DNA from: Mobula hypostoma | Lineage: Eukaryota | NCBI RefSeq assembly: GCF_963921235.1 | Contig: NC_086097.1 | Coordinates: 119,786,001-119,850,000, forward strand | Direction: 5' to 3' | DNA length: 64,000 bases | Shown here: piece after piece, positions 1 through 64,000 of the stretch | How positions within the stretch are numbered: position 1 is the stretch's first letter | Layout of the letters: the number at the start of each line of letters is the position of its first letter | The notes under the pieces: model-generated | The model's input: only the letters and a program-made list of their open reading frames with translations | Databases searched by the model: none | What the model was told of the DNA's origin: nothing | Made by a program: the position numbers and the translations under genes

Positions 1-1915
1 TTCTAGTAAATCTTCTCTGTACTCTCTCTATTTTGTTGACATCTTTCCTAAAATTTGGTGACCAGAACTGTACACAATACTCCAAATTTGGCCTTTCCAA
101 TGCCTTGTACAATTTTAACATAACATCCCAACTCCTGTACTCAAAGCTCTGATTTATAAAGGCCAGCACACCAAAAGTTTTCTTCGCCGTCCTATCCATA
201 TGAGATTCCACCTTCAGAGAATTATGCACCATTATTCCTAGATCCCTCTGTTCTACAGCATTCTTCAATGCCCTACCATTTACCATGTATGTTCTATTTT
301 GATTAGTCCTACCAAAATGTAGCACCTTACACTTATCAGCATTAAACTCTGTCTGCCATCTTTCAGCCCACTCTTCTAACTGGCCTAAATCTCTCTGCAA
401 GCTTTGAAAACCTGCTTCATTATCCACAATGTCACCTATCTTAGTATCATCTGCATACTTACTGATCCAATTTACCACCCCATCATCTGGATCATTAATG
501 TATATGACAAGCAACATTAGACCCAGTACAGATCCCTGAGGCACACCACAAGTCTCTGGCCTCCAACCTGACGAACAGTTGTCCACCACTACTCTCTGGC
601 ATCTCCCATCGAGACACTGCTGAATCCATTTTACTACTTCAATATTAATACCTGATGATTGAACCTTCCATGTGGAACCTTGTCAAAGGCCTTACTGAAG
701 TCCATATAGACAACATCCACTGCCTTACCCTCGTCAACTGTCCTAGTAACATCTTCAAAAAAATTCAATAAGATTTGTCAAACATAACCTTTCACACACA
801 AATCCATGTTGACTGTTCCTAATCAGACCCTGTCTATCTAGATAATTATATATACCATCTCTAAGAATACTTTCCATTAATTTACCCACCACTGACATCA
901 AACTTACAGGCCGATAATTGCTAGGTTTACTCTTTGAACCCTTTTTAAACAATGGAACAACTTGAGCAATACACTAATGCTCGGGCACCATTCCCGTTTC
1001 TAATGACATTTGAAATATTTCTGTCAGAGCCCCTGCTATTTCTACACTAACTTCCCACAAGGTCTTAGGGAATAAATATCCTGTCAGGACCCAGAGACTT
1101 ATCCACTTTTATATTCCTTAAAAGCACCAGTACTTCCTCTTCACTAATCATCATAGTTTCCATAACTTCCCTAATTGTTTCCCTTACCTTACATAATTCA
1201 ATATCCTTCTCCTTAGTGAATACCGAAGAAAAGAAATTGTTCAAAATCTCCCGCATCTCTTTAGGCTCCACACATAGCTGTCCACTCTGCTCTAAGGGAC
1301 CAATTTTATCCCTTACTATCCTTTTGCTATTAATATAACTGTAGAAACCCTTTGGATTTATTTTCACCTTACTTGCCAAAGCAACCTCGTATCTTCTTTT
1401 AGCTTTAATTTATTTCTTAAGATTCTTTTTACCTTCTTTATATTCCTCGAGCTCCTCATTTACTCCATGCTGCCTATATTTATTGTAGATATTTCTCTTT
1501 TTCTGAACCAAGTTTCCAATATCCCTTGAAAACTATGGCTCTCTCAAACTTTTAACCTTTCCTTTCAACCTAACAGGAACATAAAGATTTTGTACCCTCA
1601 AAATTTCACCTTTAAATGACCTCCATTTCTCTATTACATCCTTCCCATAAAACAATTTGTCCCAATCCACTCCTTCTAAATCCTTTCGCATCCCCTCAAA
1701 GTTAGCCTTTCTCCAATCAAAAATCTGGGTCCAGATCTATCCTTCTCCATAATTATATTGAAGCTAATGACATTGTGATCACTGGACTCGAGGTGCTCCC
1801 CAACACATACCTCCATCACCTGACCAATCTCATCCCCTAACAGGAGATCCAACACTGACCCTTCTCTAGTTGGTACCTCTATGTATTGCTGCACACATTT
1901 TACAAACTCCAAACC
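1..1915 (-). mobile_element. Degenerate CR1-clade LINE (older subfamily), ORF2 remnant, runs off window start
   Basis: Broken minus-strand ORFs 755-952, 1065-1379 and 1676-1912 with CR1 motifs NYRPVSL, QHGF, PTREGSVLDL, SDHN. Confidence 0.9.
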
Positions 1916-1931
1916 ATCCAGCCTTTTTACA

Positions 1932-2027
1932 GGATGAAGGCTCTCGGCCAGAAACGTCGACTGTACCTCTTCCTAGAGATGCTGCCTGGCCTGCTGCGTT
2001 CACCAGCAACTTTGATGTATGTTGCTT
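1932..2027 (+). mobile_element. Short Penelope-like 3'-tail insertion with decayed hammerhead core
   Basis: Matches the tail at 30910-31000 (GAAACGTCGACTGTACCTCTTCCTAGAGATGCTGCC...). Confidence 0.8.
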
Positions 2028-2122
2028 CAGTTCATCTGTCATGTTTTTGTTCCCCATTAGTACCTATCCAGTGACATTTTCCAGTTTTACTCTCTTTTAC
2101 TCTTTATATATTGGTAAAATAT

Positions 2123-2220
2123 GTTGGCGCGTTGCCAAGTGGTTAAGGCATCGGTCTAGTGTATTCTGAAGGTCACTAGTTCAAGCCACAGCTGAGGCAG
2201 CATGTTGTGTCCAGCCACAC
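2123..2220 (+). mobile_element. tRNA-derived SINE head
   Basis: A-box-like GTTGCCAAGTGGTTAAGG and B-box-like AGTTCAAGCC with tRNA-like spacing; no complete cloverleaf. Confidence 0.6.
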
Positions 2221-2303
2221 TTCTGAAATATAATTCTTCCACAGTCCGTTTGTTAATGAAAGTAATGGTAGCTTGGAAGTCCCTTCTTTAGTGATCTAAT
2301 AGG

Positions 2304-4514
2304 TTGGGATTCCTTTTTTGCGGTGTTAATAACCATGCAACCATAAAGCATCTAAAGGAGAGTGACATAGTTAATTCAGAAACAAAGGTTCTGAACTTAA
2401 AGAGGGGTAACTTTGAAGGTATGAGACGTGAATTAGCTAAGATAGACTGGCAAATGACACTTAAAGGGTTGACGGTGGATATGCAATGGCAAGCATTTAA
2501 AGGTTGCATGGATGAACTACAACAATTGTTCATCCCAGTTTGGCAAAAGAATAAATCAAGGAAGGTAGTGCACCCGTGGCTGACAAGAGAAATTAGGGAT
2601 AGTATCAATTCCAAAGAAGTAGCATACAAATTAGCCAGAGAAAGTGGCTCACCTGAGGACTGGGAGAAATTCAGAGTTCAGCAGAGGAGGACAAAGGGCT
2701 TAATTAGGAAGGGGAAAAAAGATTTTGAGAGAAAACTGGCAGAGAACATAAAAACGGACTGTAAAAGCTTTTATAGGTATGTAAAAAGGAAAAGACTGGT
2801 AAAGACAAATGTAGGTCCCCTGCAGACAGAAACAGGTGAATTGATTATGGGGAGCAAGGACATGGCAGACCAATTGAATAATTACTTTGGTTCTGTCTTC
2901 ACTAAGGAGGACATAAATAATCTTCCAGAAATAGTAGGGGACAGAGGGTCCAGTGAGATGGAGGAACTGAGTGAAATACATGTTAGTAGGGAAGTGGTGT
3001 TAGGTAAATTGAAGGGATTGAAGGCAGATAAATCCCCAGGGCCAGATGGTCTGCATCCTAGAGTGCTTAAGGAAGTAGCCCAAGAAATAGTGGATGCATT
3101 AGTGATAATTTTTCAAAACTCGTTAGATTCTGGACTAGTTCCTGAGGATTGGAGGGTGGCTAATGTAACCCCAGTTTTTAAAAAAGGAGGGAGAGAGAAA
3201 CCGGGGAATTATAGGCCAGTTAGCCTAATGTCGGTGGTGGGGAAACTGCTAGAGTCAGTTATCAAGGATGTGATAACAGCACATTTGGAAAGCGGTGAAA
3301 TGATCGGACAAAGTCAGCATGGATTTGTGAAAGGAAAATCATGTCTGACGAATCTCATAGAATTTTTTGAGGATGTAACTAGTAGAGTGGATAGGGGAGA
3401 ACCAGTGGATGTGGTATATTTGGATTTTCAAAAGGCTTTTGACAAGGTCCCACACAGGAGAGTAGTGTGCAAACTTAAAGCACACGGTATTGGGGGTAAG
3501 GTATTGGTGTGGGTGGAGAATTGGTTAGCAGACAGGAAGCAAAGAGTGGGAATAAAGGGGACCTTTTCAGAATGGCAGGCGGTGACTAGTGGGGTACCGC
3601 AAGGCTCAGTTCTGGGACCCCAGTTGTTTACAATATATATTAATGACTTGGATGAGGGAATTAAATGCAGCATCTCCAAGTTTGCGGATGACACGAAGCT
3701 GGGTGGCAGTGTTAGCAGTGAGGAGGATGCTAAGAGGATGCAGGGTGACTTGAATAGGTTGGGTGAGTGGGCAAAGTCATGGCAGATGCAATTTAATGTG
3801 GATAAATGTGAAGTTATCCACTTTGGTGGCAAAAATAGGAAAACAGATTATTATCTGAATGGTGGCCGATTAGGAAAAGGGGAGGTGCAACGAGACCTGG
3901 GTGTCATTATACACCAGTCATTGAAAGTGGGCATGCAGGTACAGCAGGCGGTGAAAAAGGCGAATGGTATGCTGGCATTTATAGGGAGAGGATTCGAGTA
4001 CAGGAGCAGGGAGGTACTACTGCAGTTGTACAAGGCCTTGGTGAGACCACACCTGGAGTATTGTGTGCAGTTTTGGTCCCCTAATCGGAGGAAAGACATC
4101 TTTGTCATAGAGGGAGTACAAAGAAGGTTCACCAGATTGATTCCTGGGATGGCAGGTCTTTCATATGAAGAAAGACTGGATGAACTGGGCTTGTACTCGT
4201 TGGAATTTAGAAGATTGAGGGGGGATCTGATTGAAATGTATAAGATCCTAAAGGGATTGAACAGGCTAGATGCAGGAAGATTGTTCCCAATGTTGGGGAG
4301 GTCCAGAACAAGGGGTCACAGTTTGAGGATAGAGGGGAAGCCTTTTAGGACCGAGATTAGGAAAAACTTCTTCACACAGAGAGTGGTGAATCTGTGGAAT
4401 TCTCTGCCACAGCAAACTGTTGAGGCCAGTTCATTGGCTATGTTTAAGAGGGAGTTAGATATGGCCCTTGTGGCTACAGGGGTCAGGGGGTATGGAGGGA
4501 AGGCTGGGTTCTGA
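2304..4514 (+). CDS. CR1 ORF2 reverse transcriptase region, uninterrupted but lacking the endonuclease; the first ~18 codons come from flanking DNA
   Basis: 736-aa ORF with [45 protein letters not shown]; element sequence begins at 2357. Confidence 0.85.
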   Translation: MGFLFCGVNNHATIKHLKESDIVNSETKVLNLKRGNFEGMRRELAKIDWQMTLKGLTVDMQWQAFKGCMDELQQLFIPVWQKNKSRKVVHPWLTREIRDSINSKEVAYKLARESGSPEDWEKFRVQQRRTKGLIRKGKKDFERKLAENIKTDCKSFYRYVKRKRLVKTNVGPLQTETGELIMGSKDMADQLNNYFGSVFTKEDINNLPEIVGDRGSSEMEELSEIHVSREVVLGKLKGLKADKSPGPDGLHPRVLKEVAQEIVDALVIIFQNSLDSGLVPEDWRVANVTPVFKKGGREKPGNYRPVSLMSVVGKLLESVIKDVITAHLESGEMIGQSQHGFVKGKSCLTNLIEFFEDVTSRVDRGEPVDVVYLDFQKAFDKVPHRRVVCKLKAHGIGGKVLVWVENWLADRKQRVGIKGTFSEWQAVTSGVPQGSVLGPQLFTIYINDLDEGIKCSISKFADDTKLGGSVSSEEDAKRMQGDLNRLGEWAKSWQMQFNVDKCEVIHFGGKNRKTDYYLNGGRLGKGEVQRDLGVIIHQSLKVGMQVQQAVKKANGMLAFIGRGFEYRSREVLLQLYKALVRPHLEYCVQFWSPNRRKDIFVIEGVQRRFTRLIPGMAGLSYEERLDELGLYSLEFRRLRGDLIEMYKILKGLNRLDAGRLFPMLGRSRTRGHSLRIEGKPFRTEIRKNFFTQRVVNLWNSLPQQTVEASSLAMFKRELDMALVATGVRGYGGKAGF

Positions 4515-4606
4515 GTTGGATGATCAGCCATGATCATAATAAATGGCAGTGCAGGCTGGAAGGGCCGAATGACCTACTCCTGCACCTATTTTCTATGTTT
4601 TCTATC
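2357..4606 (+). mobile_element. Young CR1 LINE copy 1, 5'-truncated
   Basis: Near-identical to the five other young copies; 3'UTR ends in TTTCTATG-type tail. Confidence 0.97.
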
Positions 4607-5299
4607 TATTTTAGGTTGCAGTTTAGCATAATTATACTGTATAACCAAACACTTTTAATCACATCACACCTGTGCTGATGTAAATGCTAAAACTAATCCC
4701 CTACCCAGGCAAGTCCAGCAAGAATCAGTATTCAATTGAAACACTGGCCATCAAACTACTGACTGGTCTGAAGCCTTTAATTTATCGTTAACTTAAGTAG
4801 TGGAACAAATAAGGCTTCAAGCCTGTAATTCGATTAACACTGCTCCACTCACTGGGAACACTTGATCCAAAGATTAATCCAGGTGATTATAATTAGGATT
4901 TATTGTTGCATGACGAGGCTAATAGGTATTTGTGAACTCTTTCAGAGATAAGCTGATTGACATTCAAGGTTATGGACAAAAAAGCCCATGTATTTGGTGA
5001 GAAGTGGTTATTCACTCACCATCAATTGACTAAATTGAAAGTTGATTGCACCTGAAGATAAAAATAGAGCAAGAAGCCAGTGTTGGACTTATGATATGCT
5101 TTACATATTACAATTTAATCTGAGTCAATTAAGTTTATTTGAAGTACACTGTAAGCCATTTTGGTCACAATTCTGGTGGACATAATCTCCATGATGCTAA
5201 GCAAATTTGTTAAACTTTATCTCTAGTTGTACATCATTTTTTCTCTTTTGTGTTGGTTAGTTCAGTTGAACCCTAACATAAATGTTTGGTGAAATGCTA

Positions 5300-6445
5300 A
5301 AACATGTTATTAAGGAAGAGGTAATGGGGCACTTGGAAATTAGAATAAAATAAAACACTATCAATGTGAAGTAAAATTAGCTGCAGAAATCATGGAGGCA
5401 TTAGTAGTAATCGTTCAAGAATCACTAGCATTCTAGTGATTGATGGAATTGATGGCCTTATGGTTCTGAAGGACGGGCAAAACACAAATGTCACTCCAGT
5501 CGTTAACAATCTTTAGGGTTGTGGAGGGGACGCAAAAGGCAGGAAACTACTCGTCAATTAACAGACTTTTGTGCCTGAGGAGATGTTAGAGTCCATTATT
5601 AAGGATGAGATTTTGGCATACTTGGAGGTACATGATAAAATAAGCTGAAGTCAGCATGGTTTTTTATGGGGAAATCTTACCTCACAGATCTGTAGGAATT
5701 CTTTGAGGAAATAGTGGGCAGGATAGACAAAGGATAATCAGTAAATTTTATTTAGTTGAATTTTCAGAAGACATTTGACAAGATCAGAGCCCATGGTATT
5801 ATTGGAAAGATACTAGCATGTTAGAAGATTGGCAGAAGAGTGGGAACAAAGGGGGAATTTTCTGGCCACTTTATAAAGGCTGTCGCTAACTAGTGATGTT
5901 CCTCAGGGGTCGGAGTTAAGTATGCTACTTTTCATCTTATATGTTAAAGATCTAGATGATGGAATTGATGGCCTTATGGTGAATATTGCAGATGATACAA
6001 AGATAGGTGAAGGGGCAGGTCATGTTCAGGAGGCAGTGATTCTCGAGAGGACCTCGACAGATCGGCAGAATGGCTAAAAAATTGGCAGATGCAATACAAT
6101 GTAGAGAAATGCATGGGCATGCACCTTGGTAAAAAGAATAAAAGCATAGACTATTTTCTAAACAGGGAGCACATTCAGAAATCAGAGATGTAAAGGGACT
6201 TGGGAGTCCTAGTGCTGGATTCCCTAAAGGTTAACTTGCAGGTTGATTTGCTAGTCAGGAAGGTAAATGCAATGATAGCATTAATTTCGAGGACTAGAAT
6301 ATAAAAGTAAGGATGTATTGCAGAGGCTTTATAAGTCATTGGTCAGACCACATTTCGAATATCGTGAGCAGTTTTAGGCCCTGTGACTTAGAATGGATGT
6401 TGTGGCATTGGAATGGGTGCACTCAAGGTCTACCAGAATGAAACC
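5300..6445 (+). mobile_element. Old degraded CR1 RT fragment
   Basis: Decayed equivalents of AGTCAGCATGG, CCTCAGGGGTCG, GCAGATGATACAAAG, GGTCAGACCACA. Confidence 0.8.
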
Positions 6446-7062
6446 AGTATAGATTGAGGGATTGCTTTCTGAAGCACCTCCACTCCATCCACAAAAAAAC
6501 AGAATTTCCCTGTGGCCAACAATTTTAATTCCTGTCCTGATTCCCATTCCGACATGTTGATCTATGGTCTCCTCTTTTGCCACATTGAGGCCATTCTCAG
6601 GGTGGAGGAACAACACCTCACATTCTGTCTAGCTGGCCTCCAATCTGATGGCATGAATATTGATTCTTCTTTCTGGTAATTTTTCCTCTCCTTTCTCTCT
6701 TCTCTTCCCCACTCTGGCCTCTTATCACTTCTCCTCAGTTGCCTATCACCTCCTCCTGGTGCCTCTCCTTCTTTTCTTTCTCCTGTGGTCCATTTTCCTC
6801 TCTTATCAGATTCCGTCTTCTCCAGCCCTTTAGCTTTGCCACCCACCGATCTTCACCTATCACCTTCTAGCTGCTCCTCTTTCTCCTCTCCCAACCATTT
6901 TATTTTGATGTCTTCCCCTTTCCTTTCCAGTCCTGAAGAAAGTTCTCTGCTCAAATGTTAACTGTTCATTAGTTTCCACAGATGCTGCCTAACCGGCAGA
7001 GTTCTTCCAGCATTGTGTGTGTGTTGCTCTGGATTTCCAGTATCTACAGTATCTCTTGTGTA
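6446..7062 (+). mobile_element. Older Penelope-like 3' fragment (GIY-YIG end, pyrimidine tract, decayed hammerhead)
   Basis: Similar to 30345-31000; CCAGTCCTGAAGAAAG near 6927. Confidence 0.8.
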
Positions 7063-7439
7063 TATAGCATAAGATAGCGCTTATCAGTAGTAAGAAGTGG
7101 AGAAGAGGCTTTACAAAACATCAATGACTTGGAGAAAACATTTCATTCGTCTTTTTGTTAAACACCGAAGAACGATTGTAAAGAAGTAAAATATTACTGA
7201 AAAGCTGATGAACACTATGTCCATCATGAAACACTAACAGTGTAAAAACAAAATAAATATTTGACTTCATTATAAATAGTGCATTGGGTGGATTACCTGT
7301 ATCACAGAAAATGTTATGCAATCAATGAAATTAAAATGTTAAGGTCTATAATGAACAGTTAATCTGCTTTACTAGATCATTGGTTATGCAATGAAGAAAG
7401 ATTTTCACCCTAAGAATATCATAAATTTTGTTTATCCTT

Positions 7440-7830
7440 GTGGGAAGGTTTTCTAGTGCTGATCTGGGGAGGTTGATGTAGAGTTTCAAGGGAATGGGAA
7501 CCAAAGTGCCACGGCAGATAGTGGAGTGATTGCAGCCTATATGCAAAGACAAGGATGGCTGACCATGGTGGAAATAATGTTTTGAGTTGTATCTATTTCA
7601 ATGCAAGCAATATTGTAGGTAATTGGGAAGGCAGATGTGCTTATAGTATGCATCAACAGGTGGAATTATGGCATTATGGCCTTAGTGGAACTTGGTTGCA
7701 GGAAGAGCAGGACTGGCTGCGTAATGTTTCAGTGTTCCATTGTTTGAGACATCTTGGGGAGGGCTGAATTAAAGAGCAAGGGGTGGCGTTACTAGTTAGA
7801 CCAACGTAATGGCAGTGCTCTGACAGGAAG
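7440..7830 (+). mobile_element. Old CR1 linker/endonuclease fragment
   Basis: ORF 7555-7767 LSCIYFNASNIV...GTWLQEEQDW resembles the CR1 APE N-terminus. Confidence 0.65.
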
Positions 7831-8492
7831 AATCATCTGTAAACTTGACCATAAAGCTGTCTATTCCATCATCCAAATTATTGACATATAATGTAAAAAG
7901 AAGCAGATCCAACACCGACCCCTGCAGAAAACCATTAGTCACTGGCAGCCAACCAGAAAAGGCTTTTGTTATTCACACTCTTTGCCTCCTGTGAATCAGC
8001 CAATCTTCTATCTATGCTAGTATCTTTCCTGTAATACCAAGGGTTTTTATCTTGTTAAGCAACCTCATGCGTGGCACCTTGTCAAAGGCCGTCTAAAAAT
8101 CAAATACACAACATTCACCGATTCTCCTTTGTCTATTCTGCTTGTTATTTCCTCAAAGAACTCCAATAGATTTGTCAGGCCAGATTTTCTCTTAAGGAAA
8201 CTGTGTTTTCATCTATTTTATCATGTGCCTCTAAGTACCCTAAGACCTTATCCTTAACAATGGATTCCAATATCTTTCTAATCACTGAGGTCAGGCTAAC
8301 TGGACTACAACTTCCTTTCTTCTGCCTCTTTCACTTCTTGAAGAGTAGAGTGACACTCACAATTTTCCAGTCCTCCAGAACAATGCCAGAATCTAGTGAC
8401 TCTTAAAATAACATACCAGAGCCTCCACAATCTCTTCCGCTACCTCTTTCAGAACACAGAGGTGTAGTCCATATGGTCCAGATGACTTATCT

Positions 8493-8930
8493 TGTCACAA
8501 TGAGTGGATTCATGTGTGGAGTAAAATCAGGGCAGGACTCGATAATTGAAATTGACAATGAAGATTTATTCAGAGAATACTACAAAGAATAATCAAACTA
8601 AGAGCTCACTTACTCCGGACCTGACCAGACAGAACAGTCCTTCACAAGAACTCATAACAGGGATTCAACAATGAGCACTAGTCAAGAATAACCTTAGATA
8701 AAAAATAAAACACAGGACACCTGTGTGGGTTGAAATCAAAAACTAATCACTTAAGTACGATAATCATAAGGAAACCATATTGACATAACAAGTGTCACAA
8801 AAAACACAGTGACAGCTTAATGATAACAGTAGTCTTTAAATAACTCTAATATTTGCAAATAAATTACACTGAGGCATGTCAAGATCTGTTGCTACCTGGC
8901 ATCCCTCATTGGTCTGAAGGGTTCATGACA
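8493..8930. mobile_element. Solo LTR-like insertion
   Basis: TGTCA...TGACA termini; interrupts CR1 at GACTTATCT|TACCT; minus-strand AATAAA near 8565. Confidence 0.55.
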
Positions 8931-9242
8931 TACCTTTCTTCAGACTTTTCAGCTTCCCAAACATCTTCTCCCTAGTAATAGCAACTGCAGTCATTTCTGC
9001 CCCAGGTCATTCTTGAGCTCTGGCATACTGCTAGTGTCTTCCACAGTGAAGACTGATGCAAAATATTTCTTCAGTTCATCCACCATTTCCTTTCCTCCAT
9101 TACTACTTCTCCAGCAGTCTGATATCTATCCTCAAACTCTCTTTTCCCTTTATATATCTGAAAAACTCTTTAGTATACTCTTTGATATTATTGGATAGTT
9201 TGCCTTCATATTTCATCTTTTTTCTCTCCTTATGGCTTATTT

Positions 9243-9500
9243 GACCCAGCTGGTGGCGTAGTGGCATCAGTACCTGACTTTGTGACAAAAGGTCCTGAGT
9301 TCGAATCCAGCCGGCTCCCCTTCATGCTTTCTATCTGTGCTGGGTTATGAGCTGGCGATCTCTTTGGAAACTCATCTGGCAGAAAGCAATGGCAAACCAC
9401 TGCTGTAACTTGCCTTGTGGTTCCCCATTATGTCAGAGAGGCCTGGAAGGAAATTGTCCGCTAACTGGAGAAACTATGGATGTGATGTACCTTTCCTTTC
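9243..9500 (+). mobile_element. tRNA-derived SINE with 12-bp TSD
   Basis: A box TGGCGTAGTGG, B box GAGTTCGAATCC; TATGGCTTATTT duplicated at 9231-9242 and 9501-9512. Confidence 0.9.
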
Positions 9501-10089
9501 TATGGCTTATTTAGTTGCTTTCTTGTGACTTTTAAAACCTTCCCAATGCTCTAACTTCCCATTAATTCTTGCTCTATTTTATGCCCTCTCTCTGGCTTTT
9601 ATGTTGTCTTTGACTTCCCTTGTCTTTAACAGTTAAGTAATCCCACCTTTAGAATGCTTCTTCTCCTTTGGGATATATCTATCCTGTGCCTTTTGAATTT
9701 CTCACAGAAACTCCAGCTATTGCTGTTCTGTCATCATCCCTGCTAGTGTCTCCTTCCAGTCAGCTTTGGCCAGTGTATCTCTCATGCCTCTATAATTCCC
9801 CTTACTCCACTGTAATCACTGTAATGTTGATATATCTGACTTTACCATCTCCCTCTCAAATTCTATGGTGAATTCTTTCATATTATGAATACCGTTTCTA
9901 AAGATTTCCTTTACCTTAGCCTTTGTAATCAAATCCAGTTCATTACACAGCACCCAATCCAGAATAACCTTTCCCCTAGTGGGCGCAAACAGAAGATGTT
10001 CTAAAAAGCCAGTGTAGGCATTCTGCAAATTTTCTTTCTTGGGATACAGCACCAATCTGATCTATTGGATATAAAAAGCCACATATACT

Positions 10090-10445
10090 CTTACTACAGG
10101 GAGATTATACTGTAACTACCTAATCTTCAAAGACTAATTCACTTCTCACTTTATTCCCCATGTGGATTTTAGCCTCCAATATCCATTAATCAAGTGTTGG
10201 GTCCCCTCTCCCTACTAAGGAGAAGATGCTTCCAGCTAACAAAGTAGTTCAAACCACAGCTGATTTATTTTCAGTGATCCAAACAACATTCTTAAAACAT
10301 TACTTAAAACTCCAATATACTGTACAGGCACAGCTTAAGTAAAGGGGTAGAGGTAAATGTACAGGAATTAACTTATACAGAAAAGTTCAGCACTTCTGCT
10401 TCTAAAGTGAGATGTTTAATATACCTTCAGGCAAAGTTACATGTC
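10090..10445. repeat. Unclassified interspersed repeat (LTR-like), copy 1
   Basis: Shares TTATACTGTAACTACC...AAAGACTA...GGAGAAGAT...AACAAAGTAGTT with 56655-57195. Confidence 0.55.
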
Positions 10446-10517
10446 TGCAAGTGTGGGGTTGTCAGGATTATCAACATCTTCATCTTGAATAATAAGTGAA
10501 GCATCAGGAACTGGTGC

Positions 10518-12431
10518 TGAAACATAGAAACATAGAAACATAGAAAATAGGTGCAGGAGTAGGCCATTCGGCCCTTCGAGCCTGCACCGCCATTTATTAT
10601 GATCATGGCTGATCATCCAACTCAGAACCCCACCCCAGCCTTCCCTCCATAACCCCTGATCCCCATAGCCACAAGGGCCATATCTAACTCACTCTTAAAT
10701 ATAGCCAATGAACCAGCCTCAACTGTTTCCTGTGGCAGAGAATTCCACAGATTCACCACTCTCTGTGTGAAAAAGTTTTTCCTAATCTCAGTCCTAAAAG
10801 GCTTCCCCTTTATCCTCAAACTGTGACCCTCGTTCTGGACTTCCCCAACATCGGGAACAATCTTCCTGCATCTAGCCTGTCCAATCCCTTTAGGATTTTA
10901 TACGTTTCAATCAGATCTCCCCTCAATCTTCTAAATTCCAACGAGTACAAGCCTAGTTCATCCAGTCTTTCTTCATATGAAAGTCCTGCCATCCCAGGAA
11001 TCAATCTGGTGAACCTTCTTTGTACTCCCTCTATGGAAAGGATGTCTTTCCTCAGATTAGGGGACCAAAACTGCACACAGTACTCCAGGTGTGATCTCAC
11101 CAAGGCCTTGTACAACTGCAGTAGTACCTCCCTGCTCCTGTACTCGATTCCTCTCGCTATAAATGCCAGCATACCATTTGCCTTTTTCACCACCTGCTGT
11201 ACCTGCATGCCCACTTTCAATGACTGGTGTATAATGACACCCAGGTCTCGTTGCACCTCCCCTTTTCCTAATCGGCCACCATTCAGATAATAATCTGTTT
11301 TCCTATTTTTGCCACCAAAGTGGATAACTTCACATTTATCCACATTAAATTGCATCTGCCATGAATTTGCCCACTCACCCAATCTATCCAAGTCACCCTG
11401 CATCCTCTTAGCATCCTCCTCACAGCTAACACTGCCGCCCAGCTTCGTGTCATCCGCAAACTTGGAGATGCTGCATTTAATTCCCTCATCCAAGTCATTA
11501 ATATATATTGTAAACAACTGGGGTCCCAGCACTGAGCCTTACGGTACCCCACTAGTTACTGCCTGCCATTCTGAAAAGGTCCCATTTATTCCCACTCTTT
11601 GCTTCCTGTCTGCTAACCAATTCTCTATCCACATCAATACCTCACCCCCAATACCGTGTGCTTTAAGTTTGCACACTAAGCTCCTATGTGGGACCTTGTC
11701 AAAAGCCTTTTGAAAATCCAAATATACCACATCTACTGGTTCTCCCCTATCCACTCTACGAGTTACATCCTCAAAAAATTCCATGAGATTCATCAGACAT
11801 GATTTTCCTTTCACAAATCCATGCTGACTTTGTCCGATGATTTCACTGCTTTCCAAATGTGCTGTTATCACATCTTTGATAACTGACTCCAGCAGTTTCC
11901 CCACCACCGACGTTAGGCTAACCGGTCTATAATTCCCCGGTTTCTCTCTCCCTCCTTTTTTAAAAAGTGTGGTTACATTAGCCACCCTCCAATCCTCAGG
12001 AACTAGTCCAGAATCTAACAAGTTTTGAAAAGTTATCACTAATGCATCCACTATTTCTTGGGCTACTTCCTCAAGCACTCTGGGATGCAGACCATCTGGC
12101 CCTGGGGTTTTATCTGCCTTTAATCCCTTCAATTTACCTAACACCACTTCCCTATTAACATGTATTTCGCTCAGTTCCTCCATCTCACTGGACCCTCTGT
12201 CCCCTACTATTTCTGGAAGATTATTTATGTCCTCCTTAGTAAAGACAGAACCGAAGTAATTATTCAATTGGTCTGCCATGTCCTTGCTCCCCATAATCAA
12301 TTCACCTGTTTCTATCTGAAGGGGACCTACATTTGTCTTTACCAGTCTTTTCCTTTTTACATATCTATAAAAGCTTTTACTGTCAGTTTTTATGTTCCCT
12401 GCCAGTTTACTCTCATAATCTTTTTTCCCCC
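10518..12431 (-). mobile_element. Young CR1 LINE copy 2, 5'-truncated, with nonsense and frameshift lesions
   Basis: (CATAGAAA)n tail at 10518-10547; split ORFs 11539-12300, 10816-11532 and 10622-10819. Confidence 0.97.
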
Positions 12432-12950
12432 TAGCACAACAGTTTCTTCAAAGACTGATGATGTTGGTGGCTGCACATCTGGGTGAGCAGAAGTTGATGG
12501 CACTGGATTTTGAAGTGTTAGCTCCCCTGTTGCACTTTTTCTCTCGCAATTTTTTGAACATGTCTTCCAAGGTAAGTTGTTTCATATTTTTTGGTCTCTC
12601 TCTGATTAGCTTATCTTACAGCATATAAGCACTCATTATTTCTTGCTCAGTTATAAACCATCATTGCTCTAATATTTTCAGCAATTCATGTGTCAACTTA
12701 ATTAGCCTGTCAATAGAAAGTCTCTCTGCTACAACTTCCTCAACTTCATCACTGCTTTCTCCTCCAATTTCTTCCTTCTCTGGATGTACAACCATCTGCA
12801 CAATTTCTGAGTCAGTATAATGATGAACAGTAGGCTCATCCTCATCTATATTCATCCATTCTTCAACATTGTCATCATTGAACCTTGATGCAAGATCCTT
12901 GGCAGCAAGATTAGTTAGCTCTTGAGCAAAAGAAAGCAGTTCATGTATCA

Positions 12951-13073
12951 AACAACAGGAATTCTGCAGATGCTGGAAATTCAAGCAACACACATCAAAG
13001 TTGCTGGTGAACGCAGCAGGCCAGGCAGCATCTATAGGAAGAGGCGCAGTCGACGTTTCAGGCCGAGACTCTT
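12951..13073 (-). mobile_element. Short Penelope-like tail insertion with 14-bp TSD
   Basis: CAGTTCATGTATCA at 12937-12950 and 13074-13087. Confidence 0.9.
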
Positions 13074-13438
13074 CAGTTCATGTATCATCTGTTTTTCCTC
13101 GGAAACTCTAAAACCTGTAAAGTCATTTCCAGTGTCTTCACCAGGTGCCGACTCAAACACTGAACCTGGCCATAATTTATGCCAACCTCTCCTTAGTGTG
13201 GATGGCTCTACCGACCTCCAAGCATTAGCAGCACAGTAAATCTTCTCTTTCATATTAAAATCCTTTATAAATTCCTTAACGGTCTGCCAGCATTAACTGC
13301 ACTCAAAAAGCACCTCATAAACAGGGAACGATACTCCGACTTGAAAGAAAGTAATATGCCATTGTCCAGCGGTTGAATTAATGACATACATTCAGCACTT
13401 TATCTGGTTCCGAACTTCCGTCTTTCATTGTTTTTCTT

Positions 13439-16400
13439 TCTTTCTGTTCAAATATTTTTATTGTTATATTATACAGGAAAAATAACATGAGTACATAGAA
13501 GTGACAACACTTACAATGCCTCAAAAAAAACATTATCTTAAAGATTGAAAAAAAATTTGTGATAACAAAAAAAAACCTACTAAGCAGAAAAGTGAGAGAA
13601 AAAGAAAGAACCCATTAGGTGTACAACCCCGGAATCATGCGTCATACAAAAAGCTTCTAAAAATAAACATCAAACCACCAGCAAGAAATGAAAATATGCT
13701 AAAAAATTTACAATTAGATCATGGAAAAATATCAATTAACTCAAATGATAATAACGAGCAAATGAGCCCCATCTTTTCTCAATGTCAAATAAAGGTTGAA
13801 AGGTTCAACTTCTAATTTTCTCCAAACTAAGACATAGCATCACTTGAGAGAACCATTGTGACAAAGTGGGAGCTGATGTATCCTTCCACTTCAACAAAAT
13901 GGCCCTCCTAGCTATCAATGTAACAAATGCAATAATATGTTTGTCGGACACAGAAATACCATGAATATTTTGAGGAATTATTCCAAAAAGCACAGTTAAT
14001 TTATTAGGTTGTAATTTAATTTTAAGTGCTTTAGAAATTGTTGAAAAACCCAACTTCCAGACCTGTTCCAATATAGAACAAGACCAAAACATATGTGTCA
14101 GTGTATCTATCTCAGTTTTACATCTATCACAATGACTACCAACATTAGAAAAGATTTTAGAAAGTCTCTCCTTTGTCAAATGATAACAATGTACAATTTT
14201 AAATTGAATCAATGAATGGCTAACACAAATTGAAGAAGAGTTAACCAACTTCAATATCCGTATCCAATCCTCCGTCATAAAAGTCAAATTAAATTCCTTT
14301 TCCCAATCCTGTTTAATCTTAGATAAAGGATGCTTATCCTATTGTAATAATAAATTATAAATTATTCCAATAGAACCCTTAATCAAAGGATTCATACTCA
14401 TAATAGTATCTAACAGGTCAGCCTCCAATATGTAAGGAAAATTACTTAAATATTTTTTGTAAAAAATGTCTAAATTGAAGGTATTGCAGAAAGTGTGAGT
14501 ATGAAAGAGAATATTTATCAATTAATTGTTCAAAAGACATCAATCTATCTTCTTTAAATAAATCCAAAAAAGAATTAATACCTTTATTTTTCCAAAGTAA
14601 AAAAATTGGATCACACAAAGAAAGCTTTAAAAAGTAATTTCGGTAAATTAAACTACAAAGTTTAAATTTTTTAAGATTAAAAAAATTGCGGAATTGAAGC
14701 CAAATTTGTAAAGAATACTTAATCACAGGATATAAGTTTAAATTAACAACTTTAACTCATTGCATAGGTAAAGGAGCTCCCAATAACGAGGTTAAATAAA
14801 ACTGTTTTATAACTTTCAGTTCCAGGTCTACCCAAATTGGCCAATCACTCTTATCAACCCAGTATAACCAAAAAGACATATATCGCACATTAACAGCCCA
14901 ATAATACATTCTTAGATTAGGCAAAGCAAGACCTCCATCCTTTTTCAATTTTTGTAAGTAACATTTACTAATTCTTGGTCTTTTATCATTCCAAATAAAA
15001 GATAAAATAATAGAATCAATCCGATCAAAAAACTTCCTAGTCAAAAAAACCGGAATATTCTGAAATAAATATAAAAAATTCGGTAAAATCATCATTTTAA
15101 CTGTATGAATACGACCAACAAGTGAAAATGTAAGTGGACTCCATCTACTAAATAAATACTTCATAGAGTCTACTAAGGGAACAAAATTGGCTTTATAAAG
15201 ATCCTTATATTTTTTAGTAATTATCATACCTAGATATCTAAAAGAGTCTGTAACTTTCAAAGGAGTATTATCATATAGAGAGACAGAATCATTTAAAGGA
15301 AACAATTCACTTTTATTAAAATTTATTTTATATCCTGAAAAACTTCCAAATTCATTAAATAATTTTAGCAAGGCAGGAATGAATTTGTAAGGGTTAGATA
15401 TATAAACCAATAAATCATCAGTGTAAAGAGAAACCTTATGCATGGTCTCATTCACAAAAATCCCATTGATATTTTTAGCCTCACGAAGAGCAATAGCAAT
15501 AGGTTCTAATATTAAATTAAACAACAAAGGACTTAATGGACAGCCTTGCCTTGTCCCCCGTGAAAGCTGAAAAAAAGGAGACCTACAATTGTTAGTGACA
15601 ACAGTAGCAATAGGGGCTTTATATATCATTTTAATCCAATTATTAAAATTAGCACCAAAACCAAATTTCTCTAAAACATTGAATAAATATTTCCATTCGA
15701 CTTGGTCAAACGATTTTTCAGCATCCAAAGATACAACACATTGTGGAGTATTAAAAGAGGACGAATATATAATGTTAAATAGTCTCCGAACATTTGAAAA
15801 AGAATAGCGACCCTTTATAAAGCCTGTTTGGTCTTTAAAAATAATTTTACCCAAAATATTCTCCAACCGATTGGCCATTATCTTTGACAAAATCTTAGCG
15901 TCGACATTCAGTAATGAAATAGGTCTATATGAAGCACAGTCAGTAGGATCTTCATCTTTTTTAAGAATTAAAGAAATAGAAGCCTCATAAAAAGTAGTGG
16001 GTAAGTCACCTTTCACAAAAGAATCCTTAAACATTTCCAACATATACGAGAAAACAACTTTCCAAATTTTTTATAAAATTCTACAGGATAGCCATCAGGT
16101 CCTGGGGACTTAACAGATTGCACTGAAAAAATAGCTTTATGAATTTCGGCTTCAGTAATTTGACCATTGAGAGTTTTTTGATCCTCAGCCGAGATTTTAG
16201 GAAAAACAATCTTTCGTAAAAAAACATTCATTTCAGAGGAATCTACCGGACATTCAGATTTATAAAGCTCAGCATAAAAATCTTGAAAAATCTTATTAAT
16301 TTCTTCATATTCCTGAGCTAAGGTACCATCTTTCCTACGAATTTTCATGATTTGCCTTTTGGCTGCAGCCATTTTTAATTGAGATGCAAACAGTTTATTA

Positions 16401-17446
16401 TTTTTATCTCCAAAAATATAAAATTGGCTCTTTAACTTAAGCAAATATCCTTCAATGGGATGAGTTAATAACAGGTTATATTGTGATTGAAGTTCCACCC
16501 TCTGTTTAAATAAATCAGTATTGGGGGAAATTGCATAGGTATTATCTAAATCTTTAATTTGTTTTGAAATTCTATCTAACTCTGCTTTAGTTTGTTTTTT
16601 AAGTTTAGCTGAATAAGAAATAATCTGACAGGGCAGTCAGTAGCTTTGAATTCTATCGTAGATCACTTTGCTTTTTCGCGTTTCCGGGTGTGCGTGGGTG
16701 GGTTTAGAGTTAGGAGTTTTTTCCCATTGGGAGGTTCCAGAGCATGCATGCTTTTTATCTGGTTGTATTCTTCATCACCGGCATTTTTGATCATCCCGTA
16801 TTGGTATGTGCTCTGTGCATGTATAAAGTAGAATAAAATTATAGTATGGTATTTAAACGGATTAATATAAAAGTTGGAATGTACGTGGTTGGAATCATCC
16901 TATTAAACGAAAAAAGACTTTTAAAATTATAACCAATTCCAACCTAATATAATTTTTGCTCAAGAGACACATATCAGGGCGGGAGATCAAAATAGATTTT
17001 TTAGATGGTGGAATGGTTTGCAATTCCATTCTGCTTCTCAGAATAAAACAAAAAGCATGTCTATTTTTATTAAACCTAATATATTTATTCAAGAGGATAT
17101 TGAATCAGATTCTAATGGTAGATTTTTAATTGTTAAAGGAACAACCTGTAACAGAAAAGTTGTTTTGGTTAATTTGTTGTGGTCCTAACTTAGATGATCC
17201 TTTTTTTAAAAAGGTAATTGCTTTATTGCCTGATTTAAATGAATATGTGCTGATAATGGGTGGGGATTTTAATTGCTGCCTAAATCTTATGATTGATAAG
17301 AGCTCAACCAATCAGCGACTTCCAAATCAATCCGCGTCATTTATTAATTCCTTTTTGATTGATTTTGGGTTGATTGATTTGTGGCGGTATCTCCATCCGG
17401 ATAATAGAGAATATTCTTTCTTCTCACATGTTTATAAAAATTATTG
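13439..17446 (-). mobile_element. L1-clade LINE with inverted 5' segment
   Basis: Minus-strand RT ORFs (YRPISLLNVDAKI, SLDAEKSFD, GTRQGCPLSP, YTDD, C-terminal CDRC..H..WSC) at 13805-16625; plus-strand APE endonuclease remnant (SWNVRG..., MGGDFN, YSFFSH) at ~16870-17446; TSD ATTGTTTTTCTT at 13427-13438 and 17447-17458. Confidence 0.92.
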
Positions 17447-17924
17447 ATTGTTTTTCTTACGCACATCTATTTCTTTGAATCACTATGAGCAAAAAAATGT
17501 AGTAGTTTTCTTTCTGGTTCTTTATATCATACACTGTGGAAGAGCCAATGTTGTAACAGTCGCACAAGCTTTTCATCGAAACACCACTGTCCAGTTTTTT
17601 TCAAGAGTGCAACCTTATCTTTAATTGATAATGTGCAGTGTTTTCGCTTTTTACGCTTCACAGCACAAGGTGCATTTCCTTTACTCACTGGGGCCATAAC
17701 TGGGGCTAAAAAGAGCCAATGATATTAATAAATGCAGGAAAACAAGCAGGAATCACCTTTCTGTGTTTACAAAAGTTCGCCAACATGCGAACAGATCTAC
17801 CTCAACCAAAACAATGTGCAGCAGATTGGTACAGTGGCCCGGGAAATTTGAAATTACAGTTGCGCGGAAAATTTGAAATCAGTGCCGGATTATTGAAGGA
17901 ACCAGATTACAGGTAGTTGTATTA

Positions 17925-18530
17925 GTGAAGGTCAGCTGTATTAGGTACAGGAGTCATGATATTATGCTGAAGACATTGCCTAAGACAGTGGTGAAGCCTA
18001 ATATGGAATATTGTATGCAGTTCTGGTCACCTATCTATAGGAAAGACATCAATATGATTGAAAGAGTACAATTTGCATGGATGTTGATGGGACTTGAGGA
18101 GCTGAGTTAACGTCAAAGGTTGAATACTTTGGCACTTAATCCCCTGGAACATACAGGAATGAGGGGAAATTTGATTGAGGTATACATAATTATGAAGGGT
18201 ATAGAAAGGCAAAATACAAGCAGAATTTTTTTCCACTGAGGTTGGATGAGACAAGAACTAGAAGTCATAGGTTAAGACTGAAAGCTGAAATATTTGAAAG
18301 GAATCTAAGGGAAACTTCTTCTGTCAGAGTGGTTTTAGTGTAGAATGAGCTGCCAGCACAGGTAGTAGCTGTTTTTTGATTTCAACATTTAATTGAGACC
18401 TGGATAATTTAGGATGTGTATGGATGGCTATGTTTCAGGTGCGGGTCAATGACAGAATAATAGTTCAGCATGGACCAGATGGGCCAAACAGCCTTTTTTG
18501 TGCTGTAGTTCTCCACAACTCTATGACTAA
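17925..18530 (+). mobile_element. Old CR1 3' fragment
   Basis: VKPNMEYCMQFWSP remnant; 3' end GGACCAGATGGGCC...CTCTATGACT. Confidence 0.8.
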
Positions 18531-18944
18531 GTTTGGGTACAAGGTAGTAGAAAGCAGAAGGAAATCATTTGTAGATAAAAAGGGTGCAATATTTTTACAG
18601 ATGAATCAAAGTAGGTAGAAGTCAACTGCAAGAACATGAGCTGCCAGGGAGCTTCAGGGAGCAGAGAAAACAAAATGATGGGATCTAGATTAAGATGGAA
18701 AATCATGGCCCTATGACTTCCTAATAATGGAGCATGTGATTGATGCTTCTTGGAGTAGAGTCTGTCATCACACCATATCCGAGACAATGAAGAGTTTATG
18801 GAGAGGGACAGAAAAATCACAGATGCATGATTTAGAATAGAAGCCAGCAATTTTCTCACAGCTGGAATGGGATATTGAATGGGTCTTTAAATCCAGGCCA
18901 TATGAATTTTTTAAGAAATAGTTGATTCACACCACCAGATTCAT

Positions 18945-19255
18945 AATCAGTTACTAAACCACATGCCATCAGGCTCTTAAACTAGATGGGATAATTTCAC
19001 CTAACTTCACTTGCCCATCACTGAACTGTTCCCACAATCTCTGGACTCACTTTGAAGGACTCTTCATCTCATGTTCTCAATATTTATTGCTTATTCATTT
19101 ATTGTTAAGATTTTTTTTTTCTTTTGAATTTGCACAGTTTGTTGTCTGCTGTGTTGGGTGTGGTTTTTCATTGATTCTATTACTGTTATGGATTTACTGA
19201 GTATGTCTGCAGGAAAATGAATCTCAGGGTTTTATATGATGACATATGTGTACCT
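18945..19255 (+). repeat. LINE-derived 3' tail (REX1/L2-like)
   Basis: GCCATCAGGCTC...AAAATGAATCTCAGGG motif recurs near 36270, 43830 and 49890. Confidence 0.55.
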
Positions 19256-19381
19256 CGAACTGGTGATTGTGAAAAAATTGTTTACCGGGTGTCTGTAGAG
19301 ATGCAGTTCATTAGTCCCTTGCTAATAGCCACTAGACTCAGCGATGAGAAAACCACCTTTCTCAAACTCCATATGCCTAGG

Positions 19382-19475
19382 ATCCTGACGAAGGGTCTCG
19401 GCTCGAAACGTCGACTGTACCTCTTCCTAGAGATGCTGCCTGGCCTGCTGCGTTCACCAGCAACTTTGATGTGTG
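19382..19475 (+). mobile_element. Short Penelope-like tail insertion starting at the hammerhead core, 9-bp TSD
   Basis: ATGCCTAGG at 19373-19381 and 19476-19484; CCTGACGAAGGGTCTCGGCTCGAAACGTCGACT. Confidence 0.9.
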
Positions 19476-20794
19476 ATGCCTAGGGTCAGTATGACTTGAG
19501 TCCCAACAAAACTGGGAAGTTGGGATATTTCAACCACCCAAACCCCGATCTGTACAAATATTGTGTAAGCACTGCCCCCATGCAATTAGTCATCAACAAG
19601 AAATAACAGATTGTACACTGCATACAATTATAAAGAAAGTATATTTACAAATTTTAGCTTTATCGAACAGTTAGTAGGAAAAAGAAAAGAAAAAAAATTA
19701 AAAGGGCCCATTGCCGTTAACCGAGTCCAAATGTGCACATAAATTGGAGATCATCTTGAAGTTGTCTTTAACTCATGTGCTGGACCCATGTTCTGCATGA
19801 AAACACACACCACCTTCTGAATGTCATTCGAAATCCATCTCAGAGAAACGGGCTGCCCCATGGGAGTATTGGTCCTTCCTCCTTGAAGCCATTCATCTGC
19901 ACAAAGCACGCTGTGCAACAGGGATGGCATCCTCAGCCATCTTCCCTCCTGTCTTCTCTCAGCTCCTGCTAAAAAGACCTTGACTCACACCAGTGTCCAC
20001 TCTAGAACTTCCTCTCAACTCCACCATCCAGATTTGCTGACACAACATTCCTAAGTTGAACAACATAGCTCCCTAGCTCAAAACCAAACATGCTAAAAGC
20101 AGAATCAACTACTCCTACAGAACGGCTAAAATGAAATACCTACAGGATAGCAGTAAAAATCTTAACCAGGGCATTACAATTGCATGAAATGGGGAAGTAA
20201 CCTGTGTCAAGCAACTCACACACCAAGGCCTTTTCACCATCTATAAGGTGCAAGACAGAAGAATTATGGTGTTTGGATCTGTAGAAGGAAGAAACTACTG
20301 AGCAGAGAAGCATCATTGGTTGATTCAATGGAAAATTAAGGAGACAGAGGAGGAAGGAATGAAGGAGGCAGAACATATTATTAACTAAGCAACAGGAGGG
20401 ATACTCACTGTGGCCATTATGACCAGAGCAATCCCCCACTAAACTACTGCTCTGAGAGTCTTTGACAAAGAGCAGAGTTTAGCCCAATCTGTTTTCTTTC
20501 CTTCTCTTACTGTTCTTAAATCTTATAGCCTCAAAACAATAATGATCTGGTGCTTCATAACACAAATGCATGAAAAATCTTTGTGTAATTGCATATCATT
20601 TATCTTCTTACATGGTCCTCTGTACTTCTACACAATGCAAACTATATGGGTTCAAGAGGCAACAAGCTGTTCATATTTGAGTTAAACCATCAATGATCCT
20701 CGCCATATTTTCTTTGTTTCACTGGCTGGCTTCTTTCCCCATTAATAGTTAAGGGAATCTTCCTAATGCTTCTAATCATCCTTATTATCAGTCC

Positions 20795-21280
20795 AGGGAG
20801 GATTCAGTAGAATTCTGATGCGTTGCATCACTGTCTGATATAGAGATTCCAATGCACAGAATCAGCAATATCTGTCCCTGGTTTTAAACTCAGCCATCTA
20901 CATCATGAGTACTAGCCTACTTAGCATTGAGTTCATCTTCAATGGGCAATGCCTTCATGATTAAGGACCTTCACCGTCCAGGACAAGTCCTCTTCTCATT
21001 GCTACCAACATGGAGAAGGTACAGGAGCCTGAAGTTTTTTGGGATAGCTTCTTTCCCTCCGCCATCAGGTTTCTGAATGGACCATGAAACCCATGAATAC
21101 TACCTCATTCTTTGCTCTCTTTTTGCACTACATACTACGTATATATATAATATATTATCTATAACTTATTGTAACTTATAGTAATTTTTCTATATGTATT
21201 GCTCTTTACTACTGCCAGAAAACAACAAATTTCATGATATACGTTATGTGAGTGATAACAAACCTGTTTCTGATTCTCAA
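20795..21280 (+). mobile_element. REX1/L2-like LINE 3' fragment
   Basis: TGCATCACTGTCTG (CITV-W-like) and AGGTACAGGAGCCTG...CCCTCCGCCATCAG; related copy at ~51910-52220. Confidence 0.6.
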
Positions 21281-23190
21281 TCTGAGATTGCTTGGGGTTC
21301 ACTTATGGTGCTCTGAAATCAACAATTTATCAAGTTGTAGAGTGTTCCTTGAATTACTGGAGTTGAAATGCTCTTTCAGGCTAATTGATTGAGAGTACAA
21401 AAACAATGATAGTAATCCATTGACTGGGAGTGGACTGAACATAGATTAAGTATCCATTGGGTTATTGGGTTTCACAGACAACCATGGTCAGATGTTGGGC
21501 CAGCAGACCACCAAGGATAAGGGCTGGTGGCCCCCTCTCCCGCACCCAGGTCAATGAATCATTGGCATATTTCAGGATCTGAGTTCCATGAGGGGCTACA
21601 AGGGCCGGTGACACCCTAAGTACACAAATCGGCAACTAGAGATCAAGGCCTAGTATCTGGGATCCTGTCATCAGCAAGTTCGGAGCTTGAGACCTGAGGT
21701 TTAGGGTCATCATCCACTGTCCTCGTTCATTGTCATCAGTGCATCCTGGAGTCAATATAAAGATCAATTCATATTGACTAATTGGAATTCTGGAAGTCGA
21801 GGCCTAATGGCTAGTTGCTGGGTTTGTGAGTCTTTGTGATTCTGCCGGTGAAGTTGAAGGCCCAATGTCCACTGGAGGCTGGGGCCCAAAGATGGCCTGT
21901 CCTGGAGTTAAAGGACTGTCTGTGTGTGTGTCTGGGTAAGGGAGTTAGTGGGAGGGAGGTAAGGGGCTTGTTTTACTGTTGTTGCTGTTGTTCTATTGTT
22001 GTTGCTGTTGCTTGTGTGCTCTGCAAACATGGTTTGTGCTAAAATATATGGTGAAATTTGCAGACTGCCCCAGCACATCCCTAGGTTGTTAACGCAAATG
22101 AAGCATTTCACTGTATGTTTTGATGTACATGTGATAAATTAATAAATGAATCCAAATCTGAATTGCAAGCGTATTGTAAAATTAAAATATAATTTATGAT
22201 TCATTAAATTTTAAACATGTCAAAGCTTAGGTTAAAACTGAAAAGAATGTAATTTAATATGGATGTGTTATGTTTCTTTATGCTAATATAACATCAAGGA
22301 CTTTGTCCAACCAATCACATACTGGCATAGACTTGATATGTCAAAATAATTTGGATGCTCTGCATGAAAGAGTACTAACCATTTATTAATAATTTGGACA
22401 TTTATAAGATTCCAGAGGTCAGTTCATCAAAGGCTTCTTTGTGCTCAAGTGTGCCTGGCAGGATGTTAAATGGCAATATTGCAGAGAAATAGTTCCCTAG
22501 CTAATCCTGCTGATTATTCTGATCTATGATCTTTGTAAATTCTCCAATGCATCAGTCTTGTGTGCCATTAGTACAGTTAAAATATTTATAAACGTTGGCT
22601 TTGTGTTATTGCACCAAGCCAGCTTATTTCCTTGTAGGCTCTGTCACTGACATAAACAGAGCATGAAACATAGAACTGTAGAGCATAGCAACAGGCCTAT
22701 TGGCCCAAAATGTTGTGTCAGAATAGTTAAATTAGTAGTCAAATGCCCACCTAAATTACACCCTTCTGCCTGAACAAGTCCATATTCTTCACATTCATGT
22801 GTCTTTCTAAAAGGACCAGACACGAGGGTGGAGCCAGTTCTGCTCACTGCTCCAGAACGTTTGCTCCGCTACATACTGAACTGATGTTGAGGTGGTGGCC
22901 TGCTCCAGCAACTCCAGGCTCTGAGTATGAGGATTCACTTTTGTTCTAAATGCTATTTGCTTTTATTGCTTGCACAAATTGTTGATTTTTTTCTCTCTTT
23001 CTGCACAATGGGTACTTGTTGGTCTTTTTTTAAGATTGTACACAAGGTTATACGAGCACATAATAAATGTACTGTGAACTTTGAGACTCTTGAGTGTTTC
23101 CATTGTATTTTCCTTCACCCCCCATCCAGGGAGTGTATCAAGACATCCATGAGTCTCTGGGCAAATAAATTGCCCCACACATCTCCATTG

Positions 23191-24237
23191 CATGAGGGGT
23201 GATTGATAAGTTTGTGGCCTAAGGTAGAAGGAGTCAATTTTAGAAAACCTAGCACATTTATTTTTCAACATAGTCCCCTCCTGTATTTATACACTTAGTC
23301 CAGCGGTCATGGAGCATACAGATCCCTTCTTTGTAGAAGTCAGAGTCTTGAACCTCCAGAAAGTGGTCCACAGAAAGTTTGTGGCTTAAGGTAGAAGGAA
23401 ATGTGTTATACAGCTCTCGTTACATGCACATGCAGTTCAATTGTTTGAGTGATTATGCAGAAGGTTTGAAGTTAATAACTCATCTCCTTCTACCTTAGGC
23501 CACAAAACTTATCAATCACCCCTGCTGTGGACCACTTTCTGGTGGTCCAAGACGCTGACTTCTACAAAGAAGGGATCCGTACGTTCCAAGACCGCTGGAC
23601 TAAGTGTGTAAATATAGGAGGGGACTATGCTGAAAAATAAATGTGCTAGTGTCGGGTTTCGGTGGGACTCAAGTGCAGACCAACGAAGACTTTTTCACCA
23701 GGATTTATTAGGGAGCACAAAGGCAACAGTCTTTCAAAAACAGAAGGCAGGCACGAATCCGAAATGGCAGGCAGAGGTCTTAACCAGGAAGGGCAGTCAG
23801 GCGAGGGAAGACAATCCAGAGCGCACAGGCAAAAATCAGGTCCAAGAACGGGCAAAATCCAAAACACAGAATCAGGCAAAATCGGTTGGCAGAAGTCACA
23901 ATGACAGGCTAGAACGACACAGGTCAGAACTGGGATGAACTGGCAGAGAATGCTAGTCAAGGCGGGGTTTAAATGGACAGGGTAATGAGTGAAAATTAGA
24001 AATAGTTGGGTGCAAATGAGGAGACAAGCAGGTAGCTGGAGGAAGTCCAAAAAGGAAAGGGACTGGGCCAGAACCCACATGGCCAGGTGAAAGAAAACAG
24101 AAATTAAAGACTGTCGTGATCCAGAGCTACCACCAGAGGCCCTTCGACCCAGTGTTCAGGCCGGATCCTTAACAGCTAGGTTTTCTAAGATTGACGCCTT
24201 CTACCTTAGACCATGAACTTATCAATCACCCCTCGTA
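23191..24237. mobile_element. Mariner-type MITE with long TIRs, interrupted by a solo LTR
   Basis: Left CATGAGGGGTGATTGATAAG / right CTTATCAATCACCCCTCGTA; arm 23191-23372 is the inverse of 23525-23649 plus 24175-24237; TA at the right end. Confidence 0.88.
23650..24174. mobile_element. Solo LTR, 525 bp, with 5-bp TSD
   Basis: TG...CA termini; GCTAG at 23645-23649 and 24175-24179; minus-strand AATAAA near 23705. Confidence 0.85.
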
Positions 24238-24239
24238 TT

Positions 24240-25362
24240 TACCCTCTCTGACCTTAAGTGCATGCCATCCAGTATTAGATATTTAAATCCTTGGATAAAG
24301 TTCCTGTCTATCTATGCCTCTCATAATCCTTATCAGATCTCTCCTCAGCCTCTGCCGCTGCAGAGAATATAACTCAAGTTTGTCCAAACTCTCCTTAAAT
24401 CACAAGCCTTCTAATCTAGGCAGCATCCTGGAAAACTTTTTCAGGTCCCTCTCCAAAGCTTCAATATCCTTTGAATAATGGGGCAACCAGAAGTGAATAT
24501 AATACAGTGATTCTAGTTAATTGGGACACATCAGGACCAGTACATTTTGACCCAAATAGGCGGCTCCAATTTTAGCCAAAGTTTCATGGAAGTAGTTAAA
24601 ATGGTGTAAAAAAAATACAAACTACTGTTTAACTGTGTAACAAATTATATTTTTAAAGGAATATAGAATAAATTAGAACACAACCAATATTACCACAGTA
24701 TTAGCTCCTGATAGTTATCAACGAGGCAATTCATCCAGTGTATACTGTCATGTTCTTTTGATTGACTGTAAATCAACAAAATCAGCAGATAATGGACTGC
24801 CTTCATTGCCTTCTGCAGGAAGTAGTGTCACAACCTAACAATAAATTTTGTGGCACAAAATTATTAACAATTACTGACTTTTGAATCAGAATCTTTCTGC
24901 CCAAGCAGATAACACAAATACAAGTAACTGCCACTGTTTAGCAACTGTTCACTCTAAGCATGGTGTAGCTTCTAATGGCCACACAAATGCACACAACTGC
25001 CACTGGTTAGAAAATGTTTGGCAACAGTCTCCTGTACCAATTAAGCATTCTAAATAAACAAAGATAATCCTGGCTATTTTAGATTAATTTTTGTTCTTTA
25101 ATAGTTGTCCCAAATAAGCAGCTGTCCTGATTTACTGATGACTCATTTAACCAGAATAAGTAGTTTTATAAAACTGTAAAGTAGCTTCTTGATTCTTGAA
25201 CTCAATTCCAAAGATTCTTAACCATCCTATCACCTTGTGTAGCCACTTTCAGGGAGCTATGGACTTGGAACCTAAGATACCTTTGCTCATCAACACTGTT
25301 AAGGGTCTTGTCATTAATAGTGTACTGTCTCTTTACATTTGATCTCCCAAGGTGCAACACTT
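24240..25362 (-). mobile_element. Old CR1 3' fragment interrupted by a DNA-transposon MITE
   Basis: CEVLHLGRSN...QVHSSLKVATQ remnant at 25202-25384. Confidence 0.7.
24503..25160. mobile_element. Tigger-like MITE
   Basis: Starts TACAGT; GTTAATTGGGAC / GTCCCAAATAAG / TTAACCAGAAT inverted sub-terminal motifs. Confidence 0.5.
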
Positions 25363-25364
25363 CG

Positions 25365-25850
25365 CAGAGACATTGGCAATTCAAACAAAACTGAAGATTT
25401 ATTACATAAATTAGTTAGAAAATCTCACAAGACCCCAGGCAAACTATATGCAATCTTGAGGAACAGAAATCACTGACGATACACAGGAGAACTTGCTCTG
25501 AGTTTCACCCAACAAGGAATCATAGCAACCCAATGGACAAAGGTTGGCATATCCCCCTGAAACACACCCTGGATCACGTAGGAATTCCAGACATTGACAA
25601 TACCGTACTAATTAAATTACCCCAAATTGAATAAAAATGATAAGAACAAAGAGTTTAACAATCCCCAATGATCCCAAATGAGACACCTGCAAAACAAAAT
25701 AAAAGTCCAGGGCTAGAGCACCGACAAACAACTAGACAAAAAGGTAAACAATCCAAGGACAACACATACCCACGATGTGCCTCTGAGAAAATACTGTCCA
25801 CTTACTAACTGACAAAGAGAAACTTAGAAGTGATCCCTGCTTGTGACACC
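25365..25850. mobile_element. LTR-like repeat, copy 1
   Basis: Shares CATACCCACGA..GAGAAAATAC..TCCAC.TACTAA and terminal TTGTGACA with 50752-51332. Confidence 0.55.
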
Positions 25851-26076
25851 ACCACCCCCCTCCCACCACCACCTTTTGCACCTACTCTCTATCTTTTCTA
25901 AAACAATGAAACCCTGGAAAGATGGGACATCAAAATTCATAAAAATTGAAAGTTTACAGCATTTCCAACCATTAACTGGGGAGGAACAGAAAGACAATTA
26001 TTATTTCAAGAGCTCTTAACTGTATTTGCGGAAGCTCCTTAAATCATTTTACAGAAAATTCAATCAGAAAATTAGA

Positions 26077-27121
26077 TTCAGAATGGCAGGCGGTGACTAG
26101 TGGGGTACTGCAAGGCTCAGTGCTGGGACCCCAGTTGTTTACAATATATATTAATGACTTGGATGAGGGAATTAAATGCAGCATCTCCAAGTTTGCAGAT
26201 GACACGAAGCTGGGTGGCAGTGTTAGCAGTGAGGAGGATGCTAAGAGGATGCAGGGTGACTTGGATAGGTTGGGTGAGTGGGCAAACTCATGGCAGATGC
26301 AATTTAATGTGGATAAATGTGAAGTTATCCACTTTGGTGGCAAAAATAGGAAAACAGATTATTATCTGAATGGTGGCCGATTAGGAAAAGGGGAGGTGCA
26401 ACGAGACCTGGGTGTCATTATACACCAGTCATTGAAAGTGGGCATGCAGGTACAGCAGGCGGTGAAAAAGGCGAACGGTATGCTGGCATTTATAGCGAGA
26501 GGATTCGAGTACAGGAGCAGGGAGGTACTACTGCAGTTGTACAAGGCCTTGGTGAGACCACACCTGGAGTATTGTGTGCAGTTTTGGTCCCCTAATCTGA
26601 GGAAAGACATCTTTGCCATAGAGGGAGTACAAAGAAGGTTCACCAGATTGATTCCTGGGATGGCAGGTCTTTCATATGAAGAAAGACTGGATGAACTGGG
26701 CTTGTACTCGTTGGAATTTCGAAGATTGAGGGGGGATCTGATTGAAACGTATAAGATCCTAAAGGGATTGGACAGGCTAGATGTGGGAAGATTGTTCCCG
26801 ATGTTGGGGAGGTCCAGAACGAGGGGTCACAGTTTGAGGATAGAGGGGAAGCCTTTTAGGACCGAGATTAGGAAAAACTTCTTCACACAGCGAGTGGTGA
26901 ATCTGTGGAATTCTCTGCCACAGCAAACTGTTGAGGCCAGTTCATTGGCTATGTTTAAGAGGGAGTTAGATATGGCCCTTGTGGCTACAGGGGTCGGGGG
27001 GTATGGAGGGAAGGCTGGGTTCTGAGTTGGATGATCAGCCATGATCATAATAAATGGCGGTGCAGGCTCGAAGGGCCGAATGGCCTACTCCTGCACCTAT
27101 TTTCTATGTTTCTATGTTTCT
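26077..27121 (+). mobile_element. Young CR1 LINE copy 3, 5'-truncated, 8-bp TSD
   Basis: ORF 26093-27025 (RT C-terminal half); AAAATTAG at 26068-26075 and 27122-27129. Confidence 0.97.
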
Positions 27122-27301
27122 AAAATTAGTGGATATGGAAAGGTAAAAAGGATAATCATGCGGGAGCATTTTGGTGTATTCTAATTTAGCATGTTTATGG
27201 AAATGATCAATCAGGCTTAAAAGTTCTGTACTTTATGTCAGTCTTAAGCAGTTAAAGGTCTTGAAGCAGTTACTTGAACATTTACCATGTAAAAAAAATT
27301 G

Positions 27302-27347
27302 TGTACGTACGTACGTGTGTGTGTGTGTGTGTGTGCGTGTGTGTGTA
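27302..27347. repeat. (GTAC)n/(GT)n microsatellite
   Basis: Directly visible. Confidence 0.9.
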
Positions 27348-28158
27348 CTATATATGAGATATAGGCAAAGTAGGAAAGGGTCAGGACCAAGGTCATCAGT
27401 GTATGGAGTCAAAAATATGTATATAGCTATATAATTCCAAGCAAATACTTTATGTCTGACGAACAAAATAGGTGGCTGGACCAACATATGAACTGAAGGA
27501 GAAAGAATGAGAAATAGCAGATATGCAAACTTAGAGAAAGTGCAGACATAATATGTTGCCTAGCATATTTAAAAGACGATTTTCTTCCCAAAAGGTGAAA
27601 TATAGCACAAGTTGTTCAAATACTGTAGGCAAAGAAGGAAATAGCACAGAAGGTGGCCATCATTTTCCAACTACCTTTGACTGTAGAACAGTGTCCGCAG
27701 ACTTGAATTCTGTTAATATGGTACTATTCTTTAAAAAGATACCATATCAGAGTTAGCTTAATATTGGTGGTGAACATATAATTGAAAAACAAAATCTGCT
27801 GTGCTGTAGAAATGATCATTTACAAACATAGGCTAATCAGAGATGGCTTGTCATAGAGTCAAGGAACAACACATCATCAAGATTGGCCCTTCAGAATAAC
27901 TTCTCCAGTCTAACCAAATTGCCTAACTAAGATCATCCAATTTACCTGCAATTGGCCTATTTCCTTCTAGATCCTTCCTATCCAAAGTTAGTAAAGGGAA
28001 GGTTACAATTAACACACCTATATTGTTTTTGCTGAGATAATAAAGATGATCAATGACAGTTGCATGTATAATGTAGTCTAATGATTTTTAGAAAAGTTCA
28101 AATGGCAGGCTAATCAGATAATCATGAAACACCAGAAGAAGTGTCAGCTGGATCCAAA

Positions 28159-28373
28159 CATGAGGAAATCTGCAGATGCTGGAAATTCAAGCAACACTCA
28201 CAAAATGCTGCTAGAATGCAGCAGGCCAGGCAGCATCTATAGGAAGAAGTACAGTTGACGTTTCAGACCGAGACCCTTCATCCTGATAAAGGTCTCAGCC
28301 CAAAACGTTGACTCTACTTCTTCCTATAGATGCTGCCTGGCCTGCTGTGTTCTATCAGCATTTTATGTATGTT
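28159..28373. mobile_element. Fold-back pair of Penelope-like tails joined at the hammerhead core
   Basis: Inverted arms meet near 28282; decayed TSD AGCTGGATCCAAA / AGTTGGATTCAAA. Confidence 0.85.
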
Positions 28374-30341
28374 AGTTGGATTCAAAATTGGCTTAGCGAT
28401 TGGAAGGATGTGTGGAGGAATGTTCTGCTGGCTTTGAGTCAGGTAATATATAGCAAATATTCATGAATGATTAAAGTAAAAACAAAAGTTTTGGAATAAA
28501 AATAACAGGTTTGAAGATGATATCAAACAGGTGAAGCAGATGATAATAAGAAGTTCCTTTTAGGTTGTTGGAAGGTGTGAACAAAAAAATTAGATAAGGA
28601 AAGAAAGTGACAATTGATTTAATCTGTTGACAGATGAGGTAATCAATTTTGGCAGGACTGAGTTGGGAACAAAATATAAATGGAGAGCTATTAAACAGTG
28701 TAGAACCATAGAGATATCTTTGAGTGTATGTCCCTTGGGAAATGTTTTAAGAATAGGTCAACAAAACCCATGAAAAATAAATTTCACTCAACAAAAAGAA
28801 TTGATTTGCTAAAAATCTAATGCCATAGATATATCAAGAGCTGAGGGTATAACCACCTCTAAAGCAAACAAAAGTAAACAGTGAACATAGGCTATAAGTA
28901 AAAGGGAAAAGATTGAAAGTCATTTAAGAAGACAAGTTGACAATATGGTTGGAAGGCATTAAAGAATATTGATTTTTATTGACCAAGGCATAACATATTT
29001 TACCAGTTGATATCAACTCCAGTTAGCCACAGAGAGACAGCTGATTACAGTTCTGCTCACCAGGATGAGCTGTTCCACAGTGTTTTTTGGTTGTTTATAG
29101 ATAGGGTGATTAATGTATGCCAATGCTTCATCAGATGTTATTGGAACTTCGCAAGTATTGGGTGTAGTTTATATATGTATTAAGAACTCCTAGTTGCCAT
29201 GAATGTGGGACAGAAACAAATGCTTTTTGGTAGTCAATACAACAACTTGAAAGTTTTGTGCTTTTGAGCTGGGCTTGGTTTAGGATTACGGCATTTAATA
29301 TCAGTTGTTCTTTACATCCTATCATGCCCTTAAAGCATCTTTTCTGCTCTTCCGTAGGTACAAATATATTGTGGTTATCTAAGTGAGTGATGATTAGTTG
29401 TGAGATACATGATGTTACAATTTTCTATGTAGTTTGTTTACAAGTAAATCAATGTCATCTGTGGTTTCTCCTTTAGGTAAGAGGTATGTTTTACTTCCTG
29501 TCAAAAATTTGGGAACTTTTTCAGGATTTCTAAGAAAATTATTGTTATGTCCATAATACAGGTAGATAATTCCTTGAAAATGGTGTCACAGGTAGATAGG
29601 GTTGTAAAGAAAGCTTTTGGCACATTGGCCTTCATAAATCAAAGTATTGAGTACACGACAAACAACAGGAATTCTGCAGATGCTGGACATTCAAGCAACG
29701 CACATCAAAGTTGCTGGTGAACGCAGTAGGTCAGGCAGCATCTCTAGGAAGAGGTACAGTCAACGCTTCAGGCCGAGACCCTTCGTCAGGACGAACTGAA
29801 TGAAGAGTTAGTAAGAGATTTGAAAGTGGGAGGGGGAGGGGGAGATCCAAAATGATAGGAGAAGACGGGAGGGGGAGGGATGGAGCCAAGAGCTGGACAG
29901 GTGATTGGCAAAGGAGATATGAGAGGATCATGGGACAGGAGGCCCGGGGAGAAAGACAAGGGGAGGGGGAAACCCAGAGGATGGGCAAGGGCTATAGTCA
30001 GAGGGACAGAGGGAGAAAAAGGAGAGTGAGAGAAAGAATGTGTGTATAAAAATAAATAACGGATGGGGTACGAGGGGGAGGTGGGGCATTAGCGGAAGTT
30101 AGAGAGGTCAATGTTCATGCCATCAGGTTGGAGGCCAATCAGACGAAATATAAGGTGTTGTTCGTCCAACCTGAGTGTGGCTTCATCTTTACAGTAGAGG
30201 AGGCCGTGGATAGACATGTCAGAATGGGAATGGGATGTGGAATTAAAATGTGTAGCCACTGGGAGATCCCGCTTTCTCTGGCGGACAGAGCGTACGTGTT
30301 CAGCAAAGCGGTCTCCCAGTCTGCGTCGGGTCTCGACAATA

Positions 30342-30608
30342 TGTGGCCTTCTATATATTGGCGAGACACGACGCAGACTGGGAGACCGCTTTGCTGAACA
30401 CCTGTGCTCTGTCCGCCAGAGAAAGCAGGATCTCCCAGTGGCCACACATTTTAATTCCGCATCCCATTCCCATTCTGACATGTCTATCCACGGCCTCCTC
30501 TACTGTAAAGATGAAGCCACACTCAGGCTGGAGGAACAACATGTTATATTCCATCTGGGTAGCCTCCAACCTGATGGCATGAACATTGACTTCTCTAACT
30601 TCCACTAA
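30342..30608 (+). pseudogene. Penelope-like GIY-YIG endonuclease C-terminal remnant
   Basis: CGLLYIGETRRRLGDRFAEH...VATHFN...RLEEQHVIFHLGSLQPDGMN. Confidence 0.88.
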
Positions 30609-30903
30609 TGCCCCACCTCCCCCTTGTAGCCCATCCATTATTTATTTTTATACACACATTCTTTCTCTCACTCTCCTTTTTCTCCCTCTGTCCCTTTGAC
30701 TATACCCCTTGCCCATCCTCTGGGTTTCCCCCTCCCCTTGTCTTTCTCCCCGGGCCTCCTGTCCCATGATCCTCTCATATCCCCTTTGCCAATCACCTGT
30801 CCAGCTCTTGGCTCCATCCCTCCCCCTCCTGTCTTCGCCTATCATTTTGGATCTCCCCCTCCCCCTCCCACTTTCAAATCTCTTACTAACTCTTCCTTCA
30901 GTT

Positions 30904-30939
30904 AGTCCTGACGAAGGGTCTCGGCCTGAAACGTCGACT
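30904..30939 (+). ncRNA. Minimal type I hammerhead ribozyme
   Basis: AGTC-CTGACGA-AGG(GTCTCGG)CCT-GAAA-CGTC-GACT: stem I AGTC/GACT, full core, palindromic ACGT stem III, predicted cleavage after C30935. Confidence 0.82.
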
Positions 30940-31033
30940 GTACCTCTTCCTAGAGATGCTGCCTGGCCTGCTGCGTTCACCAGCAACTTTGATGTGTGTT
31001 TATTGAGTACAAGAGATGTTATGTTGAAATTGA

Positions 31034-33596
31034 TTTTTTTTTTAATTTTTTATTTTTATTTGGATAAGGAATTTACAAGTATCATGAACTTTTTTCACAT
31101 GTATAACCTTTTCCATTTTTTTATATGTGTATAAAACTATAATTATTTATACATTCCTAAGTACACATTAAGATGATATGAAACGAAATTAGAGACTTAA
31201 GTAGATAATTATGTGCAGTTGAAATCCTACTCTATTAGGCTAAGTAATGATATTAGTTGTTAAGAAAAATAATAATAATAGTGGATTAATAATAATTTCC
31301 ATATATCTCTTCTGGACCATTTCTTTCTGGCCCAAAATGTTGTATGTAAGCCTATGTAACTACCATTGTAGGTGTTTATATCCTAACTTGTTCATGTTTG
31401 CTCCTCCCCCCAAACATAATTATCCAATCCCTATGTACTTATTTCCTTAATTTTATCATTTTTTATCTCTTTCCCAAATCTTTTCCTTTACTTGTGTTAA
31501 TTCTCCATTTTCCAAAAAAAGAAAACAAGAACAGTAAACATTCAGACCAGGGGTGCTTACGTTAGCAATATTACTGTGTTGATGAGAAGAGCAGTATAAA
31601 TCATTAGGAGAGTCATCTAAAGTCTGCTGGCTTTGGGGTTATATATTCAATCCATTTATTCCAAATTTGATAAAATTTTTCTTTTTGAATTCTCAGAGAG
31701 TAAGTCATCTTTTCCATTTTAAATATTTCCAAGATAATTTCGTGCCAATCTTCTGATGTAGGTGGTATTGGATTTAGCCACTTTCTCGTGATTGATTTCT
31801 TACTTGCTGCTGAAAGGGCCTGCAGCAACTTTATATCTTTCTTCTGTTCAAGAAACAATACATGTCTCAAAGTTCAGAGGTATCTGGGTCTTAAGTACCT
31901 TAACTAATGTTCTGTGAATATCTTTTCAATATAAACTTAATTTAGGGCAATCCCAGAAAATATGGAAATGATTTGCCTCCTTGGAGCCGCACCTTCTCCA
32001 ACACGTCACGTTTGTGTCTTTATATTTTACCTGATATGGGGTCCCGAAGTATCTTATAATATTTTTCTAACAATGTTCTCTCCAAGTCAAAGAGTTAGTC
32101 GAAGACCACTGAAAGCTGCATGTTTTCCCCCAAGCCTCCTCTGAACGTACCAACCCTGCTTCTTTCTCCCACTTCTCTTTAATATACAATGTGTTTACAT
32201 TTTTAGCATGGGAGAGTGCATTTTATAATCGAGAAACTGATTTACTTGGTATTGAACTGCAAGCCGAATTCAGAATCTTGAAAAATTCTAATTCTACTGT
32301 TGATAGGTCTGTATATCTACAACTCTGGTTCACATAGTGTCGTACTTGAAGGTACCTAAAAAAGTCATTGTGTTCTAGGCCATGTTTGTCCTGCAGGAAC
32401 TGGAAACTTTGTAATACTCTTTTATGTATAAATGAGAGGTAGGTTGTAAGACCTTTCTTTATCCATAGTTCAAATCTTTTATCTCCTCTGTTGGGAAAGA
32501 ATTCAGTATCATATGCACACCATCTGAAAAGTTTTAACATGTTATTGATTCCACATGAATTAACCACCTTCTGCCATACTTTTAATGTAAGATTTATCCA
32601 GCTGTTTCTAAACTTTTCCAATTGGGCCATCAATCCTTTATCTGCTATTGAGGCCTGTAGAGGAAAACTGTCAACTAATCCAAATTCTATTTCCTTCCAT
32701 CTAGCCTTATATTCCCTATTACACCAATATAACAGGGGGGTTGTCTGTGAAGCATAGAAATAATTTCTCAAGCAAGGAAGTACCATACCTCCTCCTTCCT
32801 TCCCTAACTGTAAGGTGTTATATCAAATTCTAGGTTTCTTTCCTTGCCAGATAAAGCGGGATATCCATTTGTCTCATTCCCTGAATTGATTATCATCCAC
32901 CTCCACGGGTAAAGTCCGGAAAAGATAGAGTGACCGAGGGAGAATATTCATTTTTATGGTATTTATCCTTGAATTTAAACTTAAAAAGGGGATAAGATTC
33001 CATCTATGCATATCTGCTTTTATCTCTGAAATTAATGGCCCATAATTTACCTGTGGCAGCGTTGAAAGATCCTTCGGCAGGGTTATTCCTAAATATTTTA
33101 ATGATTTAGCTTCCCACTTAAGATCACATGTATCCTGTAGTTTTTTGGATGGCGTATAATTTAGGGACATAACCTGCGTTTTCTTTACGTTTATTTTATA
33201 ACCTGATATTTTCTCAAAGTCATCCAACAGTGTAAACAATCCTATAAATGATTTTTCTGGTTCACTCAGATAGACTGAAACATCATCTGTGAATAACGCC
33301 ACTTTCTGTTCAATCCCTGCCACCTTGATACCTTTTACAATTTTGCTCCATCTTATTAGTTGGGCAAGCGGTTCAATGTATAGCGCAAAAAGGAGAGGAG
33401 AAATTGGGCATCCCTGTCTAGTGCCTCTCTCTAAAATAAAGGAGTCAGAGAGGTCCCCATTTATCTTAATTCGAGCTGTAAGGCTGTCATGTAAAGTTTG
33501 GACTACTTTAATAAACTTTTCTTGAAAGCCGAATCTTCCTAACACTCTGTATAGTAATGCCCAACTAACTGAATCAAAAGCTTTCTCAGCGTCTAA
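31034..33596 (-). mobile_element. L1-clade LINE, 5'-truncated, 16-bp TSD
   Basis: T-rich tail at 31034; ORFs with GTRQGCPISP, LFTDD, KYLGI; GTTATGTTGAAATTGA at 31018-31033 and 33597-33612. Confidence 0.92.
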
Positions 33597-34133
33597 GTTA
33601 TGTTGAAATTGAAAAAAAAAAAGTGTTGGTGAGGCCTAATTTGGAGTATTTTCTGCAGTTTTGGTCACCTATTTACAGGAAAGATGTAAACAAATTTGAA
33701 AGAGTGAAGAGAAAACTTACACAGATGTTGCTGGACCTGGAAGACAAGAGTTATAAGGAGAGATTAAATAGGTTGGGGCTGTACTATTTAGAATGTAGAA
33801 GACTGAGAAGAGGTTTGATAGAGGTATACAAAATTATGAGGGGTAAAGATAGGGTAAATGCAAGCAGGCTTTTTCCACTGAGGTTGGGTAGGACTACAAC
33901 CAGAGGTCGTGGGTTAAGGATGAAAGGTGAGTAAGTTAAGGGGAACATGAGGGGAAACTTCTTCACTTAGAGGGTTGTCAGAGTGTGAATTGAGCTGCTA
34001 GCACAAGTGGTGCATGCGAGCTTGATTTCAAGATTTAAGATAAGTTTGGATAGGTACATGGATAGTAGGTGTATGAAGGGTATGGTCTTGGTGAAGGTTT
34101 ATGGGAGTAGGCAGTTTAAATGGTTTTGGCATG

Positions 34134-34640
34134 TTCACATTCCCATTTGGATATATCCATGCATGGCCTCCTCTACTGCCATGATGAGACTAAACTCAGG
34201 TTGGAGGAGCAACACCTCATATACCGTCTGGTAAATCTTCAGCCCCTTGGTATGAACATTGAACTCTCCAAATTCCAGCAATTCCCTCCCTCTCCCTTCC
34301 CCTATTCAAGTTTCACTCTCCCCCCCCTCAGCTGCCTACTACCTCCCTCATGGTTTTGCCTCCTTCTACTACCCATTGTGTTTTCCCCTATTCCTTCTTC
34401 ACCTTTCCTGCCTATCCCCTCCCTGCTTCCCCTCCCCCACCCCTTTATATTTCCCCTTACTGGTTTTTCACCTGGAACCTTCCAGCCTTTTCCTTCCCAC
34501 CCTTCCCCCACCTTCTTTATAGGGCCTCAGCCCCTTCCCTCTTCAGTCCTGACGAAGGGTTCCAGCCCGAAACGTTGACTGATCATTTCCACGGATGCTG
34601 CCTGACCTCCTGAGCTCCTCCAGCGTGTTGTGAGTGTTGC
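34134..34640 (+). mobile_element. Penelope-like 3' fragment (second subfamily), 9-bp TSD
   Basis: SHSHLDISMHGLLYCHDETKLRLEEQHLIYRL; TTTGGCATG at 34125-34133 and 34641-34649. Confidence 0.9.
34543..34582 (+). ncRNA. Minimal type I hammerhead ribozyme (variant)
   Basis: TCAGTC-CTGACGA-A-GGG(TTCCAG)CCC-GAAA-CGTT-GACTGA; 6-bp stem I, GUU cleavage triplet. Confidence 0.8.
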
Positions 34641-35449
34641 TTTGGCATGGACTAGATGGGCCCAAGGGCCTGTTTCTGTGCTGTACTACTCTAGGACTTT
34701 ATGTATTTAAAGTTACAGGTGACGGCTATTACATTTTTCATACCAATAATTATAAATTTATCTCTGCTGGTACTTTTCCAGTTGTAGGTTTTTTTTATAA
34801 CCAATTTTAGCATTTTCATTATAACTTAAGATGTGTGCATGTCTTCAATTGCATGTGTGTGTTCTTTTTCCTCCTTAATACAGCTTTCTTCTTGATCGTG
34901 TATTACTCTGTCTGACCAGATATTAGACAAAATTTCATTACCTCTGTGTTTCTTTTGGTAATTCTGTGCTAGGGTTGGTGACATTTTGGTGTGTCGAATT
35001 TAGGTTTAATTCCCTGTGTAAACCTTTCTCATTTTTCCTGAACTGACAATTCAGTTTCCTTCATCTGGTGCATTTCAAGTATCTACTTAGTCTGGTTTTG
35101 TACACACCAAGATTTTGTTTTAGTGTATCTTGATTATATCTTTTGTGGACCTTATATTTTTTAGTATTTCCTTAACTTTATTTTTAATTTTCTTGCTCTG
35201 GTTATCTACTTTATACTCCATTTGGTGGTCCATTTCTGCTCTGGAGGTTTCAAATTTGTTTCTTAATCTCTTCTGTCATTTCAGTCAATTTTAGCTTTCT
35301 ATTACTATTAATGAGTGCCTCTATTTTGGATTACGTTGCTGTTAATGCTGCGTAGTATGATATTGTGCATAGTTCTTCAAATGCTTCAGATTCTCCCAAA
35401 TATTGTGGTAATATAATATTGTCTAGAGTATTAACAATTTTTGAAAATT

Positions 35450-36145
35450 TATTATTTTTTTTTCTCAGCTCAAACTAGTAAAGCCTGAGGTGAAGGCATA
35501 GGCAAGCACACTCATTACTCAATTGCTTGGAACTTTTGAACTCTTCTAGTGGTGTTTAGCTTTATGGCTTTCTAAAGATTTACATAGACATTGCTGTGTA
35601 GCCCTAATTATTTTATGATATTGTGTAGCGCTCTTGGATTATACCAGCTGTAGATAAGACTATTGGGACAATGTATACCCTGGTCCTGTTCCAAAGTTTT
35701 TTGTTTCTTTTTTAATTCAGGATATTTCTGGAGTTTTTCACTGATTGATTTCTGTAAATTACGTGTGTTTGGAATGGCTCTATCTATTAAGTAGGTTGAT
35801 CTTGCTTGTTTATCCTGTATTATTACATCCGGATGGTTATTTTGGATTGTCATTTCTGTAATAACGGATCAGTCATAATATAGTTTGTGGTTTTTTGACT
35901 CTAAAACTGGATTTTATAATAAGGTGTGATTTCTTTTATGAGTTTGTATTTTAAAGCAAGATTTTGGTGAATGATGTTTGCCACTTGTTTGTGCCTGTGT
36001 AGGTAATCAGAGTGTGTTAAACTGCTACAGGATCCTGTAATGTGTTGGATTGTTTCCGGATTGCCTTTGCATTTTCTACATTTATCCTTTTGAATTTGTT
36101 GGTCTTTTATTATGTATTTTTGATTTTTTTTGTGTATTATCATTT
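35450..36145 (-). mobile_element. R4/Dong-clade 3' end (CCHC plus restriction-like endonuclease) with A/TAA tail
   Basis: KCRKCKGNPETIQHITGSC, YLHRHKQVA, NNHPDVII...YLID.AIP...EKLQKY; the minus strand ends GCTGAGA(A)nTAATAAA near 35450. Confidence 0.85.
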
Positions 36146-37429
36146 GTTTTTATGTATTTGCATGGTTTGCCTTCTTCTGAGTATTGGTTGTGTGTTAGAT
36201 ATTGTGTGTAGTTTCTCATGAATTCTATTGTATTTCTTTTTTTCTGCTGTGATTGCCTGCATGAAAATAAATCTCAGGGTCATATCTGGAAACAGTTACA
36301 TACTTTGAATATAAATTTACTTTCAGCTTTGATCTTTGGTATTTTTAATTAATTGTACGTGTAGCTGGGTTCAATGTTAAGAAAAATTGATTTTGTAATA
36401 TCAACACACACACATTCCAGCATTTTGGAAGATAATTCAATGTTTAAGCTGGTTTTATTGTGATATTTTAAGCATGTTAAAATGTTATGATGATTCACAA
36501 CAAGGCTGGGGTTAATATACTTCAAAAAATCTGCATGAGCTGATCAGAGCTAACTTGGCCAGAATACTGGAGGGCATAAACACATTAAATCTGGAGAAAC
36601 TCAGAGGGAGCAGTCATTACAAAGTAATATGACAAGATAATGACTGTGGATAAAACAAAGAACAAAGAAATAGATTGTGAGGAAGGAACAACCACAAAAT
36701 AATGGGGATGAGATGAGAAAGTGAAATCACAGAGAATTTTTGCCAGACAAATAAAGAAAACCACAAAACAAAACAGTTAGAGAATGGATCAATAGATTCC
36801 ATGAAAAATAAATTCTGCTGAATAACGTGAATCAATATGTTGAAAATATGATATCATGGATACATAAAGAGATGAGAATAAACCTGTTTAAGCTACAATA
36901 GATGTCAGATGAGCTCAGCATAATCAATAAATCTACAGCAACGTAAGAGAAAGGTGTCAAAGAACAATTAAGCCAGAAAGAAATAATGGGAAACAAATCA
37001 TCAGAGAAGAGATCCTAAATATATTATGAAACCCAGGAAGCGAACACAAAATCTTTCTATCATTTCCAAAGTGAATTCTTTGTCTATTTTCAGAAACACA
37101 TGGACCAACTTTGATCTGTGGTGTCCTTTAGGTCAACCTGTTTTGGAGCAGCCTGTGGAGAACTGATACAGGAAGGCCTACTGTTGTCTAGTCACTGCTG
37201 TTTATTGTTAGAAATTCTCAGAAATGTTGCATTCCAAAAATTGTAAGCAAACTAAAAGTGTACCTAGTTCTTTAATGTGGCACAGCATCCATCAGCTCTT
37301 GTCAGATCCTATGTCCAATCTACAGAGCCGAGATAGGACCATGAATACTGCCATGTATTTGTTGACATCCTGTAGGGGTTGACTCTTATACCCATCTGCT
37401 CCACACAGTTTGGATGGTCACCAACAAGG

Positions 37430-38470
37430 ATCAGATTTATCACCATATCCATTTACATGTATTCAAAATTTGCTGTGGTGTTTTGGCGCAATTGAACCAA
37501 AAACATTCAACACTTATAAAGAATAAACTATTAAATAAACCAGGGAGTTAGATGTTGAAGTATGGAAATAAAAAAATGTGCATAAATACATAAATGTCAG
37601 CATGTATTTAGAATGTAAACAGCATTTTAAAAAGTGTTCTAAAGTGTTTACAGTGCAGTGACTGACATGATAGAGAGAGGGTGGAAGGGGGTGGTAAATG
37701 GAATAGTTGATAAGATTAACTACCTGGGAAAAGGAACTTTTAAGATGGCGTCCAATCACAAACAAGAGAAAATCTGAAGATGCTAGAAGTCCAAGCCAAA
37801 CACTCAAAACGCTGGGACTCAGCAGGTCAGGCAGCATCTATGGGAGAGAGGAAACAATCGATGTTTTTGGCCAAGATATCCTGATGAATGGTCTCAGCCT
37901 GAAACACTGACTGTTTACTCCTTTCCATAGATGCTGTCTGGCCTGCTGTGTTATTCCAGCATTTTGTGTATGTTGTTTAAGATGGTGTGAAGTTTTTGTT
38001 TTAACAGGCCTATAGTGCTTTCCAGATAGGAGCTTTTGGAAAAGGCAGTATACAGGTGGGTAGTGTCTACAATGATTCCACCTGCAGCCAATGACCTTTT
38101 CTACTGACCTGACAGTTCACTGCAGTTTCCATATATTGTGAGAGAACGCTGCACCAAACCAGACAGTAATGTCTGATGTGACGATTTTCTCCATGATGGT
38201 GGTGTAGAATTGCACAAGATTGTTCTGGGGAAGAAGGAATTTTACCAACTGCTGCAAGAAGCAGTGATGTGCCTTTTTGTTAATGGAGGAGAAATGGTTC
38301 TCTCACTTGAACTCCTGCAAAATAATGATGCCCAGGAACATGAATGTTGAAATGGTGCTCACTGTCGGGTTGTTGATGAGTGGGTGGAGAGGAGACACAG
38401 TTCTTCTGAGGTTGATATGCATCTTCATGGCTTTGAGGGCATTCAGCTCCAATCTGCATGGTGTTAGAGC
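37430..38470 (-). mobile_element. REX1/L2-like LINE 3' fragment
   Basis: Minus-strand ATTACTGTCTGGTTTGG (ITVWFG); FFSQVVNL remnant. Confidence 0.55.
37752..37975. mobile_element. Fold-back pair of Penelope-like tails joined at the hammerhead core, 13-bp TSD
   Basis: Junction near 37880 (ATC|CTGATGA); TTTAAGATGGCGT at 37739-37751 and TTTAAGATGGTGT at 37976-37988. Confidence 0.85.
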
Positions 38471-40554
38471 AGTCAAGCCTCAGACAGCCACCATAACCCT
38501 TAACACATTTAAAATGTCATGAAATAAAAATGAACATCACAAATGAAAATTGTAAATAGAAATAATGTGAGACATGTCATCTGAAATCATTATGATCATA
38601 AGATGGAAACATTATAGACTATCATGCAATGATATGTCCTCTCTATCCTGTACCTTACACAGAATTAACCCTTAACTGGAATCTATGAAATATAAGGGCA
38701 TATATCTCTCTCTGAATCTCTTCAGGTAAATAACATAGTGTGCGGTTCCCTTGAAAGCTGTCATTTAACATTGAATAGTATTCTTTCTTTGTGCATGGGT
38801 AATAGATTCTATCTTTACTTTTCTATGAGTTGTCAAAGTTTTCTCTGAAACTTCCCCAGTTTATAAAGCAAAAATGGAAACCTTGCCTATTTCATTGTCA
38901 TAACCTTCTGATTTGATTGTTATCTTCATTATGATTCAGATTTATTTATCACATGTACATCATAACATACGGTGAAATGCATTATTTGTGTTAACAACAA
39001 CCAGCACAACATAAGGAAATGCTAGGTGCAGCTCACATGCGTCACCGCATATTCCAGTGCCAATACAGCATGCCCACTATATTCAGTAGAATAACACAAG
39101 CAACAATAACAATTGCAGTAATTTATTAATAAGTTTAATAATGTATTGCTATTACAGTGCCATGATCATTAATCGGAGTTCAATAAGTAAGGAGTTTGTA
39201 CATTCTCCCCATGACCGTTGGCATTTTCTTCAAGTGCTCCAGTATCCATTGACATTCCAAAGACATACAGATAAGGGTTAGTATGTTGTGGGCATGCTAT
39301 ATTGGTGCTGGAAGCATCATGACTCTTGAAAACTGCCCCCAGCACATATCTGGACTGTGTTGGTCGTTGATGGAAAGATGAATTTTTCTGATAGATTTTG
39401 ATATTTTGACATACTATACATGTGACAAATAAATCTGATGTTTAATCTTTTAATCTTTAGTCTTTATTTATTCAACCTGGACAAAGATTACTTTATTGGT
39501 GGGCTGTTACTTCTTCAAAGTGATGGAAAACAAGATGGGAATCTTCATGAATTCCAAAGACAAAACATTGCACTGAAATGAAATGATTAGATTTGAACTT
39601 TGTCTGACTAGATATGTTAGCAGAGACTTTGTATTGACCTCGAAGCTAAAGCTTTCAAAGATATAACCAATGGTTAAGTCCATTAGCACCTTGAAGAACT
39701 GATTTAGGACCTAACTTATCACTAACTCCTGATTCCCTTTATTATTTAATTTATTTAGTGATACAGGTTGGAGTAGGCCCCTCTGGCCCATCGAGCCATG
39801 ATGATCTAGCAGCCCCACAACCCAGATTAACCCTAACCCAATCACAGGACAGTTTAAAATGACCATCTAATCTCTCCGCTACATCTTTGGTCTGTAGGAA
39901 GAAACTGGAGCATCCAAATAAAACCCAAGTATTTCGCAGGGAGGACGTACCGAGACTGCTTACACATATTATACTCTGCTTGCTCTGTAGGAACAGAGAC
40001 CACCAACACTTCTGTCCTTTAAAGAAATGTGACTGACATGTGTAACAACACACAGAATATTAGATCCTCATAATCACATAGCTTTATACAACTTCCATGT
40101 TGTACCTTCTGCAGGTATTACTTATTACTATTATAAATCATTATTTTGCTTTCATATCACTTGAAACAATCCAATTTCAGACCCCCAGTTCAGGTTGCTT
40201 GTATAAGTATTTCTCAGGCAGACAGTCTATGCCAAATAAAACTTCTCAATTTGTATGACTAGAATGACTCCTCCAGCTGCCTCGGACTGTCATTCTGACT
40301 ATTGTCGTCAACAGCATTTCCAATGTTTACACTTCATGTCTTTAAGCTTATTGGTTCACAATGTGATCAGTTCTCAACTGGCCATTTAGCCTGTTCTCTC
40401 CTTGCATATTGGCCATTCATAATATATTTCCTTGTTATTTAGCTTGCAATGTAAATCGTTTGCCTTGTATCTGAGCTTAATCAGTTCACCATCCCGTTGA
40501 GCACAAGAATTGCCCTTCATCGGTCAGGAATTGCCTTGGCTTGATAAGAAACAA

Positions 40555-41240
40555 TTTTAGATTTAGATTATGAGGACACTCAGTCCTTGTTTACTGTCAT
40601 TTAGAAATGCATGCATGCATTAAGAAATAATACAATGTTCCTCCAGAGTGATATCACAAAAAAACAAGACAAACCAAAGACTAACACTGACAAGACCACA
40701 TAATTACAACATATAGTTACAGCAGTGCAAAGCAATCCCGTAATTTGATAAAGAACAGACCATGGGAACTGTAAAAAAAAGTCTCAAAGTTCCGATCGAC
40801 TCCTGATAGTCCCCGATAGCAGGCGGCAAAAGGGAGAACCTCTCTCTGCCATAAACCACCAGGCACCGACAACTGTTGATGCATTGGAAGCACCCGACCA
40901 CAGCCGACTCTGAGTCTGTCCAAAAACTTCGATACTGACCAGCCCTTCGACACCGAGCACCGAGCGCCATCTCTGCCGAGTGCTTCGACCCCATCCCGGC
41001 TGCTGAGCAACAAGCAAAGCCAAGGATTCGGGGCCTTCACCTCCGGAGATTCTGGATCACACAGTAACAGCGGCAGCGAAAAAGACATTTCAGAAGTTTC
41101 TCCAGATGTTCCTCCGTTCTCTCACATCTGTCTCCATCAAATCAGGATTGTGCACGGCACCCTACTTGACAGATCACAGATACCATTCACCGCAGTGGCC
41201 GCGCAAGCTGCGTCGTGCCACCATCTTCTCCTCCTCCTTG
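40555..41240 (-). mobile_element. CpG-rich non-autonomous retroelement with LINE-type tail
   Basis: Minus strand starts GGAGGAGAAGATGGTGGC and ends ...ATCTAAATCTAAA; many intact CpGs; no credible ORF. Confidence 0.6.
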
Positions 41241-42364
41241 CCTACTAGCTCTTGCCTAGTAATTTTCTGTTGTTTTACCTTCCGTTTTGAAGATTTGTAT
41301 TCCATTTCATCATTGGTATTCAGGAGGGTATTTCCACAGCTCTTCGTACTGCAGAGTCATGTGGTGTTCTTGTATTTTCCCAATTAGAAAGTAACCACAG
41401 ATGCGTTTTTCCAGGGGCTGTTTTGCATCCACTTCTTTGATCTGATGTTCGAGTTTCGGGAGATCACATACATCGAAAAATTGAGATCTACAGTCCCAAA
41501 TTGCTCAACCACGTTCTGTATATTGAGACTATTTCCAGACAAAGTGCATGAAAAAATGGTCCATTAAACACTATAATTGCAGTGAGGATGCTGAAAGAGT
41601 TAAAGAATATAACTAAATTTCCTCGGTAGCTCTCATCTGCTCCATTATAAATTCACCTGAAATGTGGTGGTGTAATTCATGTTTATGAGCTCAAATGAAA
41701 CACATCTCCCAGTGAAGCTGCAGGTGGACAGAGGCAGAAATTCAGCAGAATTTTACCGAGATTTGCTCCAGTCCATACATTATAACATGAAATCAGCATA
41801 GATTTTGACATGTCATCAGTCAAAATGCCATCAGTGCCAAGAGTAGTTGATTGTTCCAAAACTTTAATAAAACTATAAGAATTTTTGAGTTTAACTTACC
41901 ATTGTAACATTATAATAGATTTAACACCAATGTGCAGAGTGCGGGGAGATTGTTAGATTGATAACCTTGTCAGTGTTAAAATTTATAACTCTTCAAAAAC
42001 CACCTTAAATCTGTGGGATAATTACTGCTTCCAACATTTACTTTGAAGTCCATGATGGATTTCTGAATCTCACTGTCACGTTAAATCATTGTTTGATATA
42101 AGCTCTACCATAGCTTTGCTACAGGCAAAAAACCAAAATAACTTATGCTAATACAATTTCATATTGAATATGTACAGACCTTCATGATCATGTCCTATCC
42201 AGGCTTTAGTATAGATTTTCACATTAGCTCTTTGACCACCTAACGTCAGGCAGGAGGTACTGTAGGTTTATACCAGCTTTATACATTTGAATTTATACTA
42301 GATGCATTTACAGTTACAATTAACTCATAAAACATTGCGTCTTTGAGATATAGGAACAAACTTG

Positions 42365-42905
42365 CTCTCAGCGTCCACCTTATTAGATACAACTGGTACA
42401 ACTGCTTGTTAGTGTAAATATCTAATTAACCAATCATATAGCAGTTACTCTATACCTAAAAGAATGCAGACATGGTCAAGAGGTTCAGTTGTTGTTCAGA
42501 TAAAACGTCAGAAAAGGGAATAAATATAATCTACTGTAGGTGATTTTGACGGGGTAATTGGTGTCAGACGGGGTGGTTTGAGTATCTGAGAAACTACCGA
42601 TCTCCTGGGATTTTCATGCACAACAGTCACTAGAGTTTACAGAGAATGGTGTGAGAAACAAAACAAAAACATCCAGTGAGTGGCAGCTCTGTGAGCAAAA
42701 AAGCCTTGTTAATGAGGAGAATGCCAGATCAGTTCAACCTGGCAGGAGGGTGACAGTAACCACATGTTACAATAGTGGTGTTGAGAAGAGCATTTCCAAA
42801 CACACAAGTCAAACCTTGAAGTGGATGGGCTACAGAGGCAGAAAACCACAAACGTATACCTAGTGTCCTCTTTTTTGGGTACAGGAGGTACCAGTGAGTG
42901 TATGT
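42365..42905 (+). mobile_element. Tc1-derived non-autonomous element
   Basis: Transposase N-terminal remnant LGFSCTTVTRVYREWCEK..TSSEWQLCEQKSLVNE; decayed termini ending CAGTGAGTGTA. Confidence 0.7.
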
Positions 42906-44059
42906 GGTAACATGGGGAACGTACATGCTCTAAACACATAATATCATGAGTCAAGATCGAAACTGGTCTCTAGGGCTGTTCTAGGAGAATGAGTAGGGTA
43001 ATAGCTCTTTCTGGATATCAAAAGAAAGCAAAGTTTTGCAAGAAGGGGTTTTTACAGGAAACAGACTGATTCCTGCACTCATTTTGAAAAGGGAGCGAGG
43101 GATGCTAAGTGTACATTAGATTGGATATCAGGGAACCTCAGGGCTTTCACAGCTAACTCTGCTGCATGGGACTGGGATGAAGTTTTGGGATCAATCAGAA
43201 CTTTGACCTGCAGCTCCTATGTTCAGAGTTTCAGAACACCCCACCACACCTTGATTCCTTACAGCTATGGAACACAAAGAGGAAACAGAAATTCTGTGGT
43301 CCAAGGTGAGTGTGAATTCTATGCAAGTAACTATTAGGGGTGTTTACAAGCTGCTGCTATTTAATTTTAATTTAGAGATACAGCATGATGATGAGCTCTT
43401 ATGTCTAATGAGCCAACGTTGCACAAATTGTATCCATGTGACCAGATAACCTACCAACCTGTAATCTTTAGAGTGTGGGAGGAAACTGTAACACCCAGAG
43501 GAAACCCACATGGTCATGGAGAAAACTTACAAAAAGCTTATGGAGAGCAGTGGGCATTGAACCCCAATTGCTGGCGCTCTAATACCATTATGCTAACCAC
43601 TACACTGACGTGCCACCCATTATCATGTTGACTGTGTGAAGAGGTGGGGGGGGAGATGTTTGCCCACTTTCAAGCCTACACCATGGCATGTGGCTGCATG
43701 ATATGGGTGTCTGAGTGCGGTCGTGAAGGGGCAACATCCCATCTGTCTCTGAATGTAAATGCGAGTGAGCTGCTATCTGTGAAGTCCGATATACCTGCTG
43801 AAGGTAGCACCTGTAAATGCCTGCAAGAAAATGAGTCTCAGTGTAGTATATGGTGATATATACAGCACATACGGCACTTAGGTAATCAATTTACTTAGAA
43901 GTTTATTATCTTTGTGATACAGTGAAAATCGTTTTGTTTGTGCCATTCAGATAGGTCATTCCACGCATAAGCACTTTGAGGTAGACCAAAAGACCATAAG
44001 ACATAGGAGCAGAATTAGGCCATTTGGCCCATCGAGTCTGCTCCACCATTCATTCATGG

Positions 44060-44187
44060 ATGATGAAGGGTCTCGGCCTGAAACGTCGACTGTACCTCTT
44101 CCTAGAGATGCTGCCTGGCCTACTGCGTTCACCAGCAACCTTGATGTGTGTTGCTTGAATTTCCAGCATCTGCAGAATTCCTTGTGT
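44060..44187 (+). mobile_element. Short Penelope-like tail insertion starting at the hammerhead core, 12-bp TSD
   Basis: ATTCATTCATGG at 44048-44059 and 44188-44199; inserted in an old minus-strand CR1 tail. Confidence 0.9.
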
Positions 44188-47100
44188 ATTCATTCATGGC
44201 TGATTCTTTTCTCCCCTCCTATAGAGGTGTTGAAGCTAGGGGAAAGTGCTATGCAGGCAGGCAAAGTGCAGGAGTAATGATAAGGTCGATTTCGAGATCA
44301 ATAGTTTATTTTTGGTGTGTCAGAGGTCCATTCAAGAGTCTCATTTATTTAGCTTTGTTGTAGGTTTAAACAATTTAACCAAAGCATTTGTTTGGTTATA
44401 GACTTTTCATAGATTCTACTGTATTTCTTTATTTCCCTGTAAACTTCTGAAAGGAAATGAATCCTAAGGCAATATATGGTAACATATATGCACTTCCATA
44501 GTAAATTTACTTTGACTTTGATTTATAATAGCAGGGTAGAAGCTGTCCTTGAGCCTGGTAGTTTGTGTTCTCAGGATTTTGTACTTTCTGTCTAATCTAT
44601 TGATTTTATAAGGGCAGTGTATAAATATGTAGAGAAATAACTTGTTCACTCAGAGAGTGGTACACCTTTGGACTCTGCAGAGGCCCAGTCATTGGGTGCA
44701 TTCTAAACAGAGACAAGTACTGGGACAAGATACGGAACAGTGTAATCAGTCAAAGAATCCGTAATGGCTTGTCTTTCTCTTTGCCCATAAATAAGTGTTG
44801 AATAAAAGTTTCTTTTTAAAAGGAAGAGCTTTAGAACTTGGGGAATCTTGTGAAGTTAGATCTTGACTCCACAACAGGTTTCCATCAAACATGATTTATC
44901 TATTGGAAATTATATCCTATTCCAGTAGATTGGTCACTTTTGAAGACCATATTGATGTCCAGAACAGTACTGACCTTCACTAGCACAATTTCATATCTTT
45001 GATGGAGCATACCAACAATATGAATGCTTGTGAACTGATTTTTGGTGAAACAAGGCCCGTAGACAGGTCTCCCCAGTGCAATGGTGGGCCTGCCTGAAAA
45101 ATTATACAAATCAGTTTCCATCCAATCTTGTGGGGGAAAATCTTCCAGTGTATCTTAGATTATTGATTAGTCTGGCAGAGTAGCATAAACAGTCCTTTAT
45201 ATCTACCTGAGAAGAATACGTGACCATCTATCAAGACACATTGAATTTATTCAAAGCTTCTAAGTGAAAAAAAAGGTCCAAGATATTTCTCAGGGATGTC
45301 AGCAAAAGATGAATGCAAGGTCAACAATGGAGATCTCAGAACTGTCAAAAACTGACATAAAGGAGATGGTTTTGAACAGAATCTCAAAGGAGAAGATAAC
45401 AGCCTGGCTGCAGATATGCTATTTTGAAGGGGAGGAAGTTGCACAACCAAAGGGCACAGATTTCACATAAATTGAAAAAAAAAGTCAGAAAGAAGTGTGT
45501 GGAATTTATTTGCAGAGTGAGCTGTTATGATTCGTCTTTGCCTGAAAGTGTAATAGAAGAGATATAATAGTAACTTCTGAAAAATAGGTATAGATTTGAT
45601 AAGGTGATATTTGCAGAATGATGGAAAATAGTAGGAGGAGTGAGGGTCAGATGGTTGAATTCTGCACTGTGTAATTCAATGATTTTATCAAGAGAATTTT
45701 AACCCATTGAACAGATGGATTACTGTTAGGTCAGGTGCAATAGTTTTAAAAAAAAATTAATGTCTAAACATTTCTAAATACTTCATGTCCAACATATCTA
45801 AAGCAAAGCTGCACAGCAGGTTGGGAGCCAATCCAATTCTTTCAGGAGATAGAATGCTTATTAACTAATATAATAAGATTAATATCTTCTCTGTATTATA
45901 ATCTTGACCCAGCCCATCTGGAGATCAGAGACACGAATAATCTTGGCAGCTCAGGGGATTGAGCACAACTATGGAGAAGAGGTAAATAACTTAATGGATT
46001 TTTTTTTTTTTGCAGAAGGTCCAGTTGTGCTGCTCAGTCTGCCTACTGCAGTCAAGTAAATTAATTTAAATACAGGATCTTTGAACCTGTTCATTCCAAA
46101 GGCTCCTGCTAAGGAAGTGGAAAGGATGCTCATGCCATTTTACCCCTGTATATCCTCCAATATATAACTGCCCACCTCACATAATAGGGGTTTAACCCCC
46201 TTTCTTGGACCGGGGTTTGTAATGCTACAGCCACACCCTTCCCCTGCCTCCTGACCACTTACACAACCATGGAGAATTTACACTAACGTTGCTTAAAGCT
46301 TCCGGTATAATGTTCGGTGGTGTTCAACAGAAATACTCTTCCAGCCTATAGCCAGATTTGGAAAGAAGACTGGCTTCAATGTAAGGATTCTGTTGAGGAA
46401 GATATCTTACACAATGGCTTAAAATGTGGCAGTTTGTGAGAAATCTGGATTTCTGCTTTACCTAATTAAGTAAATTACCCCAAATTTGAGTAGTTTACTT
46501 AAATTATGCAATTTTAGCATGGTATTTGATACTCCTATTTTTTTGCTCAATATAGGAGGATCAAAAACCCCCATATTAACCCATGGAAATGGGTGAGAGA
46601 TTTCCTCTCCCACCCCTTCTGCAGGTCAATATGGGGGTATATGATACTGTGTAGGTGGAGAGGGAGAGGTGATAGGGTAGATAATTCTGGAAGTTCAAGC
46701 TCTAATGATTGAAGGCAGACTAACAAATGATATTGTCGGGAGACTGATACAATCAGGGAATGAAGATTCCATGAATTGGTATTATGCTGGAGGAGTTGCA
46801 GAGCTTAGTTGGGAAGGGACTATAAAATGATTTAATGTTTAATTTAATTATGATGCATAATGCAGATTAGCAGTTATAAAGGGTGGCCTCTAATTAACTT
46901 TCCTGCTTCTAATTTCTCTTTTAGACTGCCATTTAAAGCAATTACATAGCTCTTCAGAATTATTTCAATATTCTCCTAAAAATGCTTGTACATCAAAACC
47001 AGAATGAGCAAGGATTAAAAGATCCACATTACCTAAAGGATCGAAGTTTAAGCATCAGCATTGAGGAGGCTTAAATAAGAACTTTCCATCGCAAGAAAGA

Positions 47101-47813
47101 ACACCCACGCCAGGAGGTGGGAGAAGAAAGGATCAATTGCTTGGCCAATGGGAGATCCCCTATTTCAGTGTTATAAACTGGAAAAGTGCTCTTGAGTGAG
47201 TATTGGCATGAAGGAAACAGTGGAATTCATGTTCTAAGTTGTTGGCCTAGGGTCAACATAGTTATGTTGTTGTTTGTGCAGAGACAGTAACGTGTGAGCA
47301 TCAATTAACTGAGAGTTGCATAATGAGTCTCCTAACCCTGGTTCCATTGATGAATGCTCAACAATTGTTTGTGTCTCGAAAAAGTACATTGATCAAGTGC
47401 TCTCTGTCACAGTCCTTTAAACCCAGGATAGGCTACCTTCGGCACCCCAGCATCCAATGGGCTCGCGGATTTGAAGACAACAGGCTTCCAACTTTCCCAA
47501 TGGACTTATAGACCCAGGGCTTCAGCCATTGTCTTGACTTCCAAGAATGGTGGTGATAAATGGGTCCATGCTCTCATAGAACATAGAACAGTACAGCACA
47601 ATACAGGCCCTTCAGCCCACAATTTTGTGCCGATCCTTAAACCCTGCCTCCCATATAATGCCCCCCCCCACCTTAAATTCCTCCATATACCTGTCTAGTA
47701 GTTTCTTAAATTCCATGAGTGTATCTGCCTACACCACTGACTCAGGCAGTGCATTCCATGCACCAACCACTCTCTGAGTAAAAAACCTTCCTCTAATTCC
47801 TATAATTTGCTTT

Positions 47814-49598
47814 AGGTGAATTGATTATGGGGAGCAAGGACATGGCAGACCAATTGAATAATTACTTTGGTTCTGTCTTCACTAAGGAGGACATAAATAA
47901 TCTCCCAGAAATAGTAAGGGACAGAGGGTCCAGTGAGATGGTGGAACTGAGCGAAATACATGTTAGTAGGGAAGTGGTGTTAGGTAAATTGAAGGGATTG
48001 AAGGCAGATAAATCCCCGGGGCCAGATGGTCTGCATTCTAGAGTGCTTAAGGAAGTAGCCCAAGAAATACTGGATGCATTAGTGATAATTTTTCAAAACT
48101 CGTTAGATTCTGGACTAGTTCCTGAGGATTGGAGGGTGGCTAATGTAACCCCACTTTTTAAAAAAGGAGGGAGAGAGAAACCGGGGAATTATAGACCGGT
48201 TAGCCTAACGTCGGTGGTGGGGAAACTGCTGGAGTCAGTTATCAAGGATGTGATAACAGCACATTTGGAAAGCGGTGAAATCATCGGACAAAGTCAGCAT
48301 GGATTTGTGAAAAGAAAATCATGTCTGACGAATCTCATAGAATTTTTTGAGGATGTAACTAGTAGAGTGGATAGGGGAGAACCAGTGGATGTGGTATATT
48401 TGGATTTTCAAAAGGCTTTTGACAAGGTCCCACACAGGAGATTAGTGTGCAAACTTAAAGCACACGGTATTGGGGGTAAGGTATTGGTGTGGGTGGAGAA
48501 TTGGTTAGCAGACAGGAAGCAAAGAGTGGGAATAAACAGGACCTTTTCAGAATGGCAGGCGGTGACTAGTGGGGTACCGCAAGGCTCGGTGCTGGGACCC
48601 CAGTTGTTTACAATATATATTAATGACTTGGATGAGGGAATTAAATACAGCATCTCCAAGTTTGCGGATGACACGAAGCTGGGTGGCAGTGTTAGCAGTG
48701 AGGAGGATGCTAAGAGGATGCAGGGTGACTTGGATAGGTTGGGTGAGTAGGCAAATTCATGGCAGATGCAATTTAATGTGGATAAATGTGAAGTTATCCA
48801 CTTTGGTGGCAAAAATAGGAAAACAGATTATTATCTGAATGGTGGCCGATTAGGAAAAGGGGAGGTGCAACGAGACCTGGGTGTCATTATACACCAGTCA
48901 TTGAAAGTGGGCATGCAGGTACAGCAGGCGGTGAAAAAGGCGAATGGTATGCTGGCATTTATAGCGAGAGGATTCGAGTACAGGAGCAGGGAGGTACTAC
49001 TGCAGTTGTACAAGGCCTTGGTGAGACCACACCTGGAGTATTGTGTGCAGTTTTGGTCCCCTAATCTGAGGAAAGACATCTTTGCCATAGAGGGAGTACA
49101 AAGAAGGTTCACCAGATTGATTCCTGGGATGGCAGGACTTTCATATGAAGAAAGACTGGATGAACTGGGCTTGTACTCGTTGGAATTTAGAAGATTGAGG
49201 GGGGATCTGATTGAAACGTATAAGATCCTAAAGGGATTGGACAGGCTAGATGCAGGAAGATTGTTCCTGATGTTGGGGAAGTCCAGAATGAGGGGTCACA
49301 GTTTGAGGATAGAGGGGAAGCCTTTTAGGACCGAGATTAGGAAAATCTTCTTCACACAGAGAGTGGTGAATCTGTGGAATTCTCTGCCTCAGGAAACAGT
49401 TGAGGCCAGTTCATTGGCTATATTTAAGAGGGAGTTAGATATGGCCCTTGTGGCTACGGGGGTCAGGGGGTATGGAGGGAAGGCTGGGGCGGGGTTCTGA
49501 GTTGGATGATCAGCCATGATCATAATAAATGGCGATGCAGGCTCGAAGGGCCATATGGCCTACTCCTGCACCTATTTTCTATGTTTCTATGTTTCTAT
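47814..49598 (+). mobile_element. Young CR1 LINE copy 4, 5'-truncated, with one nonsense change
   Basis: ORFs 47821-48750 and 48766-49500 separated by TGG>TAG at 48748-48750. Confidence 0.97.
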
Positions 49599-50751
49599 CA
49601 TCTTACTGCTGCCATCAGGAAGGAGGTACAGGAGACTTAGGCTCCACAGCACCAGAATCAGTTATCACACTTCAGCCATCAGGCTCCATTCACCTCAACA
49701 CTGAAATGATTCCAAAGCCTAAGGACTCATTTTCAACTCATGTTCTCAGTATTATTTATTTACATTTTTTGTTTTGTTTTGTATCTGCACAGTTCATCTA
49801 CTTTTGCACATTGATTGTCCATCAGTATTTGTGTGTAGTTTTTCATTAATTCTCTTTTATTTCTTTGTTCTACTGTGAATACCTGCAAAAAACTGTATCT
49901 CAAGATAGTATATCATGACATATAGAGTGTGTACTTTAGTAATTAAATTTACTTTTAACTTTGAACCTCTGGACTGTTGCTTTTCACCATAGTAATTTCT
50001 CTTGCTCACTGTTGAAGAGAGAGTCTGCAAGTTCAAAGCCAAACTATCTCTGTTATCCTGCAGAAGTCTGAATGGAGGACTGCATGAATCCTGTCAGGGT
50101 ATAAACCCAGAGGAAATTTGATCCACTTAGGATTCACAGTCTACAAGGCTCATGGTCTTCTGTTGTACTCTGAAGGCGAGGCAAAGAGATAAAATATGAA
50201 TTAATCGTGACAAGTTAACAATGGATCAGCAGCTGGATCAGACAAATATCTGAATGCATATAATGGCATGTGCTCATCAGATGAATGCTGTGGATATGTA
50301 AGGGAGAGGATAAAGAATTGTCCTTGGACAGGTAAAAAGGTGATGAAGTGCATGGATCGTTGGGATATTTGCTCTTTCAGGGTATGTGGGTACAAGGAGT
50401 GATATTCTGGAGCGGGCCTGAATTGACAGATTCAGTCAGGGATAAAGAAAAAGCAAAAAGGTGAAAGATTAGTTTTATTTGTCACATCTATATCGATACA
50501 TCGAATCATACAGGGAAGTGCCTTGCTTGCATCAATGACCAACACAAACTACGTATCGGGCTGGGCGCAACCTTTGAATGTCACCAATTACTGGTTGCCA
50601 ACATAGCATGTCCACAATTTATTAACCTTTACCCATATGTCTTTTTTTTTGGAATGTGGGAGGAAACCAGAGCTCCCAAAAGAAACTCACATGGTCATGG
50701 GGAGAACAAACAAACTCTTTACAGACAGTGCTGGGAATTTATCCCCAATAG

Positions 50752-51332
50752 GTGCTGAACTCAAGGGCAGGAAGATGTCAAAAACTTTGGCAATTAAAGC
50801 AAAACAAGTTATTTATTACAGAAATTAACCAGCAAAACTAACAAGAGCTCAGGCGAACTATACAGAATCTTGAAGAACTGAGATCACTCACAATACACAG
50901 AAGAACTTGGTCAGATTTTCACCAGGCAGGGATCCACAACGACTGAGCAAAGAGGGATTGGCAAGCCCCCCAAAATACACCCTGGAACTGTAGGAATTCA
51001 GGACCTATCAGATAGCTCCACCGTCCAGATGAAGCAATAACCCCCCCACCCCCAAAGACAACAACTACAATGCAAGGTATTGAAAATCCCATGCTAATTG
51101 AATAAATGCAATAAATACCAAGAGAGTCTAACAAACCCCATGATACCAAATGAGACAACTGCAACACAAAGCAAACACCCAGAGCTAATTCAAAGACAAA
51201 CAAGTAGACATAAAAGGTAAGCAATCTAAGGAAGACTGCATACCCACGAGGTCACATTGAGAAAATACAATCCACATACTAAATGAGAAAATACCTTTTC
51301 CCTTTTTGTAAAAATGACTCCTGGTTGTGACA
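50752..51332. mobile_element. LTR-like repeat, copy 2
   Basis: Similar to 25365-25850; ends GTTGTGACA. Confidence 0.5.
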
Positions 51333-53847
51333 TCTTCCCTGACCAATTTAGGTCATAGAAGTACCTTATGCAAGTGCACCAGCTACTGGTCTTCTGGGCT
51401 GGGCCAGTGCAAAGCTCTCATCCTAGCAGAAAAACATGTCTCTCCCATTTCTTGCTTCAGTTCAAATAAGCATAAAGTGGTGCACCTCCCCAGTTCGTTG
51501 TAAAATGTGACGTCTTTCTGCTAACATCCAATTCCATCTTTGGGTTCATCCTTTAATAATATGATATTGTGTTATGCAAATCCTCATCTCACTGGATGGT
51601 GCACACAAATATAAACTGTCAAATAAAGTAGTAGGAATGAAGCTCAAAAATGCAACAGAAGTCCTTCTATATCAGTCATTCCCACAACTCATATCAAGCC
51701 ATCATCTCTCCTCCATAGTTCTGAACTGATGCTCTCTAATATTAAGGATATTGAGCTGTGAGACCAGAATGATATGAATGTTAAAGAAGGTGCAGGCTAG
51801 AAGTACCAACTGCTTCATTTGTATGCCTTGCTGTACCTTATCAAAAGGATTTAGAGAAAGGATTGCTGAATTCTGATCATGCTTCTTGTCCACTAAAGTA
51901 TTTCATTGTTCCATTTTAATTTTTATGTACGCTCCATCCATTGAGGACAGCTTCAAGAGGAGGTGCCTGCAGAAGATGGCATTCATTGCTAAAGACTCTC
52001 ACCATCAGGAACATGCTCTCTTTGCTTTACTACAATCAGGGATGAGATACAAGGGCCATAAGACCCACAATAAATGATTCAGTAACAGCTTCTTCCCCTC
52101 TACCGTCATATTTATGAATGGTACATCAACCCATGAACACTCATAGTTCCTTTTTTTTGCACTATGGATTTTTTCTTGTAAATTATAATAATTTTTTTGT
52201 CTTTACACCATACTGCTGTTCTTCTTCTTCTTGGGTCCTCAGCTCCAAGTGAAGCATAGGCCATTGATGACCTCCCCTCTCCATCGTCCAAACTTGTTGG
52301 TATAGTTGGAGTTCGTCAATGTTTCAGTAATCCATTGTGTACTCTGTACAGGGGGTCAGCCTATACAGCTTCACCAGAGTCTTGTTGGCCGGCCTTACCT
52401 GTTTCCATCTCTCAGAACAAAGATGTAGGGCTGGACTTTGAAATGCCTTTCAGTTACTGCAAATCAAAAAATATTATTTCTATATAATATGGCCAAGTCA
52501 TTGAGCATATTTAATGTAGAGATTGATAGATGCTTGATTTATAAGAAGGTTAGAAGTTATGGGGAGAAAGGGGTTCAAAAGGTTGAATGGTGGAGCTGAA
52601 TCGATGGGCTTAAAGCCCCCCCTCCCCCCACCCACGATTCTGCTTCTATATCTTATGGTCAATACAATAAGACAGTGATAATAAATCTGAGTCCGATTCC
52701 AACGCTGGGCTTCTGTTTTTAAAAAAAAACAAGAGTTTTTGTGTTTTCTTCATAAGCAATAGTTATGCATTTTACAATGCGGTAATGTTTTAATCTGCAC
52801 TTCAAATTAAATTGCACTGTGGCACAAATATGGGAAATACTTCAATATAATTATTACCTGAGAAATCATTATATGAAAGACAAACTTCCTCAAGCTGCTT
52901 TCTTAACAGTAATTTGCAAGTTTAGCAACTTTCAAGTTCTTCTCCAACTCCCCCTCACCTCTAGCTGTTACATTCTGACTTAATATATGTTACATCACTT
53001 CACAATGAGATCAACGTTCAGACTTTTCACTGCAGAGTTGTAAAAATAACAGTTGTTTAAGCATTTTGCTATTTTCTTGCAGTTGACATTACAACTGTAT
53101 GCATAGAAATTAATGGGGAAATATGTAGAAATGATAGTTTAAGGGAGACTGATGTTTCCCAGAAAATAGAACAAATACCATGGAAGAATACAGTACAGAA
53201 ACAGGCCCTTCAGCCCATCATTTCCATTTTATTTATTTAGTGACACAGCACAGGAACACACCCTTCTGGCCCAACAAGATGTGCCACCCAATTACACTCT
53301 GTGGAGCATGCGAGGAAACCCATACGGTCATGCGGAGAATGAACGAACTCCTTACGGACAACAATGGGTACTGAACCCAGGTCACCTATCATGCTTACTG
53401 CTATGTTAGCATGCTGCGCTGCATGATGTCTGTGCCAACCACGATACCAATCTAAATAAGCTTGTCTGTGCTCCATATGCCTCTATTCCTGTTGATAAAC
53501 ATAGTCTTTCTAATTGGTATTATAAATGTAATTAACATATCTGCTTCTACCAGTTCCCGTGACAGTACATGCCAGGCCTCTACCACTCTTACAGTAAAAA
53601 AAATCCTTGCTTCATGAACCTCCTTTAAAATTTTCCCCCTCACTTTAAAATTTCACTCTCAGCTTTTGCTCCAAAGCTGCAAACACCATGTCGACATATA
53701 ACAACAATACTAATGTCCTCATCCCCTGTGATGGTATTGGGTTTGCCAAGTTCAAATTCAGATAAAGACCTTAAGCCCTATCAGATATAAATAGCCGAGT
53801 ACAGGGATGAGGTCCTGAAAGGATAATATAGGGAGCTAGAAAGGGAG

Positions 53848-54111
53848 TTGAGAAAAAGGACCGCAAAGGTAGTAATCTCGGGATTACTGCCTGTGCCACG
53901 CGACAGTGAGAGTAGGAATGCGATGAGGTGGAGGATAAATGCGTGGCTGAGGGATTGGAGCAGGGGGCAGGGATTCAAGTTTTTGGATCATTGGGACCTC
54001 TTTTGGCGCAGGCGTGACCTGTACAAAAAGGACGGGTTACACTTGAATCCTAGGGGGACCAATATCCTGGCAGGGAGATTAGCGGGGGCTACTGAGGTGA
54101 CTTTAAAATAG
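53848..54111 (+). pseudogene. CR1 ORF1 C-terminal SGNH esterase-like domain
   Basis: VVISGLLP...INAWLRDW...YKKDGLHLNPRG (DxxH motif typical of CR1/L2 ORF1 esterase domains). Confidence 0.82.
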
Positions 54112-55079
54112 AATGGTTGGTGGGTGGGAATCAAATTAAAGAGGCTAGGCGTGAGGAGGTTAGTTCACAACAGAGGGATGGGAACCAGTGCAGAGAGACA
54201 GAGGGGTGTAAAGTGAGCGTAGAAGCAAAAAGTACTAAGGAGAAAAGTAAAAGTGGCAGGCCAACAAATCCAGGGCAAGCATTAAAAAGGGCCACTTTTC
54301 AACATAATTGTATAAGGGCTAAGAGAGTTGTAAAAGAGCGCCTGAAGGCTTTATGTGTCAATGCAAGGAGCATTCGTAATAAGGTGGATGAATTGAAAGT
54401 GCAGATTGTTATTAATGATTATGATATAGTTGGGATCACAGAGACATGGCTCCAGGGTGACCAGGGATGGGAGCTCAACGTTCAGGGATATTCAATATTC
54501 AGGAGGGATAGACATGAAGGAAGGGGAGGTGGGGTGGCGTTGCTGGTTAAAGAAGAGATTAACGCAATAGAAAGGAAGGACATAAGCCGGGAAGATGTGG
54601 AATCGATATGGGTAGAGCTGCGTAACACTAAGGGGCAGAAGACGCTGGTGGGAGTTGTGTACAGGCCACCTAACAGTAGTAGTGAGGTCGGAGATGGTAT
54701 TAAACAGGAAATTAGAAATGTGTGCAATAAAGGAACAGCAGTTGTAATGGGTGACTTCAATCTACATGTAGACTGGGTGAACCAAATTGGTAAAGGTGCT
54801 GAGGAAGAGGATTTCTTGGAATGTATGCGGGATGGTTTTTTGAACCAACATGTCGAGGAACCAACTAGAGAGCAGGCTATTCTGGACTGGGTTTTGAGCA
54901 ATGAGGAAGGGTTAATTAGCGATCTTGTCGTGAGAGGCCCCTTGGGTAAGAGTGACCATAATATGGTGGAATTCTTCATTAAGATGGAGAGTGACATAGT
55001 TAATTCAGAAACAAAGGTTCTGAACTTAAAGAGGGGTAACTTTGAAGGTATGAGACGTGAATTAGCTAAGATAGACTGA
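54096..55079 (+). pseudogene. CR1 ORF2 apurinic-like endonuclease domain, ends at a premature TGA
   Basis: NARSIRNK, GITETW, VYRPP, MGDFN, SDHN; TGG>TGA at 55077-55079. Confidence 0.9.
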
Positions 55080-56654
55080 CAAATGACACTTAAAGGATTG
55101 ACGGTGGATATGCAATGGCAAGCATTTAAAGGTTGCATGGATGAACTACAACAATTGTTCATCCCAGTTTGGCAAAAGAATATATCAGGGAAGGTAGTGC
55201 ACCCGTGGCTGACAAGGGAAATTAGGGATAGTATCAATTCCAAAGAAGTAGCATACAAATTAGCCAGAGAAACTGGCTCACCTGAGGACTGGGAGAAATT
55301 CAGAGTTCAGCAGAGGAGGACAAAGGGCTTAATTAGGAAGGGGAATAAAGATTTTGAGAGAAAACTGGCAGAGAACATAAAAACGGACTGTAAAAGCTTT
55401 TATAGATATGTAAAAAGGAAAAGACTGGTAAAGACAAATGTAGGTCCCCTGCAGACAGAAACAGGTGAATTGATTATGGGGAGCAAGGACATGGCAGACC
55501 AATTGAATAATTACTTTGGTTCTGTCTTCACTAAGGAGGACATAAATAATCTTCCAGAAATAGTAAGGGACAGAGGGTCCAGTGAGATGGAGGAACTGAG
55601 CGAAATACATGTCAGTAGGGAAGTGGTGTTAGGTAAATTGAAGGGATTGAAGGCAGATAAATCCCCAGGGCCAGATGGTCTGCATTCTAGAGTGCTTAAG
55701 GAAGTAGCCCAAGAAATAATGGATGCATTAGTGATAATTTTTCAAAACTCGTTAGATTCTGGACTAGTTCCTGAGGATTGGAGGGTGGCTAATGTAACCC
55801 CACTTTTTAAAAAAGGAGGGAGAGAGAAACCGGGGAATTATAGACCGGTTAGCCTAACGTCGGTGGTGGGGAAACTGCTGGAGTCAGTTATCAAGGATGT
55901 GATAACAGCACATTTGGAAAGCGGTGAAATGATCGGACAAAGTCAGCATGGATTTGTGAAAGGAAAATCATGTCTGACGAATCTCATAGAATTTTTTGAG
56001 GATGTAACTAGTAGAGTGGATAGGGGAGAACCAGTGGATGTGGTATATTTGGATTTTGTACAAGGCCTTGGTGAGACCACACCTGGAGTATTGTGTGCAG
56101 TTTTGGTCCCCTAATCTGAGGAAAGACATCTTTGCCATAGAGGGAGTACAAAGAAGGTTCACCAGATTGATTCCTGGGATGGCAGGACTTTCATATGAAG
56201 AAAGAATGGATGAACTGGGCTTGTACTCGTTAGAATTTAGAAGATTGAGGGGGGATCTGATTGAAACGTATAAGATCCTAAAGGGATTGGACAGGCTAGA
56301 TGCAGGAAGATTGTTCCCGATGTTGGGGAAGTCCAGAACGAGGGGTCACAGTTTGAGGATAGAGGGGAAGCCTTTTAGGACCGAGATTAGGAAAAACTTC
56401 TTCACACAGAGAGTGGTGAATCTGTGGAATTCTCCGCCACAGGAAACTGTTGAGGCCAGTTCATTGACTATATTTAAGAGGGAGTTAGATATGGCCCTTG
56501 TGGCTACAGGGGTCAGGGGGTATGGAGGGAAGGCTGGGGCGGGGTTCTGAGTTGGATGATCAGCCATGATCATAATAAATGGCGGTGCAGGCTCGAAGGG
56601 CCGAATGGCCTACTCCTGCACCTATTTTCTATGTTTCTATGTTTCTATGTTTAC

Positions 56655-57195
56655 TTTCACTAAAGGAAGTTTATACTGTAACTACCCAACCTTGAAAGAC
56701 TAGTTCACCTCCTTGTTTATTCTCTCCAGTGGGTTTATCTGCCAATACCCACTACTTGACCAAGGAGAAGATACCTCCAGCAAACAAAGTAGTTTAAAAC
56801 CCAGTTGATATATTTTCAGTGATACACATTTAAATCCAAACAACATTCTTAAAACACATCTAAAACTCACAGAGGATTTTCCTTCTTAAACATTTCCAAA
56901 TTGCAAAACACAAAGAATTTCCAAAACATGTTTACAATTCCCTGAACAAAAAAACATACCAATGATGCAGACGAACAAATCATCATCTGTCTGAGAAATC
57001 AAAGCCAGGGGAATGGATTCTAGTTCGTCCTATGTTCCTTTCATGCTTCAGGATGTTTCATACCCCATTCTCAGTAACCCTGAACTGTTCTCTACATTTA
57101 TACTGTTTCTTTGCCACTTGAGTCACTACACAGGTAAATGATGTTTTCCCCTGATACTCTTTTTACACAAACAATCTAAAAGCCCCTTGGTTACA
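56655..57195. repeat. Unclassified interspersed repeat (LTR-like), copy 2
   Basis: Similar to 10090-10445; TGTAAC (56677) ... GTTACA (57195); no TSD seen. Confidence 0.5.
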
Positions 57196-58619
57196 CAGTT
57201 TCCAGATACCCACAATTAATGCAGTAAAACTAATTTCTCTGAGTACATAAACCTTCCAACTATAAACACATCAGTTATTTGATATGCTGAAGGATTTTAT
57301 CCATCTGGCCTATCCGCTTCCTTGAACTAAGCAACTTAGTCAGGTTGTCTGTTTTGAAAAAAAGCTAAATTAACTAACCTCTTGGTTTGTACTGCACCAC
57401 TTGGGCAGCAATAAACCAAGTGTATTCTTCAGCATCCTGCTTTCTACAGGCAATGCACCTACGATATAGAGAGCATGTTTGCAAAGCTAATCTATAGACA
57501 GTACTTTGTTTTAACTTCAAACTGATTACTGCTTGCCTTTTACATTTTAAGAACTGAAACTGGCTCACGTTTATGACCAGAAGCTAAACAAGGGATATCA
57601 TTGGGAATTTTATTTACACTTTTTGATCTTACAGGTGGCAGCTACTGTGCTTAGAAAGCTGAGCTTGGTAAAAAACATAAGACTCCCGACTCAGAGAATA
57701 AATAAACATCACACCCCGTCAGATTTGATCAATAACAACCCATACGACTAAGTAAAATGTATTTCAATTGGTTCACAGAAAACTGGGTGACGCTGTATCA
57801 TAGCAGTTAATGCAATGCTTTACTGCACCAACGGCCCAAGGTCAGTTACCGCTACTGTCTGTAAGGAACTTATACAGCTCATTCTTCCCATGAATGTGTG
57901 GAATTCCTTCAAGTGCTTCGGCTTCCCCCCACATTCTAAAATGTGCAGGTTAATAGATTAATTGGTCACATGGTTGTAATTAGGTAGGATAGGGTTGTTG
58001 TCCAGAAGGGTTTGTTACTATGCTGTATCTGGTTGCAGTGCGTTTGTGTCTTACTACAATTGCATGGTTCAAGGTCAGAAAATAGTAAGTTGTGCAAGAC
58101 TTGAACACCACTTCCAAATTCAGAACAGTCTAATCGTGTGAGCACATAAAAAAATCAGTACTTGTTTATGCAAGTGATTGATTTGCATAAAAACGCACAA
58201 AATTACTTTATATGCTGGATTTATTCACATTCTCAGGACAGCCAGAGCATTTCACAGCCAATAAATTACTTTTTGAAGTGTACTAACTGTTGTTTGGCAA
58301 AAAAAAATGTGACAGTCAGTTTGAGCATTCATGGTAAATGTGAGGAATCGCAGGTTCATTTGTTCCTTAATGGTGTTGTTAGGAAATTAACACAGGGCAG
58401 GATGCCAGGAGAACACCTTGTTCAACTTGAAATATCACCTTGGGACCCATTGCAACATTTAATAAAGAATATCAGAACTTGTTCAAATGAAATCTGTCCT
58501 TCTAGCACATGAAACTCCAAAAAAAACACTAAATATTCTACAGAATATGGTAGTACGGTGTATCTTCTCATGAAATTCAGTTCGATTGAGGTCAATTGCA
58601 ATTTGTTGACACAGTAGCA

Positions 58620-61600
58620 CCTGCAAGGGTTCCTGCTTAGGATACGAGTGAAGGCCAACGGCAGATCCGGCAGGTTCAGAACTGAACTTATGACGGCGAA
58701 GGCGGATGAGCTAGGACCCCAAATGTCAATGGCTATAGTACAGGCAGATGAATATTTGGGAAGAGAAATGGCAATTTCTTTAGTTCACCAAACAGCAGGC
58801 AATAGCAAACCACTGTTGCTAGATGCTAGATTTCCTAGAATTTATTTGCTAAGAAAACCATGGTCAAAATCACAAAATGTATCACACAACAGCTTCAAGA
58901 GGATCTTCAAGATAATTCTGAAGATGCTTCACTTGGTAGGGTTGATTCTGGTCGGCAGGGGATCACCAATCGTTATCAAGCTACTGCTCATAAAATTCAA
59001 GTAAGACAAAAGAAAATTATTGCCACTTGGAATGTAAGAACCCTGTATCAAGCAGGAAGATTGGACAATGTGATAAATGATAAAAGAGTGCTCCTTGCTA
59101 GATTCAGAGGACAACCATTTGATTTAGCAATTATACAGGTATATGCACCAACAACAGATGGAAAAAATGAGGATATAGATAAATTCTATGAAGAGCTTGA
59201 ACAAGCAAAAAATGGATGCAAATCTCAAGATGTTGTTATTGTCATAGGAGATCTAAATGCTAAAGTAGGACAAGGTGCTGATGGAAACACCATAGGAAAA
59301 TTTGGACGAGGAGAAAGAAATGAAAGGGGTGAGAAATGGGTAGAATGGTGCAAGATGAATAATCAGGTCATTATGAATACCTACTTTAAAAACCATCCAA
59401 GACGCTTGTGGACCTGGAAAAGTCCAGGTGATAACACTAGAAATCAAATTGACTTCATTACTATAAACCAAAGATTTAGAAACTCAGTGACTCAATGCAA
59501 AACGTATCCAGGTGAAGACTGTAATAGTGACCATAACCCAGTAGAATGTCATATAAAAGTAAAACTTAAAAAAACTAAAGAAGCAAAAACCTGAAGAATC
59601 CCTTGACTACTTGCAATTAATTAAAGAAGAAAACTTAAGACAAAAATTTACATCTGAAGTAAGGAATAGATTTCAAAGTCTAGAAATAGAATCTGTTGAA
59701 GATGATAGCAATCATGTAGAAATGAAATTTAACTCTCTAAAGGATGCCTTGGTAGAATCAGCAAAGTCAGTGAATCCTAATAAAGAAAAAAAGCACAAAA
59801 AATAAATGGATGACAGATGAAATCAAAAATCTAATGGAAGAAAGGAGACCAAAGAAAGCAAGTCCTATAAAATATAAGTCCTTAGATAAAAAGCTGATAT
59901 CAAAAAGCCAAAGAAGACTGGTTCAACCAGGAATGTGAGCAAATAGGAAGAATCCCTATTACTGATCCAAAAAGGTTACATCAACATAGAAACACAGACA
60001 TAAAAACATAGAAAATAGGTGCAGGAGTAGGCCATTCGGCCCTTTGAGCCTGCACCGCCATTCAGTATGATCATGGCTGATCATCCAACTCAGAACCCTG
60101 TACCAGCCTTCCCTCCATACCCTGTGATCCCTTTAGCCACAAGGGCCATATCTAACTCCCTCTTAAATATAGCCAATGAACTGGCCTCAACTGTTTTCTG
60201 TGGAAGAGAATTCCACAGATTCACCACTCTCTGTGTGAAGAACTTTTTCCTAATCTTAATCCTAAAAGGTTTCCCCTTTATTCTCAAACTGTGACCCCTT
60301 GTTCTGGACTTCTCCAACATTGGGAACAATCTTCCTGCATCTAGCCTGTCCAATTCCTTTAGGATTTTATATGTTTCAATAAGATCTCCCCTCAATCTTC
60401 TAAATTCCAACGAGTATAAGCCTAGTTCATCCAGTCTTTCTTCATATGAAAGTCCTGCCATCCCAGGAATCAATCTGGTGAACCTTCTTTGTACTCCCTC
60501 TATGGCAAGGATGTCTTTCCTCAGATTAGGGGACCAAAACTGCACGCAATACTCCAGGTGTGGTCTCACCAAGGCCTTGTACAACTGCAGTAGTACCTCC
60601 CTGCGCCTGTACTCGAATCCTCTCGCTATAAATGCCAGCATACCATTCGCCTTTTTCACCGCCTGCTGTACCTGCATGCCCACTTTCAATGACTGGTGTA
60701 TAATGACACCCAGGTCTCATTGCGCCTCCCCTTTTCCTAATCGGCCACCATTCAGATAATAATCTGTTTTCCTGTTTTTGCCACCAAAGTGGATAACCTC
60801 ACATTTATCCACATTAAATTGCATCTGCCATGAATTTTTCCACTCACCTAACCTATCCAAGTCACCCTGCATCTTCTTAGCATCCTCCTCACAGCTAACA
60901 CTGCCGCCCAGCTTCGTGTCATCCGCAAACTTGGAGATGCTGCATTTATTTCCCTCATCTAAATCATTAATATATATTGTAAACAATTGGGGTCCCAGCA
61001 CTGAGCCTTGCCCCACTTGTCACTGCCTGCCATTCTGAAAAGGTCCCGTTTATTCCCACTCTTTGCTTCCTGTCTGCCAACCAATTCTCTATCCACATCA
61101 ATACCTTACCCCCAATACCGTGTGCTTTAAGTTTGCACACTAATCTCCCGTGTGGGACCTTGTCAAAAACCTTTTGAAAATCCAAATATACCACATCCAC
61201 TGGTTCTCCCCTATCCACTCTACTAGTTACATCCTCAAAAAATTCTATGAGATTCGTCAGACATGATTTTCCTTTCACAAATCCATGCTGACTTTGTCCA
61301 ATGATTTCAGCGCTTTCCAAATGTGCTGTTATCACATCTTTGATAACTGACTCTACCATTTTCCCCACCACCAATGTTAGGCTAACCGGTCTATAATTCC
61401 CCAGTTTCTCTCTCCCTCCTTTTTTAAAAAGCGGGGTTACATTAGCCACCCTCCAATCCTCAGAAACTAGTCCAGAATCTAAAGAACTTTGAAAAATTAT
61501 CACTAATGCATCCATTATTTCTTGGGCTACTTCCTTAAGCACTCTGGGATGCAGACCATCTGGCCCTGGGGATTTATCTGCCTTTAATTCCTTCAATTTA

Positions 61601-63588
61601 CCTAACACCACTTCCCTACTAACAGGTATTTCCCTCAGTTCCTCCATCTCACTAGACCCTCTGTCCCCTACTAGTTCCGGAAGATTATTTATGTCCTCCT
61701 TAGTGAAGACAGAACCAAAGTAGTTATTCAATTTGTCTGCCATGTTCTTGTTCCCCATAAGCAATTCACCTGTTTCTTTCTGGAGGGGACCTACATTCGT
61801 CTTAACCAATCTTTTTCTTATCACATATCTATAAAAGCTTTTACTGTCAGTTTTTATGTTCCCTGCCAGTTTTCTCTCATAATCTTTTTTCCCTTTCCTA
61901 ATTAAGCCCTTTGTCCTCCTCTGCTGAACTCTGAATTTCTCCCAGTCCTCAGATGAGCCGCTTTTTTTCTGGCTAATTTGTATGCTTCTTGTTTGGAATT
62001 GATACTATCCCTAATTTCCCTTGTCAGCCACGGGTGCACTACCTTCCCTGATATATTCTTTTGCCAAACTGGGATGAACAATTGTTGTAGTTCATCCACG
62101 CGATCTTTAAATGCTTGCCATTGCATATCCACCGTCAACCCTTTAAGTGTCATTTGCCAGTCTATCCTAGCTAATTCACGTCTCATACCTTCAAAGTTAC
62201 CCTTCTTTAAGTTTAGAACCTTTGTTTCTGAATTAACTATGTCACTCTCCATCTTAATGAAGAATTCCACCATATTATGGTCACTCTTACCCAAGTCAAG
62301 AATATCACTGGTAAAAAGCTCCTCTGTTCTTCAGGTGGATGTTTGAAAGCAAAGGACAGTACCATTATCATGGAAAAATATGAGATTATGAACAAATGGA
62401 CTGAGTATATTCAGGAATTGTTTGAAGACGATCGAGGTGAAAAATCAGAAATTAAGAAAAACATTGCAGGTCCAAGTATTTTAAAATCTGAAGCTCATAA
62501 TGCAATAAATAAGATGAAGAAAGGAAAGGCAGCAGGTCCTGATGAATTAGTAATAGAACAAATTATCACCCTTAAAGATTATGGAATTGAAATTCTTACT
62601 GATTTAATCAATGACAGTTATGAGACTGGAATAATACCAGCAGAGATGAAAAAATCAGTATTTATCACTCTTCCTAAGAAAGCTGGAGCAATAGAATGTG
62701 AATTACATAGGACCATAAGTTTATTGAGTCTTATCACCAAGATACTTCAAAGAATTTTGATGACAAGAGTTAAAAGTAAGATACAAGCTGAAATAGGTAA
62801 AGAACAATGTGGTTTTGTGAAAGACAAAGGTACAGGAAATGCAACATTGATGATAAGGATACTATCAGAACAAACTATTCAAGTGCAAAAAGATTTGTTT
62901 GTTTGCTTTATCGACTACACAAAAGCATTTGATAAAGTGAAGCACAGTAAGTTATTTGAAATATTACAGAGAACTCTAGATCTAGATTTGAAAGACCTCT
63001 GCCTAGTCAGAAATCTGTACTGGAAACAAACTGCTGCTGTAAGAATAGATGGAGAAGTGAGTCAGTTTACCAAAATCAAGAGTGGCATTAGACAAGGGTA
63101 TGTTTTCTCCCCTGATTTATTTAACGTGGACTGTGGAACAATATTACAAAAAATAGGAGACATCTTGGGAATCAAAGTTGGCAGAGAAAACATCAATAAT
63201 TTCAGATATGCAGATGACACTGTGTTAATTGCAAGTATGGAGGAAGAACTACAAAACTCAATTGATATAGTTGTTGAGGAAAGTGCAAAAATGGGCCTAT
63301 CTATCAATTACAAAAAGACAGAATGTATGGTGGCATCTGAAAAGAAGGAGAATCCTATCTGCAGGCTGAGAATAAACGGGGAGGACATAAAACAAGTACA
63401 AAACTTTTGTTACTTAGGAAGCTGGGTGACATCAGATGGCAGCTGCGACATGGACATCAAAAAAAGAATAGGGATGGCAAAAGACACCTTTATGAGAATG
63501 AAGAGTATACTGACCAATACTAAGCTAGGCATGACAACCCGCCTCAGAGTACTGAAATGTTACGTTTATCCAGTTATCTTATATGGCT
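58620..63588 (+). mobile_element. RTE-clade LINE, split by a CR1 and cut at its 3' end by a HERO-like element
   Basis: IATWNVRTL, IQVYAPT, GDLNAKVG, WTWKSPG..RNQIDFI, SDHNP at 58860-59594; GKAAGPD, RTISLLS, FIDYTKAFDKV, RYADDTVL, YLGS at 62296-63588. Confidence 0.93.
59984..62295 (-). mobile_element. Young CR1 LINE copy 6 inserted in the RTE element
   Basis: CATAGAAA-type tail at 59984-60016; frameshifted ORFs 61902-62294, 60967-61824, 60717-61016 and 60090-60689. Confidence 0.97.
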
Positions 63589-64000
63589 GTGTACATACAT
63601 CTATTGATGCTTCTGGACACATCTTCAGTGATGTTCCTGGAATCATCGGGTGTTTCGGGTCTTTCAACATCATACAACCTACTCCAGGTGACCCAGCCGG
63701 AGCTGATCAGACCCCAGCTTGTGTCCAGATGGCTAGCTACTTATGACTCCATGGCTCCCCTCTTTTGAGCCACAGCCATCTTGAGGCCCTCTCTGCCACA
63801 TCGGTGGTACTGCGGATGGCTCTCCTCTTCCTCTCTCCCTCGATGCCCAAAACGCTGAAGGCTCTAACTAAAGAATGGGCTATGAATCCCCTACAACCAA
63901 CCTCCACTGGGAGACACCTCGCTCTCCATCCAGCCTGCTGACAGTTGCTGACCAGTCCTGCGTACTTGGAGAGCTTCCTTTCAAAGGCCTCCTCCAAGCT
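63589..64000 (-). mobile_element. HERO-like (restriction-endonuclease) non-LTR retrotransposon 3' end, runs off window
   Basis: EEAFERKLSKY..L...CQQAGW....PVEVGCRGF....AERASRWLWLKR, followed by a ~150-nt 3'UTR. Confidence 0.78.

Follow-up and report, generated by a model that had tools for sequence, protein, structure and literature searches.

Why should several short insertions in one stretch of the Mobula hypostoma genome all begin at the core of a hammerhead ribozyme? In the window (the whole analysed stretch of 64,000 nucleotides from contig NC_086097.1) the initial annotation had singled out four short insertions with 5' boundaries clustered at the CTGA core, attributing them either to reverse transcriptase (RT) stalling at the folded ribozyme or to a retrozyme-like micro-element moved by the machinery of a Penelope-like element (PLE), possibly via circular RNA. 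Element positions are given with the C of CTGA as 0 (minus upstream, plus downstream in the element); TSD denotes a target site duplication.

12951..13073, minus strand: solo stub with tail, element +5/+6 to +129; 14-bp TSD at 12937-12950 and 13074-13087
19382..19475, plus strand: tail-less solo stub, element -2 to about +90 after an extra A; 9-bp TSD at 19373-19381 and 19476-19484
44060..44187, plus strand: solo stub with tail, element +1 to about +122 after an extra A; 12-bp TSD at 44048-44059 and 44188-44199
1929..2027, plus strand: tail-less stub, element +2/+3 to +96; TSD not found

The coordinates and the three TSDs (14, 9 and 12 bp) were found as claimed, as were the 5' boundaries near the core (+5/+6, -2, +1 and +2/+3, respectively) and the passage of all four insertions across the predicted cut site (+27|+28). 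All four are real, but for the one at 1932-2027 a search for a TSD of at least 6 bp found none; the five nucleotides at its head, ACAGG at 1929-1933, match the inverted tail (+120..+124). A 5' exon or a micro-inversion was rejected as the source of CAGG(A) stubs, which match the inverted tail, and was likewise rejected for the extra A before TCCTG.

All four stubs represent the hammerhead-plus-tail end of one young PLE with a 3,511-nt unit, and 78,255 arms were counted in the genome by exact pattern match. The supposed Penelope-like nature of the parent is borne out by RT motifs, a GIY-YIG domain, pseudo-LTRs and head-to-head copies. The RT motifs YIDD and GVAMG are visible by eye in the element translation; the C-terminal GIY-YIG domain matched PF01541 at E 3e-4 in 2/2 fragments (21 bits, just below the 22.6 cut-off), and for these fragments no RT family was found in Pfam at E 0.01. 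Partial-tandem pseudo-LTRs surround the ORF: copy L046 runs from -265 through the ORF to +94 within a 13-bp TSD, with its hammerheads spaced 3,511 nt. The long ORF appears to begin further downstream than helix II. Between RT and endonuclease the translations contain CKRNKCYTC, in line with the CX2-5CxxC linker motif given in the accessible part of PMC8557442. The GIY-YIG domain after the RT, the pseudo-LTRs and an inverted 5'-truncated copy with a one-sided tail are the marks of an endonuclease-bearing PLE, which by its linker motif is probably of Neptune type. Longer and older copies also lie in the window:

29656..30342, minus strand: long tail-bearing arm of a head-to-head insertion, -551 to about +131
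30341..31000, plus strand: long tail-less arm of the same insertion, -565 to about +92
30884..30907, plus strand: branch-point-like TACTAAC, pyrimidine tract, acceptor AG and initiator-like TTAGTCC
30903..30940, plus strand: predicted minimal type I hammerhead, laid out as in the accessible part of PMC4209133
28155..28385, no strand assigned: older-subfamily head-to-head pair pivoting at the core, arms beginning near +2 and -1
37758..37974, no strand assigned: older-subfamily head-to-head pair pivoting at the core, arms beginning near +11 and -2
34135..34642, plus strand: older-subfamily PLE 3' end (endonuclease C-terminus, UTR, hammerhead) without core truncation
6496..7063, plus strand: older-subfamily PLE 3' end (degenerate hammerhead and tail) without core truncation

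The head-to-head insertion 29656..31000 is flanked by an 11-bp TSD (29645-29655 and 31001-31011). Its plus-strand arm contains the end of the GIY-YIG coding region, a pyrimidine-rich 3' UTR and the hammerhead, and the protein segment of this arm is also present in copies L060 and L092. Within 30884..30907, which also contains the 5' strand of helix I, A-19 is at 30889, the acceptor AG at 30900-30901 and A-4 at 30904; from consensus motifs we take TACTAAC to be branch-point-like and TTAGTCC initiator-like, and the AG probably functions as a splice acceptor, judging by GT-AG tandem insertions elsewhere in the genome. By sequence reading, the hammerhead has the CUGAYGA and GAAA core, helices I and II, a palindromic helix III and an NUH cut site. 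At 30903..30940 the 5' strand of helix I leads into the CUGACGA core, which starts at 30908; helix II, GAAA and the palindromic ACGU follow, then the predicted cut between 30935 and 30936 and the 3' strand of helix I. An Rfam scan of the window returned no match to a hammerhead model (E 1), and the monomer is predicted to take another fold than the hammerhead, with ordinary stability (z -0.09, 0.43).

The non-random clustering of 5' ends was upheld by a genome-wide breakpoint histogram, which has a sharp two-sided peak at -4/-3. Single-base counts are 256 at -12, 1,218 at -5, 2,990 at -4, 3,284 at -3 and 1,523 at -2, and past the core 516 at +8, 375 at +28 (the cut site) and 216 at +38, with 13-14 times as many ends at -4 and -3 as at -12 and +38. 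The core as boundary was thus right as to clustering but not as to place: the genome mode is upstream of CUGA, in the 5' strand of helix I. With exact probes, about 24% of the arms with +3 are without -7 (78,255 versus 59,653), and both probes are intact in 89 of the 100 long copies listed (by eye). Single-base counts were preferred because the -17..-8 stretch is polymorphic; the -17..-8 probe count (44,990) inflates the apparent loss and was not used for the histogram. The best 40 matches of the first genome DNA searches, skewed to long copies, were kept out of the histograms, and the -3 starts that BLAST gave for old copies, partly an artefact of the query variant, were not counted. Hand classification of the first 100 matches to the pattern on contig C1 put 30 ends in -7..+3 and 7 of the remaining 70 in -8..-18 (Fisher p = 0.002); the count of 7 may be slightly low, since most copies that match the -17 probe were left out. 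TSD-abutted solos likewise stop at -5..+3, so arm-to-arm microhomology is dispensable. Of 30 ORF-containing copies, two end in -8..+2; genome-wide, the loss at the site in such copies is about 13% (counts 325, 284, 261), some three times that of the next interval, a ratio also seen in short copies. A start site near -700 was considered (30 ORF-containing copies stop by -704) and rejected, since the ends of further copies lie at -915 to -1475 and still farther upstream.

The 3' ends, described initially as variable, do vary, but not freely: in 126 arms they form two classes, 61 at +81..105 and 52 at +121..140, and these classes (about +95 and +130) are the known PLE priming sites. Among 40 head-to-head pairs, 32 combine a tail arm with a tail-less one, and none has tails on both arms; the other 8 are unclassified or of other kinds, some being cut by fetch edges. 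In L108 the arms of a head-to-head insertion differ in haplotype.

Tandem multimers, which the initial annotation had proposed to look for, exist and are rare, as short arrays with periods of 62, 310, 327, 355 and about 455 nt. In two insertions the repeats are 310 nt long and meet at +303|-6 in an exact GT-to-AG joint, suggestive of a spliced circle copied by rolling circle. L314, with a 310-nt period, has four hammerheads with helix I intact, the tandem arrangement of a retrozyme; if the circle origin holds, one TSD-flanked insertion represents a circle copied for more than four rounds. From the two GT-AG insertions it seems that a vertebrate PLE can use the acceptor at helix I and that small circles can go through several rounds of copying. 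Other head-to-tail junctions re-enter at -4/-3 (+57|-4, +75|-3, about +326|-4). A spliced form via a strong-looking donor near -626 was rejected, having 0 exact matches in the genome. Overall, circular RNA fits these rarer insertions but leaves the four solos unexplained.

For the stubs we lean, by a modest preference, towards short target-primed copies, internally primed and run off an RNA 5' end near A-4; they are likely dead-end by-products. Priming would occur at two internal sites (about +95 and +130), the RNA 5' end lying some 100-135 nt upstream, and one site would prime on each end of the cut target to give solos or head-to-head pairs. The RNA end would most likely be an initiator-type start (TTA-4GTC in the young element, where older families carry YCA-4GTC) or, alternatively, an exonuclease-trimmed end shielded by helix I or a bound protein; longer copies would require templates extending upstream, whether read-through or circular RNA. 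According to the accessible part of PMC11167929, a PLE protein in vitro takes uncleaved RNA as template, starts internally at two sites that define the tail, extends both target strands and makes shorter products when the template 5' end is shortened. Across an alignment of 18 copies, of which 17 belong to older subfamilies, A-4, G-3, T-2 and C-1 never vary, from G-3 onward partly through the selection of these copies; conservation singles out no promoter, since these bases also belong to the intron acceptor region and the helix strand. No cap-derived G before -4 was evident by eye among 100 ends listed, and contigs of four runs presumed to be RNA gave no interpretable joint or end. Run-off is weakened by Drosophila virilis Penelope, whose start site (46 nt before a 75-nt intron ending at helix I, in the accessible parts of PMC2377424 and PMC4209133) is about 120 nt further upstream than A-4. 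Also against it, the RNA 5' end near A-4 is inferred from genomic ends only, and most ORF-containing copies run past -4.

A position-specific RT stop fits the losses in ORF-containing copies equally well, because their excess over the next interval is in the same proportion as in short copies. Here the RNA would continue upstream and RT would drop off at -4/-3 after helix I, through snap-back of the cDNA (pairing between its AGUC and GACU copies) or through a block by splicing factors sitting on the branch point, pyrimidine tract and AG. This possible but doubtful reading draws on the position of the peak in the helix I 5' strand, 2-3 nt from the acceptor apparently used, on helix I microhomology at some junctions (L084, L278) and on about 8 ends at -15..-19, beside the predicted branch A (small numbers, by eye); yet the cDNA hairpin has just 4 bp, about three quarters of arms cross the site, and the L314 insertion traversed it four times. 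Stalling before or within the folded hammerhead, as initially suggested, is the least credible account and is largely refuted by the single-base counts. It would explain ends at +8 and +28 about twice background, but these remain low, +38 (first contact with the fold) equals background, and the hammerhead is not the fold predicted for the monomer; a stall before the fold is also unfit because RT enters from the 3' side, and the main peak follows readthrough of the whole ribozyme. After correction for the filter, cut-site ends at +28 amount to only some 2.4 times background, which bears out an uncut or re-ligated template.

The other suggested origin, a self-propagating retrozyme-like micro-element moved in trans, possibly via a small circle, would suit the TSDs, the small size, the many thousands of copies and the short tandem arrays, but we judge it very improbable. 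Stubs share their haplotypes with long copies and so are no separate mini-element: 58 core-ended and 54 long arms are alike (chi-square p = 0.32), and no variant is private to the former (lowest p = 0.051, for a variant rarer in stubs). Their 5' ends spread over about 10 nt, their 3' ends fall in both classes, many begin inside the core without helix I, and the tandem units, those mapped mostly reaching +291..+317, are unlike the solo unit. The stubs thus have neither the own lineage, derived variants and fixed ends of a SINE-like family nor the two or more tandem units with complete hammerhead of a retrozyme, all four being monomeric and three starting at +1 or later. It is scarcely plausible, finally, that the boundary is a splice acceptor and that spliced RNAs were copied, with the upstream exon lost or host-derived. 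The acceptor at -7|-6 appears to be used in two insertions, and in the accessible part of PMC4209133 the D. virilis intron likewise ends at helix I; the peak, however, is at -4/-3 and not -6 (about 38 of 100 matches listed for -6 are true ends), no recurring upstream exon was seen by eye among 200 junctions listed, TSDs abut the ends of solos, and the single upstream donor tried gave 0 spliced copies.

Returning to run-off from an RNA end near A-4, we extend it tentatively, as a view that may well prove wrong. A linear transcript starting at the ribozyme edge, primed in the 5' repeat of its own RNA, would give only 100-135 nt of strong-stop-like cDNA, and whole elements would need circular or read-through RNA. 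Splicing of a donor in the ORF to the helix I acceptor would yield a 310-nt hammerhead circle, copied by rolling circle, and thereby a path from PLE to retrozyme.

The four stubs as such are ordinary truncation products. For PLE copying, the persistence of PLE introns and the role of the hammerhead, tens of thousands of copies constitute a base-level record of starts and stops, with a precise prediction for the PLE: either an RNA 5' end or an RT stop at -4.

In L1 twin priming two primers act on one target to produce an inversion, and LTR strong-stop DNA is a short cDNA running off the RNA 5' end; here, by comparison, the arms have sequence in common, each begins at one of two fixed sites, and their haplotypes sometimes differ. 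The comparisons that follow refer to the accessible parts of the papers cited. With endonuclease-bearing PLEs (PMC8557442, PMC3846280) the element shares an RT with C-terminal GIY-YIG, partial tandem pseudo-LTRs, an adjacent inverted 5'-truncated copy, a one-sided 30-40 bp tail, TSDs of about 9-15 bp and a CX4CX2C linker, but 5' truncation is described there without a preferred point, whereas here it peaks at two bases beside the ribozyme. A search by title and abstract, with subscription journals mostly outside its coverage, returned no report of a PLE breakpoint peak or of spliced PLE circles. Anolis PAc (PMC11167929), studied in vitro, likewise has two internal RT start sites that set the tail, an uncleaved RNA template, extension of both target strands and products whose length depends on the template 5' end; it is a Poseidon element with an ORF starting in helix II, unlike the apparently later start here, and its genomic 5' ends were left unmapped. 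The minimal type I hammerheads of PLE pLTRs (PMC4209133) show the same core, the extra base before helix II, a palindromic helix III needing a dimer, an intron end at helix I, solo motifs, opposite-strand pairs and circles proposed as templates. The solo motifs were regarded there as probably truncated PLEs, with breakpoints unmapped, whereas the acceptor here seems to be joined with a donor within the ORF. Non-LTR retrozymes (PMC7229834; bioRxiv 10.64898/2026.07.22.740005) share the rare tandem arrays, units of 62-455 nt, a hammerhead in each unit and an origin from PLE pLTRs; the four stubs differ in being monomeric, often without helix I, and without a lineage. In PMC7229834 ribozyme circles are a route apart from back-splicing, while the 310-nt unit is set by a GT-AG junction. 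CircRNA-derived pseudogenes (PMC4897178) also carry a non-colinear splice junction in a genomic copy, but they come from host genes, and here the circle would derive from the retroelement itself.

All four short Penelope-like element (PLE) insertions claimed by the initial annotation were found in the window, a region rich in CR1/L1-like ORFs of a 3.48-Gb genome and reminiscent, in its repeats, of a cartilaginous fish. Relative to the C of the hammerhead CTGA core (position 0; predicted cut +27|+28), their 5' ends lie at +5/+6 (12951-13073), -2 (19382-19475), +1 (44060-44187) and +2/+3 (1932-2027). The annotated target site duplications (TSDs of 14, 9 and 12 bp) stand for the first three, but none of 6 bp or more flanks 1932-2027. 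Two older head-to-head pairs (two inverted arms, each one element copy) pivot at the core, and the window also contains a longer insertion of this type:

Window 29656-31000: long head-to-head insertion, 11-bp TSD

The window further holds young CR1-like LINE copies, 93-99% alike (2295-4600, 10520-12447, 26077-27122, 47806-49598, 54096-56653 and 59987-62295), further degenerate RT frames of non-LTR type that look L1-like and RTE-like on visual inspection (13805-16636, 31034-33635 and 58839-63746), and an inverted repeat of 125 nt with a 151-nt spacer and 92% complementarity (23249-23649).

In the parent PLE the hammerhead lies in sense orientation, 3' of the sequence encoding GIY-YIG and of a pyrimidine-rich UTR. 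A full-length copy (locus L046; 3,511-nt unit, 13-bp TSD) runs from -265 through hammerhead, ORF and second hammerhead to +94. Translation revealed CX4CX2C in the RT-endonuclease linker, a motif described as Neptune-type (PMC8557442). The ribozyme fits the minimal type I layout with palindromic ACGU helix III (PMC4209133); an Rfam scan of the window gave no match to the hammerhead model, and structure prediction of the ribozyme monomer did not yield a hammerhead fold. In their architecture the copies conform to PLE insertions described before (PMC8557442, PMC3846280). Elsewhere, a twin-arm PLE insertion interrupts a Gypsy-like pol (L060), and L082:346-1975 contains a long C2H2 zinc-finger frame.

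The proposed clustering of 5' ends at the core holds, since three data sets depart from a smooth decay. Across 160 unselected 10-kb stretches, the 5' ends of young arms (at least 86% identity, older arms being left out) cluster at -5..+2. The first 100 matches to the pattern on contig C1, drawn from one chromosome end and classified by hand, include 30 with ends in -7..+3; of the remaining 70, 7 end in -8..-18 (p = 0.002). Genome-wide exact counts (two non-consensus bases, then consensus and a young-family anchor; eight positions probed) rise from 256 at -12 and 1,218 at -5 to 2,990 at -4 and 3,284 at -3, and fall to 1,523 at -2, 516 at +8 and 216 at +38; arms containing +3 number 78,255 and those containing -7 59,653, a loss of ∼24%. 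TSD-abutted solo insertions likewise end at -5..+3, so that arm-to-arm pairing is unnecessary for the pile-up. About eight ends, a small number, fall at -15..-19 beside a predicted branch-point A at -19 (L086, L205, L218, L257, L259, L279, L311). Overall, the pile-up is a real and strong pattern, and the short copies are ordinary products of insertion and belong to a known class; our literature search, of incomplete coverage, found no paper on a PLE 5' breakpoint peak.

The 3' ends, annotated as variable, do include more than one end but are bimodal: 61 of 126 arms end at +81..105 and 52 at +121..140, with 10 at or before +80 and 3 elsewhere. In an Anolis element, two internal RT start sites set the tail (PMC11167929), and the classes seen here match that arrangement. 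Each target end appears to be served by one priming site, because 32 of 40 head-to-head pairs combine one arm with a tail and one without, and no pair has tails on both arms. Several apparent solos carry an inverted tail piece of 5-11 nt (L271, L282, L295, window 1929-1933). The arms of one pair (L108:5554-5775) differ in haplotype, implying two RNA templates. Nine of 30 ORF-containing copies (L161-L190) end at +33..+87, between the cut site and the +95 priming site, and at L269:1460-1500 the TSD and element are separated by 17 extra bases that look as if the +85..+92 priming region had been copied repeatedly.

Neither explanation initially offered for the clustering is supported. RT runs 5'-ward from +95/+130, so a folded ribozyme would halt it near +33 or within the ribozyme, where ends are at or near background; fold-induced stalling is thus very unlikely as the cause of the peak. 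The short copies are not a separate, non-autonomous lineage either, as 58 core-ended and 54 long arms share haplotypes (p = 0.32) and private variants are absent. The suggestion that the template was uncut or re-ligated is supported by weak use of the cut site (375 ends at +28 under a stricter filter, ∼560 corrected), in agreement with the in vitro finding that uncleaved RNA is the main PLE template (PMC11167929).

The two-base mode at A-4/G-3 and the steep upstream edge fit run-off at an RNA end, a reading to which we give slightly better than even chances and in which the putative RNA 5' end near -4 is deduced from breakpoints in genomic DNA. A transcript beginning there and primed within its own 5' repeat would yield short copies of the observed kind. 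The A-4 context (TTAGTCC in the young family, YCAGTCC in older ones) resembles the initiator consensus. In vitro, PLE product length tracks the template 5' end, and the protein primes internally and needs sequence reaching into the ORF (PMC11167929). Against run-off, no cap-derived G was evident before -4 in the ends inspected, the D. virilis start site lies ∼120 nt upstream of helix I (PMC2377424, PMC4209133), and ORF-containing copies (325, 284 and 261 genome-wide with three probes) mostly extend past -4, only 2 of 30 ending in -8..+2. Their core-edge excess is about threefold, much as in short copies, and would be explained equally well if RT stopped at a specific position, either helix I or the acceptor, an alternative that we regard as rather unlikely.

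A 310-nt period among ORF-anchored matches led to a tandem insertion (L314), and a second was found on another contig:

L314:425-1688 (G000:C2:157815050-157818373): single insertion of 310-nt tandem units, 11-bp TSD
G000:C50:58412483-58412828: second 310-nt tandem insertion, junction GT (+304) / AG (-7)

The structure of L314 is (+68..+303)(-6..+303)x3(-6..+93), and its +303|-6 junctions lack microhomology. In the parent element, GT occupies +304/305, and a branch-point-like motif and a pyrimidine tract precede an AG whose last base is -7. Since the same junction occurs four times in one insertion, a circular template is indicated, and L314 is likely, as judged from its sequence, a rolling-circle copy of a spliced circle. 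Such a circle could arise by back-splicing from the +304 donor to the acceptor at -7, or by forward splicing between two pseudo-LTRs followed by hammerhead cleavage and ligation. The exact junction occurs six times genome-wide, in these two possibly non-independent insertions, which differ at +55; it is used by two of the three insertions joining +301..+331 to the core. Both arrays have the GT-at-+304 haplotype (GT in 8/8 such copies versus 2/17 others). Other short tandems join at non-splice sites (L133, L146, L147, C50:67866319). The partial tandems L133, L146 and L147 include units -64..+291 and -138..+317 and a junction +294|-105, the same junction occurring twice in two of the three; G000:C50:67866319-67866704 is a 62-nt array (unit -4..+57) with a hammerhead in every unit, and G000:C1:147388384-147389127 has three core-edge starts spaced 327 nt apart, next to an inverted arm. 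No paper on spliced PLE circles was found in a search of incomplete coverage.

Among known systems, circRNA-derived pseudogenes have been described for host genes (PMC4897178), and retrozymes have been proposed as PLE derivatives (PMC7229834; bioRxiv 10.64898/2026.07.22.740005). The putative acceptor at the helix I edge parallels the D. virilis Penelope intron, which ends at helix I (PMC4209133).

Follow-up and report, generated by a model that had tools for sequence, protein, structure and literature searches.

The locus and its insertion

The window, i.e., the whole 64,000-nucleotide stretch of Mobula hypostoma DNA analysed here, carries at 30904-30939 of the plus strand a hammerhead-like motif, all 36 bases of which were found by a sequence check exactly as written in a preliminary description. 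The motif belongs to one of the two arms of an insertion of 1.35 kb, which are joined head to head and flanked by a target duplication of 11 bp (Table 1); the presence of this duplication on both sides indicates that the pair of arms represents one insertion. The interrupted frame is assigned to a LINE on the basis of its resemblance to other LINE frames of the window. All offsets given here refer to the predicted cut, with 30936 as 0; the plus arm has its short 3' end at about +65 to +71. The plus and minus arms differ by 34 mismatches (12 C/T, 11 A/G and 11 CpG-type), among which no A-to-G editing was seen. As the motif of the minus arm is without A15.1 and lies on the opposite strand, the motif at 30904 has no tandem partner at the locus.

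The stop codon of the GIY-YIG frame (30606-30608) is situated 295 bases 5' of the motif, in good agreement with the distance of about 300 nt given earlier. Directly upstream, 30884..30908 (+) contains what we take to be a candidate splice acceptor, comprising a branch-point-like heptamer, a pyrimidine tract and a pair of YAG sites that run up to helix I; additionally, an initiator-like YYANWYY, presumably a candidate start site, is present near 30904, with its A being the first base of helix I. Downstream, by analogy with an anole element (PMC11167929), the conserved leader likely holds one reverse-transcription start site.

Table 1. Features of the insertion and of the second intact hammerhead copy in the window
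Feature	Position	Strand	Remarks
Target-site duplication, left copy, 11 bp	29645..29655	+	within older LINE RT-like frame
Minus arm of the insertion	29656..30342	-	long 3' end at about +103; 94.7% identical to plus arm
Minus-arm hammerhead	about 29760-29795	-	A15.1 changed
Plus arm, 5'-truncated Penelope-like copy	30341..31000	+	GIY-YIG frame end, pyrimidine-rich UTR, hammerhead, short 3' end
GIY-YIG endonuclease frame, C-terminal part and stop codon	30348..30608	+	PF01541 E=0.019, below cut-off
Minimal type I hammerhead	30904..30939	+	helix I of 4 bp (5 with U-G), core, extra A, helix II, loopless palindromic helix III
Helix I, 5' strand	30904-30907	+	
Core CUGACGA	30908-30914	+	
Core GAAA	30928-30931	+	
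Palindromic ACGU, helix III	30931-30934	+	
C17	30935	+	predicted cut between 30935 and 30936
Helix I, 3' strand	30936-30939	+	
Conserved downstream leader with short 3' end of copies	30940..31000	+	candidate reverse-transcription start
Target-site duplication, right copy, 11 bp	31001..31011	+	
GIY-YIG remnant upstream of second hammerhead	34135-34278		
Second intact hammerhead, older subfamily	34545..34580	+	G10.1-C11.1, GUU site; found by descriptor

Elsewhere in the window, the regions 2295-4514, 10816-12447, 25976-27025, 47806-49500, 54096-56550 and 60090-62330 hold several young copies of what we take to be one CR1/L2-like LINE family, with RT frames of up to 739 codons, while 13805-16636, 32223-33635, 58839-59594 and 62232-63746 presumably represent other LINE fragments of L1/Tx1-like and RTE-like type. 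Ser/Pro-rich open frames on both strands of 40717-41387 could possibly derive from a host exon.

Structure of the hammerhead motif

The 30904-30939 motif contains the complete core (C3-U4-G5-A6-N7-G8-A9, G12-A13-A14, A15.1-U16.1 and H17). A structure descriptor requiring this core, a helix II of 3 or more bp, a helix I of 4 or more bp and a UH site was applied to 1.064 Mb (100 evenly spaced 10-kb stretches and the window), and returned 29 matches, while each of 10 dinucleotide shuffles yielded 0-1; hence, the full hammerhead structure is not a product of chance, although the bare CUGANGA...GAAA pattern is weak on its own (13 versus 8.3 expected). Together with the position check, this bears out the earlier reading of a complete hammerhead. 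The palindrome at 15.2-16.2 is preserved in 20 of the 29 matches, the others showing single CpG-type changes. The Rfam scan proposed as a check yielded 8 matches at E up to 10, none of which was to a hammerhead family. The further identification as a Penelope-like minimal type I hammerhead with ACGU as palindromic stem III fits both the published class and the placement of the motif at both ends of the parent element (see below).

The preliminary description had assigned a 3-bp stem II, a register that is probably wrong on the predicted energetics. The better register has an extra A followed by GGGU/cucg/GCCU, i.e., 4 bp with a G10.1-U11.1 wobble, and is RNAfold's choice for the 30904 motif. 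The computed helix II energies are -6.0 kcal/mol with 4 bp and the extra A versus -4.6 kcal/mol with 3 bp for the 30904 copy, and -7.9 versus -3.9 kcal/mol for the 34545 copy. Copies with C at 11.1 are compatible only with the extra-A register, and 27 of the 29 descriptor matches use an extra base between 9 and 10.1. The wobble is found in the 30904 copy and the youngest subfamilies, whereas older subfamilies have G10.1-C11.1, a pair which is highly conserved, if not invariant, in minimal PLE hammerheads (PMC4209133); the available text of PMC544870 and PMC2837043 supplied no rate for G10.1-U11.1.

Secondary structure prediction suggests that the 30904 monomer would fold into an inactive rod, in which G5-G8 are paired to the cut site (-10.0); for the dimer, the active form is estimated at -9.5 versus -18.2 for the rod, on secondary structure alone. 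Fold z-scores of the motif did not reach significance. The predicted preference for the rod fits the weak cleavage of minimal PLE hammerheads, reported as low dimer activity in vitro (PMC4209133), and the behaviour of an anole PLE, which cleaves only with the element's protein (PMC11167929).

All ten sites listed earlier as intact or decayed hammerheads are indeed copies of the repeat, but eight cannot form the motif and only those at 30904 and 34545 pass the descriptor and are intact. By eye, the copies at 1935, 13050, 19385 and 44065 are interrupted inside helix I or the core, that at 29775 has A15.1 changed, and those at 6930, 28270 and 37880 are decayed. Two short, decayed palindromic insertions occupy 28155-28382 and 37759-37978; in each, two stubs meet head to head around the front half of the motif, one of their 3' ends being long and the other short.

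The parent element

A search of the 3.48-Gb genome with the endonuclease piece gave 170,567 first-look candidates and 150 scored matches at 94-100% identity, of which 20 of those with the longest frames were retrieved. In near-full elements, one hammerhead precedes and one follows the RT-GIY-YIG frame, i.e., both pseudo-LTRs carry it: in one element (L031), motifs at 3033 and 6549 flank a 1064-codon open frame, and in another (L032) there is one at each side of a 1,041-codon frame. The long frame has its conserved Met 138 bases 3' of the cut site. Thus, the "Penelope-like tail" of the preliminary description, while correctly placed 3' of the GIY-YIG frame, is also the 5' leader of the ORF.

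The ORF gives RVT_1 and GIY-YIG profile matches, each below curated cut-offs, and displays a YIDD motif, a CX4CXXC linker at residue 883 and a pair of cysteines within the GIY-YIG domain; a search of solved structures with this ORF returned no match. Further traits of EN+ PLEs are present, namely pseudo-LTRs, an inverted 5' copy, a 30-40-base tail at one end and a single ORF combining RT with a C-terminal GIY-YIG domain. A CX2-5CXXC linker between RT and EN is described for Neptune and Nematis, with Penelope/Poseidon being without it (PMC8557442). On sequence grounds, this motif marks the parent as a putative Neptune or Nematis element and not a Penelope/Poseidon one. Uninterrupted PLE frames of 1,010-1,064 codons (L031:3055-6249, L034:3095-6226, L032:3751-6876 and L033:3306-6338) are a pointer to recent activity. 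The N-terminal third of these frames includes a pyrimidine/proline-rich low-complexity stretch.

Copy number, subfamilies and decay

The central 34 bases of the motif have 41,517 exact genomic copies (control 0), which, along with the 29 descriptor matches per 1.064 Mb, substantiates the claim that the repeat scatters hammerhead motifs. Random sequence contains 18 intact palindromic motifs per Mb, for which scaling up gives roughly 60,000, and 59 of 87 long young copies have an intact motif. By hand count, C11.1 is present in 16 of the 100 first-listed matches of the central 34 bases. In the youngest two marker classes, 51/56 and 44/48 copies have U11.1, and the CA partner that decay of a CpG would have yielded is absent; the older marker class has 48 U, 32 C and 3 CA. 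The C11.1 to U replacement is the single subfamily-level change within the motif.

Excess conservation of the motif across copies, which had been put forward as a check, is not seen in a gapped test of 77 long young copies, the selection of which ignored the motif: rare changes number 25 in 36 motif columns versus 107 in 129 others (p=0.46), and subfamily-level variants affect 1/36 motif columns versus 12/129 others (p=0.30), with 0/11 in the core. This does not refute the motif, as no such excess is expected for dead, neutrally decaying copies. An ungapped version of the test had suggested conservation at p=6e-7 and was rejected as an artefact of flank indels and truncations. Changes at CpG sites are alike inside and outside the motif (51/696 versus 13/174, p=1.0). 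No compensatory pair changes were found in the helices among the sampled subfamilies, which share nearly identical motifs and hence offer little occasion for them; divergent PLE families with covarying motifs did not appear in the 1.064-Mb sample, which held close subfamilies only. The dispersed copies are passengers decaying neutrally.

Where copies begin and end

The 5' ends were mapped in a tail-anchored set of 94 distinct copies, selected solely by an exact match to a downstream 35-mer (90 loci among the 100 places listed first, on one contig), and in a random-sample set of 49 young copies out of 106 matches. Ends at -41..-18 account for 29/94 of the former, among the matches listed, and 20/49 of the latter, as compared with 3/94 (again among the matches listed) and 1/49 at the cut ±3. 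The front-edge bin has a rate of 1.87 ends per 100 bases versus 26 ends in 5,688 for the remaining near bins (p=3e-7), a comparison in which the bin was chosen post hoc, some ends were hand-corrected and internal jumps were included. Genome-wide, probes demanding five mismatched upstream bases detected 1,014 junctions at -31, 70 at -8, 303 at 0, 126 at +1, 175 at +4 and 63 at +12, these being unnormalised counts with microhomology-driven joints in each. The 303 junctions at the cut exceed the 63-175 at neighbouring positions, and 43 of the 100 first-listed ones are helix-I or GAC microhomology rearrangements (hand count). Inserted copies thus nearly always retain sequence 5' of the cut site. 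As 5' ends gather at the front edge of the motif and few lie at the cut, the insertion templates were mainly uncut RNA, with a small share of copies possibly coming from cut RNA.

Recurrent rearranged motifs were also observed in the same genome, in which the core is either inverted between the two helix I strands or lost through GAC microhomology. One junction at -8 recurs in about 25 of 70 matches, perhaps reflecting an amplified ribozyme-less variant.

The 3' ends of copies fall at either +57..78 or +100..105, and all 40 head-to-head pairings join one long with one short end (49% expected), even though four of the 40 are probably false and reuse an arm. Paired arms bear the same subfamily markers in 27/33 cases (30% expected). 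This pattern matches the one-sided tail described in PMC8557442, as well as the nicking of both strands and the two internal start sites seen for the anole PLE in vitro (PMC11167929).

Interpretation and alternatives

The best explanation of the whole, to which we give a probability of about 0.8, is that the motif is a minimal type I hammerhead of an abundant Neptune-like Penelope retroelement, located in a dead, 5'-truncated copy, with its cutting predicted to depend on a dimer or on protein. From the positions of the ends, the element RNA would begin near the first base of helix I, and the element protein would nick both target strands and use two priming sites, located about 65 and 103 bases beyond the cut, on that RNA or on a sister molecule. 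The stubs of 90-140 bases could then stem from priming close to the RNA 5' end. Cleavage might slowly trim tandem or read-through RNA in a gated manner, parting the 5' end from the ORF, and would be dispensable for insertion.

A more specific version can be offered only tentatively: the RNA would start at the first ribozyme base, and a dimeric protein would prime one RNA twice (long and short, on opposite target strands), giving stubs and palindromes from uncut RNA. The hammerhead would then be a gated off-switch severing the 5' end from the ORF and not a maturation step, the top subfamilies would have spread after its weakening (C11.1 to U), and the identical motifs, present in tens of thousands, could dimerise in trans between host transcripts. 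The initiator-like element lends weak support to an RNA start at helix I, since the 330 bases upstream contain YYANWYY 7 times; of three near-full elements, two reach 260-275 bases beyond the motif on its 5' side, which counts against a start at this point.

The front-edge pile-up might instead reflect a block to reverse transcription, whereby the cDNA, once helix I has been copied, would adopt a rod of its own and either fall off or snap back. In favour of this are the strong inverted-repeat character of the motif, the fold-back joints of helix I that make up 30 of the 100 first-listed junctions at the cut (hand count), and the inverted partners of 14 of 26 hot-zone ends. However, the solo stubs L205, L213, L223 and L230 start at -31 right after the target duplication, snap-back would not impose the long and short 3' ends found in 40/40 pairings, and over half of the copies pass the motif (49/94 end beyond -41, among the matches listed), making such a block possible but not probable. 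It is likewise doubtful that, after the precedent of Drosophila virilis Penelope (PMC4209133), an intron in the pseudo-LTR ends at helix I and has the pyrimidine tract and YAG as its 3' splice site, with splicing remodelling helix I and switching the ribozyme. The branch-point-like heptamer, tract and CAG/TAG at 30884-30905, the retention of tract and CAG in older subfamilies, and four donor-like sites 577-656 bases upstream are consistent with this proposal. Against it, the heptamer differs between subfamilies, no intron-less genomic copy was seen, and no GT..AG joint occurs there among the 15 joints listed for each of two sets (which comprise 515 and 30 further joints, respectively) from contigs of related organisms, whose status as RNA is a guess.

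Another reading, which we consider rather unlikely, is that the ribozyme of the youngest and most successful subfamilies is weakened or vestigial, its sequence being kept for its overlap with a start site and a protein-binding leader. It draws on the fixation of U11.1 in place of the conserved G10.1-C11.1, the predicted preference for the inactive rod, the lack of excess conservation, the success of PLE clades without a hammerhead (PMC8557442) and the normal insertion of ribozyme mutants in vitro (PMC11167929). Yet G-U is still a pair, 11 of 11 core columns are free of subfamily-level change, and the core is common by majority to four hand-sorted subfamily groups whose bases just 3' of it differ. 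Finally, the density of intact palindromic motifs (18 per Mb) and their persistence in 59/87 long young copies might evoke a host-selected network of self-cleaving switches in transcripts. Such a network in bulk is disfavoured and very improbable, given that CpG changes are alike inside and outside the motif, that conservation shows no excess, and that the 30904 copy sits inside a LINE remnant.

Comparison with known systems

This class of hammerhead has been in print since 2014, and hence the locus by itself is ordinary. Like the minimal hammerheads of metazoan PLEs (Cervera and de la Pena 2014, PMC4209133), including those reported from Xena, Poseidon and Neptune elements of fishes, the 30904 motif is of type I with a short helix I, an extra base 9/10.1 and a loopless palindromic 15.2-16.2, and it occurs in both pseudo-LTRs and mostly solo in truncated copies. 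Unlike them, it has U11.1 in the youngest subfamilies; its helix II has 4 bp as compared with 7-8 in schistosome motifs, its sequence variety is low as opposed to extreme, and one variant alone has 41,517 exact copies versus motif totals of about 4,000 in the coelacanth and 9,000 in Xenopus obtained by another method. The available text of that paper names no shark or ray, though its supplements may hold such motifs. Our literature search likewise brought up no specific shark or ray case and no front-edge clustering in the texts available; the work of Lunse, Weinberg and Breaker on PLE hammerhead dimer cleavage may list the family.

Non-LTR retrozymes, for which one chondrichthyan genome is positive (bioRxiv 10.64898/2026.07.22.740005), share a type I hammerhead derived from PLE pseudo-LTRs. 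They form head-to-tail arrays of ORF-less units, whereas at the present locus two copies lie head to head, endonuclease coding sequence is present and each strand has at most one intact motif, and the assignment to retrozymes was therefore rejected. The Neptune/Nematis-type EN+ PLE units (Craig et al. 2021, PMC8557442) are closer, sharing 5' truncation, partial tandems, an adjacent inverted copy, a tail often at one end only and a Zn-finger-like linker motif; the helix-I clustering of 5' ends and the strict long/short rule seen here are not reported in the available text of that study.

The green anole Poseidon element PAc (Frangieh et al. 2024, PMC11167929) differs in that its ORF begins inside helix II, as against a Met 138 bases past the cut here, and Penelope/Poseidon elements are without the CX2-5CXXC linker present in the ray element. 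PAc has in common with the latter two 3' ends 30-40 bases apart just past the hammerhead, and an uncut RNA template with no ends at the cut site. The ray family, in which more than 40,000 motifs are identical and there are near-intact ORFs, provides a large natural record of insertion products, together with a comparison of C11.1 and U11.1 and a defined candidate RNA start, and this record agrees with the anole result in vitro that uncut RNA is the template (PMC11167929).

Follow-up and report, generated by a model that had tools for sequence, protein, structure and literature searches.

CR1 elements are widespread in vertebrates. No interspersed repeat of the chicken is more abundant (PMC11835228), and, as for other non-LTR retrotransposons, translation of the CR1 ORF2 belongs to a stated open question (PMC3894237, PMC3708506). 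LINE-1 and SART1 (reinitiation; UAAUG coupling) and the non-LTR elements that bear 2A sequences produce, from a bicistronic mRNA, a low amount of ORF2 product dependent on ORF1 translation (PMC2881922, PMC3894237, PMC3708506), an arrangement that CR1 would share. In retroviral and Ty3/gypsy Gag-Pol, in PEG10 and in coronavirus 1a/1b, an in-phase X_XXY_YYZ heptamer at the end of the structural ORF leads into a polymerase ORF in the -1 frame (Atkins 2016, PMC5009743); the CR1 junction described here has this layout and the same heptamers. Penelope-like elements (PLEs) are likewise LTR-less retroelements, with an ORF1 separable by a frameshift plus pseudoknot (Craig 2021, PMC8557442), and Neptune-like PLEs carry esterases (PMC5408684), as does CR1 ORF1. 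CR1 subgroup 7, with its type IVB ORF1 (zinc finger/leucine zipper plus esterase; Metcalfe and Casane 2014, PMC4120745), resembles the present element in the Cys motifs and SGNH domain of ORF1, the APE and RT domains of ORF2, the CR1-type 3′ end and the vertebrate host.

The window analysed, a 64,000-nucleotide stretch of Mobula hypostoma DNA (NC_086097.1, positions 119,786,001 to 119,850,000, forward strand), contains a 5′-truncated CR1-type LINE spanning about 53790-56650 on the plus strand (Table 1). The element has an SGNH esterase ORF1, an APE endonuclease followed by an RT, and a 3′ end with hairpin and microsatellite; its assignment to CR1 rests on this domain content and 3′ end rather than on an RT tree against L2. 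A 3′ hairpin and 8-nt microsatellite tail without poly(A), as found at 56585-56649, is what we take to be the CR1 3′ signature. In a profile search of the PDB, the endonuclease profile (A5) aligned with LINE-1 ORF2p from residue 6 (E 8.8e-44); a single-sequence PDB search gave no match. Among named proteins, the closest to the ORF1 remnant is a Mobula hypostoma model of 311 aa (98% identity). Full-length ORF1 homologues carry two CxxC motifs; this copy lacks the 5′ part.

Table 1. Coordinates of the features of the CR1 copy and of its ORF1/ORF2 junction.
Feature	Position in window	Strand	Evidence
CR1 ORF1, 3′ third (C-terminal SGNH/GDSL esterase part); 5′-truncated	53791..54111	+	Pfam Lipase_GDSL_2 E 3.6e-9; tblastn with P0001, residues 206-310, 93% identity
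Slippery heptamer, T_TTA_AAA in this copy and T_TTA_AAC in the family	54102..54108	+	Reading frame and Logan contigs
ORF1 stop TAG, directly 3′ of the heptamer	54109..54111	+	
G-rich tract, 6 nt past the heptamer; may stimulate slippage (as a structure or a protein-binding site) or be only Gly-rich linker codons	54115..54128	+	
78-codon linker from slip site to first endonuclease strand, open in the -1 frame only	54108..54341	+	Stops: 0 (-1), 5 (frame 0), 9 (+1)
ORF2 APE-type endonuclease, ending at premature TGA 55077-55079	54342..55079	+	Pfam Exo_endo_phos E 5.8e-13; profile A5 vs LINE-1 ORF2p
Remaining ORF2 (RT region), with ~600 nt deletion at ~56057	55080..56550	+	Pfam RVT_1; other copies in the window have 597 more bases; P0211 residues 595-795 missing
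CR1-type 3′ end: 8-bp inverted repeat (56585-56592 / 56615-56622) and three units of an 8-nt microsatellite	56585..56649	+	Read from the sequence

This copy is dead: a TAA at 53824-53826 interrupts ORF1, the TGA at 55077-55079 interrupts ORF2 and about 600 nt are gone near 56057. Any frameshift mechanism would be a property of its family. At least five further 3′ fragments of the same family, 93-99% identical, lie at 2295-4605, 10520-12430, 26537-27122, 47814-49598 and 59990-62295, none extending to the ORF1/ORF2 junction; the family is a young one. Other LINE types are also present: long RT-like frames on the minus strand at 13805-16636 and 32223-33635 (L1/Tx1-like by eye) and an endonuclease-like frame at 58839-59594 (RTE-like by eye).

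The initial annotation had proposed that a programmed -1 frameshift joins ORF1 to ORF2, and its description of the junction holds. ORF1 ends ACT TTA AAA TAG (54100-54111). The ORF2 frame, opened by the TGA at 54093-54095, is -1 relative to ORF1 and runs for 327 codons (54096-55079), and T_TTA_AAA is in phase with ORF1 directly before the stop. Codon-phased scanning of three ORF2 frames in the window (1404 positions) yielded no slippery heptamer, which argues that the one at the ORF1 end is not there by chance. As the annotation stated, the ORF2 frame of this copy has no ATG before 54747, but some relatives have one (see below). The ATG at 54747 encodes the M of MGDFN, and a start there would lose the parts aligned to N14 and E43 of the LINE-1 EN (profile alignment to LINE-1 ORF2p), regions with a catalytic role. 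One nucleotide past the ORF1 stop, the ATG at 54113 starts a +1-frame ORF of 8 codons (54113-54139, closing at 54137), which could trap reinitiating ribosomes away from ORF2. Two similar G-rich motifs lie in the linker about 57 nt apart (54115-54132 and 54172-54188); the post-slip tract may have been duplicated in frame long ago in this ray family.

Logan contigs from runs X1, X5, X9 and X12 (four of the 22 listed runs, from four organisms) were aligned over 53960-54420. Position 54108 is C in at least 99.5% of depth in 4/4 runs (436148/436819 in X1, 708604/712237 in X5, 12.4/12.4 in X9 and 44/44 in X12), and 54121 is G in more than 98% in all four, depth in these unphased contigs not being a measure of copy number. 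The window copy carries two private substitutions, A at 54108 and T at 54121; thus, the family has U_UUA_AAC followed by TAG, and a purer G run. Besides these two changes, no indel and no other variant of 10% or more occurs at 54086-54143 among those listed for the four runs, a low variation that is partly technical, because the interval is poor in CpGs and other subfamilies cease to align over the junction, where depth falls. Several loose ends of those subfamilies also run into TTTAAA. Upstream of the junction, ORF1 codons vary synonymously in the contigs; at 54037-54039, for instance, a Leu codon close by does so in 28% and 58% of depth.

Two linker variants create in-frame ATG codons: G>A at 54213 (from GTG; 20% of depth in X1, 96% in X5, 28.2/65.2 in X12 and 0/12.4 in X9) and A>T at 54238 (from AAG; 0% in X1, 13% in X5, 37/62.8 in X12 and 0 in X9). 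The changes C>T at 54150 and T>A at 54152 would create a linker stop if on the same molecule. The initial annotation had named an in-frame AUG upstream of the endonuclease as speaking against its proposal; such codons exist in some ray subfamilies, at unconserved positions, and are absent in others. Some of the ray subfamilies with a linker ATG could reinitiate.

Conservation of the heptamer was assessed with a codon-neutral search pattern, combining the esterase DGxHL motif with [L/F]-N-stop at CR1 spacing in any codons, the stop position being TRR. The pattern matched at least 66 metagenome loci and one viral locus. CR1 was called from ORF1 profile score, endonuclease matches, EN motifs or BLAST links to such loci; 13 of the 67 matches listed are CR1, namely L003, L006 (with a tail nearly equal to that of a sturgeon-labelled protein) and 11 bird-like copies from one assembly. 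Leaving out L030, which ends Phe-Asn, gives 12 Leu-Asn CR1 loci. Controls came from the other 54 listed loci, of which those with Leu-Asn-stop ends were kept and duplicates removed to yield 36, mostly bacterial SGNH proteins. Among the matches listed, T_TTA_AAC is found in 9/12 CR1 loci against 0/36 controls (Fisher p 1.3e-7) and any slippery heptamer in 9/12 against 6/36 (p 4e-4), p values that overstate the difference because the CR1 copies are not independent (11/13 from one assembly). Three of the 12 CR1 loci are without T_TTA_AAC. A fair statement is that five divergent CR1 families (ray, L003, L006 and two bird groups) all include it, and the heptamer bases are conserved at synonymous positions, beyond amino-acid need. 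Of 13 related CR1 loci, 12 have the stop directly past the heptamer and one has TGG (the pattern required TRR there); the stop is TAA in one bird family. Viral contigs gave no CR1 whether queried by ORF1, by the A2 or A4 alignment, by the endonuclease or by a QGN pattern, and the one pattern match there is non-CR1. The sole match in genome contigs is a Pseudonocardia SGNH protein; plasmids and phages gave none, and none of these sets yielded DNA from families ending QGN, KN or FF.

Both heptamer and phase are conserved across CR1 families. The first endonuclease strand is reached in 11 of 14 sequences, nine being in the -1 phase and two off (L041 and L052; L041 is 1 nt shorter than relatives 86-89% identical to it). 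The linkers fall into five groups, of 80, 122, 170-173, 233 and 260-266 nt, all 2 mod 3 and without BLAST matches between groups. The -1 phase survives linker length changes, all multiples of three. The nine in-phase loci have 11 stops in the -1 frame as against 28 in frame 0 and 58 in +1; five have none in the -1 frame, three have one or two, and a single decayed copy has seven. None of these nine has a Met in the -1-frame linker. Zero Met in five linkers would be expected in about 0.15% of cases at the ORF2 Met rate, though linker composition differs, and a chance Met is expected in 45-86% of linkers of these lengths. The predicted proteins P0208/P0209 and P0215 do have a Met upstream of the endonuclease, at differing positions. 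The ray gene model P0208 passes from esterase through Phe-Lys-Leu into endonuclease in one frame, a sixth open linker. Named hydroxyacid oxidase 2 isoform X1 in Hypanus sabinus and containing a CR1 esterase and endonuclease, it is probably a mis-annotation or a CR1 copy with joined frames.

A further line of evidence comes from the C-terminal ends of ORF1 homologues, which are LN in 17 of 21 close relatives. Clustering at 50% identity gave 150 representatives, 100 with a complete C-terminus. Of these, 67 end in Asn (51 LN, 9 GN, all of them QGN, 2 KN and 5 others) and 33 do not; LN, QGN or KN ends together account for 62. Named members are from snake, turtle, swallow, eel and sturgeon (RALN is the end in the first three), and the QGN group includes snow crab; a QGN-built query gave 26 new matches, 16 ending in GN. 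LN, GN and KN are the peptides of U_UUA_AAC, G_GGA_AAC and A_AAA_AAC, the codons of the GN and KN groups being deduced from the protein ends. These are three of the four heptamers named among the shiftiest (Atkins 2016, PMC5009743), and two other representatives carry Gly-Phe near the end, fitting the fourth. The distribution supports co-variation of ORF1 ends between peptides of different shifty heptamers; the 33 representatives with other ends may use other routes. The residue before LN is Q, K, E, M or W in one of 51, which fits a T-ending codon but does not set CR1 apart from the controls and is given no weight as evidence. P0189 and P0191 (Chionoecetes opilio) are crab homologues of the esterase ORF1, placed here by ORF1 homology; an earlier study found this ORF1 type in vertebrate CR1 and L2 subgroups only (PMC4120745).

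What might stimulate slippage is less uniform. The G-rich run lies where the initial annotation had put it, but its reading as a two-tier G-quadruplex is weakly borne out, being predicted in 4 of 14 loci (ViennaRNA). G fraction at +8 to +22 is 0.47-0.73 in 12 of 14 loci, the tract doubling as Gly-rich linker codons. Folding without pseudoknots found no strong 3′ hairpin in ray or bird loci (z about 0 or positive; +1.0 for 54109-54200 of the window copy, with its private G-tract change). No duplex stood out when 54112-54138 was paired with the rest of the copy (-18.0 kcal/mol for the best, -17.7 for the next), a weak null because the copy lacks about 600 nt and has the private change in the tract. 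L003 (445-467), without a G tract, has a 9-bp hairpin about 10 nt past the heptamer (z -2.7), by folding a putative classical stimulator layout. One plant virus requires a stop 3 nt past the shift site (Atkins 2016, PMC5009743), by analogy a possible precedent for an adjacent stop helping the shift; the same review knew of no natural G-quadruplex frameshift stimulator.

The comparative evidence (the family heptamer U_UUA_AAC, its presence in five families, the kept phase and the co-variation of ORF1 ends) supports the esterase-EN-RT fusion first proposed, and programmed -1 frameshifting in CR1 is, in our view, very probably the correct reading. Resting on the observed heptamer, its phase and conservation, the open -1 frame and the lack of a conserved AUG, the following course can be proposed. 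Most ribosomes would terminate at the TAG or TAA closing ORF1 and release ORF1p (~311 aa here). A minority would pause while the P site holds Leu-tRNA (UUA) and the A site Asn-tRNA (AAC), possibly because of the adjacent stop and the 3′ G-rich tract (the hairpin in L003), slip one base back on U_UUA_AAC, bypass the stop and read the variable linker into endonuclease and RT. Slippage itself, as well as its efficiency, is inferred. The product would be an ORF1-linker-EN-RT fusion of an estimated ~1,300 aa (311 + ~1,010), made at a fixed low ratio like Gag-Pol; it may stay whole, as no protease domain was found. A broader reading, to which we give an even chance, is that -1 frameshifting is the ancestral and general ORF2 mode of esterase-ORF1 CR1, spanning decapod crustaceans, which would use G_GGA_AAC, and the rays, sturgeon, reptiles and birds that carry U_UUA_AAC, with a protease-free fusion and a pause set by the adjacent stop and G-rich tract instead of a pseudoknot; the membrane-binding esterase would therefore travel with the RT. 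The boldest sub-case, a natural G-quadruplex stimulator, is doubtful.

Under termination-reinitiation, the mode demonstrated for LINE-1 and SART1 (PMC2881922, PMC3894237), ribosomes would resume translation at a linker AUG or near-cognate codon and make a free ORF2p, with the heptamer kept for another reason. Candidate sites exist, both near-cognate (54117, 54120 and 54213) and, in most of the X5 depth and a fifth of that of X1, as the ATG at 54213; P0208/P0209 and P0215 have their linker Met. However, the start position is unconserved, Met is absent from all nine in-phase linkers, and the ATG just past the stop (54113) opens a +1 frame that soon closes. Moreover, neither a constant -1 phase relative to the stop nor invariant synonymous codons that spell a shifty heptamer are required for reinitiation, and we hold this route to be distinctly improbable. 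Alternatively, both routes may operate, frameshifting being ancestral and linker-AUG subfamilies reinitiating as well to give free ORF2p. That the heptamer is fixed in X5, where the 54213 ATG is nearly fixed too, fits such a combination, but a linker Met needs no function given how often one is expected by chance. This mixed mode appears unlikely; in AUG-bearing subfamilies it is compatible with the main frameshift reading.

The Leu-Asn end might also be kept for the sake of the esterase, its codons reflecting AT-rich bias or a non-decoding RNA or DNA signal. Bacterial SGNH proteins do often end Leu-Asn at equal spacing, a trait for which the pattern selected; yet the controls use 22 different heptamers and never T_TTA_AAC. 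The penultimate Leu, Gly and Lys interchange, sharing an XXA codon and not chemistry, and, since 33/100 related esterases end otherwise, the fold needs no Asn there. We consider this explanation very improbable indeed. Two signals of the non-decoding kind were rejected: a splice acceptor at TAG (there is no polypyrimidine tract upstream, and one bird family has TAA) and an endonuclease target look-alike as the cause of heptamer conservation.

If programmed frameshifting is true, the predicted CR1 ORF2 protein is an esterase-EN-RT fusion, not an ORF2p N-truncated at an internal Met, and the ORF1:ORF2 ratio is set as in retroviruses. The signal would also tell which CR1 copies are really intact, and CR1 would offer a large set of natural frameshift signals, along with a candidate stimulator other than a pseudoknot.

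A full-text literature search found no report of CR1 frameshifting; 1990s CR1 papers, Repbase Reports and supplements lie outside it, and a passing suggestion there is quite possible. The word frameshift occurs 0 times in the main texts of PMC3708506, PMC2881922, PMC3905857 and PMC4120745, the last being the description of subgroup 7, from which the present reading differs in this respect. CR1 is named 0 times in 300,000 of the 449,034 characters of PMC5009743. LINE-1, SART1 and the 2A elements yield a separate ORF2p, whereas for CR1 a fusion is predicted, the ORF2 frame here lacking a coupled stop-start. PLEs form a separate class with a GIY-YIG endonuclease, unlike the CR1-type APE-RT of this copy. 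Compared with Gag-Pol-type systems, CR1 is non-LTR, the stop lies directly past the heptamer and no conserved 3′ pseudoknot was found (folding without pseudoknots). Within the literature searched, CR1, a common LINE family, would represent a known mechanism in a new host class, its recoding signal appearing real and deeply conserved.
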